Shown: piece after piece, positions 1 to 64,000 of the stretch
Layout of the letters: each line of letters begins with the position of its first letter
Position numbering within the stretch: position 1 is the first letter of the stretch
Source: an uncultured bacterium
GTDB taxonomy: Bacteria; Eisenbacteria; RBG-16-71-46
DNA length: 64,000 nucleotides
NCBI GenBank assembly: GCA_964655175.1
Contig: CAZZLY010000001.1
Coordinates: forward strand, 5,006 to 69,005
Reading direction: 5' to 3'
The notes under the pieces: generated by a model
Told to the model about the DNA's origin: nothing
Seen by the model: only the letters and a program-made list of their open reading frames with translations
Database searches by the model: none
Program-made: the position numbers and the translations under genes

Positions 1-12
1 GACCCGGGCACG

Positions 13-1734
13 GTGGGCGTCTCGGCGGTCGCGGCGGCCGACCTCGATGGCCTGCCCGGTGACGAGCTCGCGTTCCTCGATGCCAGCGGCGCGCTGCGCG
101 TGGTGCGCGGCGATGGCAGCGAACTCACCGGCTTCCCGAGTGCGCCGCTCGCCAACGGCCGTGCGCCCGTGATCGCGCGGCTCGGAGGGCCGGGCACGCC
201 GCCCTCGATCGTGGTCGCCTCACCGAACACGCTCACGGCGTTCGCGCCCGACGGCTCGACGCGCTGGACACGATCGTTCTTCCTCGCGCCGACCCAGGAT
301 CCCGCACTGGCGGATCTGGATGGCGACGGCGTGGACGAGATCGTGCTCGCCAACGCGTCGCCGCCGCAGATCATGGCGTTCGATTCGAGCGGCACCACGC
401 GCCCGGGCTGGCCCGTCGCCATGACGAACCCGGCGCTCGGGCCGCTCGTCGTGGGCCCGCTCACGAGCGGGGGCGGGCTCGGCGTGATGGCGTACACGAC
501 CACGGGCCTGGTGGCGTGGAGCGCGTCGGGCCAGCCGGTGCGCGGCTTCCCACGGCCGGGGCTCGCGGGGGTGCAGTGCTCGCTCGACGATCTCGATGGC
601 GACGGCGCCACCGAGGTCGCCGCGGGCACGGCGGTCCCGGACTCCAACCAGTACACGTACGACGCGGGCCCGGGCACGTTCGCCGCGAGCGCGCTCGTGT
701 GGCCCACCGTGCGCGGGGGCGCGGCGCGCACCGCGAGTCACGCGCGCGGCACCCCGCCCGCGTTCACGATCGACCTCACGGCACCGGGGCGCATCACCGA
801 CCTCGAGGCGCGGACGATCGACAACACCTCGGTGTCGCTGCGGTTCACGCACACGGGGGACGACGGCTTCGTGGGCACGGCGGCACGGCTCGAGCTGCGC
901 GCGTATCAGGGTCCGCTCGACGACGCGAACTTCGCGGTGTTCGGCACGTTGTTGCCGCCGATCCCGCCGCGTCCCGCGGGGACGCTCGACAGCGTCGTGG
1001 TGCACGGACTGCCCGAGGGCACGACGCGCTGGTTCGCACTGCGAGCGTTCGACCGCTTCGAGCGCGGCTCAGAGGTGTCCAACTCGGACTCGGCCTCGCT
1101 GCCCGGCGTCGCGCCCGGTGGCGTGCGCGACCTGCGCGCAACCGCGACGAACGAGAGCACGGTGGTGCTCACGTGGCTCGCCTCGGGCGGCGACGGCGAC
1201 CTGGGCCGTCCGCTGCGCTATCGCATCGCGGGCGCCCCGGGCCCGCTCGATTCCGCGAGCTTCGCGGTCGCCCCCGTGCAGCGCCTGCTCGATGCCACGC
1301 GCGATGCGGGCCAGCCCGAGACGTTGATGGTGGACCGGCTCACACCGGGGCGCCGCTGGCGGTTCGCGGTGATCGCGGTGGATGCCGCGTTCTCGGAGTC
1401 ACCCATGTCGACCTTGGCCGAGGCGGTCACCCCGGTCGGCGGCGCGATCGCGGGGCGCACCGGGTTCACGCTCGCGGCCCGACCGCTGCCGGCGTCGGCC
1501 GAGGTCACCGTGGACTGGCAGGGTGATCCTTCGGGCACCGTGCCGCAGTGGCTCGAGGTGCACGACCTCGCCGGTCGACTGCGTCGTCGCGTGTCGGTGG
1601 GGACCGAGCCCGGCGGGAGCTGGCAATGGAACGGCCGAGACGAGGAAGGTGTCCTCGTCCCGGCCGGTCTCTACTTCGTTCGACTGGTCAGCGGGTCCCG
1701 CCACGCGACGTCGCGTGTCGTGTTCGTCCGTTGA
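13..1734 (+). CDS. Secreted FG-GAP/VCBS-repeat protein with two fibronectin-III-like domains and a Por-secretion-tail-like C-terminal domain. It is 5'-truncated by the window edge.
   Basis: Repeated DLDGDG..E(I/V) FG-GAP-like motifs and GWP motifs. Two FN3-like segments (ITDLEARTIDNTSVSLRF; VRDLRATATNESTVVLTW). The C-terminal ~80 aa (VTVDWQG...VPQWLEVHDLAGRLRRRV...WQWNGRDEEGVLVPAGLYFVRLV) match the FlgD-Ig / T9SS C-terminal sorting domain pattern. The ORF begins at a GTG at nt 13 with no upstream stop, so the true start probably lies outside the window. Confidence 0.6.
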   Translation: MGVSAVAAADLDGLPGDELAFLDASGALRVVRGDGSELTGFPSAPLANGRAPVIARLGGPGTPPSIVVASPNTLTAFAPDGSTRWTRSFFLAPTQDPALADLDGDGVDEIVLANASPPQIMAFDSSGTTRPGWPVAMTNPALGPLVVGPLTSGGGLGVMAYTTTGLVAWSASGQPVRGFPRPGLAGVQCSLDDLDGDGATEVAAGTAVPDSNQYTYDAGPGTFAASALVWPTVRGGAARTASHARGTPPAFTIDLTAPGRITDLEARTIDNTSVSLRFTHTGDDGFVGTAARLELRAYQGPLDDANFAVFGTLLPPIPPRPAGTLDSVVVHGLPEGTTRWFALRAFDRFERGSEVSNSDSASLPGVAPGGVRDLRATATNESTVVLTWLASGGDGDLGRPLRYRIAGAPGPLDSASFAVAPVQRLLDATRDAGQPETLMVDRLTPGRRWRFAVIAVDAAFSESPMSTLAEAVTPVGGAIAGRTGFTLAARPLPASAEVTVDWQGDPSGTVPQWLEVHDLAGRLRRRVSVGTEPGGSWQWNGRDEEGVLVPAGLYFVRLVSGSRHATSRVVFVR

Positions 1735-1756
1735 ACGCGCCCGCTTCCCGACGGGT

Positions 1757-2206
1757 TCAGTTACCCGAGTCGAAGCCCTTGTTGCCACCGGTGTTCGGGC
1801 CGGCCTGGCCGTCCCACACCGTGCGATCCAGCGACAGGCTGGACGTGAAGGCGCTGGGCACGTTGTTGATGCTCACGGCGCGGACGCGATAGAACTCCGT
1901 CACGACCTGACCGTTCAGCGGCAGCATGTACGAGTTCGTGTTCGCATCGACCGTGGCGACGAGCTCGCCGGGGGCCGAGGCGCCCATGTAGATCTCGTAG
2001 CTACCGACGTTGGCCGAGGCGCTGGCATCCCACATGACCCAGTCACGGCTGATCGACGCATCCGTGAAGCCGTGGATGTTCGACGGCGTCGCCGGCGGCG
2101 ACAGGTCGATGGGGGCGAGCGACGACGTGCTCTTCTTGCTGCAGCCAACGAGGGACGTGGCGATGGCCGCGAACGTGAGGGCGGCGACAAGATGACGACG
2201 GAACAT
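1757..2206 (-). CDS. Small lipoprotein with an FN3/Ig-like fold. Function unknown.
   Basis: N-terminus MFRRHLVAALTFAAIATSLVGCSKK is a signal peptide plus lipobox (LVGC). It is the only clean minus-strand ORF with non-degenerate composition, and it is convergent with the upstream gene. Confidence 0.5.
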   Translation of the reverse strand: MFRRHLVAALTFAAIATSLVGCSKKSTSSLAPIDLSPPATPSNIHGFTDASISRDWVMWDASASANVGSYEIYMGASAPGELVATVDANTNSYMLPLNGQVVTEFYRVRAVSINNVPSAFTSSLSLDRTVWDGQAGPNTGGNKGFDSGN

Positions 2207-2451
2207 GGTGAGCAGCCTCCGAGTTGAGGGACTTGTTGGGCGTGTCGCAGGATTCCAAGCCTGGATCCCGTGACCGCCTTGTGGACCGAGCGGTACCTAC
2301 TGCAACCTCGGTGCCAATCGGACCGAGGGGTGAGGCGAGACGCATGAAACGTTTATTCACAGTCGGTAAGCGCATCGGGGCTTTTCACCCCGGCCTTGCC
2401 GCGACCGGCAGAACTTGCGGACTGCATGTCCCCGGCATTGCGTGTTGCGCG

Positions 2452-4527
2452 ATGCGCATGATCCGTGCGGTCCCGAGCACACTCCGCTCGTGCCGGGTAT
2501 CGGCACTCCTTGCCGTCTCCTTGACCCTGCTTTTCGTCGGGCCCGGTCGGGCCGAGACACCCGTGTTCGGCTCCCCATTGCGCTGGCCACTCACGACGCC
2601 GGGTCACGCGTTGCGCGGCGGCTTCGGCGAGACGCGCTCCAACCATTTCCACGCGGGGCTCGATCTCTCGACCGGGCAACGCGTGGGGGCGGTGGTGGTG
2701 GCCCCGGCGGCCGCCACGGTCGAACGCGTGCGCGCCTCCGGTGTGGGGTACGGCCGCTCGTTGTATCTGCGGCTGACCGATGGCCGGCTCGTGGTCTACG
2801 GCCACCTCGATGCGTTCGAGCCCCGGCTGGCGGCGTGGGTGGACTCGGTCCAGCGCGCGACCACTTCTTATGAGCAGGACCTGTGGCCCGAGGCCGGTCG
2901 GTTCGGCTACGCGACGGGCGACGTGGTCGCCTGGAGCGGTGAGAGCGGGGCCGGGCCGCCGCACCTGCACGTCGAGGTGCGTCACGGCGACTTCGGCCTC
3001 AATCCGCTCATGGCGGGGTTCGCGGTGCCCGACACGGTGCCGCCGACGATCGAGACGCTGGTGCTGGAGCCGCTCGACGAGCGCTCGTTCGTCGAGCGCC
3101 GCGCCGCGCCGTACGTGCACCGCGTGCGCGCGGCGGGCGACACGCTGCTCGTCGAGGGCCGCGTGCGGTTGGCACTGGTGGCGTCGGACGCCAGCAACGA
3201 GGCCCGCGGACTACCCGTGCGGCGCGTCGCGGCGTTCTGGAACGGGCAGTGGGTCGAGTGCCGCATGGACAGCATCTCGTGGGCGGGGGAGATGTCGCAG
3301 ATCGCGTGGTTGCTCGACCGCGGTCGCATCGTCGGCAGCGGCGGCGTGATCCTGGATGCCCCGCCGCGCTATCGGCCGCGGTTCCTCGCCTCGAGTCGTC
3401 CCGACACGCTCGCGACCGAGCTGGTCACGGTGAGCGATGGTGCGGCCCCGCGCGAGCTGCGTCTGGTCGCGAGCGACGCGGCGGGTCGCGAGACCGTTCG
3501 CCGGGTCTGGTTGCGCGGGCCGCGCTGGAACGAACTCGGTCCCGACACGCGTGGCGTGACCCCGACGCCCAAACCGGTCCGTGGCGCCAAGGCCGTGCCC
3601 GCGGTCGATCCGCGCTGGACCTTCGCCACGCTGCCCGATCAGCGTGTGCGGGTCTCGGTCACCGGTACGCCGCCGGGTCTGCGCGCGGTGCGCATCGAGC
3701 GCGGCGGCACCGCGCCCGAGAACAGTGGCGGCGTGGACGCCTCGTGGGACGGCGCGTCGTGGAGCGCCGTGCTCAACATGACCGGCACGCCCGATCCCGA
3801 CGGCCTGTGGATCAAGGGCCGCCTCGCCGACGGCAAGGCATGGTGGCATCGCGGCGCGTGGTCGCTGTGGGCCACCGGGACCCCGTTCGTCATCAAGCAC
3901 GACGAGTGGGCGTGGACGTCGCTGCCGCCGGAGCAGGTGCTCGAGAACGACGTCGTCATGACGCGCCTGACGCCGATCGGCGGACTGGCACCCGGCGCGG
4001 TCGGGGTGCGCGCGGCGTTCGAGATCCAGCCGGCCGCGATGCCGGTGCGTCGCCCCGTCACGCTCTGGCTGCGGCTGCCGGTCGGCATGGCACGCGACCG
4101 GCTCGGGATGTTCCGCCGCGACGGCGAGGGCGACCGCTGGGAGTGGGCCGACGGCGTGCTCGACACGGTCGGCAACGCCTTCCACGCCGAGGCGACGCGG
4201 TTCGGTCAGTTCGCCGTCGTTCGCGACGACGCCGCACCCGAGGTGACGCTCCTGCCCACCCGGTCGCGGGGGAGTGCGGGGCCCTATTCGCGCTGGGCGG
4301 TCGAGGCGCGCGTGCTCGACGGCACGAGCGGGGTGGCGGGCCGACAGTGCACGATCCGCATCGATGGACGGCTCGTACCCGCCGAGTGGGACGCCGAGTC
4401 GAAGGTGTTGCGCTGGAGGCCGTTGCAGCCGCCGTCGAAGGGGCGACATGAAGTCGTCGTCGAGGCGGTCGACCGGGTCGGCAACCGCACGGTCCGCTCC
4501 GGCTCCTTTGTGATAGTTTCGCGCTGA
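2452..4527 (+). CDS. M23 family (LytM/lysostaphin-like) zinc metallopeptidase with a long C-terminal extension.
   Basis: HFHAGLDLS ... GRSLYLRLTDGRLVVYGHLD ... GESGAGPPHLHVEV are the HxxxD and HxH signatures of M23. A signal-peptide-like MRMIRAVPSTLRSCRVSALLAVSLTLLFVGPGRA begins at 2452. The ORF track offers 2224, and an in-frame ATG at 2344 is another alternative start. Confidence 0.75.
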   Translation: MRMIRAVPSTLRSCRVSALLAVSLTLLFVGPGRAETPVFGSPLRWPLTTPGHALRGGFGETRSNHFHAGLDLSTGQRVGAVVVAPAAATVERVRASGVGYGRSLYLRLTDGRLVVYGHLDAFEPRLAAWVDSVQRATTSYEQDLWPEAGRFGYATGDVVAWSGESGAGPPHLHVEVRHGDFGLNPLMAGFAVPDTVPPTIETLVLEPLDERSFVERRAAPYVHRVRAAGDTLLVEGRVRLALVASDASNEARGLPVRRVAAFWNGQWVECRMDSISWAGEMSQIAWLLDRGRIVGSGGVILDAPPRYRPRFLASSRPDTLATELVTVSDGAAPRELRLVASDAAGRETVRRVWLRGPRWNELGPDTRGVTPTPKPVRGAKAVPAVDPRWTFATLPDQRVRVSVTGTPPGLRAVRIERGGTAPENSGGVDASWDGASWSAVLNMTGTPDPDGLWIKGRLADGKAWWHRGAWSLWATGTPFVIKHDEWAWTSLPPEQVLENDVVMTRLTPIGGLAPGAVGVRAAFEIQPAAMPVRRPVTLWLRLPVGMARDRLGMFRRDGEGDRWEWADGVLDTVGNAFHAEATRFGQFAVVRDDAAPEVTLLPTRSRGSAGPYSRWAVEARVLDGTSGVAGRQCTIRIDGRLVPAEWDAESKVLRWRPLQPPSKGRHEVVVEAVDRVGNRTVRSGSFVIVSR

Positions 4528-4603
4528 ACTCCCGGGCGGGCCCTCCGGGTCCGCCCCGTGCGGCGCCCTGCCACCCGCACCCCCGACCGACCTCTCGCGC
4601 AGG

Positions 4604-7600
4604 ATGCGCCCCATGAAGCACTCGGACTTCGTCCACCTCCACAACCACAGCGACTATTCGCTCCTCGACGGGGCGAGCCCGATCCCGGCCATGGTCAAGA
4701 AGGCGGCCAAGCTGGAGATGCCGGCGCTCGCGCTGACCGACCACGGGGCGATGTTCGGTGCGGTCGAGTTCTACCAGGAGGCGCGCAAGGCCGGGATCAA
4801 GCCGCTCGTGGGCATGGAGGCGTACGTCACCCGCGGCAAGCTCACGGACCGCACGCCCGGCGACAAGGCGCACCATCTGGTGCTGCTCGCGCGCGACGAG
4901 CGCGGCTTCAAGAACCTCATGCGGCTGGCGAGCCTCGCCTACCTCGAGGGCTTCTACTACAAGCCGCGCGTCGACCATCACGTGCTGGGCCAGCACGCGG
5001 AAGGCCTGTTGGCGCTGTCCGCCTGTCCGCAGGGCGAGGTCGCGATGGACCTGCTCGAGGACCGCGACGACGACGCCATGCGCACCGCGGGCATGTACCG
5101 CGACATGTTCGGGGCGGACAACTACTTCCTCGAGATGCAGAACCACGGGCTCGACATCGAGGACAAGATCCGCGCCAAGGTCGCGCAGTTGGCCACGCGC
5201 ACCGGCATCCCGATCGTCGCCACCAACGACTGCCACTACATCGACCACGACCACACCGAAGCGCAGGACGTGCTCATCTGCATCCAGACGGGCAAGACCG
5301 TCTCGGACGAGAAGCGCATGCGCGCCATGGAGCACTTGCACTTCCGCTCGCCGGCCGAGATGAAGGAGGCGTTCCGCGATCATCCGCAGGCGATCCTCAA
5401 CACGCTGGCGGTGGCCGAGCGCTGCAACCTCAAGATGGACTTCGGCAAGCCGCTGCTGCCCGAGTTCCCGCTGCCGCCGGGCGAGCGCGACGCCGACGAG
5501 TACTTCCGCAAGCTGGCGTGGGCCGAACTGGCGACGCGCTTCCCGGGGGGCTTCACCGAGGCGCTCAAGCAGCGCTTCCAGTACGAGCTCGACGTCATCT
5601 GCAAGATGGGCTTCGCGTCGTACTTCCTGATCGTGCGCGACTTCATCCACTTCGCCCGCACGCGCGGCATCGGCGTGGGCCCCGGCCGTGGCTCGGCCGC
5701 CGGTTCCATGGTCGCCTACGCGCTGCGCATCACCGACGTGGATCCGTTCCGGCACCAGCTCATCTTCGAGCGGTTCCTGAACCCCGAGCGCGTCACCATG
5801 CCCGATATCGATATCGACTTCGACGATCTGCGGCGTGGCGAGGTGATCCAGTACGTGAAGGACAAGTACGGCGAGCGCAACGTCACGCAGATCATCACGT
5901 TCGGCACCATGGGCGCCAAGGGCGTCATGCGCGACGTGGGGCGCGCGCTCGGGCTGCCCGTGCCCGAGGTCGATCGCATCGCCAAGCTCGTGCCCGACAC
6001 GCTGGGCATGACGCTCGACAAGGCGATCGAGTCCACGCCCGAGCTCAAGTCGCTGCCCTCCAAGGGGCCCGTGTACGCCAAGCTCATGCGCAGCGCCAAG
6101 GTGCTCGAGGGCCTGGCGCGTCACAGCTCGGTGCACGCGGCCGGCGTGCTCATCACGCCGGGGCCGCTCACCGACTACGTGCCGCTGTGTCGTCAGAAGG
6201 GCGATCTCGTCACGACGCAGTGGGACATGAAGTCGGTCGAGAAGGCCGGGCTGCTCAAGATGGACTTCCTCGGGCTGCGCACGCTGTCCGTGCTGCAGGA
6301 CGCGGTCGACCTCGTGAAGCTGCACCACGGGCGCGACGTGGACGTGGCGAATCTGCCCGAGGACGATCCCAAGTCGTTCGAGGTGTTCCAGGCCGGCGAC
6401 ACCGTGGCCGTGTTCCAGTTCGAGTCGCCGGGCATGCGCGACTACCTCAAGCGCCTCAAGCCCACCGTGGTCGACGACCTCACGGCCATGAACGCGCTCT
6501 ACCGCCCCGGGCCGATGGAGAACATCCCGTACTTCATCGACTGCAAGCACGGCCGGCAGAAGGTGAAGTACGACCATCCCAAGCTCGAGCCGATCCTCGC
6601 GAGCACCTACGGCGTGTTCGTGTACCAGGAACAGGTCATGGCGGCCGCGCACGATCTGGCCGGCTTCTCGATGGCACAGGCCGACGAGCTGCGCCGCGCC
6701 ATGGGTAAGAAGATCGTCGAGGAGATGGAGAAGAAGCGCGTCCAGTTCGTGGACGGCTGCGAGAAGACCTCGCGCATCGCCCCCAAGGTGGCCGAGCGCA
6801 TCTTCGCCACGATGGAGAAGTTCGCGGGCTACGGCTTCAACAAGTCGCACTCGGCCGCGTACGCGATCGTCGCCTACCAGTGCGCGTATCTGAAGGGCAA
6901 CTACCCGGCCGAGTTCATGGCCGCCGCGCTCACCTCCGAGATGAGCGACAGCACGCGCGTGCTCACGCTCGTGGACGAGTGCCGTCACAAGGGCATCGGG
7001 ATCCTGCCGCCGGACGTGAACCACTCGAACTGGAAGTTCAGCATCGAGGGCGGTCAGGTGCGCATCGGGCTGGGTGCCGTGCGCAACGTGGGGCAGGCCC
7101 CGGTCGAGGCCATCGTGGCCGCGCGCGCCGAGGGCGGGCCCTTCAAGGACCTGTACGATCTCACCGCGCGCATGCCGGCGGGCGTGCTCAACCGGCGCGT
7201 GCTCGAGAGTCTGGCCGCGTCCGGCGCGCTCGATTCGCTGGGCGGCTCGCGCGAGCGCCTGTTCGCGGGCGCGGCCGGGGCGCTCGAACACGCGGCCGCG
7301 CAGCATCGCGATGCAGCGGCGGGGCAGTCGTCGCTGTTCGGCGAGGACAGCGGTTCGCTGGGCGTGGCGGTCGCACCGCCCCTGCCCGAGGTGCCGGCGT
7401 GGACCGACCGCGAGCGCGGCACGCGCGAGAAGGAGCTGATCGGCTTCTACCTCACGGGGCATCCGCTCGAGCCGATCCGCGCGCAGGCCGAGCGCGTCGC
7501 GACGCATTCGATCGGGCAGGTGCTCGAGCAGGGCGACGGCGCCGAGGTGCGCATCGTCGCGCTCGTGGGCGAGATCAAGTCGATCACCACCAAGACGGGC

Positions 7601-8046
7601 AAGCTCATGGGCATGGTGATGCTCGAGGACCTGAGCGGTCGCATCGAGTGCACGCTGTTCCCGGAGGCCTGGGAGCAGTCGCGTTCCAAGCTCGAGCCCG
7701 ACGCGGTCGTCGTCGTCTCGGGGCGCATCGAGGTGCGCGAGGAGCGTGGGCCCAAGCTGCTGATCAACGACGTGCGGCCGTGGGAGACCGCGCAGTACCA
7801 GTTCGCGCCCTCGCTCTACATCGAGGTGCGCGCCGAGGAGCTCACCGAGGAGAATCTCGCCGGCATGGACGAGATCCTGTCGGCGCATCCCGGCGATGCC
7901 GACGTGCTGCTGACCATCGTGAAACCCGACAACACCCGTCTGGCCATGCGTTCGCGTCGCTTCCGTGTGGGCGACGATCCGGCGTTGCTGACGGGCCTCA
8001 AGGCCCGCATGCCCAGTGCCCGCGTGCGCTGGGGGAAGGGGGGCGT

Positions 8047-8050
<4 letters not shown>
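4604..8050 (+). CDS. dnaE: DNA polymerase III alpha subunit.
   Basis: N-terminal PHP domain FVHLHNHSDYSLLDGA, a polymerase core, and a C-terminal OB-fold region. Length 1148 aa. The alternative ATG at 4613 (MKHSDFVHLH) is equally plausible. Confidence 0.95.
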
Positions 8051-9003
<953 letters not shown>

Positions 9004-9187
9004 GCCTTCCGGGACGGCGGCGGCGACCACGCGTGACGAGGCCCTGTGCTAGACTCGCGCGCGGTCGCGCGGTGCCGTTCGCAGCGGTCCGCCACGCGTC
9101 GGGGACGGCGGTGTCGGAGGCGTTCAAGCCGCTGCCGTCCATGCCGATACCCGGTTCGTCGCCGATCCCGATCCCACGAGGAGCCTC

Positions 9188-9355
9188 ATGGCGCTGAGTC
9201 CCGATCTGTTGGCCATCCTGGTGTGTCCCGCCTGCAAGGGCGATCTCGCCTACGACAGCAACGCGAACACCCTGACCTGTCCCGCGTGCCGGCTCCGCTA
9301 CAAGGTGGTGGAGGACATCCCGGTGATGCTCGTGGACGAGGCCGAGAAGTTCTGA
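9188..9355 (+). CDS. Trm112/UPF0434 (YcaR-like) small zinc-ribbon protein of 55 aa. It is absent from the ORF track because it falls below the size cutoff.
   Basis: [55 protein letters not shown] shows the LL.IL.CP.CKG.L ... C..C ... DGIPVML..EA pattern of the family. Compare E. coli YcaR. Confidence 0.6.
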
Positions 9356-9384
9356 ACCCGCGGCCCGCGATCGTGCCCATCCCG

Positions 9385-12300
9385 ATGAGGTTCCGTCGTA
9401 CCGTCGTCGCCACGCTGGCGATGCTCGCGCTGTGCGGTGCGCCCCGTGTGGGCGCGGCCGCCACGCCGACGCCGCTCGCCGGGGTCCGCCTCGCGCCCGC
9501 CACGCCCGGTGCGGTGCGTTTCACCGTCGCCGTGCCCGAGCCGCGCTTCGTGCGCGTCGATCACGACCTCGACCACGACGATCTCATGATCGACGGCTTC
9601 ACCACCGTGGGCACGCCCGGGCAGCCCGCGCTGCCGACGCGTGTCGTGATGGTCGCGGTCCCGCCCGTGGGCGAGGTGCGCCTGACCGCGGTCGCGAGCG
9701 ACGTGCGCGTGCGTGAGGGCGTCACGCTGGCACCGCGTCCCGCCGAGGATCGCGAGGGGCACGTCGTGCGCGTCGCGCGCGACCTCGCGGCCTACGGTGC
9801 CGCCGGCAGCCCGGTGCCCGTCGCCGCGCGACTGCTCGACGTGTCGTGGCTGCGCAACCAGCGCGTCGCGCGCATCGAGTTGTCGCCCGCCGCCTACGAA
9901 CCCGCCGCGCGTCGTCTGGGCGTGGCCTCGCGTCTCGACGTCGAACTCGCCGTGGACGTGCTCGGACCGCTGGGCCCGCCCGCCGAAGCGAACGACGGCT
10001 TCGAGCCCGTCTACCGTCAGTCGCTCCTCAACTACGCGCAGGGCCTCGCGTGGCGACGTCCCGAGACCGCCGCGTTGCTCGCCGCCTCGCGCCGCGCCGG
10101 GGTGCGTCTCGAGGCCACGCAGGCCGATGCGATCACCGTGGGCGATACGACCAGCGTGTTCGCGGGCCGCACCTGGATCAAGATCGCGGTGCAGAAGTCC
10201 GGCTTCGTCGCGGTGAACTTCTCGCGGTTGCGCAATCTGTCGCTGTTCGATCCCACGATCCCCGCGCCGCTCGACAGCCTGCGGTTGTTCACGTGGCCCG
10301 GTGTGACCGTGCTGCCCGAGGACAGCTACTGCGACTCGTGCGCCTATCGCGAGGTCGCGATCGGCATCGTGCGCGACGTGAGCGCGCCGCCCTCCGGGCA
10401 GCCCAACGTGGACGGACCGGCCGATGGGCTGTTCGCCGACAACAACGACGCGTTCTACTTCTACGCGCAGGGACCGGACGGGTGGGAGAGCGATCAGGAC
10501 GCCGCGCGCCCGGACACGAACTACACGACCAACCCGTACGAGAAGAACAACTACTACTACCTGACCGTCTCGCGCAGCGACAATCCCGTGAGCGGTCTCG
10601 CGTACCCGGTGAGCGCGCGTCGCATCGGCGCCGATGCGGCCACGCGTCGCAGTGTCACGCCCGACGGTCGCGAGACGCCGGTCGCGACGGTGCCGGGGCG
10701 CGTGCACCTCGAGCAGGACCTCGAGTACTGGCCGGACGCCACCGCGGTGGGCAGCTCGCTCAAGTGGGAGAAGTTCTTCTGGCGCAGCCTCATCTCGGGG
10801 CAGACCTTCACGCACTCGCTCGATCTGCCGGATGCCGACACCACGCAGCCGGCGCGGCTCCGGTTGCGGCAGTGGGGGCTGTCGGACAACTACCGCACGC
10901 TCAACTTCAGCTGCTTCGTGCGCATCCCCGATCACGTGCTCGACGTCTCGCTCAACGGGCTCACGATCCCGAGGCTGAGTTGGTTCTCGAACACGGCCGA
11001 GGACGGTGGGGCGGTGACGATCGACACGACCGCCACGTTCCTGCGGCGCACCGGGAATCAGCTCACGGTCACCGTGCCGGTGCTGCCGCGCGACCCGGAC
11101 TGCCCCAATCGTCTCGATCGCAGCGCCGTCGCGTTCTACGAGGTGTACTACGCGCGCCGTCTGATGCCCGAGGGCGATGCGATCACGTTCGCCACCGCCC
11201 CGGGGACCGGTCGCTTCCGTTACGACGTCGGACCGTTCGCGCGCACGCCGTCGTCGTTCGTGTTCGACGTCACCGATCCGCAGCGACCCGTGCTGCTCAC
11301 CGATGCCGTGCGCACGAACGGGCCCGAGGGTTTCACGCTGTCGTTCGCGGACACGCAGACCGTGGCGCATCGCTACGCGGTCGTGCCCGACTCGATCCTC
11401 ACGCAGACGACCGCGGTGCTGGCGGCGAGCGCGTTCTCGGATGCGCCGTTCACGAGCCGTCGCAACCTGCGCAGCACGACGAATCGCGCCGACTACCTCG
11501 TCATCCACTACGACGGATTCCAGCAGGCCGCGGATTCGTTGGTCGCCTGGCGGCGTCAGCACCTGCCGCTGCTGGCCACGCCGGCGCCGCATGCCGCGGA
11601 GGCGATCCCGGTGTCGGCGATCTTCGACCAGTTCTCGGGCGGGCGCACCGACCCGGGCGCGATCCGCAGCTTCCTGCGCGCGGCCTACGGCTGGGCGACG
11701 CGGCCCCTGTACGTGACGTTCCTGGGCGACGCCTCGTACGACTACAAGGACATCACCGGGCGCGCCACGCCGGGGCTGCCGGGCTGTCTGCTGCCGACCT
11801 ACGAGAACGGCTTCGACAAGACGTTCGTCATCCGGCGTCAGTACGTGACCGACGACTGGATCGTGAACGTGAACGATTCGCGCGTCGTGTTGCCGGACTA
11901 CCTCTCGGGGCGCATCCCCGCCGACGACGCGGCCTCGGCCCTCGCGGTGGTGACGCAGAAGGTGCTCGGTTACGAGCGCCGCGCCCCGGTCGGGGAGTAC
12001 CGCAACAGCGTCCTGTTCATGGCCGACGACAACGTGCAGGGCGGACCGTGCGACGCCACCAATTGCGAGCGCGGCTGCGACGCACTGGCGTGGACCCACG
12101 TGTTCCAGACCGACAACCTGAACGTCGCGCACACGCCCGAGCACATCGACCGCGAGTACGTGTACCTGCACACCTATCCGACCGGTCCGGGTGTGACCAA
12201 GCCGGGGGCGCGTGCCGACCTGTTCGCCAAGCTCAATCAGGGGACGTCGGTCTTCAACTACGTCGGCCACGGCAGTCCGTTCAAGATGACCGACGAGGGC

Positions 12301-13809
12301 GTGTTCCTGGACAGCGACGCCGGCACGTTGTCGAACGGCCTCAAGATGTCGCTCATGGTCTCGGCCTCGTGCGACGTGGGCAAGTTCAACGACCCGAGCG
12401 TGCAGAGTCTGGGCGAGCGCATCTTCATGTCGCCGAACGCCGGTTGCATCGCGGTGCTCTCGGCGACCGAGCAGGCGCTGTCCTCGGACAACAGCTTCCT
12501 CAACGGTCTCATCTACGACGGCCTGTTCAATCGCGACACGCTCACCGTGGCGGGCAACCTGCTGCCCACGGTGGGGCAGTTCCACGTGCCCGTCTCGGCC
12601 GCGCTGCTCGCCGCCAAGCAGGTGCCGGCGGCGCAGTCGTCGAACAGCCAGAAGTACCAGCTCATGGGTGACCCCGCGCTGCTGCTCAATCTGCCGCGCT
12701 ATTGGGTCGATCTGCGGCTCACGGATCTGGCGGGTGCTCCGGTGACCACGCTCACGCGCGGCCAGACGCTGCGGTTCTCGGGCGAGGTGCTCGATCGTCC
12801 GGGCGGCACGCGCGTCGTCATGGACGGTGTCTCGAGCGTGCTCATCGAGGATTCGGCGCCGCAGGACCGCACCGACGGGACCTGCCAGACGCCGGTGGAT
12901 TACACGTTCAGCGCCGGCCCCATGTACCACGGCGACGTCACCGTTCGTGGCGGCACGTTCTCGGGGCGCTTCGTGGTGCCGCTCGATGCGACCACGGGCA
13001 CCGAGGCGCGCGTGCGTGCCTACGTGACCGGCCTGCCCACCGGGGTGTCCGCGGTGCAGGACGGCGTCGGTGCCGAACGCTCGGCCGTGGTGCCCGGCGC
13101 GCCGCCGGCCGACGATCTCGAGGGCCCGCGCATCACGCTGTCGTTCCTCGGGGGCTCGACCAACGTGCGACCCGGTTCGACGCTGCAGGTCGTGCTGTTC
13201 GATGAGAGCGGCATCATGACGACGGGCCACGCGTTGCAGAACTCGATCATCGTGACGCTCGACGGCAACAGCACCTCGCGCACCGACATCACGCCGAGCT
13301 TCCGGTACGCCGCCGATTCGTATCAGTCGGGGACCGCCACGTTCACGTTGCCGACGCTCAGTCCGGGGCCGCACACGCTCAAGGTCTCGGCGGCCGACAA
13401 TCTCGCCACCGGGCTCGGTGCGGCGCAGCACCGCAGCGTCGCGACGCTCGATTTCCAGGTCGTGGACACGCCGCCGCTGAACGTCGCGCGGACCTATCTG
13501 TTCCCGAATCCCGTTCGCTCGGCGGGGAAGGGGGCGGGTGGCGTGTTCGTCGTCGACGCCCCGGGCGACTCGATCAACACCCTCATCCGCATCTACACGG
13601 TCGCGGGTAAGTTGGTGCGGGAACTACGCATGATGGGTGGGATCGGGCAGGTCCAGATGCCGTGGGACGGGCGCGACGCCGAGGGCGACCCGCTCGCGCA
13701 GGGCACCTACCTTTACAAGGTTCATGTCAGCGTCCGAGATGCCGATGGTAGGAGCAACCCCCGCCAGCGCGCTGCGGCGGAGGGACGCTTCGTCGTTCTC
13801 AGCCCCTAG
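9385..13809 (+). CDS. Very large secreted peptidase C25 (gingipain-family) protein, PorU-like, with a Por-secretion-tail-like C-terminal domain.
   Basis: Signal peptide MRFRRTVVATLAMLALCGAPRVGAAA. C25 catalytic His/Cys context YVGHGSP ... MVSASCDVGKF. The C-terminal ~90 aa (YLFPNPVRS...IRIYTVAGKLVRELRMMG...WDGRDAEGDPLAQGTYLYKVHV) match the CTD shared with two other proteins in this window. It is followed directly by a PorV-like barrel gene. The true start is the ATG at 9385, and the track's 9046 start is a spurious upstream extension. Confidence 0.65.
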   Translation: MRFRRTVVATLAMLALCGAPRVGAAATPTPLAGVRLAPATPGAVRFTVAVPEPRFVRVDHDLDHDDLMIDGFTTVGTPGQPALPTRVVMVAVPPVGEVRLTAVASDVRVREGVTLAPRPAEDREGHVVRVARDLAAYGAAGSPVPVAARLLDVSWLRNQRVARIELSPAAYEPAARRLGVASRLDVELAVDVLGPLGPPAEANDGFEPVYRQSLLNYAQGLAWRRPETAALLAASRRAGVRLEATQADAITVGDTTSVFAGRTWIKIAVQKSGFVAVNFSRLRNLSLFDPTIPAPLDSLRLFTWPGVTVLPEDSYCDSCAYREVAIGIVRDVSAPPSGQPNVDGPADGLFADNNDAFYFYAQGPDGWESDQDAARPDTNYTTNPYEKNNYYYLTVSRSDNPVSGLAYPVSARRIGADAATRRSVTPDGRETPVATVPGRVHLEQDLEYWPDATAVGSSLKWEKFFWRSLISGQTFTHSLDLPDADTTQPARLRLRQWGLSDNYRTLNFSCFVRIPDHVLDVSLNGLTIPRLSWFSNTAEDGGAVTIDTTATFLRRTGNQLTVTVPVLPRDPDCPNRLDRSAVAFYEVYYARRLMPEGDAITFATAPGTGRFRYDVGPFARTPSSFVFDVTDPQRPVLLTDAVRTNGPEGFTLSFADTQTVAHRYAVVPDSILTQTTAVLAASAFSDAPFTSRRNLRSTTNRADYLVIHYDGFQQAADSLVAWRRQHLPLLATPAPHAAEAIPVSAIFDQFSGGRTDPGAIRSFLRAAYGWATRPLYVTFLGDASYDYKDITGRATPGLPGCLLPTYENGFDKTFVIRRQYVTDDWIVNVNDSRVVLPDYLSGRIPADDAASALAVVTQKVLGYERRAPVGEYRNSVLFMADDNVQGGPCDATNCERGCDALAWTHVFQTDNLNVAHTPEHIDREYVYLHTYPTGPGVTKPGARADLFAKLNQGTSVFNYVGHGSPFKMTDEGVFLDSDAGTLSNGLKMSLMVSASCDVGKFNDPSVQSLGERIFMSPNAGCIAVLSATEQALSSDNSFLNGLIYDGLFNRDTLTVAGNLLPTVGQFHVPVSAALLAAKQVPAAQSSNSQKYQLMGDPALLLNLPRYWVDLRLTDLAGAPVTTLTRGQTLRFSGEVLDRPGGTRVVMDGVSSVLIEDSAPQDRTDGTCQTPVDYTFSAGPMYHGDVTVRGGTFSGRFVVPLDATTGTEARVRAYVTGLPTGVSAVQDGVGAERSAVVPGAPPADDLEGPRITLSFLGGSTNVRPGSTLQVVLFDESGIMTTGHALQNSIIVTLDGNSTSRTDITPSFRYAADSYQSGTATFTLPTLSPGPHTLKVSAADNLATGLGAAQHRSVATLDFQVVDTPPLNVARTYLFPNPVRSAGKGAGGVFVVDAPGDSINTLIRIYTVAGKLVRELRMMGGIGQVQMPWDGRDAEGDPLAQGTYLYKVHVSVRDADGRSNPRQRAAAEGRFVVLSP

Positions 13810-13824
13810 TCCCGGGTCGGGGTG

Positions 13825-13849
13825 CCGGGTCCCATGATTCGGGAACCGG
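13825..13849 (+). terminator. Imperfect hairpin between the C25 peptidase gene and the PorV-like gene.
   Basis: ccgggtccc-atgattc-gggaaccgg pairs at 8 of 9 positions. A small gcgtttgcgg hairpin follows. It may be a partial terminator or an RNA processing site that allows differential expression of the two genes. Confidence 0.25.
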
Positions 13850-13928
13850 GCCCGCGTTTGCGGTGTAGCACCCCTTGTCCGGTACCATGCCCGCGAGTCC
13901 CGCGGTCCCCCACATAGGAGCCAAATCC

Positions 13929-14879
13929 ATGCGTTCGTCCAGCACCATCCTCCTGGGCATCGCCCTCGGCCTGACGTTGGCCACGACGGCCTTCGCGCAG
14001 GGCACGGGCCGTTCGCTCGACATCCAGCCGGGTGGTCGTCAGAACGGTATGGGTGCGACCGGTGTCGCCATCGCCGATGACGCCACGGGCGTGACCTGGT
14101 GGAACCCCGCCGGTCTCGGCTTCGTGAACAAGTCGGCCATCGACCTGACGTACGCGCAGCTCGTGCCGGGCCTGGCGAACGACGTCAACTACAACTACCT
14201 CACGTACGTGCGGCCCACGTCGGGCTGGGGCGCGTTCGGCGTCGGCCTGGTGTTCCTGTCGTACGGCACGAGCGAGGGCACGGATCCGTTCGGCAACCCG
14301 ACCGGATCGTTCACCTCGAACGAGATCTCGCCGGCGCTCTATTACGGCACCAAGCTGCTGCCGGAGCTGTCGGTCGGTGCGTCGCTCAAGTACATCCGCA
14401 TCAACCTCGCGCCGCAGTCGCAGTCGGGCGTGGGCGCGACGTTCGGTCTCGACCTCGGGGCGCTCTACCGCATCCCGGCCGCGCGATTGAACCTCGGCGT
14501 GAACGTGCAGAACCTCGGGCCCAGCGTGACGTTCATCAACGAGGACCAGCGCAGCCCGCTGTCGCGCAACGTCAAGCTCGGCGCGGCGTGGGAGGCCTAT
14601 TCGAACGACGGCTTCAAGGTCCTGCTCGCCGGTGACTTCGATCAGTCGCTCGTCACCAGCGCGTTCCGTCAGGAGCACGTCGGCGTCGAACTGCGCTACA
14701 CGGACCAGATCGCCGGTCGCGTGGGCTACTACAACGATCCGCTGGGCCAGCTGCAGGGGCTGACCTACGGCATCGGTCTCGGGTATCGCGGCCTGTCGCT
14801 CGACTTCGGCAGCATCCCGCAGGCGAAGGGTTCGGGTCTCCCGAACGTCCAGAAGCTCACGCTGGGCTACCACTTCTGA
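13929..14879 (+). CDS. FadL-superfamily outer-membrane beta-barrel. It is a candidate PorV (LptO)-like shuttle protein.
   Basis: Signal peptide MRSSSTILLGIALGLTLATTAFAQG after RBS AGGAG. NGMGATGVAIADDATGVTWWNPAGLGF carries the NPAGL-type N-terminal motif of the FadL/PorV family. The C-terminus ends in aromatic ...LTLGYHF, typical of a beta-barrel. It sits immediately downstream of the C25/PorU-like gene, matching the canonical porU-porV pairing. Confidence 0.45.
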   Translation: MRSSSTILLGIALGLTLATTAFAQGTGRSLDIQPGGRQNGMGATGVAIADDATGVTWWNPAGLGFVNKSAIDLTYAQLVPGLANDVNYNYLTYVRPTSGWGAFGVGLVFLSYGTSEGTDPFGNPTGSFTSNEISPALYYGTKLLPELSVGASLKYIRINLAPQSQSGVGATFGLDLGALYRIPAARLNLGVNVQNLGPSVTFINEDQRSPLSRNVKLGAAWEAYSNDGFKVLLAGDFDQSLVTSAFRQEHVGVELRYTDQIAGRVGYYNDPLGQLQGLTYGIGLGYRGLSLDFGSIPQAKGSGLPNVQKLTLGYHF

Positions 14880-14887
14880 ACGGACAC

Positions 14888-17800
14888 GTGAAACTGCGCC
14901 ATCCAGTCGTCGCACTCGTCGTCGCGTTCGCGCTCACGGCCGCACGGGCTCCCATGGCCCGTGCGGCCGAAGCGCGTTCGCTGACCGTCCGTCCCGTGGC
15001 GCCGGCCGAGCAGGTGCTCGACCAGCAGCGCCGCGGCATCGTGCCGCGCGCCGCCGCGATGACCCCCGCCGAGCGCGCCGTCCTCCAGCAGCGGCTCGAC
15101 CGCCAGCGCGCGGCGCGGGCGATCGAGGACACGATGCACGCCAGGGCGTCGCGCGTCGGCGCCGGGATCACGGCGAACCGTCGCCGGGGCTGGCGGCCGC
15201 CGCAGGCCGCCGCGGGCAAGCCGGGCACGAGCGCGTTCGCGCCCGCCGTCGGCACCGTGGACACGATCCGCGTGGCGTTGCTGCGCATCGACTTCCTCGA
15301 GGACCGACTCGGGCCCGCCTCCAGCGGCGACGGGCGGTTCAACCTCGACCCGGCCGACACGATCGCCAACCCGGTCGATCGCCCGCCGCACAATCGCGAC
15401 TTCTATCGCGCGCACGGTGAGGCGCTGTCGCGGTACTACGACGCGCAGACCTACGGTCAGGTCCACGTGCAGGTGGACGTGTGGCCGGCGGAGCAGGACT
15501 CGGCGTACCACCTGTCCGACATGGCCGACCTGGGCCCGTGGCGATTCGGCAGCGGCATCTTCCGCGCCGCCGTGGACATGATGAAGAAGTCGTTCATGGC
15601 CGCCGACTCGCAGTCGGTGGTGCACGGTGGCCGCATCCCGTGGGACGACTACGACCGCTTCCTCATCATCCATGCGGGCAGCGACCTGCAGAGCGATCTG
15701 CGCGGCGATTCCAAGCTCGACATCCCGTCGTTCACGATGTTCGTGGACGACACCGACCGCGTCGAGTTCCCCGACAGCGTCTTCCGTCCGATCGATCGCG
15801 TCGCGTTCCTGCCCGAGACGATCAATCAGGACGACGCCTACGGCGCGATCAACGGTGTGATCGCGCACGAGTGCGGTCACAACTTCTTCGGCTTCGGTGA
15901 CGTGTACGACGTCAGCACCGCGCTGCCCACCGTGGGCTACTGGTCGCTCATGGACAGCGGCAATCTCGTGGGGGCGCGATTGCTGTCGTCCACGGGCGAG
16001 ATCTTCGTGGTCGGTCTGCTGCCACCGAGCGTCGATCCGTTCCAGCGCAACTTCGCCACGATCACGCAGTCGAGCCTGCTCAACTTCCGGGAGCCCGGAG
16101 CGGCCGACACGACCGCCTTCCCGCTGTACGGCAGCCAGCGGCACAACGATTTCGTGAAGCTCGATCTGTCCACGGACGAGTACCTGCTGCTCGAGAACCG
16201 CTACCTGTCTCCGGCCGCCGCGGTGCGTCTGCTGCGCGACAGCACCACGGACGTCGTGCTCGGGCCACGCGAACCGGACCGCTACGAGTACGACGCGCTG
16301 CTGCCCGGTTCGGGCGTGCTGGTGTGGCACGTGGACGAGAGCGTGATCCCGTTCAACACGTCGTTGCGCGTGAATCCCGACTTCGGCTTCAACACCAACC
16401 CGCGCCGCTACGGTCTGCAGATGATCGAGGCCGACGGGCTCGACGATCTGGGGGACGTGGGTTCACCGTTCCTGTTGGGCAGCGCGCTCGATCCGTACCA
16501 GGCCTCGGTCGCCACGACGCTCTCGGACGTCACGGTGCCGAACCTGCGTCCCAATCAGGGCACGCGGCCGCATCTGCGCATCGACTTCCTCGACGACGCC
16601 TCGGACACGATGCACGTGCGCGTGACGCGGACGTGGCAGCCCGCCGGCTGGCCCGTGCGCGGCAACTTCCCGCCCGGTGGCCCGCGACTGCTCGCACTCG
16701 ACCTCGATGGCGACGGCAAGCGCGAGGTGCTGTGGGCGGGGGGCGACACGGTGGTGACCGACTTCAGCCTCGCCGGCCGCAAGGTCGCCCGCGACAGCGC
16801 GGGCGTGTTCGCGGTCCGCTTCGACGGTCGCGGGCTCGCCGCCGCCGACACGTTCGATTTCGCGCACCTCGATCGCCGTCCCCGGCCGGCACTCGCGGCC
16901 TGGGTCGCGAACCCCGTCACGGGACAGGGGCCCGGGGTCGTCGTCGCGACGACGATGCGCCACGGCGCGTCGGATGCGGCGGGTGGGCGCGTGTGGGCGA
17001 TCCAGGCCGATGGCGCCGTGCGCGCGGGTTTCCCGGTCACCTTGGCCTCTCCGGCCAGCACCGCGCCGATCGTCGTGCAGCGCCCGAGCGGCATCCGCAT
17101 CCTGGTGGGTTGCGAGGACGGTCGCGTGCGCGCCCTCGATGAGAACGGCGTGCTGCGCGCCACGAGTGCCCTCGCGCTCGACGGACCCGTCACGGGTTCG
17201 CTCGCGTGCGGCGAGGATCCGACGCTGCCGGTGCCGTTCGTGGCCACGCCGCAGGGACTCGTCGCGGCGGGCGACTCGACCGGTCAGGTCGTGCTCCTGA
17301 CGCTGCCCGACCTCACCCCGGTGAGCGGTTGGCCGCGCTCGGTGGGCGGGGCGGGCTTCACGCCGGACTTCCTGTTCATGCAGAGCGGGGGGGCGGGGGC
17401 GAGCGCCGACGTGGCGTGCGGCGGGTCGCCGACGCTTTACGTGCACCACGCCGATCGCGTGTGGGCCTTCTGTCCGCCGGGGGCGACGGCCGTCGAGGGC
17501 TGGGGCCTGCCGCAGCGCGACACGCTCGTGGCCGGATTGGCCGCCGGTGACCCCGACGGCGACGGCTTCCCCGAGATCGTGGCGCAGACGCAGCATTCGC
17601 AGGTGCTGTTCCTCAATCGCACCGGACGACCCTCGCCGGGTTGGCCGCGCGCGGCGAGTGCCGATGAGTTCCGCACCTCGAGCGCACCCATCGTGGTGGA
17701 CGTGAATGGCGATGGCCGCCCCGAGATCGTGGCACTCACCGCGAGTGGCGTGCTCAACGCGATCGATGGCAACGGACGCGTGGCCGAAGGCTGGCCGCTC

Positions 17801-18304
17801 GCGACCGGTGCGGGCTGCGCGGGTTCGCTCGTCGCCACCGACCTCGAGGGTGACGGCTCGCTCGAGTTCGTCGCGCCCGATCGCTTCGGTCGGCTGTACG
17901 CGTACACCACGAGCCTGCTCGCCTCGGGCCCGACCGCGCCGTGGCTGCAGTGGGGCGGGGGCGTGGGGCGCACGTTCGACCTGCCCGCGCTCGCCACGAG
18001 CACGCCGCGCGCGCCCAGCGCCGGGCCGCTCGTGCCGGGGTCGCTCAAGGCGTACCCCAACCCCGCGCGCATGAAGCCGATCCAGTTCGCCTACCAGTTG
18101 AGCGAGGACGCCACCGTCGAGGTGCGCATCCTCGATGCGTCGGGGCACGAGGTCACGCGTTGGACGCGTGCGGGCCGTCGCGCCGACAACCTCGACCGTT
18201 GGGATCCGACCGGTGTCCCGGCCGGCCTGTACGTGGCGCATCTGCGCTTCGCGGGCCCCGGCGGGACGCGCACCGAGACCGTGCCGTTGGGCATCCTGCG
18301 ATGA
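14888..18304 (+). CDS. Secreted M6-like (immune inhibitor A type) zinc metalloprotease fused to FG-GAP repeats and a Por-secretion-tail-like C-terminal domain.
   Basis: Signal peptide MKLRHPVVALVVAFALTAARAPMARA. HExxH-type motif VIAHECGHNFFGFGDVYD, compared with the M6 HEYGHDLGLPDEYD. At least four DxDGDG..E(I/V) FG-GAP repeats with GWP motifs. C-terminus KAYPNPARMKPIQFAYQL...VEVRILDASGHEVTRW...WDPTGVPAGLYVAHLRF. GTG start lies 9 nt after the upstream stop. Confidence 0.6.
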   Translation: MKLRHPVVALVVAFALTAARAPMARAAEARSLTVRPVAPAEQVLDQQRRGIVPRAAAMTPAERAVLQQRLDRQRAARAIEDTMHARASRVGAGITANRRRGWRPPQAAAGKPGTSAFAPAVGTVDTIRVALLRIDFLEDRLGPASSGDGRFNLDPADTIANPVDRPPHNRDFYRAHGEALSRYYDAQTYGQVHVQVDVWPAEQDSAYHLSDMADLGPWRFGSGIFRAAVDMMKKSFMAADSQSVVHGGRIPWDDYDRFLIIHAGSDLQSDLRGDSKLDIPSFTMFVDDTDRVEFPDSVFRPIDRVAFLPETINQDDAYGAINGVIAHECGHNFFGFGDVYDVSTALPTVGYWSLMDSGNLVGARLLSSTGEIFVVGLLPPSVDPFQRNFATITQSSLLNFREPGAADTTAFPLYGSQRHNDFVKLDLSTDEYLLLENRYLSPAAAVRLLRDSTTDVVLGPREPDRYEYDALLPGSGVLVWHVDESVIPFNTSLRVNPDFGFNTNPRRYGLQMIEADGLDDLGDVGSPFLLGSALDPYQASVATTLSDVTVPNLRPNQGTRPHLRIDFLDDASDTMHVRVTRTWQPAGWPVRGNFPPGGPRLLALDLDGDGKREVLWAGGDTVVTDFSLAGRKVARDSAGVFAVRFDGRGLAAADTFDFAHLDRRPRPALAAWVANPVTGQGPGVVVATTMRHGASDAAGGRVWAIQADGAVRAGFPVTLASPASTAPIVVQRPSGIRILVGCEDGRVRALDENGVLRATSALALDGPVTGSLACGEDPTLPVPFVATPQGLVAAGDSTGQVVLLTLPDLTPVSGWPRSVGGAGFTPDFLFMQSGGAGASADVACGGSPTLYVHHADRVWAFCPPGATAVEGWGLPQRDTLVAGLAAGDPDGDGFPEIVAQTQHSQVLFLNRTGRPSPGWPRAASADEFRTSSAPIVVDVNGDGRPEIVALTASGVLNAIDGNGRVAEGWPLATGAGCAGSLVATDLEGDGSLEFVAPDRFGRLYAYTTSLLASGPTAPWLQWGGGVGRTFDLPALATSTPRAPSAGPLVPGSLKAYPNPARMKPIQFAYQLSEDATVEVRILDASGHEVTRWTRAGRRADNLDRWDPTGVPAGLYVAHLRFAGPGGTRTETVPLGILR

Positions 18305-19134
18305 TCGCGTTCGTCCTGACCGCGCTCGTGTCCACCGCTCCCGTCCCCGTGGAGGCGTTCTGCGTGGGCTCGACGCCCGCGCTGGCGCCGGTCACGGTGG
18401 CGGTCCCGGGGCGCGACGCCGTCGGTGCCGCGCTCGTGTCCGAACTCGCGCCGCGCATCCGTCACGGCGCCTCCCAGGTGCCCGAGGGCTGGCTGGCGCA
18501 GCGGTCGATCGAGCGCAGTTGGGGACTGTCCGACGATTCGCTCTACACCGAGGTCGTGATCCCGGACTGGAAGTCCGAGGGGACCGCGTTCGCGCTGTCG
18601 GCCGTGCTGCCCGGTGCGGGCGAGCGCTACGTCGGCGAGAACAGCGCGTGGCTGTTCCTGACCGCCGAGGTGATCGGTTGGGCCGGACGCACGCTGAGTG
18701 GTCGCCGCGCCGATGATCGCTACGCGCAGAACGTCGGCTTCGTCGGCGATCCGGCCGACACGGCGGCGGCGTGGTCGTTCGAGCGCTATCGCGACGCGGG
18801 CGGTGCGCGCGTCGCCGAACTGCAGACGCTGTGGGCGGTGGATCGGGCCTCGTTCTACCGCACGCTCGCCGACGATCCGTCGGTCGCGGGTGGTTTCACC
18901 GCGGGCAGCGCGAACGTGTTCCGCGACGCCTACGACGAGTACCAGGGCCTGCGCCGACGCTCGCGGCTGTTCGAGATCGCGCTGTGGGTCAACCATGCGG
19001 TGTCGGCCTTCGACGCGCTGCGCGCCGCGCATCTGCACAACCTGACGCTCCGTCCCGACACGCAGCTGCAGATGGGCGCCCGCCTCGTGCGCGGCCGACC
19101 CGCCCTGCGTGCCGCGCTCACGAGGAGGTTCTGA
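18301..19134 (+). CDS. Hypothetical protein, DUF5683-like. Paralog 1.
   Basis: Hydrophobic N-terminus MIAFVLTALVSTAPVPVEA. Motif SAVLPGAGERYVGEN resembles the S..PG.GQ.Y motif of DUF5683. ATG overlaps the upstream stop (ATGA). Confidence 0.4.
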   Translation: MIAFVLTALVSTAPVPVEAFCVGSTPALAPVTVAVPGRDAVGAALVSELAPRIRHGASQVPEGWLAQRSIERSWGLSDDSLYTEVVIPDWKSEGTAFALSAVLPGAGERYVGENSAWLFLTAEVIGWAGRTLSGRRADDRYAQNVGFVGDPADTAAAWSFERYRDAGGARVAELQTLWAVDRASFYRTLADDPSVAGGFTAGSANVFRDAYDEYQGLRRRSRLFEIALWVNHAVSAFDALRAAHLHNLTLRPDTQLQMGARLVRGRPALRAALTRRF

Positions 19135-19136
19135 CC

Positions 19137-20018
19137 GTGGTCCTGCCGTTCCTCGCCGCACTCGTCCTGAGCGCACCGCTCGCGCCGCCGGGCGCAGGCT
19201 CGGGCTTCACGGTCGATCCGGTCGACTCGCCCGTGGCGCTCGCGACGCCCGCGAACGTCATGGTCTCGCCGCTCTCGATCGCGTCGGGTTCGATCACCGG
19301 GTTCGGTGACGAGCGCGACACGACCCGCACGCGCAAGCTCCGCGCCCGCAAGGGGCGTCGTCCCGCCCCCGTCGTGTCCAACGAGGGTCTGGGTCCCGAG
19401 CGCGCGCGCATCCTGCTGCGCTCGCTCACCGTGCCCGGCTGGGGCCAGGCCACGCTGGGCCACAAGGGCAGTGCGCGCGTGTTCCTGATCGCCGAGGCCG
19501 GCATCTGGGGCGCGTTCACCGCCTTCAAGATCCAGCAGGCGCACCGCACCGAGGCCTATCTGCGCACCGCGCGACTGGGCGCCGGGATCGACATGTCGGG
19601 CATGGACGACGAGTACCGCCGGATCGTGGGCGCGTTCGCGAGCAGCGACGAGTACAACCTGCTCGTCGTCACGCGCGACGCGGCCAACCTGTATCTGAGC
19701 GACCCGGCCGCACCCGACCTCGAGGGTTATCGCCGCTACATCGCCGAGCACTCGATCCCCGCCGATCGCACCTGGGCGTGGCAGGACGAGGCCTCGTTCC
19801 TGCGCTACGGCGACCAGCGCAAGTTCGCCCAGAAGGCCGGGCTGCGCGCGAACGCGGCGTTGGGGCTGGCGATCGCCAACCGACTCGTGAGCGCGCTGCA
19901 CGCCGCGAGGTCCGCGGGCCGTCCGGCCGCAGCGCCCGTGCAGGGCTGGCGCTTCGAACTCGAGCCGGGCGACCTGTCGTCGGGCTCGATGCGCGCGGCG
20001 TTCACCACGAACTTCTAG
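19137..20018 (+). CDS. Hypothetical protein, DUF5683-like. Paralog 2.
   Basis: GTG start 8 nt after RBS GAGGAGG. N-terminal signal-like VVLPFLAALVLSAPLAPPGAG. Motif SLTVPGWGQATLGHK matches the DUF5683 PG(L/W)GQ signature. Its architecture is similar to the upstream gene. Confidence 0.45.
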   Translation: MVLPFLAALVLSAPLAPPGAGSGFTVDPVDSPVALATPANVMVSPLSIASGSITGFGDERDTTRTRKLRARKGRRPAPVVSNEGLGPERARILLRSLTVPGWGQATLGHKGSARVFLIAEAGIWGAFTAFKIQQAHRTEAYLRTARLGAGIDMSGMDDEYRRIVGAFASSDEYNLLVVTRDAANLYLSDPAAPDLEGYRRYIAEHSIPADRTWAWQDEASFLRYGDQRKFAQKAGLRANAALGLAIANRLVSALHAARSAGRPAAAPVQGWRFELEPGDLSSGSMRAAFTTNF

Positions 20019-20031
20019 GACGGCGAGCGGC

Positions 20032-21021
20032 ATGCGCGTCCGACTCCCGTCCCTCGCGGTGGTGCTCGGCGGGGCGTGTCTCGCGCTCGTGGGCACCGTC
20101 CACGCGCAGACCGATTCCACGCGCGTGACCGCGTGGCACCTGGTGCCGCGCGACACGCTCGTCTCGCCCCGCCTGACCGAGCCCTCGGGGCTGGCGATCG
20201 ACGCCTTCGGTCGGCTGTGGGTGAGCGACGCCGCATGGCATCGCGTCGTGCGTTTGAGCGACGACGGTGGCGCTCTGGATGAGACCGGTGCGCTCGGCAG
20301 CGCGCCGGGGCAGTTCCGACGTCCGGGCGGGCTCGCGGTCGCGGGTGCGCTCGGGGTGGCGGTGCTCGACCTCGAGAACCGTCGCGTGAGTCTGTACGAC
20401 CATCATCTGAGATTGCTCGGTGCGGCCTGCGATCTGGCCGCGCCCGCCCTCGAGGAGCGTCTCGGGCGCGTGACGCCGGTGGCGGTGGCCGCCGACCGCG
20501 GCGGGGCGCTGCACGTGGCCGACGGGGACCGCGATCGCATCCTGGTGTTCGACTTCGCGGGGACGTTCGTGCGCGAGTGGGGCGGCTTCGGATCTCGGGC
20601 GGGCGGTTTCTCGGGCCTCATGGGGATCGCCGGGGACGGTCGCGGCGGGCTCGTCACGATCGAGCGACCGCGCGCGCGATCTCGCAGGACCGACGCCGAC
20701 AGCACCGTGGGGCGCGCGCGGGTGCAGTGGCTCGAGACCGGGGGGCGCGTCGTGCGCACCGCGTGGACGCCCGTCTGGGCCGCAGGTCCCGCCGAGCAGT
20801 CGTTCGCGGTCGCGGTGGCTTCGTCGGGCCGGGTCGCGATCGTGGGCGAGCGTTCGGGGCAGTTGTGCGTGCTCGGTGCGGACGGCGAGGCGCTCGCGGG
20901 CCTTTCGGGCCTGAGCGCACCGCGTGCGGTGGTGTTCGGTGCCGACGGCACGCTGCTCGTGGCGGAAGCCGGGGCGGCGCGCATCGTGCGCTTCACGCTG
21001 CTCGCCCCCGGCGGGGAGTAG
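20032..21021 (+). CDS. Secreted NHL-repeat (six-bladed beta-propeller) protein.
   Basis: Signal peptide MRVRLPSLAVVLGGACLALVGTVHAQ. Repeated ...GLA(V/I)D..G.L.V.D... blades (PSGLAIDAFGRLWVSD; PGGLAVAGALGVAVLD; GALHVADGD; DGTLLVAEAG). Confidence 0.45.
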   Translation: MRVRLPSLAVVLGGACLALVGTVHAQTDSTRVTAWHLVPRDTLVSPRLTEPSGLAIDAFGRLWVSDAAWHRVVRLSDDGGALDETGALGSAPGQFRRPGGLAVAGALGVAVLDLENRRVSLYDHHLRLLGAACDLAAPALEERLGRVTPVAVAADRGGALHVADGDRDRILVFDFAGTFVREWGGFGSRAGGFSGLMGIAGDGRGGLVTIERPRARSRRTDADSTVGRARVQWLETGGRVVRTAWTPVWAAGPAEQSFAVAVASSGRVAIVGERSGQLCVLGADGEALAGLSGLSAPRAVVFGADGTLLVAEAGAARIVRFTLLAPGGE

Positions 21022-21024
21022 ACG

Positions 21025-24000
21025 ATGCGGGCGTGGCGTGGGGGGCTCGTCGCCCTGGGCCTGACGCTCGCCGCGACGCTCCGCGCCCACGCGGCGGGCC
21101 CGCAGCACGACCCCGCCTGCTTCACGGTCTCGTTCGTGCCCGCGTCCGGCGTCGCGGTCACGCGCATGCCGCGCGGCTTCCTGCGCGCGGGCCGCGACTC
21201 GGTCTGGACGCGCAGCGGCGTGTGGCGCCGCGACCTCGACTACGTGCTCGATCGCCTGCACGGCGACCTGCGACTGCTGCGCACCCCGGTCCCGGGGGAG
21301 ACCGTGTGGGTGCGCGCCTGCGGACTCGTGGCGCCGCCGCCGCTCGAATACCAGCCGCTCGTCTACCAGCCGGTGCGCACGGTCCCGGTGGGGGACACGA
21401 CGCACGCGACCCCTTCGCCCGCACCCTTCGCACGCCCCGCCACCGCGCGCGATCCCTCGCAGGCGCCGTTCGGTGGTGCGCTCGAGGTCACGGGCAACAA
21501 GACGCTCGCGGTGGACTTCGGTTCGTCGCAGGACGCGGCGCTGCGTCAGTCGCTCGACCTCTCGCTGAGCGGTCGCATCGCGCCGGGCGTCGAACTGACC
21601 GGTGTGCTCACCGATCGCGACACGCCGTTGTCGGCCTCGGGCGCGACGCAGGATCTGCAGTCGATCGATCGCGTGCTGCTCGAGTTGCGCGCGCGTGATG
21701 CGCGCGCCTCGTTCGGGGACGTGCCGCTGTCGGTGACCGGGGGCGAGTTCGCGCGGCTCGAGCGTCGCGTGCAGGGCGTGGCGGGTGAGTGGCGTCCCGG
21801 TGCGTTCGAACTGCGCGCGGCCGCCGCGGGATCGCAGGGCGAGTACATGCGGCTCGCGTTCGCGGGTGTGGACGGCCGACAGGGTCCGTACCTGCTCACG
21901 GACCGCGACGGTGCCCCGGGCGTCACCGTGGTCGCGGGCAGCGAGCAGGTCACGGTGGACGGCGTGCGCATGACGCGCGGCGAGGGCGCCGACTACGCCA
22001 TCGACTACGAACGGGCGCGGCTCACGTTCTCGAACCGCCGACCGATCTCGTCGGCGTCGCGCATCGTCGTGGAGTACCAGTACGCGCTCACGCGCTTCCG
22101 CCGCGGCGTGACCACCGCGTCCACCGCCTGGCAGCGCGGGGCCTGGGCGCTGCACGCCGAGGCGATCAGCGAACGCGACGACGGTGGCCGACCCATCACG
22201 GGGACCCTCGATGCGGCCGACCGGGCGCTGCTGGCTTCGGCCGGAGACTCGCTGGCACTCGCGCCCGGGGTGACCGCGGGCGGCGGCGACTACGATTCGG
22301 TGCGCGTCGCGGGCACGCTCGCGTACGCGTTCGCGGGTCTCGATTCGGGTGCGTTCGCGGTCCGGTTCGCGCGCGTCGGTGCGGGGCTCGGCGACTACGC
22401 CGACTCGGCGGTGGTCGGAGGGCGCACGGTGTATCGCTTCGTGGGTGCGGGCGCGGGGGCCTGGCGTGTGGGCCGCGCGCTGCCCGCACCCGAGGCGCAC
22501 CGGCTCGTGGCGTTCGGCGCACGCACGCGGCTCGGCGGGTTCGCCTTCGAGTCCGAGGGCGCGGTCTCGTCGCTCGATCGCAACACGTTCTCCGCGCGCG
22601 ACGGCGGCGATGACGCCGGTGGCGCGCTGCGGCTCAGGGTGGAGGGCGAGACGCGCGCCGGGGCGTTGCCGGGGCGCGTGGGCGTGAGCGCCGCGTGGCG
22701 CAGCGTCGATCGGCGGTTCGCCCCGTTCTCGCGCCTCGAGCGGGCGTTCATCGAGGAGGACTGGGGCCTGCGACCGGGGGCCGACCTCGAGCATCCGCAG
22801 CGCGGTGAACTCGCGGGTTGGTGGCGCTCGGGGGAGGGACGCGAACTGCGCGCGGGGCTGGCGCGCCTGCGCACGCCCGACGGTTACGACGGCGTGCGGC
22901 GTGAAGCGAACGCCCGCTACGGGCGAGGGGCGTGGCGCGTGGGGGGCACGTGGCTCGATGCGGCCGGGCGCACGACCGGGGCGCGCTTCGGTGACGGCGG
23001 GCGTGAACGCGCGACCGGCGACCTGCAGTGGACGAGCGGCTGGCTGGTGCCACGATTGCGGGTCGAACGCGATCGGCGCACGACGCCCGGCGACACCTCG
23101 AGCGTGCTCGATCGCGTCGAGGCCTTCGATGCCGACGTCGCCAGCGGTGCGCGCGCGACCTGGCGCATGGCGCTCGGCGGCGGCACGCGACGCGATCGTC
23201 GTGACGCGGGACGCACGTCGCTCGACTCGCGCACCCAGGCACTGCGCGCCGAACTCGAGACCCCCGCTGCGCGACCCTGGGGGGCGGTGCTGGCGTTGCA
23301 GCGACGCGACACGCGCGATCGCACGAGCGGCGTGCTCGTGCGTCAGGATCTCGCCAGTTCGCGCGTGCGCGCCGAGTCGCGCGCCACGGGGCTCGCGGGC
23401 ACGGTGCAGGTCGAGCGCACCGGCGAGGCCGAGAATCGTCGCGTGCGGCAGCTCACGTTCGTCGGAGCCGGGCGCGGCGGCTACGACGCCACGGGCAACT
23501 TCGTGGGCACGGGGGACCACGACCTCGTGCTCGTGGTGAGCCCCGACCTGGAGCGATTCGCGCGCACGGCGGTGAGCGCGCGCGCGTCGTGGGCGTTCGG
23601 TCGTTCCGACGCGTGGCGCGGCACGCGGTTCGAGCTCACGTTCGAGGACGAGGCCCGCCGTCGCGGCGTGGGGCGTTGGGCCGACGTGTTCCTGAGCGGT
23701 GGCACCGCGCTCGGGGACGCGGGGCTCGCGCGTGCGAGCGTGCTGCACCGGTTCGAGAGCGAGATCGCGCCGGGCTCGCGCGCCGCCGCGTTCCGTGTGC
23801 GCGTCGAGCGGCGCGTGAGCGTGGACCGCTCGTTCACGAACTACGCGCAGTCCACCGATCAGCGCACCGGTGCGCTGCGCTGGCGGTCGCGTCCCGGTAC
23901 CACCACGAGCGCCGAAGCCGAGGCGCGGGTGACGTGGCAGCGCGCGGGGCAGGCCGTCACGGGCGGGGCGAGCTATGCGCGCACGCTCGTGGACCAGGGA

Positions 24001-24369
24001 GGCACCGCGCAGTTCGTGTGGCAGCCGGGCGCCGGACTGCGCACGGCCGGCGTGCTCGAGGCGACGTGGTCGCGCGCCCCGGGCACGGGCGACGTCGCTC
24101 GCACCGTGCGCGTGGGGCCCGACGTCTCGGCGAGTGTGGGCCGTGCCGGTCGTGCCGACCTGATCGTGCGGCGCGCGTTCGTCAACGGTTCGCCGCTGGG
24201 GCTGCTGCCGACCGCCGACCCGATCGGCGCGGCGCGCTGGGACGCCACCGCGCGGTTCGACTGGCGCGTGCACACGACCACGACGATCGGCTTCGACACG
24301 CAGCTGCGCGAGCGGCCGGGGCACCGGACCGTCGTGACGGGGCGTGCCGAGGTGAGGGCGTTCTTCTGA
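21025..24369 (+). CDS. Large (1114 aa) secreted protein, probably outer-membrane associated, with a beta-barrel-like C-terminus.
   Basis: Signal peptide MRAWRGGLVALGLTLAATLRAHAAG. The C-terminal third is made of long alternating hydrophobic/polar stretches, and the protein ends ...GRAEVRAFF with a terminal aromatic (Phe). Its stop overlaps the start of the downstream Omp85 gene (TGATG). No confident family assignment is possible from sequence alone. Confidence 0.4.
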   Translation: MRAWRGGLVALGLTLAATLRAHAAGPQHDPACFTVSFVPASGVAVTRMPRGFLRAGRDSVWTRSGVWRRDLDYVLDRLHGDLRLLRTPVPGETVWVRACGLVAPPPLEYQPLVYQPVRTVPVGDTTHATPSPAPFARPATARDPSQAPFGGALEVTGNKTLAVDFGSSQDAALRQSLDLSLSGRIAPGVELTGVLTDRDTPLSASGATQDLQSIDRVLLELRARDARASFGDVPLSVTGGEFARLERRVQGVAGEWRPGAFELRAAAAGSQGEYMRLAFAGVDGRQGPYLLTDRDGAPGVTVVAGSEQVTVDGVRMTRGEGADYAIDYERARLTFSNRRPISSASRIVVEYQYALTRFRRGVTTASTAWQRGAWALHAEAISERDDGGRPITGTLDAADRALLASAGDSLALAPGVTAGGGDYDSVRVAGTLAYAFAGLDSGAFAVRFARVGAGLGDYADSAVVGGRTVYRFVGAGAGAWRVGRALPAPEAHRLVAFGARTRLGGFAFESEGAVSSLDRNTFSARDGGDDAGGALRLRVEGETRAGALPGRVGVSAAWRSVDRRFAPFSRLERAFIEEDWGLRPGADLEHPQRGELAGWWRSGEGRELRAGLARLRTPDGYDGVRREANARYGRGAWRVGGTWLDAAGRTTGARFGDGGRERATGDLQWTSGWLVPRLRVERDRRTTPGDTSSVLDRVEAFDADVASGARATWRMALGGGTRRDRRDAGRTSLDSRTQALRAELETPAARPWGAVLALQRRDTRDRTSGVLVRQDLASSRVRAESRATGLAGTVQVERTGEAENRRVRQLTFVGAGRGGYDATGNFVGTGDHDLVLVVSPDLERFARTAVSARASWAFGRSDAWRGTRFELTFEDEARRRGVGRWADVFLSGGTALGDAGLARASVLHRFESEIAPGSRAAAFRVRVERRVSVDRSFTNYAQSTDQRTGALRWRSRPGTTTSAEAEARVTWQRAGQAVTGGASYARTLVDQGGTAQFVWQPGAGLRTAGVLEATWSRAPGTGDVARTVRVGPDVSASVGRAGRADLIVRRAFVNGSPLGLLPTADPIGAARWDATARFDWRVHTTTTIGFDTQLRERPGHRTVVTGRAEVRAFF

Positions 24370-26090
24370 TGCGCCCGCTGCGGGCCGTCCTCGTCCGGTG
24401 CGCGACCGTCCTCGCGCTCGTGGGGCTCGCGCACCCGGCGTGGTCCGCGCCCGCGCGGCTGCGGCTCTCGGGATGGCCGCTCGCCTCGCGCGAGGGCGAC
24501 GCGGTGTTCGCGGCCGCCCTGCGCGCGCCGGGGGATAGCGTCGCGCTCGCGGTGGCGCTCGGGCGCGGCGTGGCGCGGTTGCAGGCGGGCGGATGGCACG
24601 ACGCGGCGCTCACCGCCGAATGGCGGGAGACGCGCGACGTGCTCGAGGTGCGCGTCGAGCCGGGGCCGCAGCGTCGTTGGGGCGCACTCGTCTTCGACGT
24701 GCCGACCGCGGACTCGGCGTTCGTGGCGCGTGAGCGCGTGTGGCCGCAGGGCGAACCCGCCGACCCGGCCGCACTGGCACGCACGGTCGACGATCTGCTC
24801 GCGCGCGCGCATCGCGCGGGGCACGCGTGGGCGCAGTTGGCGGTCACCGATTGGCGCGTCGATCCGACGCGGGTCGCGGTGCGGCTGTCGGGCGCGCTCG
24901 GACCCCGGGTGACGGTGGAGTCCGTGCGACTGGACGGGCTCGCGGTCACGCGGCGCGACGTGGCCGAACGTGCATTGGGACGACTCGCCGGTCTGCCCTA
25001 CAATCCCGACGCCGCACGCGCGGGAGCGGCGCGGCTCGCGACGCTCGGGGTGTTCGCGCGCGTCGGTGAGCCCGTGCTCGAGGCCGGTCCCCGTTGGGAA
25101 CGCGCCACCCTCGTGATCCCGGTGACCGAACCGCGCTACAACCGCTTCGAGGGCGCGCTCGGCGTGCAGGGCGGAGGCGCGGTGGTGGGCCTCGCCTCCC
25201 TCGATCTGGGCAACCTGCTCGGCACGGCGCGCGTCGCGTCGCTCGCGTGGCAGTCGCGCGGTGCGGGGCGCACCGATCTGAGCATGCGGTACGTCGAGCC
25301 GTTCGTGGTGGGGCTGCCGTACCGCCTCGAACTCGGACTCGTGCAGCAGATGCAGGACACGACGTACACGCGCACGCGCTGGGGCGTGCGCGTCGGCCAC
25401 GGACTCGGCGCGGGCGACCGCATCGAACTCGGTCACGAGGAGGAGCGGGTGGTGCAGACGCGGGGCGCGGTGCAGCAGGCGGCGCTGCAGCACACGTCGT
25501 TCGCCTGGGAGCGCGACGGTCGGGACGACCGTCTCTCGCCGCGTCGCGGCGTGCGTGCGCGCCTGGCGGGCGCCGGCGTGTTCAAGCGCGAGACGCTGCG
25601 CGCACCGGGACCGCTCGAGTCGGCCACGCGGCGCGCGCGCGCCGGCACGGCCGAGTGCACGATCGAGGCGCATCGCCCGCTCGGCGCACGGACCGGTGTG
25701 GCCCTGGAGCTCGAGGCGCAGGGGCGCTTCGCGGGCGACGCCGTGCTCGAGCCGTGGGAGCGCACCCCGGTGGGCGGCGCGCGTACGCTGCGCGGCCACG
25801 ACGAGGAGGAGTTCCGGGTCGACCGCGTCGTGCGATCGCGACTGGAACTGCGTGCCTTCCCGGGTTCGGTCGGCGAGCACGTCGCGCTGTTCTGGGACCA
25901 CGCCGAACTGTTCACGCGCGAGGTGGTCGCACCCACGGGCACGGCGCTGCGTCGCCGCGGTGCCGACGGGGTGGGGCTGGGCCTGCATCTGGTGACCGGC
26001 ACCGGCCGTGTGGACGTGGATTACGGTCTGGCGCCGGGTCGCGGCGCGCTCGACGGGCGCATCCACCTGCGCCTCGTGAGCACCTTCTAA
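24369..26090 (+). CDS. Omp85 / bacterial surface antigen (D15) family outer-membrane protein, BamA/TamA/TpsB-like, with POTRA region.
   Basis: Signal peptide MRPLRAVLVRCATVLALVGLAHPAWSA. POTRA-like segment ERALGRLAGLPYNPDAARAGAARLATLGVF. C-terminal barrel ending ...DGRIHLRLVSTF with terminal Phe. The 573-aa size matches TamA/TpsB. Confidence 0.6.
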   Translation: MRPLRAVLVRCATVLALVGLAHPAWSAPARLRLSGWPLASREGDAVFAAALRAPGDSVALAVALGRGVARLQAGGWHDAALTAEWRETRDVLEVRVEPGPQRRWGALVFDVPTADSAFVARERVWPQGEPADPAALARTVDDLLARAHRAGHAWAQLAVTDWRVDPTRVAVRLSGALGPRVTVESVRLDGLAVTRRDVAERALGRLAGLPYNPDAARAGAARLATLGVFARVGEPVLEAGPRWERATLVIPVTEPRYNRFEGALGVQGGGAVVGLASLDLGNLLGTARVASLAWQSRGAGRTDLSMRYVEPFVVGLPYRLELGLVQQMQDTTYTRTRWGVRVGHGLGAGDRIELGHEEERVVQTRGAVQQAALQHTSFAWERDGRDDRLSPRRGVRARLAGAGVFKRETLRAPGPLESATRRARAGTAECTIEAHRPLGARTGVALELEAQGRFAGDAVLEPWERTPVGGARTLRGHDEEEFRVDRVVRSRLELRAFPGSVGEHVALFWDHAELFTREVVAPTGTALRRRGADGVGLGLHLVTGTGRVDVDYGLAPGRGALDGRIHLRLVSTF

Positions 26091-26091
26091 C

Positions 26092-28215
26092 GTGTCGCTC
26101 GTCACGCAGGTCGAAGCCGCGTTCGCGCCCGGTGGGGCGCTGTCGCGTCAGTGGCCCGAATGGGAGGAGCGTCCCGGGCAGCGCGCGCTCGCCATCGAGG
26201 TCGCACGCACGCTCGAGTCGGGCGGCGTGCTGCTGGCCGAAGCGCCGACCGGCGTGGGCAAGTCGCTCGCGTATCTGTTGCCCGCCGCGCTGCACGCCGC
26301 CGAGACCGGCGAGCGCGTGGTGGTGGCGACGTGCACGCGGTCGCTGCAGGACCAGTTGTTCGAGCGCGACCTGCCGGCCCTGCTGCAGGCGCTCGGGGTC
26401 GCGTTGCCGGTGGCGTTGCTCAAGGGCAAGCAGAACTACCTGTGCCCGCGCGCGCTCGAGATCGTGGATCCCGAGGGCGAGGACGAGATCGCGGTCGTCG
26501 AGGCGCTGCGCGCGTGGTCGGCGGCCGACCCGGTCGGTGACCTCGATCGCTTCGCGTACGCCGACAGCGACCTGGCGCGACGCATGCGCGCGCGGGTGGC
26601 GACCGATCCCGGCGCATGCACCTCCGCCACCTGTCGTCGCGCGCGCGAGTGCTTCTGGGCGCGTGCGCGCCGGCGTGCGGCCGAAGCCAAGTTGGTCGTC
26701 GTCAATCACGCGTTGCTCGCGCGCGCGACCGACGCCGAGGGCATCCTGCCGCCCTACGACGCCCTGATCGTGGATGAGGCGCACCGATTGGAGGGTGTGC
26801 TGTCGTCGCAGCTCGAGCGCGCCGTGTCGCGGCACCGCATCGACGAACTGCTCAAGCTCACCGGCTCGGTGACCGGCGGCCGTCGCGGCGGCGGCTTGCT
26901 CGGTCGCGTGCGCTCGTTCGCGCTGCCGCTGCTCGATTCGGGTTCGCCCTCGCGCGAGCGCCTGCACACCGACCTCGAGCGGCTCTCGACGCGCGCCGAC
27001 GAACTCAAGCACGACGCCGAGACGCTGTTCGCGCGGCTCGCGATCGGCGGCGATGGCGCGCCGTCCGCGAGCCCCTACAGCCGCCGCGTGCGGCATCAGG
27101 GCAGCGAGCAGCTGTTGGGGCGCGACCTGCAGGCGCTCGACGTGGTGCTGGAGCACGCGCGGTACTACGGCGACGTGCTGCGGCGCGCGGCGGGGGCGCT
27201 GGGGTTGGTCGAGGGCAAGGGCGAGACGGGCGAGGAACTGCAGGCCGAGCTCGAGACGATCGGCGCCCGCTGGCAGGGGCTGCACGACGATCTGGCGCTG
27301 CTCGCCGATGCCGGGCATCGCGATTGGGCGTACTGGCGCAGTCAGGGTCCGCAGGCGCGCACTGCGGAACTGCACGGCGCACCCGTGTTCGTGGGGGAGC
27401 AGGCGCGTCGTCTGCTGCGCGGTGGACCGCGCGCCGCGGTGCTCACCTCGGCCACGCTGTCGTCGGCCGGCGACTTCGATTGGGCGGCCGAGCGGCTCGG
27501 GCTGGGGGAGTCGGTCGGCGTGCCCTACGACGCGCTCACCGTGCCGAGCCCGTTCCCGCTCGACGAGCAGATGCGCGTGTTCGTGCTCGACGCCGAGGGC
27601 GACGAGGCGGAGGCCATCGCCCAGGTCGTCGCGGCGCTGCATCGGGTCGCACGTCGCAACACGCTGGTGCTGTTCACCGCCCACGAACGGTTGCGGCGAG
27701 CCCACGCGCGGCTCAAGACCCTGTTACCCAAGGGGGCGGCGCTCTACGCCCAGGACCGCGACGGGCCCGCCGGACTGCTCGCGGAGCGGTTCCGGGCCGA
27801 GCGAGGGGCGGTCTTGCTCGGCGTCGCGAGCCTGTGGGAAGGTGTGGACTTCCCGGGTGAGGCACTCGAGGTGCTGGTGGTCGCACGACTGCCCTTCTCC
27901 GTGCCCGACGACCCGGTGGTCGAGGCCCGCGCCGAGCGTCTGCGCGAGCGCGGACTCGAGCCGTTCCGCCACGACGCGGTACCCGAAGCGGTCATGCGGT
28001 TCCGGCAGGGCGTGGGCCGGTTGATCCGGCGCGCGACCGACCGGGGAGTGCTGGTGGTGTGCGATCCGCGGCTCGCCCGCGCCTCGTACCGTGGTCCGTT
28101 CCGGGCCGCGCTGCCGGTCGAACCGAGACTGTGGAAGGATCCCCGCGGACTCGCACATGAGGCCGGGCTGTTCCTCATGCGCCAACACGACGACGTTCAG
28201 GAGGAGAGTCCGTGA
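26092..28215 (+). CDS. dinG: DinG/Rad3-family ATP-dependent DNA helicase.
   Basis: Walker A AEAPTGVGKSLAYLLPA. DEAH box LIVDEAHRLE. Four Cys between motifs I and II (CTSATCRRARECFWARARRR) suggest an Fe-S cluster site. C-terminal helicase motifs LVLFTAHERL ... VLLGVASLWEGVDFPGEALEVLVVARLPF. Confidence 0.75.
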   Translation: MSLVTQVEAAFAPGGALSRQWPEWEERPGQRALAIEVARTLESGGVLLAEAPTGVGKSLAYLLPAALHAAETGERVVVATCTRSLQDQLFERDLPALLQALGVALPVALLKGKQNYLCPRALEIVDPEGEDEIAVVEALRAWSAADPVGDLDRFAYADSDLARRMRARVATDPGACTSATCRRARECFWARARRRAAEAKLVVVNHALLARATDAEGILPPYDALIVDEAHRLEGVLSSQLERAVSRHRIDELLKLTGSVTGGRRGGGLLGRVRSFALPLLDSGSPSRERLHTDLERLSTRADELKHDAETLFARLAIGGDGAPSASPYSRRVRHQGSEQLLGRDLQALDVVLEHARYYGDVLRRAAGALGLVEGKGETGEELQAELETIGARWQGLHDDLALLADAGHRDWAYWRSQGPQARTAELHGAPVFVGEQARRLLRGGPRAAVLTSATLSSAGDFDWAAERLGLGESVGVPYDALTVPSPFPLDEQMRVFVLDAEGDEAEAIAQVVAALHRVARRNTLVLFTAHERLRRAHARLKTLLPKGAALYAQDRDGPAGLLAERFRAERGAVLLGVASLWEGVDFPGEALEVLVVARLPFSVPDDPVVEARAERLRERGLEPFRHDAVPEAVMRFRQGVGRLIRRATDRGVLVVCDPRLARASYRGPFRAALPVEPRLWKDPRGLAHEAGLFLMRQHDDVQEESP

Positions 28216-29729
28216 TCCGGCTGGGTGTGAGCAGACTGACGCTCGACGACGTGGTGGAGGTGGCGCGCGGTGAGGCGCGTCTGGAGTTGACCGCCGAGGC
28301 GCGCGATCGCGTGCGGGCGAGTCGGCGCGTGGTGGACGACGCCGTCGAACGCGAGCAGGTCGTGTACGGCGTGACCACCGGCTTCGGCCCGCTCAAGAAC
28401 CAGCACGTCGCGCACGACGACGTGCGCACGCTGCAGCTCAACCTGGTGCGTTCGCACTGCGCGGGCACCGGGCCCGCGACGCCGCGCGAGGTCGTGCGCG
28501 CGATGCTGCTGCTGCGGGCGCACTCGCTCGCCATGGGCTTCTCGGGCGTGCGGCCCGAGGTGATCGAGATGCTCATCGCCATGCTCGAGCGCCGGGTCAC
28601 GCCCGTGGTGCCGCTGCAGGGCTCGGTGGGCGCCTCGGGGGACCTGGCCCCGCTCGCGCACATGGCCGCGGTCATGGTGGGCGAGGGCGAGGCGTGGTTG
28701 GGCGAGCAGCGCATGCCGGCGGGACTGGCGCTGCGCGGCGCCGGGCTGCAGCCGCTCGTGCTCGAGGCCAAGGAGGGGCTCGCGCTCATCAACGGCACGC
28801 AGTTCTCGACCGCCTGGGCCGCGCTCGCGTGCGCCGACGCCGAGCGCGTGTGGGAGGCCGCCATGGGGGCGGCCGCGATGTCCACCGAGGTGTTGCTGGG
28901 TTCGTTCGGTCCGGCGAGCGAGGCCGTGCAGGCGCTGCGTCCCTATCGTGGGGCGAGCGAGGCGGCGCGTCGTCTGCGCGCCTACGCGCGGCACAGCGCG
29001 CTGGTCGAGTCGCACAAGGACTGCGATCGCGTGCAGGACGCGTACAGCCTGCGCTGCGTGCCGCCGGTCATGGGGGCGTCGTGGGACGCCATCCTGCACG
29101 TCGAGCAGCAGCTCGAGGTCGAGCTCAACTCGGTCAACGACAACCCGCTCGTGTTCGCCGAGACCGGCACGACCGTGTCGGCGGGCCTGTTCCACGCACA
29201 GCCCGTCGCGCTGGCGGCCGACTACCTCAAGATCGCGGTCGCCGAGATCGGCTCGCTCTCGGAGCGGCGCATCGATCGCCTGCTCGACTCGCGCGTCTCG
29301 GGGCTGCCCGAGGCGCTGGCGACGCAGCCGGGCCTCGAATCGGGTTACATGATGGCGCAGTACAGCGCCGCCGCGCTCGTCTCGGAGAACAAGACGCTCG
29401 CGCATCCGGCGAGCGTGGACAGCATCCCCACGGGCTCGGGCATCGAGGACCACGTCTCCATGGCGCCCATCGCGGCGCGCTACGCGCGGCACATCGTGGA
29501 CCACGTCGCGCGCATCGTGTCGTTCGAGCTGCTGTGCGGCTGTCGCGCACTGGAGTACCGCCGACCGCTCAAGGCGGGCGAGGGCACCGAGATGCTGTAC
29601 GGCGCGGTGCGCCGCGTCGTGTCGGTCCCCGAGGGCGATCGTCCGCTGCAGGGCCCGTGCGAGGAGCTCACGCGCTGGGTGCTCTCGGGCGCGGCCGCCC
29701 GCGTCGCCGAAGAGGTGCTCTCGTCATGA
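28212..29729 (+). CDS. hutH: Histidine ammonia-lyase.
   Basis: MIO-forming [16 protein letters not shown] (Ala-Ser-Gly) motif with full-length similarity. The GTG start overlaps the dinG stop. Confidence 0.9.
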
Positions 29730-31405
29730 CGCCGCTGCCCGGGGCCCGTCCCGTGCGCGCCGCGCGCGGGACCGAGCGCACCTGCAAGGGGTGGGTGCAG
29801 GAGGCCGCGCTGCGCATGCTCATGAACAACCTCGACCCGGACGTGGCCGAGCGGCCCGACGACCTGGTCGTCTACGGCGGGACGGGGCGCGCCGCGCGCA
29901 GCTGGGAGGCGTTCGACCGCATCGTGGCCGCACTGCGCGCGCTCGAGAACGACGAGACCCTGCTCGTGCAGAGCGGTAAGCCCGTGGGTGTGTTCCGCAC
30001 GCATCCCGATGCGCCGCGCGTGCTCATCGCCAACTCCAATCTGGTGCCGCGCTGGGGCACGTGGGAGCACTTCCGCGAGCTCGAGGCCAAGGGTCTCATG
30101 ATGTACGGCCAGATGACCGCCGGGTCGTGGATCTACATCGGCTCGCAGGGCATCGTGCAGGGCACCTTCGAGACGTTCGCCGAGTGCGCCGACCGCCACT
30201 TCGGCGGCACGCTCGCCGGCCGTCTGGTGCTCACCGCCGGTCTGGGCGGCATGGGCGGCGCGCAGCCGCTCGCGGTGACCATGAACGGCGGTGTGTGTCT
30301 GGCGGTCGAGGTGGACGCCACGCGCGCCGAGCGCCGTGTGGCGACGCGCTATTGCGACCGCATCACGCACGACCTCGACGAGGCGCTGGCGTGGTGCCGT
30401 GAGGCGCAGGCCGCCAAGCGACCGTTGTCGGTGGGTCTCGTCGGCAACGCCGCCGAGGTGATCCCGGCGCTGCTCGAGCGCGGCGTGATCCCCGATGCCG
30501 CGACCGACCAGACGAGCGCGCACGACCCGCTCACGGGTTACGTCCCGGTCGGGATGACCGTCGCGCAGGCCATCGAGGCCCGCCGCACGCAGCCCGACGA
30601 GGTCATCCGGCAAGCGCGGGAGTCCATGGCGACGCACGTGCGCGCGCTGCTCGGCATGCGCGCGCGCGGCACGGTGCTGTTCGACTACGGCAACAACCTG
30701 CGGGGCGAGGCCGAGAAGGGCGGTCTGCCGCACGAGCAGGCGTTCTCGTACCCGGGCTTCGTGCCGGAGTACATCCGACCGCTGTTCTGTGTGGGCAAGG
30801 GACCGTTCCGCTGGGCCGCGCTCTCGGGCGACCCGGACGACATCCGTGTCACCGACGAGGCCGCGCTCGCCGAGTTCCCCGACGACGCGCGTCTGCACCG
30901 TTGGATCCCGCTCGCGCAGAAGCACGTGCAGTTCCAGGGGCTGCCGGCCCGGATCTGCTGGCTGGGTTACGGGGAGCGGCATCGGTTGGGGCTGCGCTTC
31001 AATCAGCTCGTGCGCGAGGGCAAGCTCAAGGCCCCGATCGTCATCGGGCGCGATCATCTCGACACGGGTTCGGTCGCCTCGCCGTGGCGCGAGACCGAAG
31101 CCATGCGCGACGGCAGTGACGCGGTCGCCGACTGGCCGCTGCTCAACGCGCTGCTCACCACCGCCTCGGGCGCCTCGTGGGTGTCGTTGCATCACGGCGG
31201 CGGTGTCGGCATCGGCAACTCGATCCACAGCGGCATGGTGGTCGTGTGCGACGGTTCGCCCGAAGCCGATGCGCGGCTCGCCCGCGTGCTCGTCAACGAC
31301 TGCGGCACGGGGGTCATGCGCCACGCCGATGCCGGTTACGAGTCGGCCATCGCGCACGCGCGCGCCACGGGGATGAACCTGCCCGGGATCACCGACCGCC
31401 CATGA
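29726..31405 (+). CDS. hutU: Urocanate hydratase.
   Basis: [42 protein letters not shown] ... [24 protein letters not shown]. These are urocanase family signatures. ATGA overlap with hutH. Confidence 0.9.
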
Positions 31406-32697
31406 GCTACTGGCCCGCGCACGATCCGTCCGGCAAGGCCGTCGCCGGGCGCACCGCGTACCTGATCCTGCACAACACCTCCGAGGTGGTGACGCCGGAT
31501 GCGGAGGGGCGCGAGATCCTGCGCTTCCCCAAGGGTGCGATCGTGTTCCGCGGCGGGCGCGTGCTCGAGGTGGGGCCGGCCGCCGAACTGTTCCGCAACC
31601 ACCCCGATGCGCGACCGCTCAACGCCAACGGCAAGTTGGTCACGCCGGGTCTCGTGGACCCGCACACGCACATGATCTTCGGGGGGCACCGCGCCGAGGA
31701 GTTCCAGATGAAGCTCGCCGGCGCGAGCTACGCCGAGATCGCGGCCAAGGGCGGGGGCATCCGCTCGACGGTGCGGGCGACCTCGGCGGTCAAGGACGAG
31801 GTGCTCGAGAAGACGCTCGCCAACCGCCTCGAGCGCTGGCGTGCGAACGGTTGCACCACGGTCGAGGTGAAGAGTGGTTACGGGCTCAACACGAATCGCG
31901 AGGTGCGCCTGCTCGAGCTCATGTCGGGGGCGGCGATCCGCGTGCCCGTGCGCGTGCACCGCACCGCGCTCGTGCTGCACGCGTTGCCCGAGGAGTACCG
32001 CGATCGCCGCGAGGCCTACGTGACCGAGGTGCGCGACGTGCTGCTGCCCGAGATCCATCGGCGCGGCATGGCGAGCGCGGTGGACGTGTTCTGCGATCCC
32101 GTCGGCTTCACGGTGGCGGAGTGCCGCACGGTGCTCGAGCGCGCGCGCGAGCTGGGCTTCGCGCTCAAGCTGCACGCCGAGCAGACCGCGCGCTCGGGGG
32201 GCGCGGCGCTCGCCGCCGAACTCGGGGCGCGCAGCGCCGACCACCTGGAGAGCGCCGTCGAGGAGGACTGGCGGTCGCTCGCGGCCGCCGACACCGTCGG
32301 CGTGCTGCTGCCGGCGGCGGCGCTCACGCTGCGCCTGCCGCTGCCCGAGGCGGCCATGCTGCGTCGCACCGGTGCGCGCGTCGCGATCGCGACCGACTTC
32401 AATCCCGGCACCGCCCCGGCGCAGTCCCTCATGGAGTGCGCCACGCTCGCGGGGCGGTTGTGCGGTTTCGATGCCAACGAACTCCTGCTGGCGATCACTT
32501 GGAACGCCGCCAAGGCCCTGGGGGCGGAGGCCGAGGTGGGCCACCTGAACCCGGGGGCGTGGGGCGACGCGGTGCAGTGGGAGTGCGAGACGCTCGAGGA
32601 GCTGCCGTACTGGATGCCGTCGGTCCGTCCGGACACGGTGTTCATGCGTGGCGCCGATCTGGCGCTGCCCGCGGTCGAGCGCCGCGTCTGGCCGTAA
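31402..32697 (+). CDS. hutI: Imidazolonepropionase.
   Basis: Amidohydrolase motifs [14 protein letters not shown] ... KLHAEQ ... DFNPG. ATGA overlap with hutU. Confidence 0.9.
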
Positions 32698-32850
32698 CAC
32701 AACGGGTTACGGCGGTACGCTCAAGCGTCGGGTGAGGTCTTCCCCGGCCCCTCGCGCGGTTCGCGGGGATGACCATCGGGCCGTCGGCGGGGTAGCATGC
32801 CGCGCTCGTCGTCCCGCCTTCGTTCGTCCCCGCCCGAGGAGAGCCTCGCG

Positions 32851-34383
32851 ATGCCCCGTCTGGTCGAATGCGTCCCCAACTTCTCCGAAGGCCGCCGCCG
32901 TGAGGTGGTCGACCGGATCCTCGATGCCATCGCCGCCGTGCCCGGCGTCACCCTGCTGGACCGCGAGATGGACCCGGACCACAACCGTTCCGTGCTCACG
33001 TTCGCGGGAGAGCCCGAACCGGTCATGGAGGCGGCGTTCCGCGCGATCGCGAAGGCCGCCGAGCTCATCGACCTCAACCACCACTCCGGGCAGCATCCGC
33101 GCATGGGCGCGACCGACGTGGTGCCGTTCGTGCCCGTCGAGGGCGTGACGCTCGACGACTGCGCCGAGATGGCGCGCCAGGTCGGGGAGCGCGTCGGCCG
33201 TGAACTCGCGATCCCGGTGTTCCTGTACGAGGCGGCCGCGAGCACGCCCGCGCGCACGAGTCTGGCCGACGTCCGCCGCGGCGAGTTCGAGGGCCTGCGC
33301 GAGGCGATCGGCCGCGATGCGGCGCGCAAGCCCGACTTCGGTCCCGAGCACATCCACGCCACGGCGGGCGCGACCGCGATCGGCGCACGCCGGTTCCTGG
33401 TCGCGTTCAACGCCAACCTCAACACCGCCGATCTGCGCGTGGCCAAGGCGGTCGCGGCTGCGATCCGCGAGCAGTCGGGCGGGCTCAAGAACGTGCGCGC
33501 GCTGGGGTTCAGCATCGAGAACGGCCGCCGCGCGCAGGTGAGCATGAACCTCGTCAACGTCGAGGCCACGCCGATCCATCGCGTGCTGGCGCTCGTGCGC
33601 GACGAGGCGGCACGGCACGGCGCCGCGATCAGCGGTTGCGAGGTCGTGGGGCTCATCCCCGAGGCCGCGATGCTCACCGCCGCCGAGCACGCGCTGCAGC
33701 TCGAGGGCTTCACGCGCGATCAGGTGCTCGAACTGCGCCTGCGCAACGCACCGCTCACCGAGGCGGTGCCGATCGCGAGCTTCTTCGATCAGGTCGCCGG
33801 CCCCACGCCCACGCCGGGCGGCGGCACGGTCGCCGCGTTCGTGGGTTCGCTCGCGGCGTGTCTGCCGACGATGGTGGCCAACCTCACGCTGGGCAAGAAG
33901 AAATACGCGGCGTCCGAATCCGCGATGGTCGAACTCAAGCGCGAGGCCGAGACGCTGCGGGGCGCGCTGCTGGCGCTGGGCCGTCGCGACAGCGAGGCGT
34001 TCGAGCAGGTGCTCAAGGCGCGCCGCATGTCGCAGGCCGGTCCCGCCGAGATCGCCGACCGCGAGGCGGCCATCGCGGTCGCCGACCTGGAGGCCTGCGA
34101 GGTGCCCCTGGAGACCGCTCGGACCTGCGTGCGCGTGGCCGAGTTGGCCGCGGTGGCCGCCGAGCGGGGCAACACCAACGCCTGCTCCGACGCCGGTGTG
34201 GCCGGGTTACTCGCCCGGGCGGCCGGGGAGGGGGCGCTCCTGAACGTCCAGATCAACCTGAAGTCCTTGGCCGCCCCGGCCGATAAGGAACGTGTGGAGG
34301 CGGAGGCCGCCCGGGTCCGAACCGGTCTGGTCGCTGCAGCCGATCGTTGTGCCGCGGCCGTCCAGGCCGCGATGAACGCTTGA
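32851..34383 (+). CDS. ftcD: Bifunctional glutamate formimidoyltransferase / formimidoyltetrahydrofolate cyclodeaminase.
   Basis: N-terminus MPRLVECVPNFSEGRR is the characteristic start of the formiminotransferase domain. The C-terminal ~200 aa is a helical cyclodeaminase-type domain. It occupies the hutG position of the hut operon. The track start at 32797 is an upstream extension. Confidence 0.8.
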   Translation: MPRLVECVPNFSEGRRREVVDRILDAIAAVPGVTLLDREMDPDHNRSVLTFAGEPEPVMEAAFRAIAKAAELIDLNHHSGQHPRMGATDVVPFVPVEGVTLDDCAEMARQVGERVGRELAIPVFLYEAAASTPARTSLADVRRGEFEGLREAIGRDAARKPDFGPEHIHATAGATAIGARRFLVAFNANLNTADLRVAKAVAAAIREQSGGLKNVRALGFSIENGRRAQVSMNLVNVEATPIHRVLALVRDEAARHGAAISGCEVVGLIPEAAMLTAAEHALQLEGFTRDQVLELRLRNAPLTEAVPIASFFDQVAGPTPTPGGGTVAAFVGSLAACLPTMVANLTLGKKKYAASESAMVELKREAETLRGALLALGRRDSEAFEQVLKARRMSQAGPAEIADREAAIAVADLEACEVPLETARTCVRVAELAAVAAERGNTNACSDAGVAGLLARAAGEGALLNVQINLKSLAAPADKERVEAEAARVRTGLVAAADRCAAAVQAAMNA

Positions 34384-34425
34384 TTCAGGGACGGATGCCG
34401 CACGCAGCCGGGAGAGCCAGCGCAC

Positions 34426-36246
34426 TTGGAAAAGGCGATCGACATCAAGCGACGCGCACAGCGATGCGTCCAGAGCGGTGATCTGGACGGCGCCCTGCGT
34501 GAGTACGGGCGTCTCGTCGAGGGTCCGGACGCCGACCCCTACAACTTCGTCCTGCTCGCCGATCTGCTCTACAAGAAGGGCGAGCCGACGCGCGCCGCCG
34601 AGCGGTATCTGGAGGCCGTGCAGGTGTACCAGCGCGGCCTGCTGTACAAGAACGCGATCGCGGTGTGCAAGAAGATGCTGCGCCTCAACCTGTCCGCGGG
34701 ACCCGTGCTCAAGCATCTGGCCGAGTTGCATGCGGCCGACGGGCTCGCCGGTGAGGCGGCGCTGTATTTCACGCAGTACGCCGAGGCCATGGCCCGCGCC
34801 GGGAACCCGGCGGAGGCGGCCGTCGCGTTCCGGCAGGCGTTCGAGCATGGCCGTGAGCAGGTCCGGTTGCTCGAGCAGCTCGCCGAGGTGCTGGTCGCGG
34901 ACGGTCAGACGGCGCCGGCGTTGAGCGTGCTCAGCGAGGCGGCGGGACACCATCGTGAACGGGGGCATGTGGTCGATGCGGCGCGCTGCGAGTCGCGCGC
35001 TCGCGAACTCGATCCCTCGTTCGTCCCCGGTCGTGCGGTGAGTGTTCCCGCGGCCCCGGTGGCGAGCGTGGAGCCCGAGACGCCGGTGTTCGAATCGCAC
35101 GCGGCCGCACCCGTCGAGGCGTCGGCGACGCCCGAAGTGGGTTTCGAGCGGTCGCGCGTGTTCGCGGCCCCCGAACCGGTCGCGGTGGAGTCGATCGCGA
35201 ACGACGCGTCGGTCGAGCCGACCCCCGTGTCCGTGCCCCCGCTCGAGCTCGAGTCGGTGCATGCGACCACGGCCACGGCGGCGAGCGTCGCCGAGGTCGC
35301 GCCGATCGAGCCCGAGGCCGATGAGCCCGTGACGTTCGCGGCCCCCACCGCGGACAAGCACGACGTCGAGCATCTGCTCACCGTCGCGCAGGAGCAGTTC
35401 CGCACCGGCCAGCGCGAGGACGCCGCGCGCACGCTCGTGCAGGCCGCGCTCGGCTACGAGGGGATGGGGCAGCTCGACAGCGCCGCCACGATCCTGCGCA
35501 GTCTGGGGCGCGCCGCGCAGGCGCCGCTCGACGTGCTGGAGCATTGGTATCGCAACTGCGAGCAGCGCGCGGATCACGCCGAAGCGGCCCAGGTCGCGGC
35601 CGAGCTCGGTGAGCGCGCCATCCAGAACGACGATCTCGACACCGCGCGGACGTGGTTCGGCCACGCCCTGCGTTGCCAGCCCGGCCACGAGCTGGCCCGC
35701 CGTCGCATGACGCGGCTGGGCGGCCCGTTGCCCGAGATCACCGCGCCCGCACCGCCCGCGCCCGAGCACGGCCGCGTCGAGGTCGCCATGGGCCGCAGCG
35801 AGTCGCTGACCACCGATCTCGAGAGCCTGTTGAGCGAGTTCCAGCGGGGCGTCGAGGCCCAGTTGGAGGGAGACGCCCAGGGGCATTACGATTTGGGCAT
35901 GGCCTACCGCGACATGGGACTCCAGGAACAGGCGATCGAAGCGTTCCGCGCCGCAGCGCAGGACGCCACGCTCGCGCCGCGCGCTTTCGAGATGGTCGGT
36001 CGTTGCCAGGCCGCCGCCGGGTCGCACGAGGCGGCCATCGAGGCGTTCGAGCACGCGCTGGGGCTGGGCACGTTCGACGCCGAGGGTCAGGTCGAGCTGC
36101 GCCTCGAGATGGCGCAGAGCCTGTCGGCGATCGGCGATCTGGATGCGGCCATCGTGCAGCTCGAGAACGCCGACGCGGCGATGCCGGGACGTGCCGACGT
36201 CGCCGAGCGTCTCGCCGAACTGCGCGGCTTCCGGAAGGCCGCATGA
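34426..36246 (+). CDS. TPR-repeat protein.
   Basis: Several 34-aa helix-turn-helix repeats with the A/Y/L pattern (AAERYLEAVQVYQRGLLYKNAIAVCKKML; GHYDLGMAYRDMGLQEQAIEAFRAA). No signal peptide. Confidence 0.5.
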   Translation: MEKAIDIKRRAQRCVQSGDLDGALREYGRLVEGPDADPYNFVLLADLLYKKGEPTRAAERYLEAVQVYQRGLLYKNAIAVCKKMLRLNLSAGPVLKHLAELHAADGLAGEAALYFTQYAEAMARAGNPAEAAVAFRQAFEHGREQVRLLEQLAEVLVADGQTAPALSVLSEAAGHHRERGHVVDAARCESRARELDPSFVPGRAVSVPAAPVASVEPETPVFESHAAAPVEASATPEVGFERSRVFAAPEPVAVESIANDASVEPTPVSVPPLELESVHATTATAASVAEVAPIEPEADEPVTFAAPTADKHDVEHLLTVAQEQFRTGQREDAARTLVQAALGYEGMGQLDSAATILRSLGRAAQAPLDVLEHWYRNCEQRADHAEAAQVAAELGERAIQNDDLDTARTWFGHALRCQPGHELARRRMTRLGGPLPEITAPAPPAPEHGRVEVAMGRSESLTTDLESLLSEFQRGVEAQLEGDAQGHYDLGMAYRDMGLQEQAIEAFRAAAQDATLAPRAFEMVGRCQAAAGSHEAAIEAFEHALGLGTFDAEGQVELRLEMAQSLSAIGDLDAAIVQLENADAAMPGRADVAERLAELRGFRKAA

Positions 36247-37094
36247 CCACGCCACGCCCCCCGCTTCCGGTGGGCGGTCGGCTGGAACTGCATGCCCACA
36301 CGCACATCAGCGACGGCCTGCTGTCCCCGGCCGAGCTGGTCGAGCGTGCGCTCGCCTGCGGCATCACCGCGCTCGCGATCACCGATCACGATGCGGTGGA
36401 CGGCATCGCGCCCGCGCAGGCGGCGGCCGCCGGCCGACTCGAGATCGTCCCGGGCATCGAGGTCTCGTCGGTGCACGAGGGCCTCGACCTGCACATCCTG
36501 GGCTACTTCATCGATCCCACCTCCGAGGCGCTGCTCGCGCGGCTCGCGTTGTCGCGCGACGAGCGCCGGCAGCGTGCGTTCGCGATCATCGCGCGGCTGG
36601 CGGAACTGGGCGTGCCGGTCGATGCCGACGAGGTGTTCGCCGCCGCCGGTCCCGGCGTGGTCGGCCGGCCGCACGTCGCGCACGCCCTGCTCAAGGCCGG
36701 TCACGTGCCGTCCATGGAGGTGGCGTTCAATCGCTACCTGGGTTCGCGCGGCGAGGCGTTCATCCCGCGGCCCGAGTTCCCGGCCGTCGAGGCGGTGCGC
36801 ATCCTGCGTGACGCGGGCGGCGTCGCGGTGCTCGCGCATCCGGGCTCGCTCGCGCGACGCATCGTCGAGACGCTCGCTGAAGCGGGCCTGGGCGGCGTCG
36901 AGGTGTGGCATCCGCAGCACGGCATCACCGCGCAGCGCCGCTGGTACGAGACCGCCAAGGACCTGAACCTCGTCCCGAGCGGCGGCGCCGACTTCCACGG
37001 GCCGCATCGCGGCGTCGGCATGGGCGAGATGGCCGTGCCACCGCGCACGCTCGAGGACCTGCGCGTCCGCGCCACGAGCGGCTCGCGCCACTGA
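36243..37094 (+). CDS. PHP-domain phosphoesterase (TrpH/YciV/RNase AM-like).
   Basis: LELHAHTHISDGLLSPAELVERALACGITALAITDHD ... GIEVS ... VAVLAHPG are PHP-domain His/Asp motifs. ATGA overlap with the upstream gene. Confidence 0.7.
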   Translation: MTTPRPPLPVGGRLELHAHTHISDGLLSPAELVERALACGITALAITDHDAVDGIAPAQAAAAGRLEIVPGIEVSSVHEGLDLHILGYFIDPTSEALLARLALSRDERRQRAFAIIARLAELGVPVDADEVFAAAGPGVVGRPHVAHALLKAGHVPSMEVAFNRYLGSRGEAFIPRPEFPAVEAVRILRDAGGVAVLAHPGSLARRIVETLAEAGLGGVEVWHPQHGITAQRRWYETAKDLNLVPSGGADFHGPHRGVGMGEMAVPPRTLEDLRVRATSGSRH

Positions 37095-37155
37095 CGCGCC
37101 GCCGGGCCCGCGCGACGCGGGGCCCAGCGTTGACGCCCGGCGCACGCGCTCCCTA

Positions 37156-39000
37156 TTGTCCCGGGGCGCCGTCCCTCAAGCCCGTCCCCGGGAGTGTCCC
37201 GCCATCCGACGCCTGCTCTGGAGCTTCCTCGCCGCGATCCTCGTCGCCGCGCCCGTCGCGGCACAGGTGTCCGCGGTCGCCACCGCCGAGACCTGGGCCG
37301 CACCCGGCACGCCCGGGGGCGTCGACGACGTGCATCTGGGTCACGGGCTGCCGTTCGCGTGGCTCGGCCTCGTCGCGGGGGCGGTGGGTTCGCGGGATGC
37401 GCTCGTCGCGGGCACGGGGGCGTGGCCCGGGCTCGACGAACTGCAGGCGCCGGGCGCGTGGTACGACTCGTCGCGCGTGGTGATCGGTGCCGACGCGGGC
37501 TGGCGCGGGTACGCCGGGTCGCTCGTGACGCTGCAGAGCGATGCGCGCCCCGTGCGCACGGGCAAGCCGCGCGCGGCGTTCACGTACGTGACCGGTGCGG
37601 CAGGGGCGGATCGCAACGGCCTGTTGCTCGCGCGCGGGGACGGCAACGGTTGGTTGCGCGCCGGTGCGCTCGCCGAACGGCGCGACGTCGCCGGTCGGCT
37701 GGGGCTCGCGGGCCGACACCTGTGGTTCGTCGACGTGGGGCAGGTGCGCGGCGCGGGCACGCTGCGGGTGAACTTCACGCAGCGCGGGAACGCGACCACG
37801 ACGTTGGCCGACGCGAGCGAGGTCGATCTCATCGGGGGCCTGCGCCCGCCGTATCCGGGCTACGAGGACGCGGCGCACGGCGAGGCGGGCTTCGCCGAAT
37901 GGGCGTGGTCGCGCCACGGTCGCCGCGCCACGGTGCGCGCGACGCGCAGCCACGATCACCGGGAGTCGTTCGAGTCGCCCGTGCTCGGCGTGCAATCGCT
38001 GTTCGCGGAGCGCGAGGCGCAGCAGAACGGACTCGAGTTCGAGGCGGCGCGCGAACAGGACGGACGCACCGACGCGCTGCGACTCGAGCTCACCGAGGCG
38101 CGCGTCGCGCGCAGTGCGGACTACTTCTTCGATGGCGTGACGCCGCGCCTGTGGCGGCAGCGCACGGTGTGGCTCGCGGGTCGTCGCACGACCGCGTTCG
38201 CGGGCGGTGCGCTCGAGGGTCAGTTGGGGCTCGGCGCCCAGCGTGCGGTGGGTGGGTTGGGGGTGGCCCCGTCGCTCGAATGGCGCGGCCCCATGGCGGG
38301 CTCGCGCGTGCGCGTGCATGCGGGACGGCATCTGACGCCCGTGTGGAGCGACCTGGCGCCGGGCACCGATGCGTTCACGCAGGACGTCTGGCTCGTCGGC
38401 GCCGAGGACGCGTGGGGCGATCGTGCGCATCGCTGGCTCGAACTCGGCGTGCTCGGAGCCCGCATCGGCTCTCCGGCGGGACTCGATCGCACCCCCGTGC
38501 GCGACGTCGCGCTGCGTCGCGGCTGGACGCGGCTGGGCGCGTCGTCGCACGACGCCATGGTGACGCTGGGGCTGGGTGCGCGTCGCGGCACGTTCGGCGT
38601 GGACGCGAGCGGCTTCGCGCGCGTGCGGCCGCGCGTCGCCTTCGAGGCGCTCACCGAACCCGCGATCGGCGCGCGCGTCGGCGTGGAATCCGCGTTCCGG
38701 TTGTTCACCGGCGATCTGGGGGTGACGGTGCGACTCGAGGGCGCCTACGTGGGCGCGCGCGAGTGCGCCTCGCTGCCCGAGTACTCGGTCCGTCCGCTCC
38801 CGGTGGCCGCCACGACCACGTGGGGCGGTTCGCTCATGCTGGAGTTGGGGGATGCGCGTTTCGGGTTCCGCGCCTTCGATCTCGAGGACGTGGCGCACCC
38901 GCTCGCGTGGGCCGACCCCAGCCGCGCGTTCCCCGGTGCGGCCGCGGTGAGCGCGGGCCGACAGATCCGTTTCGAGCTGGCCTGGCCGTTCTTCAACTGA
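37156..39000 (+). CDS. Hypothetical secreted protein, putatively outer-membrane associated.
   Basis: Hydrophobic N-terminal segment LLWSFLAAILVAAPVAAQVSAV. The C-terminal half is rich in alternating amphipathic beta-like strands (RFGFRAFDL; IRFELAWPFFN). No recognisable catalytic motif. Start uncertain. Confidence 0.35.
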   Translation: MSRGAVPQARPRECPAIRRLLWSFLAAILVAAPVAAQVSAVATAETWAAPGTPGGVDDVHLGHGLPFAWLGLVAGAVGSRDALVAGTGAWPGLDELQAPGAWYDSSRVVIGADAGWRGYAGSLVTLQSDARPVRTGKPRAAFTYVTGAAGADRNGLLLARGDGNGWLRAGALAERRDVAGRLGLAGRHLWFVDVGQVRGAGTLRVNFTQRGNATTTLADASEVDLIGGLRPPYPGYEDAAHGEAGFAEWAWSRHGRRATVRATRSHDHRESFESPVLGVQSLFAEREAQQNGLEFEAAREQDGRTDALRLELTEARVARSADYFFDGVTPRLWRQRTVWLAGRRTTAFAGGALEGQLGLGAQRAVGGLGVAPSLEWRGPMAGSRVRVHAGRHLTPVWSDLAPGTDAFTQDVWLVGAEDAWGDRAHRWLELGVLGARIGSPAGLDRTPVRDVALRRGWTRLGASSHDAMVTLGLGARRGTFGVDASGFARVRPRVAFEALTEPAIGARVGVESAFRLFTGDLGVTVRLEGAYVGARECASLPEYSVRPLPVAATTTWGGSLMLELGDARFGFRAFDLEDVAHPLAWADPSRAFPGAAAVSAGRQIRFELAWPFFN

Positions 39001-39058
39001 CGCGCCCCCGGACCTGACGCGCCCGACTCGGGCCGCGTCGCCGACCCGCCCCCGCGGG

Positions 39059-39454
39059 ATGCCCATGTCCGGACTCACCGAATCCGAGCGCCGCGGTGCG
39101 CTCGTGCTCGCCCTGCTCGTCACCCTGGGAACGCTGCAGGACCTGTGGTGGGCGCGACGAGTCGCACTCACCGACGAACCGGGGCCGGAGGTCGACACCG
39201 TGGCCGTCGTGCCCGCGGGTGAGACGGTGCCGCCCTCGGGGGATCCCGCGACCGTGGACCTCGCGACCGCCGACGTCGCGGCCCTCGACGCCCTGCCCGG
39301 CATCGGCCCGGTGCTGGCGGAGCGCATCGTCACCGAACGGCGGCGGGTGGGGGGATTCCACCGGGTGGACGACCTGCTCGCCGTGCCCGGCATCGGTCCC
39401 CGGTTGCTCGAACGCCTGCGGCCCCGGCTGCGGGTGGGCTCGGGCGGGCGCTGA
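39059..39454 (+). CDS. comEA: ComEA-like helix-hairpin-helix DNA-binding protein (competence).
   Basis: N-terminal membrane anchor RGALVLALLVTLGTL. Tandem HhH motifs LDALPGIGPVLAERIV and LLAVPGIGPRLLERL, with the typical VDLNTA-like DLATADVAALDALPGIG context. Confidence 0.6.
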   Translation: MPMSGLTESERRGALVLALLVTLGTLQDLWWARRVALTDEPGPEVDTVAVVPAGETVPPSGDPATVDLATADVAALDALPGIGPVLAERIVTERRRVGGFHRVDDLLAVPGIGPRLLERLRPRLRVGSGGR

Positions 39455-39495
39455 GCGCCCCCACGGCTCGCGCGGGACGACCGCTCGCGTCGTGC

Positions 39496-39531
39496 ATTCC
39501 GCACGGAACGGGCCCGCGGAGCGTGCGGAAT
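39496..39531 (+). promoter_or_regulatory. Perfect 10-bp inverted repeat (ATTCCGCACG / CGTGCGGAAT) with a 16-nt spacer, in the comEA-pilB intergenic region.
   Basis: Read directly as attccgcacg gaacgggcccgcggag cgtgcggaat. It lies 42 nt after the comEA stop and 180 nt before the pilB GTG. It could be an intrinsic terminator stem or a dimeric regulator operator. Confidence 0.3.
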
Positions 39532-39713
39532 TCGCTGCAGTCGGCCCGGAGGCCGTCCGATACCCACAGGGAACGAGGCCCGTTCGCTCGTCGAGCCCGC
39601 ACGGATGCGCGGCGACGATCGGGCGCGGCGTGCGCGTGCGTGCGCCGTGACGCGACAAGAAGTCCCGCTCCGAGAACGGGTTCCGCTCTCTCGCAACGCC
39701 CCCGGGGATCATC

Positions 39714-41414
<1,701 letters not shown>

Positions 41415-41439
41415 GCGGCCGCTCGAACGGAGAACGACG

Positions 41440-42522
41440 ATGGCGGAACTGACGCTGCTGCAGTTGCTCCAGGACATGGTCCAGCGCAAGGCGTCCGACC
41501 TGCACCTGACGGCCGGGGTGGCACCCGAACTGCGTATCGACGGCGCGATGACGCCGACGGAGTACGAGGTGCTGTCGCCGGATCGGTGCACGGCGCTCGC
41601 CTACAGCGTGCTCTCGGACGAGCAGCGCAAGCGTTTCGAGACGACCAAGGAGCTGGACTTCTCCTTCGGCGTCAAGAACCTCGCGCGCTTCCGCGCCAAC
41701 GTCTATCTGCAGAAGGGCTCGGTCGCGATGGCGCTGCGGCAGATCCCGTACGACATCATCCCGCTCGAGAAGCTGGGGCTGCCGCCGGTCGTGCGCGAGT
41801 TCACGAACCGTCACAAGGGCCTCGTGCTCGTGACCGGGCCCACGGGTTCGGGCAAGTCCACGACGCTCGCGTCCATGCTCGACCGCATCAACCAGACGCG
41901 GCAGTCGCACATCATGACGATCGAGGACCCGATCGAGTACATCCACCAGCACAAGAAGTCGATCGTGAACCAGCGCGAGGTGGGCGCCGACACGTCGTCG
42001 TTCCCGGCCGCGCTCAAGTACGTGCTGCGACAGGATCCCGACGTGATCCTGATCGGTGAGATGCGCGACCTCGAGACGATCGAGGCCGCCCTCACCATCG
42101 CCGAGACCGGTCACCTGGTGTTCGCGACGCTCCACACCAACTCCACGTACGAGGCGGTCAACCGCATCGTGGACGTGTTCCCCGCGGATCAGCAGAAGCA
42201 GATCCTCACCCAGCTCGCGTTCGTGCTGGAGGGCGTCATGACCCAGCAGCTCATCCCGCGCAGCCGCGGGACGGGCCGGATCATGTGCGCCGAGGTGCTG
42301 GTCTGCACGCCGGCCATCAAGGCCGTCATCCGTGAAGCCAAGACGCACCAGATCTACAGCCTCATGCAGGTCGGGCAGAAGTACGGCATGCAGACCATGA
42401 ATCAGGCACTCATGCAGGCCGTGCTCGACAAGCAGCTCACGTCCGAGGACGCCCTGGACCGCAGCACGGACCGCGTGGAGCTGGAAGGCATGCTCCAGAA
42501 GGTCCTGCGAGCGGCGGCCTGA
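41440..42522 (+). CDS. pilT: Twitching motility (retraction) ATPase.
   Basis: MAELTLLQLL...ASDLHL. Walker A LVLVTGPTGSGKSTTL. AIRNLIRE-like VIREAKTHQI motif. 360 aa. Confidence 0.9.
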   Translation: MAELTLLQLLQDMVQRKASDLHLTAGVAPELRIDGAMTPTEYEVLSPDRCTALAYSVLSDEQRKRFETTKELDFSFGVKNLARFRANVYLQKGSVAMALRQIPYDIIPLEKLGLPPVVREFTNRHKGLVLVTGPTGSGKSTTLASMLDRINQTRQSHIMTIEDPIEYIHQHKKSIVNQREVGADTSSFPAALKYVLRQDPDVILIGEMRDLETIEAALTIAETGHLVFATLHTNSTYEAVNRIVDVFPADQQKQILTQLAFVLEGVMTQQLIPRSRGTGRIMCAEVLVCTPAIKAVIREAKTHQIYSLMQVGQKYGMQTMNQALMQAVLDKQLTSEDALDRSTDRVELEGMLQKVLRAAA

Positions 42523-42538
42523 ACGGAGGACACGCACC

Positions 42539-43753
42539 ATGGCCATCTACGTGTGGAAGGGTCGTACGCTCGCGGGTGAGGCTCAGACCGGCGAGATCGA
42601 GGTGGGGCGCCAGGAGGAGGCCCTCGAGATCCTGCGCAAGAAGCGCATCCTCGTCACCTCGTTGAATCCCAAGGCGGGCGGCTTCGCGCTGCCCAAGCTG
42701 GGTGGCCCCGGCGTGTCCACGAAGGATCTCGCCATCTTCACCCGCCAGTTCGCGACCATGATCTCGGCGGGTCTGCCGCTCGTGCAGTGCCTCGACATCC
42801 TCGCCAAGCAGGCCAGCAAGCCGGGCTTCGGCAAGGTGATCGCCGAGACGACGCGCGAGGTCGAGGCCGGCTCGACGCTGTCCGACGCGTTGGGCAAGCA
42901 CCGCGCCGTGTTCGACGACCTGTTCCGCAACATGGTCGCGGCGGGTGAGGCGGGCGGTGTGCTCGACGAGATCCTCATGCGTCTGGCGACCTACATCGAG
43001 AAGGCCGACGCGCTCAAGCGCAAGGTCCAGAGCGCCATGGTGTATCCGGCCGTCGTGCTCTCGGTCGCGCTCGGCGCCACGGCGTTCATGCTCATCTTCA
43101 TCATCCCGACGTTCGCCAAGATGTTCACCGACTTCGGTGGCGAGCTGCCGCTGCCCACGAAGATCGTGCTCATCCTGTCGAACGTGCTCGTCCACTGGTG
43201 GTGGGCGGGTCTGCTCGGCATCGTCGGTGGCATCGTGGCGTTGACGCGCTACTACGCGACCGAGGACGGCCAGCGCCGCATCGACGGCATGCTCATCCGC
43301 ATGCCGGTGCTGGGCGACGTGCTCCTCAAGGGCGCCGTGGCCCGGTTCACGCGCACGCTGGGCACCCTGATCGCGTCCGGTGTGCCCATTCTGGCCGGTC
43401 TCGAGATCACCGCGCGCACGGCCGGCAACAAGGTCATCGCCGAGGCGATCATGAGCGCGCGCGCCTCGATCCGCGAGGGCGAGACGGTGTCCGCGCCGCT
43501 CAAGGCCTCGGGCGTGTTCCCGCCCATGGTCACGCAGATGATCGCGGTCGGCGAGCAGACCGGTGCGCTCGACGAGATGCTCACCAAGATCGCCGTGTTC
43601 TACGAGGCCGAGGTGGACACGGCCGTGGACACGCTCACCTCGATCATCGAGCCCGTCATGATCGTCGTCATGGGCGGCATCGTGGGCGGCATGGTCGTCG
43701 CCATGTATCTGCCGATGTTCAAGCTCATCAACGTCGTCGCGGGTGGCAACTGA
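42539..43753 (+). CDS. pilC: Type IV pilus inner-membrane platform protein (GspF family).
   Basis: Two T2SSF repeats (LATMISAGLPLVQCLDIL; LGTLIASGVPILAGLEI) and three predicted TM segments. 404 aa. Confidence 0.85.
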   Translation: MAIYVWKGRTLAGEAQTGEIEVGRQEEALEILRKKRILVTSLNPKAGGFALPKLGGPGVSTKDLAIFTRQFATMISAGLPLVQCLDILAKQASKPGFGKVIAETTREVEAGSTLSDALGKHRAVFDDLFRNMVAAGEAGGVLDEILMRLATYIEKADALKRKVQSAMVYPAVVLSVALGATAFMLIFIIPTFAKMFTDFGGELPLPTKIVLILSNVLVHWWWAGLLGIVGGIVALTRYYATEDGQRRIDGMLIRMPVLGDVLLKGAVARFTRTLGTLIASGVPILAGLEITARTAGNKVIAEAIMSARASIREGETVSAPLKASGVFPPMVTQMIAVGEQTGALDEMLTKIAVFYEAEVDTAVDTLTSIIEPVMIVVMGGIVGGMVVAMYLPMFKLINVVAGGN

Positions 43754-43754
43754 C

Positions 43755-45425
43755 ATGACCCCGACGCCCGCTCTCGGCCTCGTGAACGGCACGCCGCGCG
43801 CCTCGGACGCCTCGTCGCGTCCGAACGCGTGGCGGACGCTGCGGCCGCTGTTGCTCGGTCGGCCGCTCGTCGCGCTGGTGGCCTTGCCGGCGGGGCTGCT
43901 GCTGCGGCCGGACCTCGTGGGCCGTCCGGGGGCGTTCGCCCTGCTGGCGATCCTGACCGTCGCACTGGTCTCGTGCGGCTGGATGTGGCTCGCGCGCCGC
44001 TCGGCCGCGGTCGCACCGCAGCTCGCGGCGCAGCTCGGCGTCGACCTGCTGCTGGTGAGCGCGCTCGCCGCGCGCACGGGCGGGCAGGGCAGCCAGTACG
44101 TGTTGTTCTACGTGCTGGTGGTCATCACCGGTGGCGTGTTCGGCCGCCTCACGGGCGGCTTGCTGGCGGCGGCCGGAGCGGTCACGGGCTTCCTGTGGCT
44201 GCCGCGTCTGGCCGGTATGTTCGGGGTGACGCTGCCCAATCACGTCGAGCCCGAGGTCATGGTGACCTTCCTCGCCAGCGTCGGTGTGCTCGCCGGCGTG
44301 CTCGGCGATCGCGTGCAGCGCACCGTGGGCGAACTGGCGCGCACCGAGCGCGAGCTCGACCGCGTGCGGCTCGACAACGGCACCATCCTGCGTCATCTGG
44401 CGACCGGCATCCTCACGGTGGACGCCGACGGCTTCGTGGACGATCTGAACCCGGCCGCCGAGAACGTGCTCGGCCTCAAGGCCGACGCGGTGCGTGGCCT
44501 GCCGCTCGATCAGGCGCTGCCCTCGCGCCTGGCGGCCCTGCGCGAACTCATCCGGACGTCGCATCGCACCCGGACCGGGCGCGCCCGTGCCGAGGTCGAG
44601 GTCGCGACCGTGGCCGATCGCGTCCTGCCGCTGGGCGCGTCGACCAACGTCCTCACCCATGAGGACCAGCTCACCGGCGTCGTGGCCGTGTTCCAGGACC
44701 TGACCGCGGTCCGGGACATGGAGCGTCGGGTCCGGCGCAACGAGACCCTGGCCGAGGTCGGTGCCCTGGCGGCCGGGATCGCCCACGAACTGCGCAACGG
44801 CCTCAAGCCGATCAGCGGATCGGTGGAGGTTTTGCAACGTGAGCTCAAGTTGGAGGGTGAAACGGCCGAATTGATGGACCTAGTGGCGCGCGAATCCGCG
44901 CGACTCAACAAGTTCGTGACCGATCTCCTGACCTATTCCCGTGAGCGCGATCTGGCGCTGGAACCGGTGAGCCTCGACGCGCACCTGCGCGAGCTGGCCG
45001 GCAGCCTGCGACACGACCCGCGACGCGCACCGGGGGTGACGGTCGAGGTGGTCCCGGGGCCGGACGGCGCCCAGGTCGCGATCGACACGGAGCAGATGCG
45101 GCAGGTGTGGCTCAACCTCGCGTCCAACGCCCTCGAGGCGATGGGCGACCACGGCACCCTCACGATCACGTGGGTGGCGGTCGGGGAGAGCCAGGTGGCA
45201 GTGGAATTCCGGGACGAGGGTCCCGGCATCCCGGCCGACGATCTGCGTCGGATGGGAGAACCCTTTTTCACGACCAAACGGGGCGGGACGGGCCTGGGAC
45301 TCGCGATCGCACAGCGGATCGTCGAGCGCCATGCCGGCGTCCTGACCCTCGAGAGCGTGGCCGGTCAGGGTACGACCGCCCGGGTGCAGCTGCCCGGCGT
45401 GGCGAGCCTGACGCAGGCAGCGTGA
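43755..45425 (+). CDS. pilS: Sensor histidine kinase, PilS-like.
   Basis: Multi-TM N-terminus. PAS-like region. HisKA H-box IAHELRNGLKPI. HATPase N, G1 and G2 boxes (NLASNALEA; RDEGPGIP; GGTGLGLAI). The ATG at 43755 immediately follows the pilC stop. Confidence 0.7.
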   Translation: MTPTPALGLVNGTPRASDASSRPNAWRTLRPLLLGRPLVALVALPAGLLLRPDLVGRPGAFALLAILTVALVSCGWMWLARRSAAVAPQLAAQLGVDLLLVSALAARTGGQGSQYVLFYVLVVITGGVFGRLTGGLLAAAGAVTGFLWLPRLAGMFGVTLPNHVEPEVMVTFLASVGVLAGVLGDRVQRTVGELARTERELDRVRLDNGTILRHLATGILTVDADGFVDDLNPAAENVLGLKADAVRGLPLDQALPSRLAALRELIRTSHRTRTGRARAEVEVATVADRVLPLGASTNVLTHEDQLTGVVAVFQDLTAVRDMERRVRRNETLAEVGALAAGIAHELRNGLKPISGSVEVLQRELKLEGETAELMDLVARESARLNKFVTDLLTYSRERDLALEPVSLDAHLRELAGSLRHDPRRAPGVTVEVVPGPDGAQVAIDTEQMRQVWLNLASNALEAMGDHGTLTITWVAVGESQVAVEFRDEGPGIPADDLRRMGEPFFTTKRGGTGLGLAIAQRIVERHAGVLTLESVAGQGTTARVQLPGVASLTQAA

Positions 45426-45459
45426 TCACGAAACAACCCGTTCACAGTGAGGTGACGCC

Positions 45460-46881
45460 ATGGCGGCCGAGAAGATCCTGGTGGTCGACGACGAACAGAG
45501 CATGACCCAGTTCCTGGGCATCGTGCTGCGCAAGGAGGGCTACCAGGTCACGACCGTGAACAGTGGTCGCGATGCCCTCGAGAAGATCCGCATGGAGCCC
45601 TTCGACGTCGTGCTGTCGGACATCAAGATGCCCGGCATGGACGGCATCCAGCTGCTCCAGGGCATCAAGAAGCACGACGCGAACATCCCGGTCGTGCTCA
45701 TGACGGCCTACGCGTCGCAGCAGACCGCCATCGACGCCGTGAATCTGGGTGCGTTCCAGTACCTGCTCAAGAACGCGAAGAACGACGAGATCCGTCTCGC
45801 CGTGCGCAACGCGCTCGAGATCCGCAAGGTCAAGAACGAGAACCAGTTCCTCAAGCGCGAGCTCAAGAAGGGCCACGAGGAGAAGGTCATCATCGGTTCG
45901 TCCGACGAGATGCTCCGCGTGTTCAAGATGGTGGACAAGGTCGCGGACAGCGAGGCCACGATCCTGATCCAGGGCGATTCGGGCACCGGCAAGGAGCTCA
46001 TCGCCCGCGAGATCCACTATCGCAGCCGCCGCGCCTCGGGTCCGTTCGTGAGCATCAACTGCGGTGCGATCCCGCGTGACCTGCTCGAGTCGAACCTGTT
46101 CGGGCACGTGAAGGGCTCGTTCACCGGTGCGGTGAAGGACTCGCCCGGCCTGTTCCAGGTGGCCGAGGGCGGTACGTTCTTCCTCGACGAGGTCGGTGAG
46201 ATGCCGCTCGCCACGCAGGTCAAGCTGCTGCGGGCGCTGCAGGAGCGCGAGATCATCCCGGTCGGCGGCACCACGCCGATCAAGATCGACTGCCGTCTCG
46301 TGGCCGCGACGAACGTGGACCTCGAGCGCGAGGTCGCCGAGGGCCGCTTCCGCGCCGATCTGTTCTTCCGCCTCAACGTCATCCCGCTGCGGATGCCGGC
46401 GCTGCGCCAGCGCCGCGACGACATCCCCGTGCTCGTGGACCACTTCCTCAAGCGCCACGCCAAGGGCGGCACGCCCAAGACCGTGACCAAGGAGGCCATG
46501 GAGCTGCTCATGAAGTACGACTGGCCGGGCAACGTGCGCGAGCTCGAGAACGTCATGGAGCGCGCCATGGTGCTGGACGAGGGTGGCGTGATCCATCCCG
46601 AGGACCTGCCGGACAAGATCCGCTTCGGTCACAGCCAGAAGGGCAGCCTGGTCATCGATACGCCCACGATGACGCTCGAGGAGCTCGAGAAGGAGTACAT
46701 CCTCAAGGTGCTCAACTTCACGCGCTGGCAGAAGAAGCGCTCGAGCGAACTGCTCGGCATCAACGCCTCGACGCTGTACCGCAAGCTGATCGGCTACGGC
46801 ATCGAGAAGCCGGGCAAGGAGCGGGGCGAGGGCGCCGAGGGCGAGGACGTGGTCGCCGAGGGTGACGAGCACGCAGCCTGA
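45460..46881 (+). CDS. pilR: Sigma-54-dependent response regulator (NtrC family), PilR-like.
   Basis: REC domain (VVDDE...D...K). AAA+ sigma-54 activator domain with Walker A GDSGTGKE and the GAFTGA-equivalent GSFTGA. C-terminal HTH. Confidence 0.85.
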   Translation: MAAEKILVVDDEQSMTQFLGIVLRKEGYQVTTVNSGRDALEKIRMEPFDVVLSDIKMPGMDGIQLLQGIKKHDANIPVVLMTAYASQQTAIDAVNLGAFQYLLKNAKNDEIRLAVRNALEIRKVKNENQFLKRELKKGHEEKVIIGSSDEMLRVFKMVDKVADSEATILIQGDSGTGKELIAREIHYRSRRASGPFVSINCGAIPRDLLESNLFGHVKGSFTGAVKDSPGLFQVAEGGTFFLDEVGEMPLATQVKLLRALQEREIIPVGGTTPIKIDCRLVAATNVDLEREVAEGRFRADLFFRLNVIPLRMPALRQRRDDIPVLVDHFLKRHAKGGTPKTVTKEAMELLMKYDWPGNVRELENVMERAMVLDEGGVIHPEDLPDKIRFGHSQKGSLVIDTPTMTLEELEKEYILKVLNFTRWQKKRSSELLGINASTLYRKLIGYGIEKPGKERGEGAEGEDVVAEGDEHAA

Positions 46882-47027
46882 GACGTGCGGGTCGCACGGT
46901 CCGTGGTCGGGGTGGCTGCAAATCGCCCGGCACCACGGATCGGCGAACCCGGGATGTGACACCCCGCCCTCGGCACAAGGTCTTGCCGGACAGCGGGAAG
47001 CAGGGAAGTCAGGGCCGCGCGCCCCGA

Positions 47028-47043
47028 TGGCACGCGGATTGCG
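47028..47043 (+). promoter_or_regulatory. Sigma-54 (-24/-12) promoter upstream of pilA.
   Basis: TGGCACGCGGATTGCG equals TGGCAC-N5-TTGC, an exact match to the GG-N10-GC consensus. It lies ~73 nt upstream of the pilA ATG and directly downstream of the PilR-like sigma-54 activator gene. Confidence 0.5.
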
Positions 47044-47115
47044 GTGAATCCACCCGACCGGTATCCGACCGGCAGGTGCGCCGCGGAATCCCAATCCTCC
47101 AGGGAGGTCAGGATC

Positions 47116-47562
47116 ATGACCAAGTCGCAGAAGGGCTTCACGCTGATCGAGCTGATGATCGTGGTCGTGATCATCGGTATCCTCGCCGCCATCGCCATCC
47201 CGAACTTCATCGCCATGCAGAACCGCGCGAAGGAGGGTTCGGTGAAGGCCAACATGCACACGTTCCAGCTCGCCGCCGAGGACTACGGCGTCCAGAACGA
47301 TGGCGTGTACGCGGCCAATGCCAGCTCGGTCGAGGCGCTGCTGCCCGCCGCGGGTGTGAACTTCAAGAACCCGTTCACCAAGGTCGCCGGCACGGGTGCG
47401 GCGTGGCTCGACGTCGCCACGTACCCGACGACGGGCAACCTGTCGACGGGCTCCACGGTCGCCGGCATCGTGGCCTACTCGGACAACGCGACGACGGCCT
47501 ACCAGGTCGCCGGTCGTGGCAAGACGGCGGATCTCGCGCTGGTGCTCACCAGCGGTCAGTGA
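47116..47562 (+). CDS. pilA: Type IVa major pilin, copy 1.
   Basis: Class III signal MTKSQKG/FTLIELMIVVVIIGILAAIAIP, with Gly-1, Phe+1 and Glu+5. RBS AGGGAGG. 148 aa. No cysteine anywhere in the protein. Confidence 0.85.
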   Translation: MTKSQKGFTLIELMIVVVIIGILAAIAIPNFIAMQNRAKEGSVKANMHTFQLAAEDYGVQNDGVYAANASSVEALLPAAGVNFKNPFTKVAGTGAAWLDVATYPTTGNLSTGSTVAGIVAYSDNATTAYQVAGRGKTADLALVLTSGQ

Positions 47563-47580
47563 TCCCACGCGGTCGTGGGA
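47563..47580 (+). terminator. Perfect 7-bp stem / 4-nt loop hairpin immediately after the pilA stop.
   Basis: tcccacg-cggt-cgtggga begins at the first base after the TGA. It may act as an attenuator or partial terminator between the two pilin genes. No U-tract follows, as is usual in high-GC genomes. Confidence 0.35.
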
Positions 47581-47853
47581 TGTGGGCGGGCCCGCTGGGC
47601 TCGCTCCCGTCCCGCGGCCGATGCGGGCGGACGACGCCCGCGACGGAGGGGCGGCGCGGTGGATCGGGTGACCGGTCGCCGCACTCGAGCCTCCGGCAGT
47701 CCAGCCGATACTCGACGTCGGGGCGGTTCTGCGGAGTCCACGCCCCGGGCCCTGCTCGCGAGCGAGGGTGATGACGGGACCGCAGCCAACCGGGCTCTCG
47801 TGGGTCCATCCGGACCTGCGCCATCCATAGCCTACCTGCGAGGGAGTGCGAAC

Positions 47854-48300
47854 ATGTCACGCAATCAGAAGGGCTTCACGCTGATCGAGCTCATGATCGT
47901 GGTCGTCATCATCGGCATCCTGGCCGCCATCGCGATCCCGAACTTCATCGCCATGCAGAACCGTGCGAAGGAAGGCTCGGTCAAGTCGAACATGCACACC
48001 TTCCAGCTGGCGGCCGAGGATTACGGCGTCCAGAACGACGGTGTGTACGCGGCGACGGCCGGTGCGGTCGAGGCCCTGCTGCCGAACGCCGGGGCGAACT
48101 TCAAGAACCCGTTCGACAAGACGACGGGTTCGGGTGCGGCGTGGCTCGACGTGGCCACGTACCCGACGACGGGCAATCTGGCGACCGGTTCCACGATCGC
48201 CGGTATCGTCGCCTACTCGGACAACGCGACGACGGCCTACCAGGTCGCCGGCCGCGGCAAGACGGCGGATCTGTCGCTGGTGCTCTCGAGCGGCCAGTAG
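47854..48300 (+). CDS. Type IVa pilin, copy 2 (divergent tandem paralog).
   Basis: MSRNQKG/FTLIELMIVVVIIGILAAIAIP. It is ~90% amino-acid identical to copy 1, but carries many synonymous codon differences. RBS GAGGGAG. 148 aa, cysteine-free. Confidence 0.85.
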   Translation: MSRNQKGFTLIELMIVVVIIGILAAIAIPNFIAMQNRAKEGSVKSNMHTFQLAAEDYGVQNDGVYAATAGAVEALLPNAGANFKNPFDKTTGSGAAWLDVATYPTTGNLATGSTIAGIVAYSDNATTAYQVAGRGKTADLSLVLSSGQ

Positions 48301-48323
48301 TCTCGATCCCGCAGGTTCCGGAC

Positions 48324-48360
48324 GGGGGTGCGCCTCGAGCGCACCCCCGTTCTGTTTCAC
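48324..48360 (+). terminator. Rho-independent terminator after the second pilin gene.
   Basis: gggggtgcg-cctcgag-cgcaccccc forms a 9-bp GC-rich stem, followed by gttctgtttcac (T-rich). Confidence 0.55.
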
Positions 48361-48483
48361 CCCTCGGGAGCGACTCGCGGCACGGGGGTTGCAAAACCTC
48401 TCGACGCCAGCGGTGCAGCCTCGCCGCAGCGGTGCAGCCAAGCGGTTGCCCGCCAACACGTTCGCCTCGGGAGACCACCTCGA

Positions 48484-49533
48484 ATGTCGATGCTGGGACA
48501 GGGTACGACGGCCAAGCCGGAGCCGCAGCGGACGGGGACTGACCGCCCGACCGTGCAGAACGCAACCCCTGCAGCCGGGGCGGCGGTCTCGGTCCGCGGC
48601 CTCACCAAGAGCTACCGCCACCCCTGGACGATGCAGGTGACCCCGGGCCTGACCGACGTGACGTTCGACGTCCGGCCGGGCGAGGTGTTCGGCTACCTGG
48701 GCCCCAACGGCGCCGGCAAGACGACCACGATCAAGCTGCTCGCCGGATTGCTCAAGCCCACGAGCGGGCAGGCGTGGTTGTTCGGTACGTCCATCGATCG
48801 CGTCGAGAGCCGCCGTCGGCTGGGTTTCCTGCCGGAGCAGCCGTACTTCTACGACTCGCTCACCGGCGTCGAGTACCTCGAGTTCGTGGCGCGTCTCTCG
48901 GGTCTGTCGGGGCGTGACGCCGCCGCCGCCGCGCGCCGTTGGTTCGGCAAGGTGGGCCTGGGGGAGCGCGCGCGTCTGGCGCTGCGCAAGTACTCCAAGG
49001 GCATGCTGCAGCGCCTCGGGCTCGCGGCCGCCATGGTGCACGAGCCCGACCTGCTCATCCTCGACGAGCCCATGAGCGGTCTCGATCCGTTCGGCCGTCG
49101 CGACGTGCGCGACCTGATCCTGGAGCAGCGCGAGCGCGGCGCCACGGTCATGCTGTCGAGCCACATCCTGCCCGACGTCGAGGCGCTGTGCGATCGCGTC
49201 GGCATCGTGCTGCGCGGACGGCTCACGCGCGTGGCGAGCGTGGGTGAGCTCATCGAGGGCGGCACGCCGCGCATCGAACTGCGCGTCGCGGGTCAGCCGC
49301 TGCTCGCGATCCCGGTGACGCTCGCCGACGTGATCGAGCGCTCGACGCACGCGGGCGACACCGTGTTCACGCTGCACGACCCGACGCGGCAGCAGGAGGT
49401 GCTCGCGTGGCTCGTGCAGCAGCGCGCCACCGTGCAGTCCATGACGCCGGTGCGCGGCACGCTCGAGGACCTGTTCATGGCCACGGCCGAGAGCGCCGCG
49501 TTCCATGGCAACGTCGCGCGGAGGTCGGCGTGA
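48484..49533 (+). CDS. ABC transporter ATP-binding protein, ABC-2 subfamily, in the position of M. xanthus PilH.
   Basis: Walker [11 protein letters not shown]-loop. ABC signature [15 protein letters not shown]. Walker B LLILDEP. H-loop SSHIL. Confidence 0.75.
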
Positions 49534-50291
49534 TCGCGCTCATCGCCCGGAACACCTTCCGCGAGGCGGTCCGCGACCGCGTGCTCGCGGGCATCGTCGT
49601 CGCCGGCCTCGCGCTGCTCGCGCTCACGCGGCTCGCCAGCCCGCTCGCCATGGGCGAGGGGCTGCGGCTCACCGTGGACCTGGGGCTGTCGGGCATCACC
49701 TGGCTCGGGCTTGTCGTCGTGCTCATGGTGGGTTCGAGTCTCGTGTCCAAGGAGATCGACCGTCGCACCATCTTCAACCTGCTGTCGCGCCCGCTGCCGC
49801 GGCCCTATTACCTCGTGGGCAAGTGGGCCGGTCTGACGGCGGCGCTCGCGTCGGTCGCGGTGATCCTGGGCCTCGCGCTCGCGGGCATGCTCGTGCTGCT
49901 CGGGCACGCCGAGGCGCTGCCCGCCATCGCGCAGGCGGTCGTGCTCGCGATGCTCGAACTCGCGGTCGTGTGCTCGATCGCGGTCATGTTCTCGGCGCTC
50001 TCGACGCCGGTGCTGTCGGCGCTCTACACGCTCGGGCTGTTCCTGGCGGGACAGTGGACCGACGACCTGCGCCGCTTCGCCGAGCACGCGCCGGGCTCGC
50101 TCGGCACGCTGCTCACGACGGCCGCGAACCTGCTGCCCAACCTGTCGCTGTTCAACATGCGCTCGCTCGCCTCGCTCGGCACCTGCACGACGGTCGAGCA
50201 CCTCGCGGTCGCGACGGGCTATGCCGCGCTCTACTGCGGTTGCGTGCTGCTGCTGGGTGCGGCCGCGTTCGAATCGCGGGACTTCAAGTGA
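49530..50291 (+). CDS. ABC-2 type transporter permease, in the position of M. xanthus PilI.
   Basis: Six predicted TM helices and no soluble domain. The GTG start overlaps the stop of the ATPase gene (GTGA). Confidence 0.6.
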   Translation: MIALIARNTFREAVRDRVLAGIVVAGLALLALTRLASPLAMGEGLRLTVDLGLSGITWLGLVVVLMVGSSLVSKEIDRRTIFNLLSRPLPRPYYLVGKWAGLTAALASVAVILGLALAGMLVLLGHAEALPAIAQAVVLAMLELAVVCSIAVMFSALSTPVLSALYTLGLFLAGQWTDDLRRFAEHAPGSLGTLLTTAANLLPNLSLFNMRSLASLGTCTTVEHLAVATGYAALYCGCVLLLGAAAFESRDFK

Positions 50292-51046
50292 GCACGCTCG
50301 CGCTCACGATCCCGCCGCTGCGTCAGCGGATGATCGCCCAGTGGGCGGGTGCCCTCGTGTGCGCCACGCTCATGGCGATGACCGCGTCGTGGGCCGCGCG
50401 GCATCTGCCGCAGCGTCCGGCGTTCGAGGAGCTCGCGTACTACCCGTCGGGCCAGGCGCTGCGTCCCGCCACGTTCGGTCACGCCGAGTCGGCGGCCGAC
50501 CTGGCGTGGCTGCGTGCGGTGCAGTACTACGGCGAGCACCGTCAGACCGATCTGCGGTTCGTGAAGATGGAGCACGTGTTCGACGTGCTCACCTCGCTCG
50601 CGCCGCGGTTCGAGAGCCCGTACGTGTTCGGCGCGTTCGCGCTGGCGCAGGAGGGGCACGACTTCCCGGCCGCCGAGCGCCTCATGCTGAAGGGCCTCGC
50701 CGCCAATCCGCGCAGCGGCCGGCTCGCGTTCGAGATGGGCTTCCTCTACTACGTCCGTCCCGGGGGGCGCGACCTCGCGCACGCGGCGGAGTGGTTCGAG
50801 CGCGCCTCGCATCTGCCCGGCGCCCCGGCCAACGCCGCGCGCTTCGCCGCGTTCACGCGCCAGCACGGCGGCGACCTGATCGTCGCGCTGCAACTCTGGA
50901 AGCAGATCCACGCCACCACGGGCAATCGCTACCTGCGGGACATCGCCGAACGGGAGGCCGAGCGGATCCAGGCCGCGTTGGCCGCCGGGCGTCGGGAACG
51001 GGCGATGACCCGGCTCTCGACCCCGATCGTCCGCACGAAGCCCTGA
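50288..51046 (+). CDS. Hypothetical helical (TPR-like) protein coupled to the ABC transporter. It is a possible PilG-like accessory.
   Basis: N-terminal hydrophobic segment IAQWAGALVCATLMAMTASWAA, then helical repeats (LMLKGLAANPRSGRLAFEMGFLYY). GTGA overlap with the permease. Assigned by context only. Confidence 0.35.
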   Translation: MSTLALTIPPLRQRMIAQWAGALVCATLMAMTASWAARHLPQRPAFEELAYYPSGQALRPATFGHAESAADLAWLRAVQYYGEHRQTDLRFVKMEHVFDVLTSLAPRFESPYVFGAFALAQEGHDFPAAERLMLKGLAANPRSGRLAFEMGFLYYVRPGGRDLAHAAEWFERASHLPGAPANAARFAAFTRQHGGDLIVALQLWKQIHATTGNRYLRDIAEREAERIQAALAAGRRERAMTRLSTPIVRTKP

Positions 51047-51241
51047 CGAACGGTGGGTGGGATGACCCAACGCGTTGGAAACCGCCCTTCAGTTCGGTCG
51101 CCACGGTGCCGACACTCACCGTGAAGGCGGGACCCCGCACGGACGCACCCTCGGGCTCCGTCGGGTGATGGATGACGAGGACCCTGCCGTCGCACGCACG
51201 ACGATGGGGACGACCCGCACCACCTGGTGAGGAGTACACAC

Positions 51242-52297
51242 ATGTTCTTCGGGAAGCAGCCGTCGCTCGTGGGCCTCGACATCGGCAGCCACAGCGTCAA
51301 GGTGGTGGAGCTGCAGGCGTTGCCGAACAAGACCTTCAAGCTGGTCAATTACGGCATCTCGCAGCCGTTGTCCGAAGCGATCGTGGACGGCGAGATCATG
51401 GATCGCCAGCTCGTCACGGACGCCATCGCGAACCTGCTCGAGTCGCGGGGCATCAAGGCCAAGACGGTCGTCGCCGCCGTGTCCGGCCGCGCGGTCATCG
51501 TGAAGAAGATCACGATGAACAAGCTGTCGGCCGAGGACGCGAAGCAGGCGATCGTGTGGGAGGCCGAGCAGCACGTCCCGTACGACATCAACGACGTCTC
51601 GCTCGACTTCGAGATCCTGGGCCAGGCGCCCAACGACCCGCAGCAGATGCAGGTCCTGCTCGTCGCCGCCAAGAAGGACATGGTGCTGTCGTTCAGCGAC
51701 CTCATCCGTGAGGCCGGGCTGCAGCCCACCGTCGTGGACGTGGATTCGTTCGCGGCGCAGAACGCGATCGAAGCCAACGTCGATCTGGGCCCCGATCAGG
51801 TCGTCGCCATCCTCAACGTGGGTGGCGAGATGACGAACATCAACATCGTGCAGGGCGGCGTGCCGTACTTCACGAAGGACCTGCAGATCGGCGGCGACAC
51901 GTTCGTCGAGGCGGTCCAGCGTCGCTTCAATCTGAGCCAGGCCGAGGCCGCCGCCGCCGTGCGCGGTGAGGCCGGCGCCGGACTCGAGGTGGGCCCGGTC
52001 ATCGAACAGGCCGCCGAGGGCATCGCCACCGCGCTCGACCGCGCGCAGGCCTACCTGCGCACCGCGGGCGAGGCGGGCACGCTCAATCGCATCCTGCTGT
52101 GCGGCGGCAGCGCGCTGACGCCGGGGCTCGCCGACTTCCTGGCGCGCCGCTTCCAGGTCACGGCCGAGGTCGTGAACCCGCTCGCGCGCATCGCCTACGA
52201 CCCGGCGCTGTTCGCCGGGCAGGACGTGATGAAGGTGGCGCCCCTTCTCACGGTCGGCATCGGTCTGGCCCTGCGCCGCCCGGGGGACAAGCGATGA
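51242..52297 (+). CDS. pilM: Type IV pilus assembly protein PilM (actin-like ATPase fold).
   Basis: LVGLDIGSHSVKVVEL ... ILLCGGSALTPGLADFLARRF is an FtsA/actin-like fold. 351 aa. Confidence 0.85.
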   Translation: MFFGKQPSLVGLDIGSHSVKVVELQALPNKTFKLVNYGISQPLSEAIVDGEIMDRQLVTDAIANLLESRGIKAKTVVAAVSGRAVIVKKITMNKLSAEDAKQAIVWEAEQHVPYDINDVSLDFEILGQAPNDPQQMQVLLVAAKKDMVLSFSDLIREAGLQPTVVDVDSFAAQNAIEANVDLGPDQVVAILNVGGEMTNINIVQGGVPYFTKDLQIGGDTFVEAVQRRFNLSQAEAAAAVRGEAGAGLEVGPVIEQAAEGIATALDRAQAYLRTAGEAGTLNRILLCGGSALTPGLADFLARRFQVTAEVVNPLARIAYDPALFAGQDVMKVAPLLTVGIGLALRRPGDKR

Positions 52298-52872
52298 TCC
52301 GCGTCAATCTGCTGCCGCGCGAGGACAAGTCGCCGCGAGGCGGTCACGCCCTGAAGGTCAACGTCAAGGTCGGCGACCTCGTGTTGCCGATGGTCGTGCT
52401 CGGTGCCGCGGTCGTCGTGATCGCCGGTGCCGCGCTGTCGCAGCACTCGCGCGGCCAGGCGCTCGATCGCTCGATCCGGCAGGTGGACGCCGAGTCGCGC
52501 GCGCTCGCGCCGCAGATCGCGCGCGTGAACCAGTTGGCGCAGGAGCGCGCCGAGCTGGATCTGCGCATGGGCATCATCACCAAGTTGGAACGCGGTCGCA
52601 CCGAGGGTGTCCGGCTCATGGATGAGTTGGCGCGGTGCGTTCCGGACCACCTCTGGCTGACGGGGGTCTCCCAGGATGGGAGCAACCACCTGCAGGTGGA
52701 GGGGGTCACCTATTCGAACCTCGTCGTCTCCGACTTCATGTCGCGCATCGAACGCGCCGACCTGTTCTCGAACGTCGAGCTCTCGTTCGCCGAGCGCGGT
52801 GTGGTGAACGAGAAGAACGTCGTGAAGTTCCAGGTCAGCTGCACGGTGAGCCCCGAATCGGGCGCGAACTAG
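52294..52872 (+). CDS. pilN: Type IV pilus assembly protein PilN.
   Basis: MIRVNLLPRE start with a single TM and a periplasmic coiled coil. ATGA overlap with pilM. Confidence 0.75.
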   Translation: MIRVNLLPREDKSPRGGHALKVNVKVGDLVLPMVVLGAAVVVIAGAALSQHSRGQALDRSIRQVDAESRALAPQIARVNQLAQERAELDLRMGIITKLERGRTEGVRLMDELARCVPDHLWLTGVSQDGSNHLQVEGVTYSNLVVSDFMSRIERADLFSNVELSFAERGVVNEKNVVKFQVSCTVSPESGAN

Positions 52873-52888
52873 GAGAGGACCCGCCATC

Positions 52889-53521
52889 ATGCCCAACCTC
52901 GATCTGAAGAGTCCGGCGGCCCAGCGGTTCGTGCTCACGTTGCTCCTCGCGGGCGGCGCGGTCGGTCTGTACTTCGGCTCGCGTCTCACGCCGTGGACGT
53001 TCCCGAGCACGCAGGACCGTCTCGCCGAGACGCAGGCGCAGTACGAGAAGAAGTCGGCCGAGCTGGCGCGCGCGCGCGCGTCGGTCGCCGACCTGCCCCG
53101 CTTCGAGGCCGAGTACCAGCAGCTGCACCAGCGCTGGGAGCTCGCCTCCGAGCTGCTGCCGACCGATCGCCAGCTGCCGACCCTGCTGCGGCGCATCACG
53201 CTCGCGGGTCAGCAGACGGGCGTCACGTTCAAGGTGTTCCGTCCGGCCGGCGTGAAGCCGTCCGACTACCACACCGAGATGCCGATCAACGTCGCGGTCT
53301 CCGGCGACTATCACGCGGTGGGGTCGTTCCTCGCCGAGCTCGCCAACATGCGACGCATCGTGACGGTCTCGAACCTCAAGCTCGCGACCAACACGCGCAC
53401 CGAGGACGGCGGCACGACGCTCGCCGAGTTCACCGCCTCGGCCTACAGCCTCAACACCGCGCCGGCCACCACGCCGGGGGCGGCCACCACGAAGGGGGGC
53501 GCCAATGCCCGGAAGATCTGA
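52889..53521 (+). CDS. pilO: Type IV pilus assembly protein PilO.
   Basis: Single TM (FVLTLLLAGGAVGLYF). Coiled coil. C-terminal PilO core (PINVAVSGDYHAVGSFLAELANMRRIVTVSNLKL). Confidence 0.7.
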   Translation: MPNLDLKSPAAQRFVLTLLLAGGAVGLYFGSRLTPWTFPSTQDRLAETQAQYEKKSAELARARASVADLPRFEAEYQQLHQRWELASELLPTDRQLPTLLRRITLAGQQTGVTFKVFRPAGVKPSDYHTEMPINVAVSGDYHAVGSFLAELANMRRIVTVSNLKLATNTRTEDGGTTLAEFTASAYSLNTAPATTPGAATTKGGANARKI

Positions 53522-54227
53522 CGCCGTGGCCGGTCCGCTCCAGGCCCTGCGCGACCCGCGGACGCAGCGGATCGTCGGTCTCGTCGCACTCGTGCTGACC
53601 ACCGCGGCGCTCGGCGCCTGGCGCATGGGTTGGCTGGGTGGCACCGGCACGAGCGAGGAGACCGTCGTCGTGCAGACGCCGCCGCGCAAGGCCCGTCCGC
53701 ACCGTGTCGTGCCGCTCGCGGTGGCCCCGAAGGCGGACACGACGACCCCGTCGGCGCCCGTCGTCATGGGTCCGGAACCCGCGCCCAAGCCCGCCACGCG
53801 ACTCGCCTCGAGCACCGGGGTGGACGCGGCCGTGATCACGCTGGTGCCCGTGCAGGCGCCCGTCGTGCCGCCGCCGACGCCGCAGGTCGAGGAGCACGTC
53901 ACGTATCAGTACAACGCCATCGGTCGCCGCGACCCGTTCGTCTCGCTGGTCGGCGGGACGTTCGTCGGTGCCGACGTCGGTGGCGATGCGCCGCCCGATC
54001 CGGGTGGCATCAAGGTCGTGGGCATCGTCTGGGGCGCGACCGACCAGTTCGCGATGGTCGAGGACGTCCGTGGCAACAGCTACGTGCTCCGCAAGGGTGA
54101 TGCGCTGCAGAACGGCGTCGTCGACGAACTCCGTCGCGATGCCATCGTGGTCAGCATCAAGACCGATGGCCAGAGCCAGCAGGTCGTGATTCCGTTCACG
54201 CGGAAGGGAGACGGCAATGATCGCTAA
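53505..54227 (+). CDS. pilP: Type IV pilus assembly protein PilP-like.
   Basis: N-terminal anchor. Pro/Ala-rich linker. C-terminal beta domain (YVLRKGDALQNGVVDELRRDAIVV). Assigned mainly by position between pilO and pilQ. Confidence 0.5.
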   Translation: MPGRSDAVAGPLQALRDPRTQRIVGLVALVLTTAALGAWRMGWLGGTGTSEETVVVQTPPRKARPHRVVPLAVAPKADTTTPSAPVVMGPEPAPKPATRLASSTGVDAAVITLVPVQAPVVPPPTPQVEEHVTYQYNAIGRRDPFVSLVGGTFVGADVGGDAPPDPGGIKVVGIVWGATDQFAMVEDVRGNSYVLRKGDALQNGVVDELRRDAIVVSIKTDGQSQQVVIPFTRKGDGNDR

Positions 54228-55584
54228 GAAGATGGGTCTCGGCATCCTGATCGTGACGTTCCTCATGAGCGTCGCGGCGGTTCCCGTCGTGGCCCAGTCG
54301 TCGGCGGGCAGCACGGTGGGCCTGGTCAAGACGGGCACCGGCAGCTTCAGCCTCGACGTGGACGGTGCGGATCTTCGCACCGTGCTGCGGGCGATCTCGG
54401 AGTTCAGCGGTCGCAACATCGTGCTCGGCACGACCGCCAAGGGCACGGTCCGTCTCACCGTGAAGAACGTCGCGTGGCAGGACGCGCTCAAGGCGGTCCT
54501 GCGTGCGAACGGCCTCGATTACGTCGAGGACGGCGCCATCATCCGCGTGGACGATGCCGCCAAGCTCAACGCGGAGAAGGTGGACCGCGAGACGGCCAAC
54601 GCGCGCACGCTCGAACTCGTGCCGCTCGAGACGCGCATCGTGAAGCTGAGCTATGCGAACGCCTCGGAGCTCACGACGCCGCTCGGCGCCACGCTCTCCA
54701 AGCGCGGCACGATCCAGGTCGAGAAGCGCACGAACTCGCTCATCGTGACCGATCTGCCGTCGAACCTCGACGCGATCACGCAGATGGCGAACCAGCTCGA
54801 TTCCGAGACGCCGCAGATCAAGATCGAGGCGAAGCTGGTGGACCTCGACGAGGGCGACGTGACCGCGCTGGGCGTCGAATGGACGCACGGCATCGGCCAG
54901 TCGCAGTTCGTCTCGGACGGCGCCGGCGCCCCGATCCAGCTGCGCCCGGCCGTGAGCCCGCACGGCAGCGTGACCATGGGCTCGCAGGTCTCGACCGGCA
55001 TCGCCGGTCCGGCCGCCCGCGTGAACTTCGGTGTCTTCCGTCGTTGGGGTGACCTCGAGGCGTCGCTGCAGGCGCTCGCCAGCCAGAACAAGGCCGAGAT
55101 CATCTCGAACCCGGTCATCACGACGGTGGACAACCGTGAAGCGAAGATCGTCGTGGGCCAGAAGATCCCGCTCATCGTGCAGGACGTGGCCGGTAATCCG
55201 GTCTCGCAGCTGCAGACGGTCGGCATCCAGCTGCGCGTGACGCCGCACCTGACGTCCGAGAAGAAGATCGTGCTCGACCTGCATCCCGAGGTCAGCGATC
55301 TCGCGTCGGGCTCCACGGTGCAGGGTGGTCTCATCATCAACACGTCTGAAGCCGACACGCGCGTGATGGTCGAGGACGGCGAGATCGCCGTCATCGGTGG
55401 CCTCAAGCGCAAGAACACGACCTCGGTCAACCGTGGTGTGCCGGTGCTGCGCAGCATCCCGCTGCTGGGCATGCTGTTCAGCTCGAACACCGACACGCAC
55501 GCCGAGCGCAGCCTCGTGATCTTCGTGAAGCCGACGCTGGTCACGTCGTTGGCGGCCGACGCCTCCGAGACGCCCAGCAAGTAA
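54217..55584 (+). CDS. pilQ: Type IV pilus secretin.
   Basis: Signal peptide. N0/N1 domains (DLRTVLRAISEFSGRNIVL). Secretin core (VIGGL...VPVLRSIPLLGMLFS...ERSLVIFVKPTLV). Only 455 aa, with no AMIN domains. Confidence 0.8.
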   Translation: MIAKKMGLGILIVTFLMSVAAVPVVAQSSAGSTVGLVKTGTGSFSLDVDGADLRTVLRAISEFSGRNIVLGTTAKGTVRLTVKNVAWQDALKAVLRANGLDYVEDGAIIRVDDAAKLNAEKVDRETANARTLELVPLETRIVKLSYANASELTTPLGATLSKRGTIQVEKRTNSLIVTDLPSNLDAITQMANQLDSETPQIKIEAKLVDLDEGDVTALGVEWTHGIGQSQFVSDGAGAPIQLRPAVSPHGSVTMGSQVSTGIAGPAARVNFGVFRRWGDLEASLQALASQNKAEIISNPVITTVDNREAKIVVGQKIPLIVQDVAGNPVSQLQTVGIQLRVTPHLTSEKKIVLDLHPEVSDLASGSTVQGGLIINTSEADTRVMVEDGEIAVIGGLKRKNTTSVNRGVPVLRSIPLLGMLFSSNTDTHAERSLVIFVKPTLVTSLAADASETPSK

Positions 55585-55604
55585 GCGCCTCGAGTCGAAC
55601 CTGC

Positions 55605-55640
55605 GACGCCGCCGGGTCCCGCACCCGGCGGCGTCGCTTT
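55605..55640 (+). terminator. Rho-independent terminator downstream of pilQ.
   Basis: gacgccgccgggt-cccgc-acccggcggcgtc forms a perfect 13-bp stem, followed by gcttt. Confidence 0.6.
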
Positions 55641-55672
55641 GCGTCGTCCCCCGGAGCGGCTAGGCTGCGCGC

Positions 55673-56212
55673 ATGATCACGAACCTCGTCCGTCCCGTCG
55701 CACTCATCGGGCTCATGGGCGCCGGCAAGAGCGCGGTCGCGCGCGTACTCGGCGAACGTCTGGGCGTCTCGGTGGCCGACCTCGACGGTATGATCGAGGC
55801 CATCGAGGGCTGCTCGGTGGCCGAGCTGTTCGAACGCGCCGGCGAGGCCTGGTTCCGACGTCGCGAGAGCGAACTGCTGGCGGAGGCGCTGCGGTCCGGC
55901 GTGCGCGTGGTCGCCTGTGGCGGTGGCGTGGTGCTGGACCCCGCGCAGCGCGCGCTCCTGCGCGAACGCTGTCACGTCGTCTGGCTCGAGGTCGCGCCCG
56001 AGGAGGCCGCCCGCCGGGTGACGGCCCAGCACGCCGACCCCGCGCGGGTGCGTCCGCTCTTGGCGGGTGAGGCCCCGGAGTCCCGGCTGCGGACGCTGCT
56101 CGAGGCCCGTGCACCTCTTTATGAGGAGGCGGCGCACCAGCGCGTCACCACGCAGGGGCGCACCCCCGAGCAGGTCGCCGACGCGGTGATCGCCGGGTTG
56201 CCGCGTTCATGA
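55673..56212 (+). CDS. aroK: Shikimate kinase.
   Basis: Walker A LIGLMGAGKS. Overall AroK similarity. 179 aa. It lies downstream of pilQ, as in many proteobacteria. Confidence 0.85.
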   Translation: MITNLVRPVALIGLMGAGKSAVARVLGERLGVSVADLDGMIEAIEGCSVAELFERAGEAWFRRRESELLAEALRSGVRVVACGGGVVLDPAQRALLRERCHVVWLEVAPEEAARRVTAQHADPARVRPLLAGEAPESRLRTLLEARAPLYEEAAHQRVTTQGRTPEQVADAVIAGLPRS

Positions 56213-57012
56213 CGTCGCGCGCGCACGTCGCGCGGGCGGCCGTGCTGGTCGCGTGCGTGTGTGCGCTCGGCGCGTGCGCGCCACCCGCGCCGGGGTCGCT
56301 CGAGCACCTCGAGGTCACGGCGCGGCGCGACGCCGAACGACGGGAGCGCACCTACGCCGACGCCGAGGGCGTGGCGGTCGTGCGACTGGACGGTCGCGCG
56401 ACCGGGCGACTGCCGGCGCTCGAGCTGCGTCTCGACCTCGCCACCCCGGATCGCGTGCGTCTGCAGTTCCGCTGGTTGCTCGGAGTGCTGGGCGAGGTCG
56501 TGACCCGTCGCGACACGCTGGTCGCATGGGTGCCGAGCGAACGGCTCGGGCTGTCGTTCGCGGGACTCGACGATTCGTTGGGTGTCCACGAACCGGCGCG
56601 GTTCCTCGCGCAGGCGTTGACCGCTGGATGGGTCGCGCCGCACGAGGCCTGGCGCGACGCGGTGGTCGACAGCGCGGGTGTCCTGCTCGCGTGGCGCGAG
56701 GGCGACGGGGACGCGTGGACGATGCGCGTGGACCGACGCGCGCGCCCGGTCGAGGCCGCGGTGTCGCGCGGGGATCACACGCTCACGATCCGCGTCTCGG
56801 CGTGGGACGGCGTGGGCGGACAGGCCCATCCCGAGCGCATCGAGATCGCGGACGGCGACGGCTGGGTGCGCCTGCGGCTCGACGTGGACGACCTGCATCC
56901 GGTGCGTCGGCCGCGTGCCGCGACGTTCGCGCTCACCCTGCCGGGGGATGCGAGGACGCTCGACTGGGGCGATCTGACGCGATTGCTCACCTTGGGGGGA
57001 GGGGCACGATGA
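56209..57012 (+). CDS. Hypothetical lipoprotein.
   Basis: MTSRAHVARAAVLVACVCALGACAPP is a signal peptide plus lipobox (LGAC). ATGA overlap with aroK. Confidence 0.4.
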   Translation: MTSRAHVARAAVLVACVCALGACAPPAPGSLEHLEVTARRDAERRERTYADAEGVAVVRLDGRATGRLPALELRLDLATPDRVRLQFRWLLGVLGEVVTRRDTLVAWVPSERLGLSFAGLDDSLGVHEPARFLAQALTAGWVAPHEAWRDAVVDSAGVLLAWREGDGDAWTMRVDRRARPVEAAVSRGDHTLTIRVSAWDGVGGQAHPERIEIADGDGWVRLRLDVDDLHPVRRPRAATFALTLPGDARTLDWGDLTRLLTLGGGAR

Positions 57013-57617
57013 GATCCATGCTCGCGATCGTGACGGCGTCGCTGATGCTCGCCACCGGTGTGCTCGCCGGGCCGTTGGAGTCCACGCGCGCGCTGCGCGA
57101 GGGCCTGGCCGCGCACGGTCGCGCGGAAGCGTTGCTGTCGTGGAACGTGCCCGGGCCCCCGGGGACGACCGCGCAGGCGCTGCAGGGCTCGCTCGCGCTC
57201 GAGCCGCCCGGCTTCGCGCGCCTCGACGTGCGCGGCAACGGTGAGCGCATCACGCTGCGTGCCGACGGCGGCGAATGGCTGCAGCCGCGACTGCACCAGT
57301 TCATCCGCCTCGATGCGCGGCAGTCGGTCGCGGCCATGGGCTGGTGGCGCGTGCTGGTGGGTGGCACCGGAGTGCGCGAACGTCGCCTGGGGCCCCGTCG
57401 CTGGCGTCTCGTGGTGGACGACACGCCGGTCGCCGCCGGCGACAGCGCCGACGTCTCGCTCGATGCGCGCGGCCTGCCCACGCGCCTCGAACTCGCCGAC
57501 GGCATGGGCGGCAGAACGGTGTACCGACTCGCCGCGTGGCGCTTCACGCGCCCCAAGGGACCCGCCGCGTTCAAGCTCACGCCGCCCCCCGGCGTCGACG
57601 TCGTCGAGATGCCCTGA
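57009..57617 (+). CDS. LolA-like periplasmic lipoprotein-carrier fold protein.
   Basis: Signal peptide MRSMLAIVTASLMLATGVLAG. Size (~200 aa) and beta-rich pattern are typical of LolA/LolB. Assignment is tentative. ATGA overlap with the upstream lipoprotein gene. Confidence 0.4.
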   Translation: MRSMLAIVTASLMLATGVLAGPLESTRALREGLAAHGRAEALLSWNVPGPPGTTAQALQGSLALEPPGFARLDVRGNGERITLRADGGEWLQPRLHQFIRLDARQSVAAMGWWRVLVGGTGVRERRLGPRRWRLVVDDTPVAAGDSADVSLDARGLPTRLELADGMGGRTVYRLAAWRFTRPKGPAAFKLTPPPGVDVVEMP

Positions 57618-57673
57618 CCCCACGGTCCGTGGCATTGACACCCGCGCGCCGGGTCGTCCATCTTGCCAGCATC

Positions 57674-58249
57674 ATGCGCGTGATCGCGGGAGAACTCGGA
57701 GGGCGCCGGTTGCATGCGCCGCACGGTGACCGCACCCGGCCGACCTCGGACCGCGTCCGCGAGGCGCTGTTCATGGCGCTCGGGTCGCTCGAGGGCGCAC
57801 GGGTCGTGGACCTGTTCTCGGGCAGCGGGGCGCTCGCCATCGAGGCGCTGTCGCGCGGCGCGGTGTGGGCGGACCTCGTGGACAGCGATCGTCGCGCCCG
57901 CGACACCATCGTCCGCAATCTGACGGAACTCGCGCTCACCGAGCGCGCCCGGCTCTGGCCGCTGCGTCTGCCGGCCGGACTGGCGCGGCTCGGCGAGGCG
58001 CTGGCGAGCGCACAGGTCGTGTTCGCCGATCCGCCCTACGGCGGGGCCGACGCGCGCGCCGTGCTCACGGGGCTGGGCAAGCCCGGCGTGCTGCAGCCCG
58101 CGGCACGGGTGGTGCTCGAGACGCACGCCAAGGACGTGGTGCCCGAACAGGAGGGCTGCCTCGTGCGCGAGCGCGAACGGCAGTACGGTGAGACGGTCGT
58201 GCACGTGTACCGCGTCGGCGCCACGCCGACCGCAGGAGGGGAGGGCTGA
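57674..58249 (+). CDS. rsmD: 16S rRNA (guanine966-N2)-methyltransferase.
   Basis: [13 protein letters not shown] ... [18 protein letters not shown] ... FADPPY are RsmD motifs. Confidence 0.8.
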
Positions 58250-58830
58250 TGCCGAAGTCGCGTCGCATCGCGTTGTTCCCGGGCAGCTTCGATCCGTTCA
58301 CGAACGGCCATCTCGACCTGGCCCGCCGCGCCTCGGTGCTGTTCGACGAGGTCGTTGTCGCGGTCGCGCACAATCCGGCCAAGACCGGCCTGTTCACGCC
58401 CGACGAGCGCGTCGCCATGATCGAGGACGCCGTGCGCGACCGGCGCAACGTGCGCGCGATCCACTTCGCGGGTCTGCTCGTGGACTGCGCCCGCGACATC
58501 GGCGCGCAGGCGATCATCCGAGGATTGCGCGCGGTGAGCGACTTCGAGTTCGAGTTCCAGATGGCGCTCATGAACCGTCGCCTCGCGCCCGCCATCGAGA
58601 TCGCGTTCCTCATGCCGAGTCAGGAGTACACGTACCTCAACTCGACGCTCGTCAAGGAGGTCGCCCGACACGGTGGGAGTGTGCGCGGGCTCGTCCCGAC
58701 GGGGGTCGAGCGCATGCTGATCGCGCGCCTGGCCGACGGTCGTCGCGCGGCCGCCGCCGCCCGTCGCGAGGCCCGAAGCGCCACCGCGGGCCGCGCCCGA
58801 ACGTCGCGTGCGAAGGGACGTCGTCGGTGA
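58249..58830 (+). CDS. coaD: Phosphopantetheine adenylyltransferase.
   Basis: [17 protein letters not shown] has the HxGH motif, with [22 protein letters not shown]. It is in the classic rsmD-coaD pair. Confidence 0.9.
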
Positions 58831-59843
58831 GTCGTCTGCTCGAGCGCATCCGGCGCGAGGCGCAGTCCGCGCCGCGGCGACTCCTGCTCGCGGAGGGCGG
58901 GGACCCGCGTATCGTGGGGGCCGCGGCGCGGATCGCGCGCGAGCGTCTCGCCCGCGTCACCGTCCTGGGCGACCCGGCCGAGGTCATGGCCACCGCGCGG
59001 CGCGCCGACGTCACGCCGGGTTCGTTCGAGGTGCGCGACGCCGCCGATGCGGCACTGGTCGCGCGCACCCGCGCCGCGATCGAGCGCGCCCGCGGCACGC
59101 GCATCGCCGCGTCGGACCTCGAACGCTGCGCGGCGGATCCCTTGTTCCAGGCGGCGATGCTGGTGCGCGCGGGCGAGGCCGACACGTTCGTGGCCGGTGC
59201 GGTGCGCACCACCGCCGACGTGTTGCGCGCCGCGCTCTGGCTCATCGGACTGGCGAGCGACGTGAAGAGCGTGTCGAGCTTCTTCCTCATGATCCTGCCC
59301 GGCACCCCCGAACGCGTGCTCACGTTCGCGGACTGCGGCGTGCTGCCCGATCCGACGGCCGAGCAGTTGGCCGAGATCGCGTGTCTGGCCGCGGATCGCC
59401 ATCAGCGCCTGACGCGCGAGGTGCCGCACGTCGCGATGCTGTCGTTCTCGACGAAGGGCAGCGCCGAGCACCCGCACGTCGTCAAGGTGCGGGAGGCCAC
59501 CGCGCTCGCTCGTGCGCGGCGGCCCGATCTGCACATCGACGGCGAGTTGCAGGCCGACGCCGCGCTCGTGCCGGCGGTGGGGCAGCGCAAATCGCCGGGC
59601 TCCGTGGTCGCCGGGCACGCCAACGTGCTCGTGTTCCCGGACCTCGACGCCGGCAACATCGGTTACAAGCTCGTGCAGCGGCTCGCGGGTGCGACCGCAC
59701 TCGGGCCGATCCTGCAGGGCCTCGCGTGTCAGGCCAACGACCTGTCGCGCGGCTGTTCACTCGAGGACGTCGTGGACGTGGCCACCGTCGCCTGCACACT
59801 CGCGGGCGAGGACGGCCCCGCGACGCCTCCCGGGAGGTCGTGA
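58827..59843 (+). CDS. pta: Phosphate acetyl/butyryl-transferase (PTA_PTB family).
   Basis: [22 protein letters not shown] and [13 protein letters not shown] match the Pta catalytic domain. GTGA overlap with coaD. No ackA is adjacent. Confidence 0.6.
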
Positions 59844-59849
59844 CGCGTC

Positions 59850-60125
59850 ATGCCGACTTACGTGTATCGCTGCAAGAAGGGCCACACCTTCGAACTGTTC
59901 CACAGCATCTCGGACGAGAGCCCCAAGAAGTGCCCCGAGTGCCGGTCCGCCTCGACGCGCGTTCCGGCCGGCGGCTCGGGCCTGCTGTTCAAGGGTTCCG
60001 GCTTCTACATCACGGACTACCGCAGCTCCGGCTACAAGGAGAAGGCGAGCCAGGACAAGGGCGGCGGCGAGGGCGGCAAGTCGTCCGGCGGTGACAAGGC
60101 CGGCGGCGCGGCCAAGGGCGACTGA
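59850..60125 (+). CDS. FmdB-family zinc-ribbon protein.
   Basis: MPTYVYRCKKGHTFELFHSISDESPKKCPECRS has the CxxGH...CPxC putative regulatory zinc ribbon, with a Gly/Lys-rich tail. Confidence 0.6.
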   Translation: MPTYVYRCKKGHTFELFHSISDESPKKCPECRSASTRVPAGGSGLLFKGSGFYITDYRSSGYKEKASQDKGGGEGGKSSGGDKAGGAAKGD

Positions 60126-60130
60126 CGGGC

Positions 60131-61936
60131 GTGACCGCGACCCTCACCGCCCTGTTGCTGCGCTCGCGCGGCATCGTGCCCGGCACGCCGATCGAGTGGC
60201 GACCGGATCACGTCCTGCTCGACGATGCCGACGGCACGGTCGCGGGGCTCACCTTCGAGGCGGCCGGTGCGACGCGCATCGCCTGCGAGACCGCGGTGTT
60301 CGTGCCGCAGCGCGAGGGCGCGGGGCCGGACGACCTCGAGGACCTGCGCTATCTGCAGAGTTTCGCGAGCGCGACCGGTGCGCGTTTCGTGCGACCGGGT
60401 GCGGGCACGGCGTCGTCGGTCTATCGCCGCGCGTTCGCGCAACCCGGTCGCGTGCTCGCGAGTCGCGTGCCCGATGCGGGCGCGGCCGGGGCGCTGGGCA
60501 TGCTGGTGCTGCCCGTGGGGGCGCTCGAGGCGGGCGCCGCGATGGCCGGTGAGTCGCTGCGCATGCAGCGTCCGCGCGTGGTCGGGGTCGCGTTCGAGGG
60601 CGTCGCCGACCCGGGCGTGACCGGGCACGACGTGCTGCTCGCACTCGAGCGGCGACTCGCGGGTGAGGCGAACGGCGCGGTGCTCGAATGCCACGGCGAG
60701 GGCATCGCCTCGCTGTCCATGGCCGATCGCTTCACGCTCGCGGCGCGCGGTCCCCGGCTGACGGGCGCGCTCGCGCTGCTGCTGCCCAGCGACGATCGCA
60801 CCAAGCAGTGGTTCAAGCAGGCGGGTCGCGAACACGATTGGCGGCGGCAGGAGGGACCCGATCGCGGTTTCGACGACGAGGTGTCGCTCGATCTGGGGCG
60901 CGTGCGCCCCGAGCGCGCCGAGGGCACGCGCGTGCGCATCGGCCCGTTCGCCGACGACGAGGACGTGCTCGCGTTGGCGCGTGCGCTCGCGGAGCGCGAC
61001 CGAGCGCTGGCGCATCCGCTCGAGGTGGTCGTCTCGGGCCGCATGGCGCTCTCGGCGTGGACCGCGTCCGGGGCGCTCGACGCGCTGCGTGCGGTCGGGG
61101 CGCAGTTCCTGGATCGCGCCGACCCGCAGGCCGTGGCTCTGCCGCCGGGGACGGTCGTGGTGGGCGGCGACCCGCTCGACGCCACCGAACGCGAACGCGA
61201 GCGCGGCGTGTGGGCCTGCGCCGCGACGCTGATCGGACGTTCACCCGCCGAGGCCATGGTGACCGCCGGGCACGGCGAGCCGTACGCACCCGCTCCGCAC
61301 GACGACGTGCTCGAGCCCGTCGGGGGCGGCATCGAGCGCGGGGCGCGGCATCGTCCGCCCGTGACCGCACCGCGTCACGACGAGCCGTACCGTGCGGTCG
61401 TCGTGCTCGAGGCTCTGGACGACGCGCACGCCTCCCGCTTGCTGCCGTGGGGCCCGCGCGTGTGGGCGGTGCGCGCCGATGCCGACGAGATCGCGACGGC
61501 CCTGTTCCGGCCGCTCGATCCCGAGGCGGCGGCGCGTGCACGCGCGCTGGGTTCGACCGTGATCGTGGCCGGCGAGCGCTTCGGCGCGGGGGCCCATCTC
61601 GAGACCGTGGCCCGCGCCGCGGTCGCGCTCGGGGTGCGCGCGGTGGTCGCGACCTCGTATGCTGAGGGGAGCGACCGGACGCTGGCGTTGCACGGCGTCC
61701 TGCCGCTCACCTGGCTCGACCCCGCGGATCGCCGCGAGGCGCGCACCGGGGACGAGCTCGAGGTGCCGCCGCCCACGCCGGGCGTGCCCCCGGGCGGCCG
61801 CGTCCCGTTGCGTCATCTCACGCGAGGGTTCACCTTCGACGTGAAGTGCGACCTGTCGGTCCCGCTCCGCGAGCTCGCGCGCGCGGGCGGCCTGCTGCAC
61901 GCGCTGCGCGACACGATCGCCGACGGCGTTCGTTGA
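60131..61936 (+). CDS. Hypothetical protein with weak resemblance to the aconitase-X (DUF521/DUF126) family.
   Basis: 601 aa. It is Ala/Gly-rich, with few Cys (ACETAVF, ECHGEG, WACAATL). Assignment is speculative and based on length and general composition only. Confidence 0.25.
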   Translation: MTATLTALLLRSRGIVPGTPIEWRPDHVLLDDADGTVAGLTFEAAGATRIACETAVFVPQREGAGPDDLEDLRYLQSFASATGARFVRPGAGTASSVYRRAFAQPGRVLASRVPDAGAAGALGMLVLPVGALEAGAAMAGESLRMQRPRVVGVAFEGVADPGVTGHDVLLALERRLAGEANGAVLECHGEGIASLSMADRFTLAARGPRLTGALALLLPSDDRTKQWFKQAGREHDWRRQEGPDRGFDDEVSLDLGRVRPERAEGTRVRIGPFADDEDVLALARALAERDRALAHPLEVVVSGRMALSAWTASGALDALRAVGAQFLDRADPQAVALPPGTVVVGGDPLDATERERERGVWACAATLIGRSPAEAMVTAGHGEPYAPAPHDDVLEPVGGGIERGARHRPPVTAPRHDEPYRAVVVLEALDDAHASRLLPWGPRVWAVRADADEIATALFRPLDPEAAARARALGSTVIVAGERFGAGAHLETVARAAVALGVRAVVATSYAEGSDRTLALHGVLPLTWLDPADRREARTGDELEVPPPTPGVPPGGRVPLRHLTRGFTFDVKCDLSVPLRELARAGGLLHALRDTIADGVR

Positions 61937-61970
61937 ATCCCCGTTCCCTCCCTGCAGGAGTCCCGTTCCC

Positions 61971-62996
61971 ATGCTGATCGATCTCGCTCGAATCCACTGT
62001 CAGGCCGGCCGCGGCGGCGCCGGGTGCATCAGCTTCCGCCGCGAGAAGTACGTGCCCAAGGGCGGACCCGACGGCGGGGACGGCGGCAAGGGAGGCGACT
62101 GCTGGATCGAGGTGGACCCGCACGTGCGCACGCTGCTCGACTGTCGTGAGCGGCCGCAGTACCGCGCCGGGCACGGTCGGCCGGGTTCGGGCAACAACAG
62201 CAGCGGCAAGGCGGGCGAGGACCTCGTCATCGCCGTGCCCGCGGGCACCGTGGTCAAGGACGCCGAGACCGGCGAGATCCTGGCGGACCTCGTGGCGGTG
62301 GGCGATCGCTATCGCGTCGCCAAGGGTGGGCGTGGCGGCCGTGGCAACGCGCGCTTCGCCAGTCCCACGCATCAGGCGCCACGCCGCGCCGATCCGGGCG
62401 AGGAGGGCACCGAGCAGGCGGTCGAGCTCGAGCTCAAGCTGATCGCCGACGTCGGTCTGGTGGGGCTGCCCAACGCCGGCAAGAGCACGTTGCTGTCGCG
62501 CATCTCGCGCGCACGGCCCAAGATCGCCGACTACCCGTTCACGACGCTCGAGCCCAACCTGGGCATCGTCGCGCTCGAGGACCATCGCACCTTCGTCGTC
62601 GCCGACCTGCCCGGGCTCATCGAGGGCGCGCACGAGGGCAAGGGCTTGGGGCTGCAGTTCCTGCGCCACGTCGAGCGCACCAGCGTGCTGCTGTTCCTGG
62701 TGGATGCGGCCAGCGAGGACCCCGCGGGGACCCTGGCGTTGCTCCAACGCGAGATCGAGGGGTACAGTCCGGCCCTTGCCGAGAAGCCCTTCCTCGTGGC
62801 GCTCAGCAAGGCGGACCTGCTCCCGCCCGAGGAGCACGCCCAAGCCGCCGAGCGTCTCGGGCTGCCCGGGGCCCGGCTCATGAGTGCGCACAGCGGTGCG
62901 GGGCTCAAGGATCTGCTCGAGGAACTGTGGCGCATGCTGCCGGTGACCACCGCCCCCCAGGACGACGAGGCGCGCGGAGACGACGATGACCGATGA
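61971..62996 (+). CDS. obg: GTPase Obg/CgtA.
   Basis: Gly-rich Obg fold (GGKGGDCWIEVD; KGGRGGRGNARF). G-domain motifs G1 GLPNAGKST, G3 DLPGLIEGA and G4. Confidence 0.9.
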   Translation: MLIDLARIHCQAGRGGAGCISFRREKYVPKGGPDGGDGGKGGDCWIEVDPHVRTLLDCRERPQYRAGHGRPGSGNNSSGKAGEDLVIAVPAGTVVKDAETGEILADLVAVGDRYRVAKGGRGGRGNARFASPTHQAPRRADPGEEGTEQAVELELKLIADVGLVGLPNAGKSTLLSRISRARPKIADYPFTTLEPNLGIVALEDHRTFVVADLPGLIEGAHEGKGLGLQFLRHVERTSVLLFLVDAASEDPAGTLALLQREIEGYSPALAEKPFLVALSKADLLPPEEHAQAAERLGLPGARLMSAHSGAGLKDLLEELWRMLPVTTAPQDDEARGDDDDR

Positions 62997-63654
62997 CCGT
63001 TCCGTCGCGGGACGCATCCCCGAGGCGATGAGCATGCGGGGTCTGGCGGGCAAGCGCGATTACGTGCGCTCGCTCGAGACCCGGCGCGACGAGGAGGCGA
63101 TGTCGCTCCTCATCGAGTGTCTGTGCGACGAGTCGTGGTACCTGCGCGAACTCGCCGAGGAGGCCCTGTTCCGGATCGGCGCGCGCAGTGGTCCGGCGCT
63201 CGTGCCGCTGCTCGATCAGGGGCTGTGGTTCTCGCGCGCGAGCGCGGCGCGCGTGCTCGGTCGCATCGGGCACGTCGCGGCCACCGGCGCGCTGGTCACG
63301 CTGACCGAGGATCCGGTCCACACCGTGCGGCAGGAGGCGTACGCCACGCTCGCGGTGCTCGCGGGCAAGGGCGGGCGCGTGCGTCTCGCCTGGGCGCTCC
63401 AGCAGTTGCCCGCGGAGCGGCGTGCCGAACGGCTCGAGCGTCTGGCGCTCGTCGACCGTGTGCTCGCCGAACGACTGCAGCGGCTGTTCGAACGCGACGA
63501 ACTGCGAACGGCCACGGACCCCGAGGGCCTGCGCGACGACGCACCGTGGGTGCGCGCGTGCGAGGAGGGACAGACATGGGACGATCTCCCGTCCGCGCCC
63601 CCGGGACGATCCGCGACGCCGCCGGCACGACCGGAAACCGCGGCCCAGCAATGA
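62986..63654 (+). CDS. HEAT/PBS-lyase-like repeat protein.
   Basis: Repeated helical units (WYLRELAEEALFRIG; WFSRASAARVLGRIGH; HTVRQEAYATLAVL). Start uncertain, with ATG alternatives at 63028 and 63034. Confidence 0.4.
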   Translation: MTDDRSVAGRIPEAMSMRGLAGKRDYVRSLETRRDEEAMSLLIECLCDESWYLRELAEEALFRIGARSGPALVPLLDQGLWFSRASAARVLGRIGHVAATGALVTLTEDPVHTVRQEAYATLAVLAGKGGRVRLAWALQQLPAERRAERLERLALVDRVLAERLQRLFERDELRTATDPEGLRDDAPWVRACEEGQTWDDLPSAPPGRSATPPARPETAAQQ

Positions 63655-64000
63655 GGCTCCTGCGCGACGCGCCGCCGACGGCGGGCGTGTGGCGCTGCGA
63701 GCGGGGGAGCGCGCACTGGCCGGCGGCCCTCGAGGCGCTGCGCCCACCCCCGACGGGGCTGTGGCTGCATGGGGACGCACTGCCCGAGGCGGGACGCACC
63801 GTCGCGGTGGTGGGGTCGCGCAGCGCGACCGCCTATGGGCGGACGATCGCCGCACGACTCGCGCGCGATCTCGTGGCGCGCGGTCTCGTCGTGGTCAGCG
63901 GTCTGGCGCACGGCATCGATGCGGCGGCGCACGAGGGCGCGCTCGAGGGCGGTGGGCGCACCGTGGCGGTGATCGCCTCGGGCGTCACGCAGCCCACGCC
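63651..64000 (+). CDS. dprA: DNA processing protein DprA. It is 3'-truncated by the window edge.
   Basis: VAVVGSRSATAYGRTIAARLARDLVARGLVVVSGLAHGIDAAAHEGAL is the Rossmann-like DprA core. The ATG overlaps the upstream stop (ATGA). There is no stop before the window end. Confidence 0.75.
   Translation, partial: MRLLRDAPPTAGVWRCERGSAHWPAALEALRPPPTGLWLHGDALPEAGRTVAVVGSRSATAYGRTIAARLARDLVARGLVVVSGLAHGIDAAAHEGALEGGGRTVAVIASGVTQPT

Follow-up and report, generated by a model that had tools for sequence, protein, structure and literature searches.

The window analyzed here, that is, the whole 64,000-nucleotide stretch of DNA under study, comes from Candidatus Eisenbacteria, an uncultured high-G+C lineage that we place in the FCB superphylum. 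Its forward strand encodes three proteins sharing a C-terminal module, here referred to as P1 (1..1734), PorU (9385..13809), and M6 (14888..18304). The gene encoding a PorV/PorQ-family outer-membrane protein (13929..14879, forward strand) is located directly 3′ of porU, between two of the three tail-bearing genes. The M6 gene starts 8 bases past porV, and its stop codon overlaps the start of the next gene. Downstream follow four closely spaced genes that appear to belong to the same operon (18301..24369, forward strand; gene calls of the identical Logan contig L023), encoding 277- and 293-residue proteins, an NHL-repeat protein of 329 residues, and an outer-membrane-like protein of 1,114 residues (21025..24369). 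The genes for the 277- and 293-residue proteins gave no convincing NCBIfam match (best E 0.12), and the wider open reading frame holding the latter matched nothing in Pfam or NCBIfam at E ≤ 0.01. The remaining window contains histidine-utilization genes, DinG, type IV pilus genes, a two-component system, and an ABC transporter. Synteny around porU-porV is maintained in about 20 Eisenbacteria loci. The orthologs analyzed came from about 20 Eisenbacteria genomes, with PorU identity of 44–78%, and every complete one keeps its tail at the very C-terminus. A product identical to M6 was located in Logan contigs, and an exact look-up of the window DnaE and PorU products returned no match.

P1 comprises the 3′ part of a gene (577 codons), with an FG-GAP propeller region, two FN3 domains, and a CTD. 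Its 13..1734 product is incomplete, the gene being interrupted by the edge of the window, and aligns with 51% identity to residues 668–1240 of the full-length ortholog P0252 (1,240 residues; Peptidase_S8, FG-GAP, and FlgD_ig domains). The N-terminus of P0252, MRSTSTLHISVFLLGLAGLAGPPLALAPVARAAA, is a signal peptide, as read directly from the sequence, and Peptidase_S8 lies upstream of the part equivalent to P1. The designation "FG-GAP/FN3 protein" given in the first-pass annotation is correct as regards both domains, but it describes an incomplete product, to which the ortholog adds a signal peptide and Peptidase_S8; as judged from this alignment, the first protein is the predicted tail of a subtilase of ~1,240 residues.

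The second protein is composed of Propeptide_C25, Peptidase_C25, and a CTD, preceded by a signal peptide, MRFRRTVVATLAMLALCGAPRVGAAA, read directly from the sequence. [quoted passage not shown] When aligned to P. gingivalis PorU (6za2), its FNYVGHGSP stands opposite LNYAGHGGP and its VSASCDVG opposite ITATCDFA. We take the catalytic histidine and cysteine to lie in GHG and SASCD, respectively (GHG and TATCD in 6za2). PorU has been described as a "Cys/His catalytic dyad" enzyme (PMC10202324). The protein encoded by the adjoining gene (316 residues in the gene call of the identical Logan contig) possesses a signal peptide and a C-terminus ending in LGYHF. It scores above the cutoff of the PorV-family model (NF033709 subfamily, 193.5 bits, cutoff 90), with 60 bits against PF19572, and below the cutoffs of the specific equivalogs for PorV (129.9 bits, cutoff 250) and PorQ (101.9 bits, cutoff 220).

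The third protein is an M6-like metalloprotease with an FG-GAP propeller region and a CTD. A GTG start at 14888 gives the signal peptide (V)KLRHPVVALVVAFALTAARAPMARA, read directly from the sequence. The protein scores 149 bits against NF052323 and 56 bits against TIGR03296. Its HExxH zinc site is intact (HECGH) and is kept in 15/15 orthologs covering the site, and the M6 protein is therefore probably an active protease. NF052323, which represents a T9SS-dependent M6-like inactivated metalloprotease, aligns over the propeller region and CTD of M6 (residues 885–1133; model positions 790–1038 of 1043), and 16 of the scanned tails match it at E ≤ 0.01 (best E 2.6e-11), the M6 tails doing so with its own tail. 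In contrast to the proteins described by this model, M6 falls far below the cutoff of 600 bits and has an intact HExxH instead of an "inactivated" site. In public annotation, M6 orthologs appear as hypothetical proteins, immune inhibitor A, or FG-GAP proteins, with the CTD unrecorded.

The three open reading frames end, stop codons included, at 1734, 13809, and 18304, as first reported, and they do share a C-terminal module of ~85 residues ending at these points. The P1 CTD (1471..1734, forward strand) forms a seven-strand β-sandwich up to the stop codon. The PorU CTD (13489..13809, forward strand) begins with LFPNP and carries an insertion of ~13 residues ahead of the last strand. The M6 CTD (18041..18304, forward strand) begins with SLKAYPNP and ends with GILR. 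The initial claim that the tails can be aligned by eye holds insofar as the last ~85 residues do align, but as single sequences only P1 and PorU exceed chance (z 8.5, reached by 0/1000 shuffles), the P1-M6 (z 1.7) and PorU-M6 (z 1.4) pairs remaining within the shuffle distribution. Comparison of ortholog-group profiles using hhalign gave E 2.7e-12 for P1 vs PorU, 2.9e-8 for P1 vs M6, and 0.008 for PorU vs M6. Because the single-sequence scores involving M6 are at chance level, its link depends on profiles and family models, and the M6 tail is kin to the other two at the profile level only. The two chance-level pairs and the modest PorU-M6 profile value are what could be expected if the resemblance had arisen by chance or from compositional bias in a genome of 71% G+C. 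This explanation is effectively refuted by the P1-PorU score and by both P1 profile comparisons, as well as by independent matches to curated models and to CTDs in the PDB and by the same predicted strand layouts.

Some of the motifs originally listed for all three tails are present in only part of them. The (Y/F)PNP motif occurs in PorU (FPNP) and M6 (YPNP), but P1 reads RPLP, the motif B site in the P1 group being RPLP or RxxPS instead of PNP. Similarly, of the WxGxD..GxY pattern, GxY is found in all three, but M6 lacks GxD and reads WDPTGVPAGLY. Across 48 orthologous tails, a G, a W, and the Y of GxY are invariant, and the G of motif D is nearly so. Motif E consists of an Arg invariant within each group (position −6 in P1, −7 or −8 in PorU, and −1 in M6). 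The Lys found near the C-terminus in Bacteroidota is Arg in Eisenbacteria tails, in which lysine makes up 0.2–2% of residues. The view that the proteins are otherwise unrelated had to be abandoned, since P1 and M6 have a common FG-GAP propeller region outside the tail (31% identity across 156 residues; BLASTP E 3e-9). The three tails are ancient paralogs inherited with their host proteins, and not a recently shuffled cassette.

Family models and structures bring the module close to T9SS sorting domains. We used cutoffs of 23 bits for TIGR04183 and 27 bits each for PF18962, PF13860, and PF13585. The full window proteins P1, PorU, and M6 score 16.3, 14.8, and 18.1 bits, respectively, against TIGR04183, and the isolated P1 tail scores 20.8. 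On the 48 orthologous tails, 43 match this model at E ≤ 0.01 and 22 at E ≤ 6e-5, which approximates the cutoff (best 2e-8). With PF13860, the PorU tail exceeds the cutoff (32.2 bits), P1 reaches 22.0 bits in full and 26.1 bits as an isolated tail, M6 reaches 16.9 bits, and 36/48 orthologous tails match at E ≤ 0.01. PF18962 matches 15/48 orthologous tails and is absent from the Pfam matches at E ≤ 1 of the three full-length window proteins. When the tail profile was compared with the PDB, the P. gingivalis PorU CTD was the best match (E 1.7e-8), followed by FlgD and then the PorZ CTD. The PorU tail itself is closer to its P. gingivalis counterpart, the PorU CTD (42.4 bits, 31% identity), than to the other two window tails (28.5 and 16.2 bits).

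For the P1 and M6 tails, AlphaFold predicts the same seven-strand β-sandwich with identical strand order, the P1 model, a segment of 107 residues, having an overall pLDDT of 74 (>83 from its residue 30 onward) and the M6 model, also with seven strands, a pLDDT of 86.7. In Foldseek searches, the PorU CTD (6za2) was the best match for both models (for M6, TM 0.61, rmsd 2.9 Å), and the mirolase CTD appeared in both lists. The top matches of the P1 model were the PorU, FlgD, and PorZ CTDs, and its list also included the NucA CTD. Type A CTDs have an Ig-like fold of seven β-strands in two antiparallel sheets (PMC10202324). The original assignment to a Por_Secre_tail / FlgD-Ig β-sandwich sorting tag holds at its core, given the TIGR04183 and PF13860 matches of the orthologous tails, the best structure match, and the presence of the PorU and PorV genes at the locus.

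Similarly to the type A CTDs of P. gingivalis RgpB, PorZ (5M11), and PorU (6ZA2), the window tails are seven-strand Ig-like sandwiches at the extreme C-terminus of Sec-exported carriers; they display aromatic-PNP (motif B) in two of three cases, GxY (motif D) in all, and a basic residue near the end, and they are encoded beside PorU and PorV. They differ from these CTDs in scoring 14.8–20.8 bits where 23 are required, in being recognized by Pfam as FlgD_ig and not as Por_Secre_tail, in having Arg for the motif E lysines, in the lack of PNP in P1, and in their host, Candidatus Eisenbacteria, which does not belong to Bacteroidota. On this evidence, we consider it likely that the module is a type-A-like T9SS CTD, a seven-strand Ig-like sandwich of the FlgD_ig superfamily placed at the extreme C-terminus of Sec-exported proteins. 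The type B CTD (TIGR04131 / PF13585 CHU_C) is likewise a C-terminal T9SS signal, and CHU_C gave weak matches (PorU tail, 16.1 bits, alone among the window proteins; 11/48 orthologous tails at E ≤ 0.01). TIGR04131 was not among the matches listed for the window proteins or the orthologous tails, and an adjacent PorP/SprF-like partner gene is lacking. Since every CHU_C score is below the cutoff of 27, the type B CTD was rejected.

The Ig-like domain of FlgD (PF13860; 3OSV, 7EH9) is the best Pfam family for the module, with which it shares a β-sandwich and the WxGxD...GxY core. In contrast to the FlgD hook-cap, however, the window domain is single, terminal, and borne by proteases, and a flagellar context is absent. 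PorU tail fragments labeled "flagellar hook assembly protein FlgD" by JGI represent a mislabel at the domain level. The module could also be a generic FlgD_ig structural or adhesive domain, last in its proteins by happenstance and without a sorting role, the carriers using another export route or remaining periplasmic. The three-tail profile finds 128,965 cluster representatives worldwide. Among the best 150 of these, 787/845 copies are internal tandem repeats (up to 17 copies in the best matches), some in SLH-domain or S8 proteins. GxY and WxGxD are as frequent in internal as in C-terminal copies, and the window copies are under the TIGR04183 cutoff. On the other hand, the domain lies 0–2 residues from the stop codon in 50/50 ortholog open reading frames (13 P1, 20 PorU, and 17 M6) as well as in the three window proteins, and the hydrophobic-PNP motif, found in two of the tails, characterizes 43% of C-terminal copies vs 1% of internal ones. 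Moreover, true T9SS CTDs are the best sequence and structure matches, PorU itself is a carrier, and PorV adjoins it. We regard such a generic domain as very improbable.

The same searches bear on the proposed use of the module as a handle for enumerating the cargo repertoire. Worldwide, the 128,965 representatives, with mostly internal copies in the best 150, come close to the refuting condition set in the first-pass annotation, an HMM hitting unrelated Ig-like domains in their hundreds, although a scan of 396 kb of loci together with the window (460 kb of Eisenbacteria DNA) found only the three ortholog groups. All matches of the 48-tail profile in a database of 5.8 billion proteins were short pieces of these three ortholog groups (41 PorU, 72 M6, and 7 P1) and have no bearing on further cargo. 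By itself, the sequence pattern does not single out sorting tags, and the module serves poorly as a handle in a cargo census. While the FlgD_ig-type pattern over-calls, the standard cutoffs under-call Eisenbacteria CTDs, because their motif E lysines are arginines and their scores fall just below the threshold. Such a census therefore needs a lineage-specific model, a restriction to C-terminal positions, and the PNP motif.

The Bacteroidota system (PMC12398890, PMC10202324) is our basis for inferring that these proteins are secreted, cleaved, and attached and that the remaining machinery (PorKLMN, Sov) is present, and a pathway may be proposed from it. The N-terminal signal peptide would carry each of them over the inner membrane, after which the T9SS would recognize the folded CTD, which would traverse the outer-membrane translocon and, once at the surface, bind to the PorV encoded in the locus. 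PorU, as a Cys/His peptidase, would then remove the CTD of the S8 and M6 proteases, and the protease would be freed or joined to a surface glycolipid. The CTD of PorU itself would more likely stay in place and tether PorU to PorV, in line with P. gingivalis, where the PorU CTD is retained as a docking domain and not removed; the CTD of PorZ is also retained. Of the three proteins described as a co-exported set, one is the sortase PorU itself.

A further reading extends retention to all three tails, which would then be permanent docking domains, the S8 and M6 propeller proteins being stable partners of PorU/PorV and not ordinary cargo, similarly to PorZ (two propellers and a CTD) with PorQ in P. 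gingivalis. It draws on the constant order of the three genes and porU-porV across the phylum (even if conservation around dnaE could reflect nothing more than synteny), the tight coupling of the M6 gene to porV and to the next gene, the strong conservation of the tails inside each ortholog group, and the precedents set by PorU and PorZ (for the complex, see PMC8754138). That P1 and M6 both have an FG-GAP propeller region adjoining the CTD also fits, but such propellers are common among secreted proteins generally. Outside the CTD, however, there is no sequence similarity to PorZ, and the intact HExxH of M6 and the S8 domain of P1 suggest working secreted proteases. We therefore consider permanent docking of all three proteins unlikely.

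As regards the rest of the secretion apparatus, neither PorK/L/M/N nor a clear Sov/SprA was found in the 64 kb window. The 1,114-residue protein has a segment of ~50 residues in common with TIGR04189 (SprA/Sov) in 10/10 orthologs, but phage tail-tube models match this segment too, and a profile of the 10 orthologs retrieved nothing from the PDB even at E ≤ 10. Similarity confined to a single ~50-residue segment shared with phage models is too weak for calling this protein a translocon, and its identification as SprA/Sov was rejected. It is conceivable, albeit quite unlikely, that the closely packed string of porU, porV, the M6/propeller/CTD gene, the two further genes, the NHL-repeat gene, and the gene of the 1,114-residue protein, which is conserved throughout the phylum, constitutes a compact unit for export and attachment specific to Eisenbacteria. 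In it, the proteases with propeller and CTD would be fixed partners taking the place of PorZ, and the 1,114-residue protein would serve as a half-size translocon; this reading is backed by synteny and by the one short similarity.

With the module read as a type-A-like T9SS CTD, and one of its three carriers being the tag-cutting enzyme PorU, it is an ordinary, correctly recognized feature of a little-studied phylum. In the literature searched, we found no paper linking Eisenbacteria to the T9SS or type IX secretion. The present analysis extends a recognizable T9SS attachment machinery (PorU and PorV), together with type-A-like sorting tails, to Candidatus Eisenbacteria, the biology being otherwise as already known from the T9SS literature.

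The three open reading frames recognized in the first-pass annotation are present and end at positions 1734, 13809, and 18304, as it had reported. [quoted passage not shown] The following gene (NF033709, 193 bits, cutoff 90) encodes an outer-membrane protein of the PorV/PorQ family. The third protein (M6, 14888..18304) is an M6-like metalloprotease with FG-GAP repeats and partially matches NF052323, 'T9SS-dependent M6-like inactivated metalloprotease' (149 bits, cutoff 600). Although this closest curated family is named as inactivated, the HExxH motif of M6 is intact (HECGH, approximately residues 327-331) and is conserved in 15 of the 15 orthologs covering the site. The public gene call for M6 (1,116 residues) places the start 22 codons downstream and so misses the signal peptide given by the GTG start at 14888. 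The first protein (P1, 1..1734, forward strand) is the 3' part of a gene cut by the window edge, lacking approximately 665 residues and aligning to residues 668-1240 of a 1,240-residue ortholog. In full-length orthologs (P0252 and L017:88-3786), the missing part includes a Peptidase_S8 (subtilase) domain preceded by a signal peptide; therefore, all three tail-bearing proteins belong to peptidase families (S8, C25, and M6), with signal peptides. P1 and M6 also have FG-GAP sequence in common outside the tail (E 3e-9) and are thus not 'otherwise unrelated'; together with the PorU identity of the C25 member, this requires the proposed framing as an unrelated cargo set to be corrected.

The last ~85-105 residues of the three proteins align, as had been claimed. 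Compared as single sequences, only the P1 and PorU tails are clearly above chance (28% identity over 67 residues, z 8.5, a score reached by 0 of 1000 shuffles), while P1-M6 (z 1.7) and PorU-M6 (z 1.4) lie inside the shuffle range. Homology is settled by related sequences: profiles of the ortholog groups give E-values of 2.7e-12 for P1 against PorU, 2.9e-8 for P1 against M6, and 0.008 for PorU against M6, so the M6 tail is linked mainly via P1 and family models. The motifs originally ascribed to all three tails hold in part, since (Y/F)PNP occurs in PorU (FPNP) and M6 (YPNP) but is replaced by RPLP in P1, and M6 lacks the GxD of WxGxD. Invariant across 48 orthologous tails from the three groups are G, W, and the Y of GxY.

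The identification of this C-terminal domain (CTD) as a Por_Secre_tail/FlgD-Ig sorting tag was right in substance. TIGR04183 scores the window copies at 14.8-18.1 bits in full proteins and 20.8 in the isolated P1 tail, all below the cutoff of 23; PF13860 (FlgD_ig, cutoff 27) gives 32.2, 22.0, and 16.9 bits, with PorU above and P1 and M6 below, and PF18962 is absent among the Pfam matches of these copies. The wider tail family straddles the TIGR04183 cutoff (43/48 at E≤0.01, 22/48 at E≤6e-5), and FlgD_ig, PF18962, and CHU_C match 36, 15, and 11 of the 48 tails, respectively. Against PDB sequences, the tail profile finds the P. gingivalis PorU CTD first (E 1.7e-8), then FlgD and the PorZ CTD. 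The P1 and M6 tails as modeled by AlphaFold (pLDDT >83 over the domain for P1 and 86.7 for M6) have the same seven strands, and Foldseek ranks the PorU CTD first for each; the mirolase CTD is common to the two match lists, that of P1 also contains FlgD and the CTDs of PorZ and NucA, and generic Ig-like domains rank lower. The published type A CTD has a seven-strand Ig-like fold, motifs A-E, and conserved lysines in its last segment (PMC10202324). The module is best described as type-A-like, agreeing with it in fold and in part of its motifs; instead of these lysines the tails have, group by group, a late invariant arginine, lysine making up only 0.2-2% of tail residues. Because the window PorU tail is closer to that of P. 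gingivalis PorU (42.4 bits) than to the other two window tails, and the M6 tails hit NF052323 in its tail region, each tail seems to have come down with its host protein rather than by recent exchange.

Using the C25 protein as the query, with genomes at one per species, we retrieved 22 loci (44-78% identity), nearly all labeled Candidatus Eisenbacteria, in which the order P1, M23-like, DnaE, small ORF, C25, PorV-like, M6, unassigned genes, NHL, and large ORF is kept. A three-sequence tail HMM matches every complete ortholog (13 P1, 20 PorU, and 17 M6 copies), always at the extreme C-terminus, and nothing in the Eisenbacteria loci beyond these groups; the loci (396 kb) and the window yielded no further convincing match to a 50-sequence HMM. 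The first CTD gene is separated from porU by the genes for the M23-peptidase-like protein (2224..4527, forward) and DnaE, the DNA polymerase III alpha subunit (4604..8050, forward), which hold this position in related genomes as well, placing a housekeeping replication gene inside the conserved string.

In the gene calls of an identical Logan contig, a tight string encodes a Trm112-like protein, PorU, PorV, M6, 277- and 293-residue proteins, an NHL protein, and finally a protein of 1,114 residues. Directly 5' of porU, the Trm112/YcaR-like zinc-ribbon gene (9188..9355, forward, 55 residues) matches the Trm112 model at E 4.8e-8, below its cutoff. The 277- and 293-residue genes (18301..19134 and 19137..20018, both forward) are packed between the M6 and NHL genes, the former with its start overlapping the M6 stop; both are kept in related loci, their best NCBIfam match (E 0.12) is unconvincing, and the 293-residue product terminates in ...TTNF, as an outer-membrane protein would. 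At the far end of the porU-porV string, in every Eisenbacteria locus, is the 1,114-residue protein (21025..24369, forward), which begins with a signal peptide and ends in the manner of outer-membrane proteins (...RAFF). It has at least 260 homologs of approximately 1,100-1,180 residues, the few named ones being called hypothetical, with no Pfam domain in the 120 listed and no PDB match for the family profile. All 10 orthologs compared match the SprA/Sov model (best E 4.2e-8), through one segment of approximately 50 residues that also matches phage tail-tube models; the likeness may serve as a lead, not as a finding.

Searching 1.84 billion cluster representatives with a profile built from the three tails of the window (E≤0.001) yielded 128,965 matches. 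The best 150 of these proteins contain 845 copies (787 internal and 58 terminal); a local count gives as many as 17 tandem FlgD_ig copies in one protein, and the profile search up to 24 matched stretches. Their hosts include Peptidase_S8 and S-layer-homology (SLH) domain proteins. These strongest matches (P0121-P0270) are very large, reaching 5,317 residues. Among them, GxY and WxGxD are equally frequent in internal and terminal copies, whereas PNP preceded by a hydrophobic residue is found in 43% of the terminal copies but in 1% of the internal ones. Because matches are so numerous and, among the best 150, mostly internal, and GxY and WxGxD are not terminal-specific, the pattern alone marks the FlgD_ig superfamily; a copy qualifies as a sorting tag through its place at the terminus, its PNP motif, and its PorU/PorV setting. 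The module is thus a weak handle for enumerating cargo, although within the Eisenbacteria loci (396 kb) and the window the HMM is specific. The worldwide result nears the refuting outcome named in the first-pass annotation, an HMM that hits hundreds of unrelated Ig-like domains; the Eisenbacteria loci have none extra.

Elsewhere in the window (28161..36246 and 39651..52297, both forward), a histidine-utilization set (HutH, HutI, FtcD) is followed by a TPR protein and then by a type IV pilus cluster (PilB, PilT, PilC, sensor kinase, sigma-54 response regulator, PilM) and an ABC transporter ATPase, with no T9SS core genes. Antisense ORFs of more than 1,200 codons overlie real genes window-wide, e.g., 9298..13431 and 4058..7888 on the reverse strand; such ORFs are a familiar artefact of stop-codon scarcity in a genome as G+C-rich as this one (71% in the window), and the coding frames are marked out by third-position G+C (0.87-0.95).

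On the Bacteroidota model, these proteins would first be exported over the inner membrane by Sec (PMC12398890, PMC8754138, PMC10202324). The T9SS would then recognize the CTD, the protein would pass the translocon and be captured by PorV, and PorU would remove the CTD, the protein being released or attached at the surface. PorU presumably keeps its own CTD, which would probably dock it on PorV. The sequences show the homology, the C-terminal position, the signal peptides, and the gene context, and the models and structure matches show the fold; secretion, cleavage, and the existence of PorKLMN and Sov, whose genes are absent from the 64-kb window, would follow by analogy with this model.

A literature search found no paper that combines T9SS with Eisenbacteria, which we take to be members of the FCB superphylum. 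Reviews describe T9SS and CTDs as a property of that superphylum (PMC12398890, PMC8754138). Public names of the tail-protein orthologs leave the tail unflagged or call it FlgD, and precomputed Pfam lists of 120 listed M6 orthologs contain no CTD domain. JGI names short metagenome PorU-tail fragments (among the retrieved proteins P0001-P0120) 'flagellar hook assembly/capping protein FlgD', which is a domain-level mislabel. The kind of tail is already known, and its Eisenbacteria carriers are new members.

Follow-up and report, generated by a model that had tools for sequence, protein, structure and literature searches.

In Bacteroidota, the genes for the sortase PorU and the outer-membrane shuttle barrel PorV sit side by side, and the core type IX secretion system (T9SS) genes lie at other loci. 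PorU has a C25 fold with a His/Cys dyad and a C-terminal domain (CTD) of its own (PDB 6ZA2), PorV is an outer-membrane barrel (PDB 6H3I), and the cargo ends in Ig-like sorting domains. The translocon SprA/Sov (TIGR04189, PF14349; PDB 6H3I and 8GL8) is a giant single-chain outer-membrane barrel of 36 strands, in which a small beta domain is followed by a barrel hairpin. In recent reviews the T9SS is already attributed to the FCB superphylum (PMC11205867, PMC12398890). Within that superphylum, Ignavibacterium and Melioribacter were listed with only SprA, PorV and Plug in a BLAST presence/absence table (PMC11705866).

We analysed a stretch of 64,000 nucleotides, referred to here as the window, from a genome of Candidatus Eisenbacteria, a member of the FCB superphylum with a GC content of about 70%. 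The window shares with the Bacteroidota systems an adjacent porU-porV pair and proteins with C-terminal Ig-like domains. It differs from them in host and base composition, and in that the pair lies within an eight-gene cassette whose other members are not known as its partners in Bacteroidota. These conserved, uncharacterised partners, chiefly a predicted barrel of 1114 aa, are what is new about the locus. The original prediction for this DNA had suggested Gemmatimonadota as a possible host, which was incorrect, though it rightly set the genome apart from classical Bacteroidetes and rightly noted Myxococcus-like pilus genes (a type IV pilus cluster is present in the window). Since the reviews already credit the FCB superphylum with a T9SS, the taxonomic surprise is smaller than had been claimed; the presence of T9SS parts in Eisenbacteria is plausible. 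With a probability of roughly three in four, we read the locus as the part of a type IX-style pathway that does the sorting at the outer membrane, an estimate that covers the sorting function of PorU, PorV and the CTDs and excludes the role of the giant barrel.

Gene organization and synteny

Third-position GC frame analysis and inspection of start codons supported the co-directional train of genes listed in Table 1. A train of ten genes with tiny gaps had been predicted; the shared direction and tight gaps were borne out, but the train has nine genes. The porU and porV genes are separated by 119 nt, the M6 and d1 genes overlap at ATGA, d1 and d2 are 2 nt apart, the NHL and barrel genes are 3 nt apart, and the barrel and Omp85 genes meet at TGATG, the predicted site of translational coupling. 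No terminator was predicted inside the train. Because tight packing continues into the DinG gene and the hut operon, the spacing is not special to the cassette. All eight cassette products have signal-peptide-like N-termini, whereas the products of the flanking dnaE, accA, dinG and hut genes are cytoplasmic.

Table 1. Features of the locus, numbered from the first nucleotide of the window.
Feature	Coordinates	Strand	Length	Basis or remark
FG-GAP/fibronectin-III protein gene, 3' part	1..1734	+		Pfam FG-GAP_3, fn3, FlgD_ig
PorU-type C25 sortase	9385..13809	+	1474 aa	NF033707, Peptidase_C25
CTD of PorU-type product	13495..13806	+		Ig-like, about aa 1371-1474
PorV/PorQ-family outer-membrane barrel	13929..14879	+	316 aa	NF033709, Pfam PorV
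M6-like zinc metalloprotease	14888..18304	+	1138 aa	PF05547, HECGH
CTD of M6-like product	18050..18301	+		T9SS-like, about aa 1055-1138
d1, small envelope protein	18301..19134	+	277 aa	remotely DUF5683-like
d2, small envelope protein	19137..20018	+	293 aa	paralogue of d1
NHL beta-propeller, six-bladed, secreted	20032..21021	+	329 aa	Pfam NHL
Giant outer-membrane beta-barrel (predicted)	21025..24369	+	1114 aa	unannotated family
Omp85-family protein	24369..26090	+	573 aa	PF01103
DinG/YoaA helicase	26092..28215	+	707 aa	family HMM assignment

Across 22 loci of Eisenbacteria, with PorU identities as low as 44-49%, the order PorU-PorV-M6-d1-d2-NHL-barrel-Omp85 is retained, and the same eight-gene order recurs in two more distant MAG lineages (loci L031/L032 and L034). 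In L031/L032, one small protein stands in place of d1 and d2, and the downstream flank carries LigA and a CTD-bearing S8 peptidase instead of DinG and hut. Among the Eisenbacteria, synteny reaches into housekeeping genes on both flanks; as such, gene order alone is no proof of functional linkage for the downstream five genes.

The window contains none of SprA, GldK/L/M/N (PorK/L/M/N), SprE/PorW, SprT/PorT or PorP/Q/Z. An ordinary complete T9SS could account for this if SprA, GldK/L/M/N, SprE and SprT were encoded elsewhere in the genome, in which case the locus would be porU-porV with one cargo gene, and the barrel, Omp85, NHL and small proteins would be unrelated neighbours. An adjacent porU-porV pair with scattered core genes is the Bacteroidota pattern, and the long-range synteny that takes in housekeeping genes fits the same explanation. 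So do the reviews placing the T9SS across the superphylum, and Abby et al. modelled four T9SS components as loners (PMC4793230). However, in that systematic survey the full T9SS was confined to Bacteroidetes, the PorU-to-Omp85 cassette persists in L031/L032 even though its downstream flank changes, and we found no report of a T9SS in Eisenbacteria in the literature searched. The reduced sets of Ignavibacterium and Melioribacter also speak against a complete system. Like this locus, they represent outer-membrane T9SS parts in a non-classical FCB lineage with no reported motor or ring genes, although neither the family of 1100-1200-aa barrels nor a PorU-PorV-barrel-Omp85 cassette is described there (PMC11705866). 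We consider a complete T9SS a serious possibility, on which we would place somewhat less than an even bet.

A PorU-type sortase and a PorV-family barrel

The predicted C25 peptidase with its catalytic His/Cys pair is well supported. The product scores 457.1 bits with the PorU equivalog model NF033707 (cut-off 420) over residues 259-1452, and also matches Peptidase_C25 (E 1.9e-62), Propeptide_C25 and FlgD_ig (32.2 bits against 27). Its match to the solved P. gingivalis PorU (PDB 6ZA2; E 3.7e-46) covers 700 residues and runs through the CTD. The catalytic residues His962, within NYVGHGSP, and Cys996, within SASCDVG, align with the P. gingivalis motifs NYAGHGGP and TATCDF, and both are kept in all 27 of the 27 PorU orthologues examined. 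The protein has a signal peptide, and its N-terminal region is about 300 aa longer than that of Bacteroidota PorU. On these sequence comparisons, we identify the product as a PorU-type T9SS sortase with an intact catalytic dyad that is predicted, by analogy, to remove the CTD from cargo and attach the cargo to the cell surface.

C25 is the family of the gingipains, and this raises the alternative of a secreted, gingipain-like degradative protease within a protease island. The M6 protease next door and the S8 and M23 peptidases nearby in related loci would suit such an island. In contrast, the protein passes a PorU-specific model, PorU, rather than a gingipain, is its best and sole match in the PDB, and the porV gene directly follows the C25 gene in every locus compared. 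We therefore hold the protease island to be very improbable.

The barrel encoded next belongs, by its sequence, to the PorV/PorQ family of outer-membrane barrels, in agreement with the prediction of a PorV-like protein at this position. It scores 193.7 bits with the family model NF033709 (cut-off 90) and 60.3 bits with Pfam PF19572 (27). Both finer models are missed, the PorV equivalog NF033710 at 130.3 bits against 250 and the PorQ equivalog at 102.2 against 220, and the HMM scores place the protein nearer PorV than PorQ. Its only PDB match is F. johnsoniae PorV (6H3I_F; E 1.8e-17), than which it is about 80 aa shorter (Bacteroidota PorV has about 400 aa). The protein carries a signal peptide and terminates in Phe.

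Candidate cargo and C-terminal domains

The M6-like metalloprotease was also predicted correctly, with Peptidase_M6 (PF05547) matched at 26.6 bits against 22 and TIGR03296 at 56 bits, under its cut-off of 110.8. The zinc motif HECGH lies at aa 327, an FG-GAP_3 propeller region is present, and the GTG start at 14888 yields a signal peptide. By analogy with described systems, this M6/FG-GAP protein would be a constant cargo or, alternatively, a structural partner of the sortase, and it is likely cargo. A second candidate cargo is the FG-GAP/fibronectin-III protein at the start of the window, which also ends in a T9SS-like CTD and is separated from the cassette by the M23, dnaE and accA genes.

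That three proteins carry the same Por-type CTD, as originally predicted, held for their shared motifs but not for the TIGR04183 cut-off of 23 bits, which the M6 CTD (18.1) and the PorU CTD (14.8) both missed. No window protein matched PF18962 (Por_Secre_tail) at E<=0.01, and the M6 orthologues of L031 and L034 gave weak matches to it. The last 90 aa of the FG-GAP/fibronectin-III protein align with the PorU and M6 CTDs and with orthologues from 15 loci, and the full alignment comprises 51 CTDs of three protein families plus the CTD of P. gingivalis PorU. The three have in common the motifs PNPA, I.D.sGr.V, W(D/N)G.D and PaGlY and a terminal hydrophobic-Arg. As in type A CTDs, an Ig-like domain of about 80 aa with conserved motifs sits at the extreme C terminus, and signal peptides are present. 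Judged by this motif pattern, the three are related, T9SS-like CTDs that resemble type A and are divergent from those of Bacteroidota.

A further set for comparison is that of PorU2, PorV2 and an inactivated M6-like metalloprotease (NF052324, NF052325 and NF052323), whose reading as a cassette we infer from the model names; our literature search found no paper treating these models as a gene cassette. Here too an M6-like FG-GAP protein with a CTD stands beside PorU- and PorV-type models, and the window proteins match all three weakly (85 bits against 450, 34 against 325 and 149 against 600, respectively). In contrast to that set, the PorU of the window fits the canonical model. Identity of the M6-like protein with the inactivated type was rejected on its NF052323 score and on the HExxH motif, which is intact in every orthologue.

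By analogy with P. gingivalis and F. johnsoniae, the CTD-bearing proteins would cross the inner membrane via Sec and be passed through an outer-membrane translocon to PorV, after which PorU would cleave the CTD and the proteins would be released or attached to the surface. More speculatively, the 1114-aa barrel might serve as the translocon or a translocon-like channel, with the coupled Omp85 protein aiding its insertion.

The predicted giant barrel and its Omp85 partner

An Omp85 pair had been predicted downstream. The Omp85 assignment stands (PF01103, 37.9 bits against a gathering score of 24), but its partner is a predicted giant barrel that comes from an unannotated family and resembles SprA locally, in one domain. 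The Omp85 protein is of the type with POTRA domains and a 16-strand barrel, matching BamA in the PDB at E 8e-8; identity as a BamA orthologue was rejected (TIGR03303, 36.6 bits against 297). In TamA-TamB and BamA modules, too, the gene for a POTRA-bearing Omp85 protein adjoins and is translationally coupled to that of a very large envelope protein. Unlike TamB, the partner here is a predicted beta-barrel with no TamB/AsmA-like periplasmic groove, its gene comes first, and it gave no match to TamB or DUF490.

About 40 strands are predicted for the giant barrel, along with a small beta domain at the N terminus (aa 32-100) and inserted domains at aa 299-351 and 397-486, and the protein ends in RAFF. 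Neither Pfam nor NCBIfam has a model for the family, which falls into about 3,000 clusters at a threshold of 50% identity. Members of 1100-1200 aa occur in Eisenbacteria, in MAGs labelled Gemmatimonadota and in Ignavibacteria-type genomes, and the family is abundant in MAGs of the last type. Like SprA, the window protein is a predicted giant single-chain outer-membrane barrel, and the two share the small beta domain and the barrel hairpin that follows it (hhalign 80%, E 1.3e-5). In contrast to SprA (about 2400 aa), it is less than half as long, well outside the range of some 2300-2500 aa expected of that protein. It also lacks the large cap and N-terminal extension, and its gene is coupled to that of an Omp85 protein. 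TIGR04189 gave 15 bits for the window barrel and at most about 32 across the family, under the cut-off of 200, and PF14349 did not match the window barrel.

The barrel and Omp85 genes are also adjacent in L029, L031, L034, L037 and L039. In two of these loci the pair stands without PorU or PorV, beside dnaE in L037 and beside the rpsB-tsf-pyrH-frr cluster in L039, and in L033, L035, L036 and L040 the barrel is a lone gene. These arrangements raise the possibility that the barrel and Omp85, together with NHL, form an independent FCB module for outer-membrane biogenesis or transport, unconnected with type IX secretion and placed after porU-porV in Eisenbacteria by a lineage-specific accident. 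Profile similarity to SprA that is confined to about 80 residues, with nothing from global alignment, favours such a module, as does the fact that the shared small domain also matches phage tail protein models. On the other hand, SprA is the sole named family matched consistently (32 of the 42 family members; best E 2e-9), it is the top Foldseek match, though a weak one, for two independent models of the giant barrel, and the solitary barrels of L035 and L036 adjoin Por_Secre_tail proteins. The barrel-alone cases include Ignavibacteria-type genomes; since the SprA gene of Bacteroidota usually stands alone too, they are no evidence against a translocon. We give the independent module close to an even chance. 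Because the pair occurs away from PorU and PorV elsewhere, its tie to type IX secretion is one that we infer.

The giant barrel might be a compact SprA-like translocon. A broader proposal, which we regard as unlikely, is that the whole family is a compact and unrecognised type IX translocon of FCB lineages that have no classical SprA and possibly no GldKLMN motor, with the Eisenbacteria operon self-contained through its Omp85 insertase, NHL protein, PorV, PorU and cargo. If true, Eisenbacteria would possess a self-contained outer-membrane secretion-and-attachment operon, and the barrel family would represent a new form of translocon.

Small paralogues and NHL propeller

The two small proteins d1 and d2 had been predicted to be DUF5683-like paralogues. 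Their paralogy was borne out (hhalign 98%, E 7e-14), but the link to DUF5683 (PF18935) fell under the gathering score for d1 (15.9 bits against 26.7; E 0.014) and was absent for d2. Among the orthologues, 16 of 33 matched DUF5683 at E<=0.1 (best 4e-5), which suggests a kinship that is remote at most. No solved structural relative of d1 was found; d1 has a conserved S..PG.GQ motif. Every Eisenbacteria locus has d2, and L031 has a single copy of the d1/d2 type. The NHL and DinG assignments of the original prediction, like that of Omp85, agree with the HMM families. The NHL protein matches NHL propellers in the PDB at E 5e-25, and its position immediately 5' of the giant barrel gene recurs in L031, L034 and L038.

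Gene organization of the locus

The window has a GC content of about 70% and carries nearly all of its genes on the + strand. Both frame-specific third-position GC and an inspection of start codons bore out the co-directional gene train that had been claimed for this region, the coordinates of which are listed in the table. The eight genes running from PorU through Omp85 (referred to here as the cassette) all encode products with signal-peptide-like N termini, and the products of the flanking genes are cytoplasmic. The cassette is preceded by a partial FG-GAP/fn3 protein (1-1734) bearing a C-terminal domain (CTD) like those used for sorting in type IX secretion systems (T9SS), an M23-domain protein, dnaE, accA, and a Trm112-like ORF. 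Downstream, the tight gene spacing runs on past the cassette into dinG and the histidine utilization (hut) operon. No intrinsic terminators were predicted at 8900-28400 compared to 4.1 expected from shuffled sequences, hinting that classical Rho-independent terminators are avoided or unused in the source genome.

Coordinates of the cassette genes and the adjoining helicase gene
Feature	Position	Strand	Product
PorU	9385-13809	+	1474 aa
PorV-like barrel	13929-14879	+	316 aa
M6-like protease	14888-18304	+	1138 aa; GTG start yields signal peptide
d1	18301-19134	+	277 aa
d2	19137-20018	+	293 aa
NHL propeller	20032-21021	+	329 aa
Giant barrel	21025-24369	+	1114 aa
Omp85	24369-26090	+	573 aa; TGATG coupling to giant barrel
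DinG/YoaA helicase	26092-28215	+	707 aa

The Trm112p-like ORF at 9188-9355 (+) encodes a 55-aa zinc-ribbon protein (CPxC...CPxC) and ends 29 nt 5' of porU; the same small gene stands ahead of porU on a related metagenome contig (L001). The 771-aa protein encoded at 2212-4527 (+), whose M23 peptidase domain is confined to near its N terminus and whose remaining length has no family assignment, is kept 5' of dnaE throughout the Eisenbacteria loci. The hut operon at 28212-34383 (+), comprising hutH, urocanase, imidazolonepropionase, and formiminotransferase-cyclodeaminase genes, begins right after dinG with a dinG/hutH overlap of 4 nt and is syntenic in further Eisenbacteria.

The PorU-PorV core and the CTD-bearing proteins

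PorU scored 457 bits against the 420-bit cut-off of the NCBI curated PorU equivalog model and contains a Peptidase_C25 domain (E 1.9e-62), a C25 propeptide, and a C-terminal FlgD-type Ig domain. Its sole match to a solved structure was P. gingivalis PorU (6ZA2, E 3.7e-46), with the alignment running from the catalytic domain to the CTD, and the catalytic residues His962 (NYVGHGSP) and Cys996 (SASCDVG) are present in all orthologues examined. The PorV-like protein scored 194 bits against a cut-off of 90 for the PorV/PorQ family model, also passed the Pfam PorV model, and aligned with an E-value of 1.8e-17 to the PorV found in the F. johnsoniae translocon structure, while falling under both the PorV and the PorQ equivalog cut-offs. 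The PorU-PorV core put forward in the original prediction is sound, and since the PorU equivalog and PorV/PorQ family cut-offs that it passed are NCBI naming cut-offs, this part of the locus belongs to an already known type of system. An identical PorV-like protein was found on short contigs of several public sequencing runs.

The M6-like protein has an M6 catalytic domain, in which the HECGH at residue 327 is kept in all orthologues, and also bears FG-GAP repeats and a CTD. A reading of this protein as an inactivated M6 peptidase is ruled out because the HExxH is intact. The M6/FG-GAP protein may serve as a constant cargo or, alternatively, as a structural partner; the second role is hinted at by its fixed place beside PorV and by the NCBI PorU2, PorV2, and M6-like models. 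Literature searches on PorU2/PorV2 gave nothing useful.

We aligned the CTDs of the partial FG-GAP/fn3 protein, PorU, the M6-like protein, and their orthologues in related loci with the CTD of P. gingivalis PorU. The motifs PNPA, I.D.sGr.V, W(D/N)G.D, and PaGlY and a terminal hydrophobic-Arg are common to the aligned domains, and weak PF18962 matches occur in M6-like orthologues of more distant loci. The motifs held in common with P. gingivalis PorU support the claim of Por-type CTDs in the window, but its strength had been overstated, as scores of 18.1 and 14.8 bits fall short of the 23 bits that TIGR04183 requires. Our interpretation is that these are divergent T9SS sorting domains of type A that lie under the curated threshold.

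Conservation of the cassette

Scanning a single genome for each species retrieved PorU relatives at 22 loci, nearly all of them in Candidatus Eisenbacteria MAGs, with a top identity of 78%. A possible origin in Gemmatimonadota had been suggested for this DNA and is not upheld: the closest loci are from Candidatus Eisenbacteria, and a few more distant copies of the cassette are labelled "Gemmatimonadota". The order FG-GAP/fn3-CTD, M23, dnaE, accA, PorU, PorV, M6, d1, d2, NHL, barrel persists even where PorU identity has dropped to 44-49%, with Omp85, dinG, and hut coming after the barrel in Eisenbacteria loci. Because this synteny includes housekeeping genes, the Eisenbacteria gene order alone is no proof of linkage. 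The cassette is also retained in two lineages further removed. One, labelled Gemmatimonadota (L031 and L032, GC 66%), has PorU, PorV, an FG-GAP/CTD protein, a small protein, NHL, the barrel, and Omp85, in that order, with ligA and a CTD-bearing S8 peptidase in the downstream flank, and the other (L034, GC 65%) has the cassette with dinG. Given this retention, and the ligA and S8 flank in L031 and L032, the conserved unit is PorU through Omp85. The S8 peptidase just 3' of the cassette in L031 (17222-20875) is 1217 aa long, with CarboxypepD_reg domains and a FlgD_ig-type CTD, and is likely another cargo of the same sorting signal.

Outside Eisenbacteria, the giant barrel appears in other contexts. 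In two lower-GC relatives, the barrel-Omp85 pair adjoins dnaE (L037, 92-5377) or an rpsB-tsf-pyrH-frr cluster (L039, 6711-12033), housekeeping neighborhoods resembling the classical site of bamA, which lies 3' of frr. One further locus (L038) has an NHL-barrel pair, and in four Ignavibacteria-type genomes (L033, L035, L036, and L040) the barrel is a lone gene, in two of them beside Por_Secre_tail proteins. From these contexts, the pairing of the barrel with Omp85 is older and wider than its pairing with PorU/PorV.

As for the remaining cassette members, d1 and d2 prove to be paralogues (hhalign 98%, E 7e-14). Their claimed DUF5683 character holds as a remote relationship, but was likewise stated too strongly. 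Searches with the d1/d2 profile found no solved relative, and literature searches on DUF5683 gave nothing useful. The NHL protein is a six-bladed propeller, and Omp85 is by score not a BamA orthologue; that it is an assembly factor for the giant barrel is a plausible guess. The roles we infer for d1, d2, NHL, the barrel, and Omp85 draw solely on conservation of the cassette.

The giant barrel and its local likeness to SprA

The 1114-aa protein has no Pfam match, and its homologues are all annotated as hypothetical, also without a Pfam domain. When 1.84 billion representative proteins were searched with its profile, 3025 clusters matched at E<=1e-3, of which 2003 reached E<=1e-30; fragments aside, lengths among the best 150 of the 3025 clusters are mostly 1050-1230 aa. 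A low-GC member used as query added another 2420 proteins, many of them in MAGs that bear an Ignavibacteriae or Bacteroidota label. In the AlphaFold2 model (pLDDT 81, pTM 0.61; 63-sequence alignment), a small beta domain at the N terminus is joined by a disordered linker to about 40 long beta strands that continue through to the C-terminal ...RAFF; two inserted domains are also predicted. Given this predicted barrel and the lack of DUF490 or AsmA matches, we reject a TamB-like reading of the protein.

For profile-profile comparison with SprA, we used sequences from a published supplement (PMC7323717) and an SprA-seeded homologue search, which returned Porphyromonadaceae and Tannerellaceae proteins only. 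The SprA model TIGR04189 was matched at E<=0.01 by 32 of 42 barrel family members (best 2e-9), all far under its cut-off, so that the barrel fails SprA-family membership. Profile-profile comparison gave 80% probability (E 1.3e-5), covering only residues 296-378 against Sov 670-751, and a second copy of the shared motif lies at residues 41-98. Similarly, hmmsearch and BLASTP detected only a motif of about 50-90 residues. With the match so confined, no score from hhalign global alignment, and no match in a profile search of the PDB, homology over the whole protein is unsupported; the sequence likeness to SprA is real but local. The small repeated domain (e.g., aa 41-98 and 299-351), which SprA also has, gives weak matches to phage tail models, those for distal tail/tail tube proteins (TIGR02217, NF052337) being weakly matched in 8-10 of the 42 members. 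The T9SS translocon of Bacteroidota, which is powered by a trans-envelope motor, has 2400 residues and 36 strands, whereas the Eisenbacteria barrel is giant but half that size. We consider a translocon-like role for it possible, though rather improbable. Even if unrelated to secretion, the barrel represents a very large, unannotated, and extreme outer-membrane family that deserves a name.

Relation to type IX secretion

The evidence best supports reading the locus as the sorting end of a type IX-style pathway. In it, CTD proteins exported by Sec would be handed through the outer membrane to the PorV-like shuttle and would then be processed by the PorU sortase. In P. gingivalis and F. johnsoniae, CTD proteins are known to follow this route (PMC10994853, PMC4804311). 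In this locus the sorting parts are present and intact, and presumably active. The original interpretation as a T9SS-like island stands in its PorU-PorV core, but not in its phylum guess or in the strength of its CTD and DUF5683 calls. What is new here is the conserved eight-gene cassette with a giant unannotated barrel and a coupled Omp85.

Within the 64-kb window, no genes for SprA, GldK/L/M/N, SprE, SprT, PorP, PorQ, or PorZ were found. A systematic survey placed the complete T9SS in Bacteroidetes only (PMC4793230), later reviews speak of T9SS for the FCB superphylum (PMC11205867, PMC12398890), and SprA, PorV, and Plug, with no other T9SS protein, have been reported from Ignavibacterium and Melioribacter (PMC11705866). 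The literature searched held no mention of Eisenbacteria together with T9SS. If the core genes sit elsewhere in the genome, the locus would be an ordinary extension of T9SS to one more candidate phylum. To our knowledge, dissection of T9SS to date has been almost wholly in Bacteroidota; here, a conserved operon of another FCB phylum brings sortase and shuttle together with an Omp85 and a giant barrel of half the size. As a minimal version found in nature, it lends itself to asking which components of the outer-membrane machinery are indispensable and how barrels so large are put together.

Other features of the window

A type IV pilus cluster occupies 39651-55584 (+), with pilB, pilT, pilC, a histidine kinase, a sigma-54 response regulator, two tandem pilin genes (46960-47562 and 47563-48300), an ABC ATPase, pilM, a GspM-like gene, and pilQ; several of its top matches are Myxococcus-type models, all under cut-off. 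Ahead of it, at 36967-39000 (+) and flanked by a TPR protein and a ComEA-like HHH protein, is a 677-aa protein with a C-terminal ...WPFFN and no Pfam or NCBIfam match, which looks like another unannotated outer-membrane barrel.

Follow-up and report, generated by a model that had tools for sequence, protein, structure and literature searches.

The window analysed here, a 64 kb stretch of DNA from a Candidatus Eisenbacteria genome, contains a real and nearly complete type IVa pilus cluster with an ABC module resembling PilH-PilI-PilG embedded between its pilin and pilM genes. Taken jointly, the identification of a type IVa pilus locus with a Myxococcus/Desulfuromonadales-type layout and a PilH-PilI-PilG module, the workings that we propose for it and its proposed ancestral history are, in our judgement, very probably correct.

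Gene content of the pilus cluster

GC3 frame analysis and Pfam/NCBIfam scans revealed 16 co-directional genes on the + strand (39059-55584), running comEA-like, pilB, pilT, pilC, pilS, pilR, pilA1, pilA2, ABC ATPase, ABC-2 permease, helical protein and pilM-N-O-P-Q. This is the order proposed in the initial annotation, whose coordinates were also accurate save for an end placed at 55640, 56 bases beyond the pilQ stop. The order is not due to chance, because it is repeated in dozens of species-level loci. Features of the region are listed by position:

39059..39454, + strand: comEA-like DNA-binding protein, 131 aa, with an N-terminal hydrophobic segment and helix-hairpin-helix (Pfam HHH_3, E 3.7e-17)
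39714..41414, + strand: pilB, extension ATPase (T2SSE and MshEN; TIGR02538, 738.6 bits, cutoff 675.65)
41440..42522, + strand: pilT, retraction ATPase (TIGR01420, 496.5 bits, cutoff 319.1)
42539..43753, + strand: pilC, platform protein (two T2SSF repeats, E 3.8e-70)
43743..45425, + strand: pilS, sensor histidine kinase (PAS, HisKA, HATPase_c)
45460..46881, + strand: pilR, sigma-54-dependent response regulator (Response_reg, Sigma54_activat, HTH_8)
47028..47042, + strand: sigma-54 -24/-12 element TGGCACGCGGATTGC, 74 bases 5' of the pilA1 ATG
47116..47562, + strand: pilA1, major pilin, 148 aa, leader MTKSQKG|FTLIE (N_methyl, E 9.6e-11)
47570..47620, + strand: strong RNA hairpin after pilA1, within the folded stretch 47555-47640
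47854..48300, + strand: pilA2, tandem paralogue of pilA1 (N_methyl; 89% identity to pilA1)
48320..48361, + strand: terminator-like GC hairpin, then GUUCUGUUUC, after pilA2, within the folded stretch 48296-48370
48378..48392, + strand: second sigma-54-like element CGGCACGGGGGTTGC, 5' of the ABC ATPase, with one mismatch to consensus
48484..49533, + strand: PilH-like ABC ATPase, 349 aa (ABC_tran and a weak DrrA1-3_C match)
49530..50291, + strand: PilI-like ABC-2 permease, 253 aa (ABC2_membrane_2; GTGA overlap with the ATPase stop)
50288..51046, + strand: PilG-like accessory protein, 252 aa, with an N-terminal membrane helix and a TPR-like domain (GTGA overlap with the permease stop)
51227..52297, + strand: pilM (PilM_2, E 2.9e-69)
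52294..52872, + strand: pilN (Pfam PilN, E 1.6e-19)
52889..53521, + strand: pilO (Pfam PilO, E 3.8e-30)
53505..54227, + strand: pilP, without a Pfam match (BLASTP to Myxococcus PilP)
54217..55584, + strand: pilQ, short secretin, 455 aa (N0/STN, one Secretin_N and Secretin, Pfam)
55673..56212, + strand: aroK, shikimate kinase, 3' of pilQ (Pfam SKI, E 2.4e-42)
56209..57012, + strand: lipoprotein-like gene after aroK, lipobox ALGAC, without a Pfam or NCBIfam match

The pil loci of Myxococcus sp. AB036A and Corallococcus (L086 and L087) served as references for direct comparison. PilB, PilT and PilC share 52%, 60% and 49% identity with their Corallococcus counterparts, PilS 31% with Myxococcus PilS over 469 aa (E 8e-46), PilR 43-45% with Myxococcus PilR and PilR2, and PilM 39% with Myxococcus PilM. 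The N-terminal 62 aa of PilA1 are 52% identical to Myxococcus PilA, and both pilins combine an N_methyl match with a class III signal peptide (G|F-x-x-x-E) reading KG|FTLIE; tandem pilA copy number ranges from one to four in related species. PilP aligns with Myxococcus PilP at 31% identity over 108 aa (E 1.5e-8, BLASTP), and its position is kept in related loci, while PilQ scores just over the TIGR02515 cutoff (288.7 bits, cutoff 284.35) and has no AMIN domains by Pfam. Beyond pilQ, aroK follows in most related loci, as does the lipoprotein-like gene, with homologues of 25-65% identity at the equivalent position. A comEA match was also found 5' of pilB in L046, the only locus with a flank long enough.

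Together, PilB/PilT, PilC, PilMNOP, PilQ and a class III pilin identify the machine as a type IVa pilus. Describing the cluster as complete was nonetheless an overstatement in the initial annotation, as pilD, minor pilins/PilY1, a pilotin and TsaP are absent from it.

The ABC module and its relatives

As initially annotated, only an ABC module lies between pilA and pilM, directly 3' of pilA. By sequence comparison, all three of its proteins are homologous to Myxococcus PilH, PilI and PilG; this supports the earlier assignment to a PilGHI-type module and sets aside the prospect, raised at that time, of generic ABC proteins unrelated to PilH/PilI. The ATPase shares 42% identity with Myxococcus PilH over 306 aa (E 6e-77), and the permease 33% with PilI over its full length (257 aa, E 4e-27), both permeases matching ABC2_membrane_2. 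Pairwise, the accessory protein is a distant relative of Myxococcus PilG (25% identity, E 3e-10, BLASTP) and has no Pfam or NCBIfam match. Profile comparison with hhalign gave a probability of 95.3%, and a PilG family HMM built without Myxococcus sequences recovered Myxococcus PilG over its full length (E 1.7e-41, scaled to a library of 1.8 billion proteins). The AlphaFold2 model of the accessory protein is all-helical (pLDDT 82.6), and its topology is supported by natural fusions of an ABC-2 permease to a PilG-like protein (P0299 and P0311).

At E <= 0.001, the PilG-family profile retrieved 3133 clusters (50% identity). The ATPase-permease-PilG trio is kept together in the other lineages examined, with permease and PilG fused in L088 and the ATPase truncated by the contig end in L090. 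The trio adjoins pilins, PilM, secretin and A24 in L081 and pilD in L083, and follows ribF-pilR-pilA in L085; in L084, L088 and L089 it has no nearby pilus genes, so it is not exclusively dedicated to pili. Distances among the eight trios compared are all roughly similar, and the accessory protein of the window is closest to that of L081, an unrelated metagenome-assembled genome (40% identity). Among the loci seen, the H-I-G order is common and the G-H-I order of Myxococcus the exception.

The best solved bacterial relative of the ATPase is NosF (E 1.9e-45), and the permease family profile has a weak full-length match to NosY (E 0.019). NosDFY, which contains these nearest solved relatives (that of the permease at weak similarity), likewise joins an ATPase and a six-helix ABC-2 permease to an accessory protein of the periplasm, but the accessories are unrelated: NosD is a beta-helix, whereas the PilG family has a TPR-like domain on a membrane anchor. 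The position of aroK directly after pilMNOPQ is shared with Pseudomonas and E. coli (hofMNOPQ-aroK in the latter), a pairing that is classic in Proteobacteria; those organisms, however, lack a PilGHI module and carry pilBCD, pilA and pilSR apart from pilMNOPQ.

The closest likeness in layout is to Myxococcus, as initially noted. The window is colinear with both reference loci (pilB-T-C-S-R-A-[ABC]-M-N-O-P-Q on one strand) and with the M. xanthus locus, including the PilGHI-type module. The M. xanthus/Cystobacterineae supercluster reads pilB-T-C-S-R-A-G-H-I-D-S2-R2-M-N-O-P-Q; it shares with Eisenbacteria the colinear pilBTC, pilSR, pilA, ABC module and pilMNOPQ, the three homologous module proteins and a PilR-type sigma-54 activator before pilA. 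The module itself runs H-I-G in the window and G-H-I in Myxococcus, and pilD, pilS2 and pilR2, all present in the supercluster, are absent between the ABC module and pilM of the window. The PilG-like protein lacks a C-terminal extension (252 aa, against 303 aa in Myxococcus PilG), and PilQ has 455 aa without AMIN domains, whereas Myxococcus PilQ has about 900 aa with them. Upstream lies comEA where Myxococcus has ribF, aroK lies downstream, and pilA is present in two tandem copies. The ABC genes of the window follow a hairpin and their own predicted sigma-54-like promoter, whereas pilA-G-H-I form a single operon in M. xanthus (PMC3546991), the only organism in which PilGHI is known to be required for piliation (PMC3546991, PMC3724824, PMC5544727). 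Cystobacterineae-like arrangements including pilGHI homologues have also been described for Desulfuromonadales (Geobacter-type) and Bdellovibrio-type T4aP clusters (PMC6060248); these belong to other phyla and link ribF to pilB, and we liken them to the window from the literature.

Promoters, prepilin peptidase and history of the locus

Both sigma-54 elements are predicted promoters. The pilA1 element is one of only two exact consensus matches within the window, and 37 of 59 related loci, among them almost every one that also contains pilR, have an equivalent element before the first pilA. Of 66 loci, 58 carry a [TC]GGCA[CT]-N5-[TC]TGC element upstream of the ATPase gene; for the slightly looser pattern actually searched, the background is no more than 0.063 per 320 bases. 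With the main hairpin after pilA1 and another, smaller hairpin, the 86-nt stretch 47555-47640 has a folding energy of -59.5 kcal/mol (z = -4.31 relative to shuffled sequences), and the 75-nt stretch 48296-48370 with the pilA2 hairpin one of -39.8 kcal/mol (z = -4.29); the latter hairpin (48320..48361) was not reported by a simple terminator scan. The conserved element 5' of the ATPase suggests that the pilin and the ABC module may be co-regulated.

The initially reported lack of pilD is correct for the 64 kb window: Pfam scans of its large ORFs found no Peptidase_A24, its six frames contain no G.GD.K motif, and tblastn with three PilD proteins gave no match within it. We then compared 80 species loci, almost all of which carry the label Candidatus Eisenbacteria. 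Where main-clade loci are long enough, they read pilB-T-C-S-R-pilA(1-4 copies)-H-I-G-M-N-O-P-Q-aroK, and for none of those examined was a pilD found within 10 kb; the gap between the PilG-like gene and pilM is about 180 bases in the window and 166-410 bp in 59 main-clade loci. In a deep clade (L063-L080), loci read pilB-T-C-S-R-A-H-I-G with pilD directly after the PilG-like gene, most continuing with further pilin-like genes and not pilMNOPQ, while two (L069 and L075) read G-D-M-N-O-P-Q. Since this deep clade has pilD at the Myxococcus position, its absence from the main-clade loci is secondary, and the comparison of loci indicates that the clade of the window moved or lost pilD from an ancestral position after the ABC module. 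The missing gene is explained by a lineage-specific rearrangement and is not a functional puzzle. Recurrence of the order in the main clade, with pilD at the Myxococcus position in the deep clade, likewise indicates that the layout is old, ancestral in the phylum and vertically inherited.

Two other histories can be set against this one. Failure to find pilD in the window or close to the main-clade loci could mean that the cluster is decaying or non-functional through loss of its prepilin peptidase, yet every gene is intact with strong codon bias, the pilin leader G|FTLIE is kept in both Eisenbacteria clades, and many bacteria have their pilD away from the pil cluster (PMC6060248), making decay scarcely credible. 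Recent horizontal transfer from Myxococcota or another "deltaproteobacterial" donor would account for a gene order so like that of Myxococcus, and the total GC of the locus (0.66-0.71) is slightly under that of its flanks (0.72-0.75). GC3, however, is 0.88-0.94 in the pil genes and 0.84-0.92 in flanking genes, so the lower total GC is attributable to amino-acid composition; the GC and codon comparison proposed at the outset therefore finds GC3 typical of the host. Moreover, the layout recurs in retrieved Eisenbacteria loci of deep and shallow clades, the ABC trio resembles that of Myxococcus (42/33/25% identity) no more than those of other lineages, with the accessory nearest L081, and the flanking genes differ (comEA and not ribF upstream, aroK downstream). 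We consider such a transfer very improbable; of the two origins offered by the initial annotation, conserved synteny stands, as a phylum-wide layout, and recent acquisition does not. Its FCB-type affiliation is plausible, the closest named relatives of the window being Candidatus Eisenbacteria and the window holding PorV and C25 peptidase genes of a type IX secretion system.

Proposed workings and significance

We infer from the sequence that the system is functional. PilS/PilR and sigma-54 would drive pilA from the predicted -24/-12 promoter at 47028, and a second sigma-54-type promoter at 48378 would serve the translationally coupled pilH-pilI-pilG genes, which may place pilin and module under common control. 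Prepilins with the leader G|FTLIE would be cleaved by a PilD presumably encoded outside the window. Following established T4aP knowledge, PilB and PilC would polymerise pilin on a PilMNOP scaffold, with exit through PilQ and retraction by PilT. The module is envisaged as a PilH ATPase dimer, a six-helix PilI permease and a single-pass PilG whose TPR-like domain lies on the periplasmic side. Its homology to PilGHI of M. xanthus suggests that the module supports pilin handling or pilus assembly and, by analogy with NosFY-NosD, it may couple ATP hydrolysis to a periplasmic partner and is probably not a plain exporter.

The transporter might instead be a generic ABC-2 exporter of polysaccharide, lipid or peptide that merely sits within the pil cluster. 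The trios without pilus neighbours are in keeping with this, as is the NCBIfam placement of the ATPase nearest the DrrA and GldA families, at scores under their cutoffs. The Geobacter ATPase gene near pilA (xapD, GSU1501) was also reportedly first tied to exopolysaccharide. PilA is, however, undetectable in a Geobacter xapD mutant (bioRxiv 10.1101/114900), and each of the three proteins has its homologue in M. xanthus PilGHI, for which genetics has shown a requirement (PMC3724824). Throughout the phylum the module keeps its place between pilA and pilM or pilD and, like pilA, it is preceded by a conserved sigma-54 element of its own; at least three further lineages also have it linked to pilus genes. 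We therefore think a generic exporter unlikely and favour a role in the pilus. What the pilus itself does is a separate matter. With a comEA-like gene immediately 5' of pilB and a short PilQ without AMIN domains, which scores 198 bits, under cutoff, against HofQ DNA-uptake porin models, the machine could serve mainly in DNA uptake (competence) and not in motility. PilT, PilS/PilR and several major pilin paralogues suit surface motility or adhesion equally, neither comEC nor dprA was seen within the window, and the two uses are not exclusive, leaving a mainly competence-related pilus a possible but rather doubtful reading. The initial label of an "S-motility" locus nevertheless went too far, since a role in DNA uptake would suit the adjacent comEA and the short PilQ just as well.

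That Myxococcus pili require PilGHI has been known since 1998, and the module was long regarded as Myxococcus-specific. The trio embedded in a pilus locus across an unrelated uncultured phylum, with its own predicted sigma-54 promoter, and adjoining pilins or pilD elsewhere, makes the module a candidate general pilus accessory and not a curiosity. We tentatively raise the further idea that PilH-PilI-PilG is an ancient, widespread three-component ABC system, an overlooked general T4P assembly factor beyond the "Deltaproteobacteria" that acts on pilins as an ATP-driven periplasmic mechanotransducer and not as an exporter. If so, the Eisenbacteria version would be a streamlined one, its PilG-like protein lacking the C-terminal extension and its genes having a dedicated predicted sigma-54 promoter. 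In genome annotation, the name PilG-family protein can replace "hypothetical protein" at this position, and the PilGHI mechanism can be approached comparatively through a minimal PilG, through natural PilI-PilG fusions and through invariant residues.

The pil locus and its surroundings

Because the GC content of the window is about 70%, raw ORF lists were noisy; third-position GC by frame delineated a single uninterrupted run of plus-strand genes spanning 39059-57012. Most of the products listed below were assigned by Pfam and NCBIfam scans, and similarity to Myxococcus PilP (E 1.5e-8) confirmed the predicted identity of the 240-aa protein at the PilP position.

Products of the pil array in gene order, all on the plus strand
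First in the array, plus strand: ComEA-like helix-hairpin-helix protein
Plus strand: PilB, scoring over the NCBIfam equivalog cutoff
Plus strand: PilT
Plus strand: PilC
Plus strand: PilS, a PAS histidine kinase
Plus strand: PilR, a sigma-54-dependent response regulator
Plus strand: two pilins (pilA1, pilA2)
48484-49533, plus strand: ABC ATPase
49530-50291, plus strand: ABC2_membrane_2 permease
50288-51046, plus strand: accessory protein, 252 aa, matching no Pfam or NCBIfam model
Plus strand: PilM, PilN and PilO
Plus strand: PilP candidate, 240 aa
Plus strand: PilQ secretin, 455 aa

At its core this is an ordinary type IVa pilus machine, and the initial annotation had the list, order and coordinates of the pil genes right. 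Its description of the cluster as complete was too strong, as the cluster lacks pilD, minor pilins/PilY1, a pilotin and TsaP, and S-motility could not be read from a locus whose neighbouring comEA and short PilQ suit DNA uptake equally well. The two pilins are 89% identical and share a KG/FTLIE leader.

The gene downstream of pilQ is aroK, matching the pilMNOPQ-aroK arrangement of Pseudomonas and E. coli; after it comes a lipoprotein-like gene (lipobox ALGAC; 55673-57012 for the pair) that matches no family and keeps its position across Eisenbacteria. On the upstream side are genes for a probable outer-membrane protein and a TPR protein, and an operon for histidine utilisation. The first of these, a 614-aa protein directly 5' of comEA-pilB (37156-39000), has a signal peptide and a C-terminal ...WPFFN, matched no Pfam or NCBIfam model, and is possibly an outer-membrane beta-barrel. 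The TPR protein (34426-36246) was considered as a pilotin and rejected, having no signal peptide. The operon (28161-34383) encodes hutH (aromatic amino acid lyase), a hutI-like amidohydrolase and a formiminotransferase-cyclodeaminase, together with a urocanase-like ORF (29729-31120) called from translation alone.

Two further genes of the window encode PorV and a C25 peptidase, proteins of type IX secretion, and this suits an FCB-type lineage; in NCBI taxonomy the phylum is entered as Candidatus Eiseniibacteriota under candidate phyla. The C25 (gingipain-type) peptidase (1590 aa, with a FlgD_ig-type C-terminal domain) and the PorV homologue following it (9037-14879) are cargo and shuttle genes of type IX secretion, and FG-GAP/M6 and other large surface proteins are encoded nearby.

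The ABC module and the PilG family

Starting from the M. xanthus PilA sequence, whose 208 mature residues match PDB 8tj2 exactly, we retrieved PilA of Myxococcus sp. AB036A and Corallococcus macrosporus and used their pil loci for comparison. Both read pilS-R-A-G-H-I-D-S2-R2-M-N-O-P-Q, the longer Corallococcus locus also including ribF and pilB-T-C upstream. Core Pil proteins of the window are 28-60% identical to these (PilT 60%, PilB 52%, PilC 49%, PilR 43-45%, PilM 39%), which is ordinary between phyla. The ABC ATPase matched PilH (42% over 306 aa, E 6e-77), the permease PilI (33% over 257 aa, E 4e-27) and the accessory protein PilG (25% over 193 aa, E 3e-10). The last relationship was recovered by hhalign of an Eisenbacteria accessory profile against PilG (probability 95.3%) and by a family HMM built without Myxococcus sequences, which matched Myxococcus PilG over its full length, C-terminal extension included (E 1.7e-41 for 1.8 billion proteins). 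By sequence comparison, then, all three components are homologous to PilH, PilI and PilG, which bears out the earlier proposal of a PilGHI-type module and speaks against unrelated generic ABC-2 exporter proteins.

The accessory protein has 1296 relatives in a large protein collection, and its closest named relatives (60-73% identity) all come from Candidatus Eisenbacteria metagenome-assembled genomes. When 1.84 billion cluster representatives were searched with a profile, 3133 clusters matched at E <= 0.001 and 1132 at E <= 1e-10; a profile of non-Eisenbacteria family members gave at least 33 matches. Members share an N-terminal membrane helix and the motifs Y-x-P-S-G and A-D-x-x-W-L-R-A-I-Q-Y-Y-G. 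A precomputed PF26697 match exists for some of them but was not reproduced by the local Pfam scan. The AlphaFold2 model of the accessory protein (pLDDT 82.6) is all-helical and TPR-like, and the PDB matches found by Foldseek were all generic TPR ones, led by PilW (2vq2, E 0.016). This match was not taken as evidence of a relationship to the PilW/PilF pilotins; the protein also lacks a lipobox. A C-terminal extension with a P-x-D-P-x-G-G-x-Y motif is present in many members, Myxococcus PilG among them, but absent from the Eisenbacteria proteins. Carriers include P0133, P0150, P0187 and the Myxococcus/Corallococcus protein L086:3749-4660; the extension recalls the globular domain of the GspG pseudopilin, and P0288, of the same family, gave a weak T2SSG match (E 0.0057). 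In two proteins, P0299 (L088:8001-9740) and P0311, the ABC-2 permease and PilG-like domain are fused. These fusions argue for a likely physical association of permease and PilG-like protein, with the TPR domain placed in the periplasm.

Conservation across Eisenbacteria and the position of pilD

An alignment-based scan of one genome per species found 198 relatives of the accessory protein. We kept the best 80 loci, nearly all labelled Eisenbacteria and hence offering no cross-phylum view, and placed the window proteins on them by tblastn. In the main clade, to which the window belongs (62 loci), the order is pilB-T-C-S-R, one to four pilA, then ATPase-permease-accessory-pilM-N-O-P-Q-aroK-lipoprotein wherever the contig is long enough. 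In the 18 loci of a deep clade, the accessory protein is 41-54% identical and the pilBTCSR-pilA-ATPase-permease-accessory block is retained, most having no pilMNOPQ after it. Nine contigs (L030, L033, L036, L040, L048, L054, L058, L063 and L066) encode a PilG-like protein 50-71% identical to that of the window, in Eisenbacteria-type synteny where there is enough sequence. They are labelled Phycisphaerales, Limnocylindria, Methylomirabilota, Verrucomicrobiia, Myxococcaceae, Thermoanaerobaculaceae, Udaeobacter, Hyphomicrobiales or Acidobacteriota; these labels are probably binning or labelling errors in metagenome-assembled genomes.

The absence of pilD noted in the initial annotation held throughout the 64-kb window: Pfam scans found no Peptidase_A24 among large ORFs, no catalytic G.GD.K motif occurred in six frames, and tblastn with three PilD proteins gave no match. 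Probing with Myxococcus PilD located pilD directly 3' of the accessory gene in deep-clade loci, L069 and L075 reading accessory-pilD-pilM-N-O-P-Q. The accessory-to-pilM gap spans about 1.1 kb in these two, with pilD inside, versus 166-410 bases in 59 main-clade loci. Because the deep clade has pilD at this site and the main-clade gap is short, the gene has been moved or lost in the window's clade from its ancestral place after the ABC module, which is also where pilD lies in Myxococcus. The G/FTLIE pilin leader is kept in both clades, which implies that main-clade pilins would still be processed by a peptidase. Five deep-clade loci (L064, L065, L071, L072, L074) have extra pilin-like genes 3' of pilD, the first with its own predicted sigma-54 -24/-12 element, and L071 and L072 have further ones with minor-pilin-like leaders (e.g. 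SSGFTLVEMM); this suggests that a putative pilin operon under sigma-54 control takes the place that pilMNOPQ has in the clade of the window.

The initial annotation had offered either conserved synteny or horizontal acquisition for the locus. GC3 is 0.88-0.94 in the pil genes, no lower than in the genes around them, and the slightly lower total GC of the pil genes is due to the low GC of conserved proteins at second codon positions. The ABC module is also about equidistant from Myxococcus and other lineages (ATPase 37-46%, permease 31-35%, accessory protein 25-40%, the last closest to the non-Eisenbacteria locus L081). As GC3 is host-like, the module equidistant and the layout phylum-wide, a recent acquisition can, on these sequence comparisons, be considered ruled out. 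Conserved synteny stands, and the layout would be compatible with either ancient transfer or ancestral synteny.

Regulation, role and distribution of the module

An exact sigma-54 -24/-12 element, TGGCACGCGGATTGC (47028-47042), is predicted 74 bases 5' of the pilA1 start, and a second sigma-54-type element, CGGCACGGGGGTTGC (48378-48392), 5' of the ATPase gene. Of 66 related loci, 58 have an equivalent of the latter 5' of the ATPase gene; the background rate does not exceed 0.063 per 320 bases. A simple terminator scan found nothing after the pilA genes, despite strong hairpins on folding 3' of both (z = -4.3 each). Four-base overlaps between ATPase and permease genes and between permease and accessory genes suggest translational coupling of the three. 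M. xanthus pilA-G-H-I form one operon (PMC3546991), whereas co-regulation of pilin and module here appears to come from duplicated predicted promoters. The sole other exact TGGCAC-N5-TTGC match in the window (2302-2316, minus strand) lies just 5' of an ORF on the same strand (1757-2296, 180 aa) that has no Pfam match.

Among bacterial proteins of solved structure, those nearest to the module are NosF (E 1.9e-45) and NosY, the latter a weak match along its full length (E 0.019); their complex powers a periplasmic partner and is not known to export a substrate. PilGHI is needed for pili in M. xanthus, where its loss resembles pilin loss (PMC3724824, PMC5544727). A Geobacter mutant of xapD, an ATPase gene near pilA and a putative homologue of pilH, has no detectable PilA (bioRxiv 10.1101/114900). 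Given the Nos relatives, the M. xanthus genetics and the Geobacter phenotype, we favour, with moderate confidence, an ATP-driven periplasmic role for the module in pilin handling or pilus assembly.

In the other lineages examined, ATPase, permease and PilG genes are kept together in the same order, with the permease and PilG fused in L088 and the ATPase gene cut by the contig end in L090. Among the loci compared, H-I-G is therefore the common module order and Myxococcus G-H-I the variant. The module adjoins pilins, PilM/PilN, PilO, a secretin, a T2SSE ATPase and an A24 peptidase in L081, lies immediately 5' of pilD in L083 and 3' of ribF-pilR-pilA in L085, and has ribF-pilR-pilA downstream in L090; L084, L088 and L089 have no pilus genes near it. 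Taken together, the locus in the window is of a known kind but from a new phylum, and the distribution of the PilGHI module, with its uncharacterised PilG family, is far wider than published work suggests.

Follow-up and report, generated by a model that had tools for sequence, protein, structure and literature searches.

A tandem pair of predicted type IVa pilin genes without cysteine codons in an uncultured bacterium allied to Candidatus Eisenbacteria

RESULTS

The pil cluster and its host

The stretch of DNA analyzed here (the window, 64 kb, 71% GC), from an uncultured soil bacterium, carries a complete type IVa pilus cluster in which two pilin genes, pilA-a and pilA-b, lie in tandem (Table 1). 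Domain searches recovered two T2SSE proteins, a T2SSF protein, and matches to PilM_2, PilN, PilO, and Secretin in the order expected of a type IVa machine. The open reading frame (ORF) in the pilP position was not recognized as PilP by Pfam or NCBIfam models, and no prepilin peptidase gene was found within the 64-kb window. The gene order, pilB-pilT-pilC-pilS-pilR-pilA followed by ABC transporter genes and then pilM-Q, matches that of the Myxococcus xanthus pil cluster. Because a secretin is present, the host should be a diderm; the closest matches listed from a genome collection for the pilin and for the PilR-like protein (65-69% identity) come from metagenome-assembled genomes labeled Candidatus Eisenbacteria. 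Judged by these genes, the host is in all probability an uncultured diderm bacterium allied to Candidatus Eisenbacteria. Elsewhere, the window also encodes PorV-like and C25-peptidase genes, which fit the broad group of phyla around Candidatus Eisenbacteria.

Table 1. Genes and sequence features in and around the tandem pilin pair (window coordinates)
Feature	Position	Strand	Remarks
pilB	39651-41414		Cluster order, domain hits (T2SSE)
pilT	41356-42522		Cluster order, domain hits (T2SSE)
pilC	42401-43753		T2SSF domain
PilS-like sensor histidine kinase	43743-45425	+	PAS, HisKA, HATPase_c; directly upstream of response regulator
PilR-like sigma-54-dependent response regulator	45460-46881	+	Response_reg, Sigma54_activat, HTH_8
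Candidate activator (PilR) binding region, conserved block	46888-46930	+	Near invariant in five lineages; function proposed from position only
Sigma-54 promoter (-24/-12) of pilA-a, TGGCACGCGGATTGC	47028-47042	+	Perfect consensus match; invariant in five lineages
Shine-Dalgarno sequence of pilA-a, GGGAGG	47102-47107	+	8 nt upstream of ATG
pilA-a	47116-47562	+	148-aa prepilin, ATG to TGA; leader MTKSQKG, mature F1...E5, no Cys
Small hairpin, AUCCCACG-cggu-CGUGGGAU	47562-47581	+	-12.4 kcal/mol; not conserved in relatives
Strong stem-loop after pilA-a	47568-47620	+	Conserved; candidate attenuating terminator or 3'-end stabilizer
Conserved 3' part of spacer and leader of pilA-b	47723-47852	+	Islands 47723-47752, 47773-47802, 47813-47852
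Shine-Dalgarno sequence of pilA-b, GAGGGAG	47840-47846	+	7-8 nt upstream of ATG
pilA-b	47854-48300	+	148-aa prepilin, ATG to TAG; leader MSRNQKG, no Cys
Terminator-like hairpin after pilA-b, GGACGGGGGUGCGC-cucga-GCGCACCCCCGUUC, then UGUUUC	48320-48352	+	-32 kcal/mol, z -3.7; stem invariant in five lineages
ABC ATPase	48328-49533
Sigma-54-like promoter upstream of ABC transporter genes, CGGCACGGGGGTTGCA	48378-48393	+	One consensus mismatch; invariant in five lineages
ABC-2 permease	49407-50291
Unknown 251-aa protein	50291-51046
pilM	51227-52297		PilM_2 domain
pilN	52297-52850		PilN domain
pilO	52850-53521		PilO domain
Unrecognized ORF in pilP position	53364-54227
pilQ secretin	54190-55584		Secretin domain

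The two pilins and their predicted fold

Both predicted proteins carry a class III signal, namely, a short basic leader ending in Gly, followed by Phe1, Glu5, and a hydrophobic N terminus, with an invariant FTLIELMIVVVIIGILAAIAIPNF directly after both leaders (MTKSQKG/FTLIE in pilA-a and MSRNQKG/FTLIE in pilA-b). The N_methyl model PF07963 matches both (E = 1e-10 to 2.5e-11) and is the only Pfam domain to match either; among NCBIfam models, TIGR02532 scores above its cutoff for both, and all full-length pilin and pseudopilin models fall below theirs. The top full-length model, Myxococcus PilA, reaches 62 bits against a cutoff of 400 through the N-terminal helix only, and M. xanthus PilA (PDB code 8tj2) also heads the sequence matches to solved structures (E = 1.3e-16), again over the N-terminal helix only. 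That protein is much larger (208 aa in its mature form) and has two disulfides and extra free cysteines (PMC11046646), whereas the prepilins described here have 148 aa and no cysteine. An identity as the type II secretion pseudopilin GspG was considered and rejected: TIGR01710 scores 50.9 bits (cutoff, 88.85) over residues 6-76 only, and the neighbors are pil genes, including that for PilT.

An AlphaFold2 model of pilA-a, built from an alignment of 122 family members, has a mean pLDDT of 90.9 and a canonical pilin layout, in which a long N-terminal helix (residues 10-60) is predicted to lead through an alpha-beta loop with short helices (69-73 and 77-80) into an antiparallel four-stranded sheet (97-100, 119-124, 128-134, and 139-145). 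Foldseek searches with the full and helix-trimmed models recovered no similar solved structure, so the fold assignment leans on the order of secondary-structure elements and on the N-terminal homology. The short leader, the G-1/F+1/E+5 residues, and the PilB/T/C/M/N/O/Q cluster identify pilA-a and pilA-b as type IVa-type pilin genes, bearing out a first-pass annotation that had described two 148-aa type IVa pilin genes in tandem and had called for structure prediction. Their position beside pilSR and behind a sigma-54 promoter suggests the role of major subunit.

Divergence and age of the pair

pilA-a and pilA-b are identical at 131 of 148 residues (88.5%) and at 383 of 447 nucleotides (85.7%). 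They differ in 48 codons, 31 of them purely synonymously and 17 non-synonymously, which corresponds to dS = 0.457, dN = 0.074, and omega = 0.16 (Nei-Gojobori method). The first-pass annotation had put the protein identity at about 90% with many synonymous differences, and its four codon examples are correct (codon 13, ctg/ctc; codon 18, gtg/gtc; codon 21, ggt/ggc; codon 37, cgc/cgt). It had also named what would refute it, namely, a majority of nonsynonymous changes, as a sign of one copy decaying, or a copy lacking a functional ribosome-binding site (RBS) or start; synonymous changes are in the majority, and both genes have a Shine-Dalgarno sequence and an ATG.

The differences are unevenly placed. 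Three fall at leader positions 2-4, and a single one (A45S in prepilin numbering) falls within mature residues 1-53, the helix of the filament core, so that the two adjacent genes encode near-identical core helices. Residues 61-96 hold 9 of the 14 mature-protein differences (hypergeometric P = 0.0014); as the residues concerned precede strand 1 in the AlphaFold2 layout, the cluster should correspond to the surface-exposed alpha-beta loop. The clustering claimed earlier is therefore real as far as that loop is concerned, but the segment FTKVAGTG/FDKTTGSG (aa 87-94), which had been assigned to the C-terminal region, belongs to the same loop. A region-by-region comparison of the two copies gave no omega above 1, the maximum being 0.43 at aa 66-95.

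pilA-b matches a public protein (P0007) at 100% identity, and pilA-a falls in the same 90% cluster. Six independent metagenome assemblies (L001, L162, L163, L164, L165, and L166; in L165, the second copy is cut by the contig end) contain the a/b pair with a spacer of 286-291 nt, and five related lineages keep both its position and its spacing. Nucleotide identity is 89-91% between a copies, 92% between b copies, and 86-91% between a and b within a genome. Phylogenetically informative sites favor orthology over concerted or crossed patterns by 30 to 5 and 3 in the L164/L166 quartet and by 18 to 4 and 5 in the quartet of the window and L164. Because each copy groups with its counterparts from other lineages, the duplication predates these lineages. 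Orthologs of a give an omega of about 0.15 and those of b one of 0.08, against 0.16 for the intact pair within the genome; both copies are under purifying selection and are maintained as coding genes, as the first-pass annotation had proposed for what it took to be an old duplication. The duplication has left no trace in the flanks: the spacer does not resemble the sequence upstream of a beyond the level of shuffled controls, nor do the two downstream regions resemble each other.

In close relatives, the mature a and b proteins differ at just 6-7 positions. The alpha-beta loops are identical or nearly so there, with 0-2 non-synonymous changes in codons 61-100, and the copies differ chiefly in the leader (residues 2-4) and at a few positions near the C terminus. 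In the window, pilA-a has derived loop residues (V81, T88, V90, A91, and T93) where outgroups have the b state. Since the relatives' loops match and the loop residues of this pilA-a are derived, distinct surfaces would be at best specific to this lineage and not a property of the pair as such, and the earlier proposal of two antigenically distinct subunits holds up poorly.

Regulatory layout

The sigma-54 promoter of pilA-a, TGGCACGCGGATTGC, lies 74 nt upstream of the gene, and in 68 of 86 related loci a comparable site precedes the first pilin gene by 75-95 nt. In the 291-nt spacer between a and b, no sigma-54 site was found at two or fewer mismatches, and a scanner found neither a sigma-70 consensus nor a canonical terminator. 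A -10-like GATAMT and an ECF-like GGAAC, picked by eye as parts of a possible b promoter, were dropped, neither being conserved in this genome. No Rfam family was matched across the whole window.

The 71 nt from 47560 to 47630 fold at -52.4 kcal/mol (z -4.9). Within them, the first-pass annotation had pointed to a hairpin directly after the stop codon of pilA-a; this hairpin (TCCCACG-cggt-CGTGGGA) does exist, and 3 of 200 shuffled sequences fold equally well, but it is specific to this genome. The conserved element is the larger stem-loop that overlaps it, the two structures being mutually exclusive: it has a 17-bp consensus stem in five lineages and compensatory changes in 5 of 23 predicted pairs. 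Its U-tract is absent here and consists of 3-4 U in L162-L164; termination after a is therefore uncertain in this genome.

Between lineages, the spacer is 58-66% identical, versus 76-80% for the region upstream of a, and islands in its 3' half are 65-85% invariant against that same 58-66% pairwise identity over the whole spacer. These islands could contain an unrecognized promoter for b. Within them, ACUCUC (47794-47799) is predicted to pair with the pilA-b Shine-Dalgarno stretch GGGAGU (47843-47848), a pairing on which covariation is uninformative because all of the pairs are invariant. The hairpin after pilA-b is GC rich with a T-rich tail. Where the spacers of related loci reach about 250 nt or more, a separate sigma-54 promoter frequently precedes the second pilin gene (17 of 37 overall), so independent regulation is common in the clade; behind spacers of 65-140 nt, such a promoter is almost never present.

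Tandem pilins and the distribution of cysteine

More than 7,500 database proteins match the pilin, the best 120 of them having 143-184 aa (mostly 144-149 aa) and 68-97% identity. A metagenome scan with an alignment from which the generic N terminus had been removed returned 80 loci; when these are pooled with the close relatives and the nearest loci from genomes, 59 loci have two or three pilin genes in tandem, 9 clearly have a single one, and 23 are too short to tell, so that tandem genes occur in 59 of the 68 resolvable loci. The pairs form two classes. (i) In the divergent class, the members are 41-71% identical and are positional orthologs across loci. (ii) In the similar class, they are 89-99% identical, with dS of 0.03-0.39 and omega of 0.04-0.16 in 5 of 7 pairs, and leader codons 2-4 are repeatedly among the sites that differ. 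Arrays of three genes consist of a similar pair plus a divergent copy. Within the similar class, the window pair is the most diverged member.

Neither pilA-a nor pilA-b has a cysteine, and the disulfide-bonded C-terminal D-region loop is missing, as the first-pass annotation had noted. The survey of relatives that it had recommended indicates that the trait is not special to this pair: 110 of the best 120 of the >7,500 homologs lack cysteine altogether and the other ten carry a single one, and 57 of 145 (39%) pilin-like ORFs, sampled across phyla from the genome loci listed and including pseudopilins and minor pilins, also lack it. Most major pilins have a C-terminal disulfide loop, but cysteine-free ones are known (PMC11046646); the solved Thermus and Myxococcus pilins carry disulfides (PMC7203116 and PMC11046646), Clostridioides difficile PilA1 is cysteine free (PMC7057214), and PMC11046646 cites cysteine-free Gram-positive pilins through its reference 22. 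C. difficile PilA1, the Gram-positive pilins, and GspG share with the pair the absence of cysteine and of a disulfide-delimited D region within the canonical overall fold; those examples are monoderm pilins or secretion pseudopilins, whereas the genes here sit in a type IVa cluster with PilT and a secretin. Major pilins without cysteine are thus less usual in diderm type IVa systems than in monoderms but are not a new kind of protein, and the missing disulfide appears to be a trait of the lineage with no special role in the pairing.

Sequence exchange between copies

All five concerted sites of the L164/L166 quartet lie side by side (nt 192-208, codons 64-70), uninterrupted by any orthology site; such a run marks a short conversion tract within the alpha-beta loop. 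At L128, a locus that is more distant, both copies are near identical from codon 5 to the stop, with three synonymous differences, and identity drops to background right outside this coding stretch. These sharp borders of homology are the same as those of the window pair, whose flanks have nothing in common. In the window pair itself, conflicting sites are scattered and the signal in the 3' two-thirds is mixed, which could equally reflect homoplasy at G/C third positions.

DISCUSSION

The reading that we favor, with a probability of about 0.6, is that pilA-a and pilA-b are two functional paralogous genes for the major-type subunit of a single type IVa machine under PilS/PilR and sigma-54 control, that a is expressed more than b, and that both products enter the same filament. 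A single transcription unit with more a than b is suggested because the layout runs from promoter through a, stem-loop, b, and terminator to the next promoter. Transcription would start at the sigma-54 promoter upstream of a; the conserved stem-loop after a would stop or stabilize most transcripts; and the remainder would read through into b, whose RBS may be partly masked, and end at the conserved terminator after b, yielding much a and less b. The same prepilin peptidase would then cut both prepilins and both would polymerize into one filament, providing an extra supply of subunit or a mixed surface. Assembly into the same filament is proposed because the core helices are near identical. The second pilin genes of the clade that stand behind short spacers without a promoter of their own fit a single unit, whereas the 291-nt spacer is long for simple read-through. 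Of the two modes of expression that the first-pass annotation had offered, graded expression is plausible from the arrangement of promoter, stem-loop, and terminator, and alternative (switched) expression is without support.

One of the closest precedents, beside the Legionella pair taken up below, is Streptococcus sanguinis, in which two major pilins, PilE1 and PilE2, form one heteropolymeric type IV pilus (PMC10628169 and PMC6497953) and co-assemble stochastically (PMC10628169). The two systems have in common adjacent, highly similar, intact genes with an identical or near-identical core helix, differences in the alpha-beta region and the C terminus, and no disulfide-bonded loop. They differ in that PilE1 has an extra 8-aa loop; in that S. 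sanguinis is a monoderm in which co-assembly was shown experimentally, while the present pair belongs to a diderm with a secretin, where co-assembly is a prediction; and in that only the first gene here has a recognizable promoter, a layout suggestive of unequal amounts.

The favored reading and the alternatives weighed below are not mutually exclusive. The second copy may simply add dosage or robustness, supplying what is effectively the same subunit, with the surface differences as incidental drift. We regard this as somewhat unlikely. The near identity of the mature proteins and loops in close relatives is what it would predict, and similar pairs elsewhere have 92-99% protein identity at dS of up to 0.39, with the low omega values given above for 5 of 7, so that selection keeps the proteins alike. 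Yet a and b show fixed differences across lineages in the leader (residues 2-4) and at a few C-terminal sites, pilA-a has acquired derived loop residues here, and a recognizable promoter stands at a only.

The copies might instead be specialized, serving different conditions or functionally different filaments, in the manner of the Thermus pilins PilA4 and PilA5, reported to differ in function or expression. The conserved islands in the 130 nt upstream of b and the sigma-54 promoters at the second pilin gene of many related loci are consistent with this, as is Legionella pneumophila, in which PilA1 and PilA2 are adjacent related pilins and only PilA2 behaves as the major pilin (PMC13170364). 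The Legionella pair likewise occupies one locus in a diderm, is accompanied by PilS/PilR, and consists of two predicted major pilins; its members differ in phenotype (PMC13170364). Specialization is nevertheless unlikely: the searches recovered no promoter motif for b, only behind b do the terminator and the following promoter appear, and 88.5% identity with a near-identical core helix speaks against separate filament types.

A stronger form of exchange would make copy b mainly a source of sequence that gene conversion transfers to the expressed subunit to vary its surface, i.e., a two-gene version of pilin antigenic variation. The contiguous concerted sites of the L164/L166 quartet, the homogenized L128 copies with their sharp borders, and the mixed signal in the 3' two-thirds of the window pair all point in that direction, although, at a GC content of 71%, homoplasy at G/C third positions may account for the last. 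In Neisseria, too, short conversion tracts carry surface-loop sequence between pilin copies, from pilS donors that are silent, promoterless, 5'-truncated, multicopy cassettes into pilE. In contrast, pilA-b would be the sole donor and is a complete gene, full length with start, RBS, and leader and with the lowest omega (0.08), as befits a translated protein under strong purifying selection rather than a silent cassette; we consider it improbable that donation is its main role. That two strain variants of one gene were joined in tandem by misassembly, for which the metagenomic origin of the sequence is the sole argument, can be dismissed, as six independent assemblies, derived from different samples, show the same layout with a unique, non-repetitive spacer and the two copies have dissimilar flanks.

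The pair is a clean example of a retained major-pilin duplicate from a phylum without cultured members, for which a literature search recovered no pilus literature. Tandem pilins, two-pilin filaments, and disulfide-free pilins have all been described, and the general view of pili is unchanged; tandem pilins across a clade with exchange limited to the coding region make a neat pattern that would not surprise a specialist. Within this lineage, cysteine-free type IVa pilins are the norm, and the succession of sigma-54 promoter, pilin, stem-loop, second pilin, and terminator is a recurring architecture. Only tentatively, as a rather doubtful generalization, do we suggest that paired or tripled major pilins are normal across the Eisenbacteria-like clade, kept alike by purifying selection and by conversion confined to the coding region, with leaders and flanks remaining distinct, and that they build mixed pili. 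To our knowledge, heteropolymeric type IVa pili have so far been demonstrated only in a monoderm. If the generalization is true, these diderms would routinely build such pili, and exchange between two genes would offer them a simple way to vary the pilus surface against phages or predators.

Expression signals of the pilin genes

In a set of related loci where spacers of ~250 to 400 nt separate the pilin genes (L093, L094, L096, L099, L103, L104, L105, L117, L123, L127, L135, L143, L152, L154, and L159), the second pilin has its own sigma-54 promoter, 57 to 96 nt before the start codon. Behind spacers of 65 to 140 nt such a promoter is almost never found, L129 being the one exception. For pilA-b, the second pilin gene of the window, a leader segment, ACUCUC, is predicted to pair with the Shine-Dalgarno sequence GGGAGU, and this pairing could act as a translational mask. 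As the pairs are invariant across the five lineages sharing the two genes, they provide no covariation support. Ahead of pilA-a, the first gene, a near-invariant block constitutes a candidate activator binding site.

Features of the window and of related pilin loci
Feature	Coordinates	Detail
C25-peptidase gene	9037-14879	1,590 aa
Pfam-blank ORFs	18717-20018, 21022-24369, 36967-39000, 50291-51046	last, 251 aa
Histidine-utilization genes	28161-34383	aromatic amino-acid (histidine) ammonia-lyase; imidazolonepropionase-like amidohydrolase; formiminotransferase-cyclodeaminase
Near-invariant block (…GCACGGTCCGTGG…GGCTGCAAATCGCCCG…)	46888-46930	~100-140 nt upstream of pilA-a sigma-54 promoter
ACUCUC	47794-47799	pilA-b leader
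GGGAGU	47843-47848	pilA-b Shine-Dalgarno
Sigma-54-like promoter CGGCACGGGGGTTGCA	48378-48393	ahead of ABC-transporter genes
Tandem pilin pair	L128:4905-5966
Pilin pairs with concerted sites	L164:1377-2556, L166:2800-3980

Gene conversion in related loci

The tandem pilins of L128, which are followed by a third, 71%-identical pilin, are near-identical from codon 5 to the stop codon (3 synonymous differences), and similarity falls to the background level directly outside this stretch; the whole coding region thus looks to have been recently converted. In the L164 and L166 relatives, 5 concerted sites lie in one run at gene positions 192 to 208 (codons 64 to 70), which marks a short conversion tract between the a and b copies in one of these lineages.

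Other genes of the window

A motif scan of the window (1-64000) recovered only the pilA-a and pilA-b pilin N termini, and neither a prepilin peptidase nor minor-pilin genes were detected there; these components must therefore be encoded outside it. An Rfam search over the same range recovered no known RNA families.

Elsewhere in the window, the gene for a protein combining a C25 (gingipain-type) peptidase domain with an Ig-like C terminus precedes a PorV-like gene; both encode components of the type IX secretion type, compatible with an FCB-group host. The window also carries a histidine-utilization gene set. Four sizeable ORFs have no Pfam matches, and their GC3 is coding-like. The shortest, conserved behind the ABC permease gene in relatives, could encode the third component of the transporter. 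The sigma-54-like site ahead of the ABC-transporter genes, which come after the pilins, is invariant in the five lineages, suggesting that these genes may also answer to the PilR-like activator, the sigma-54-dependent response regulator encoded before pilA-a.
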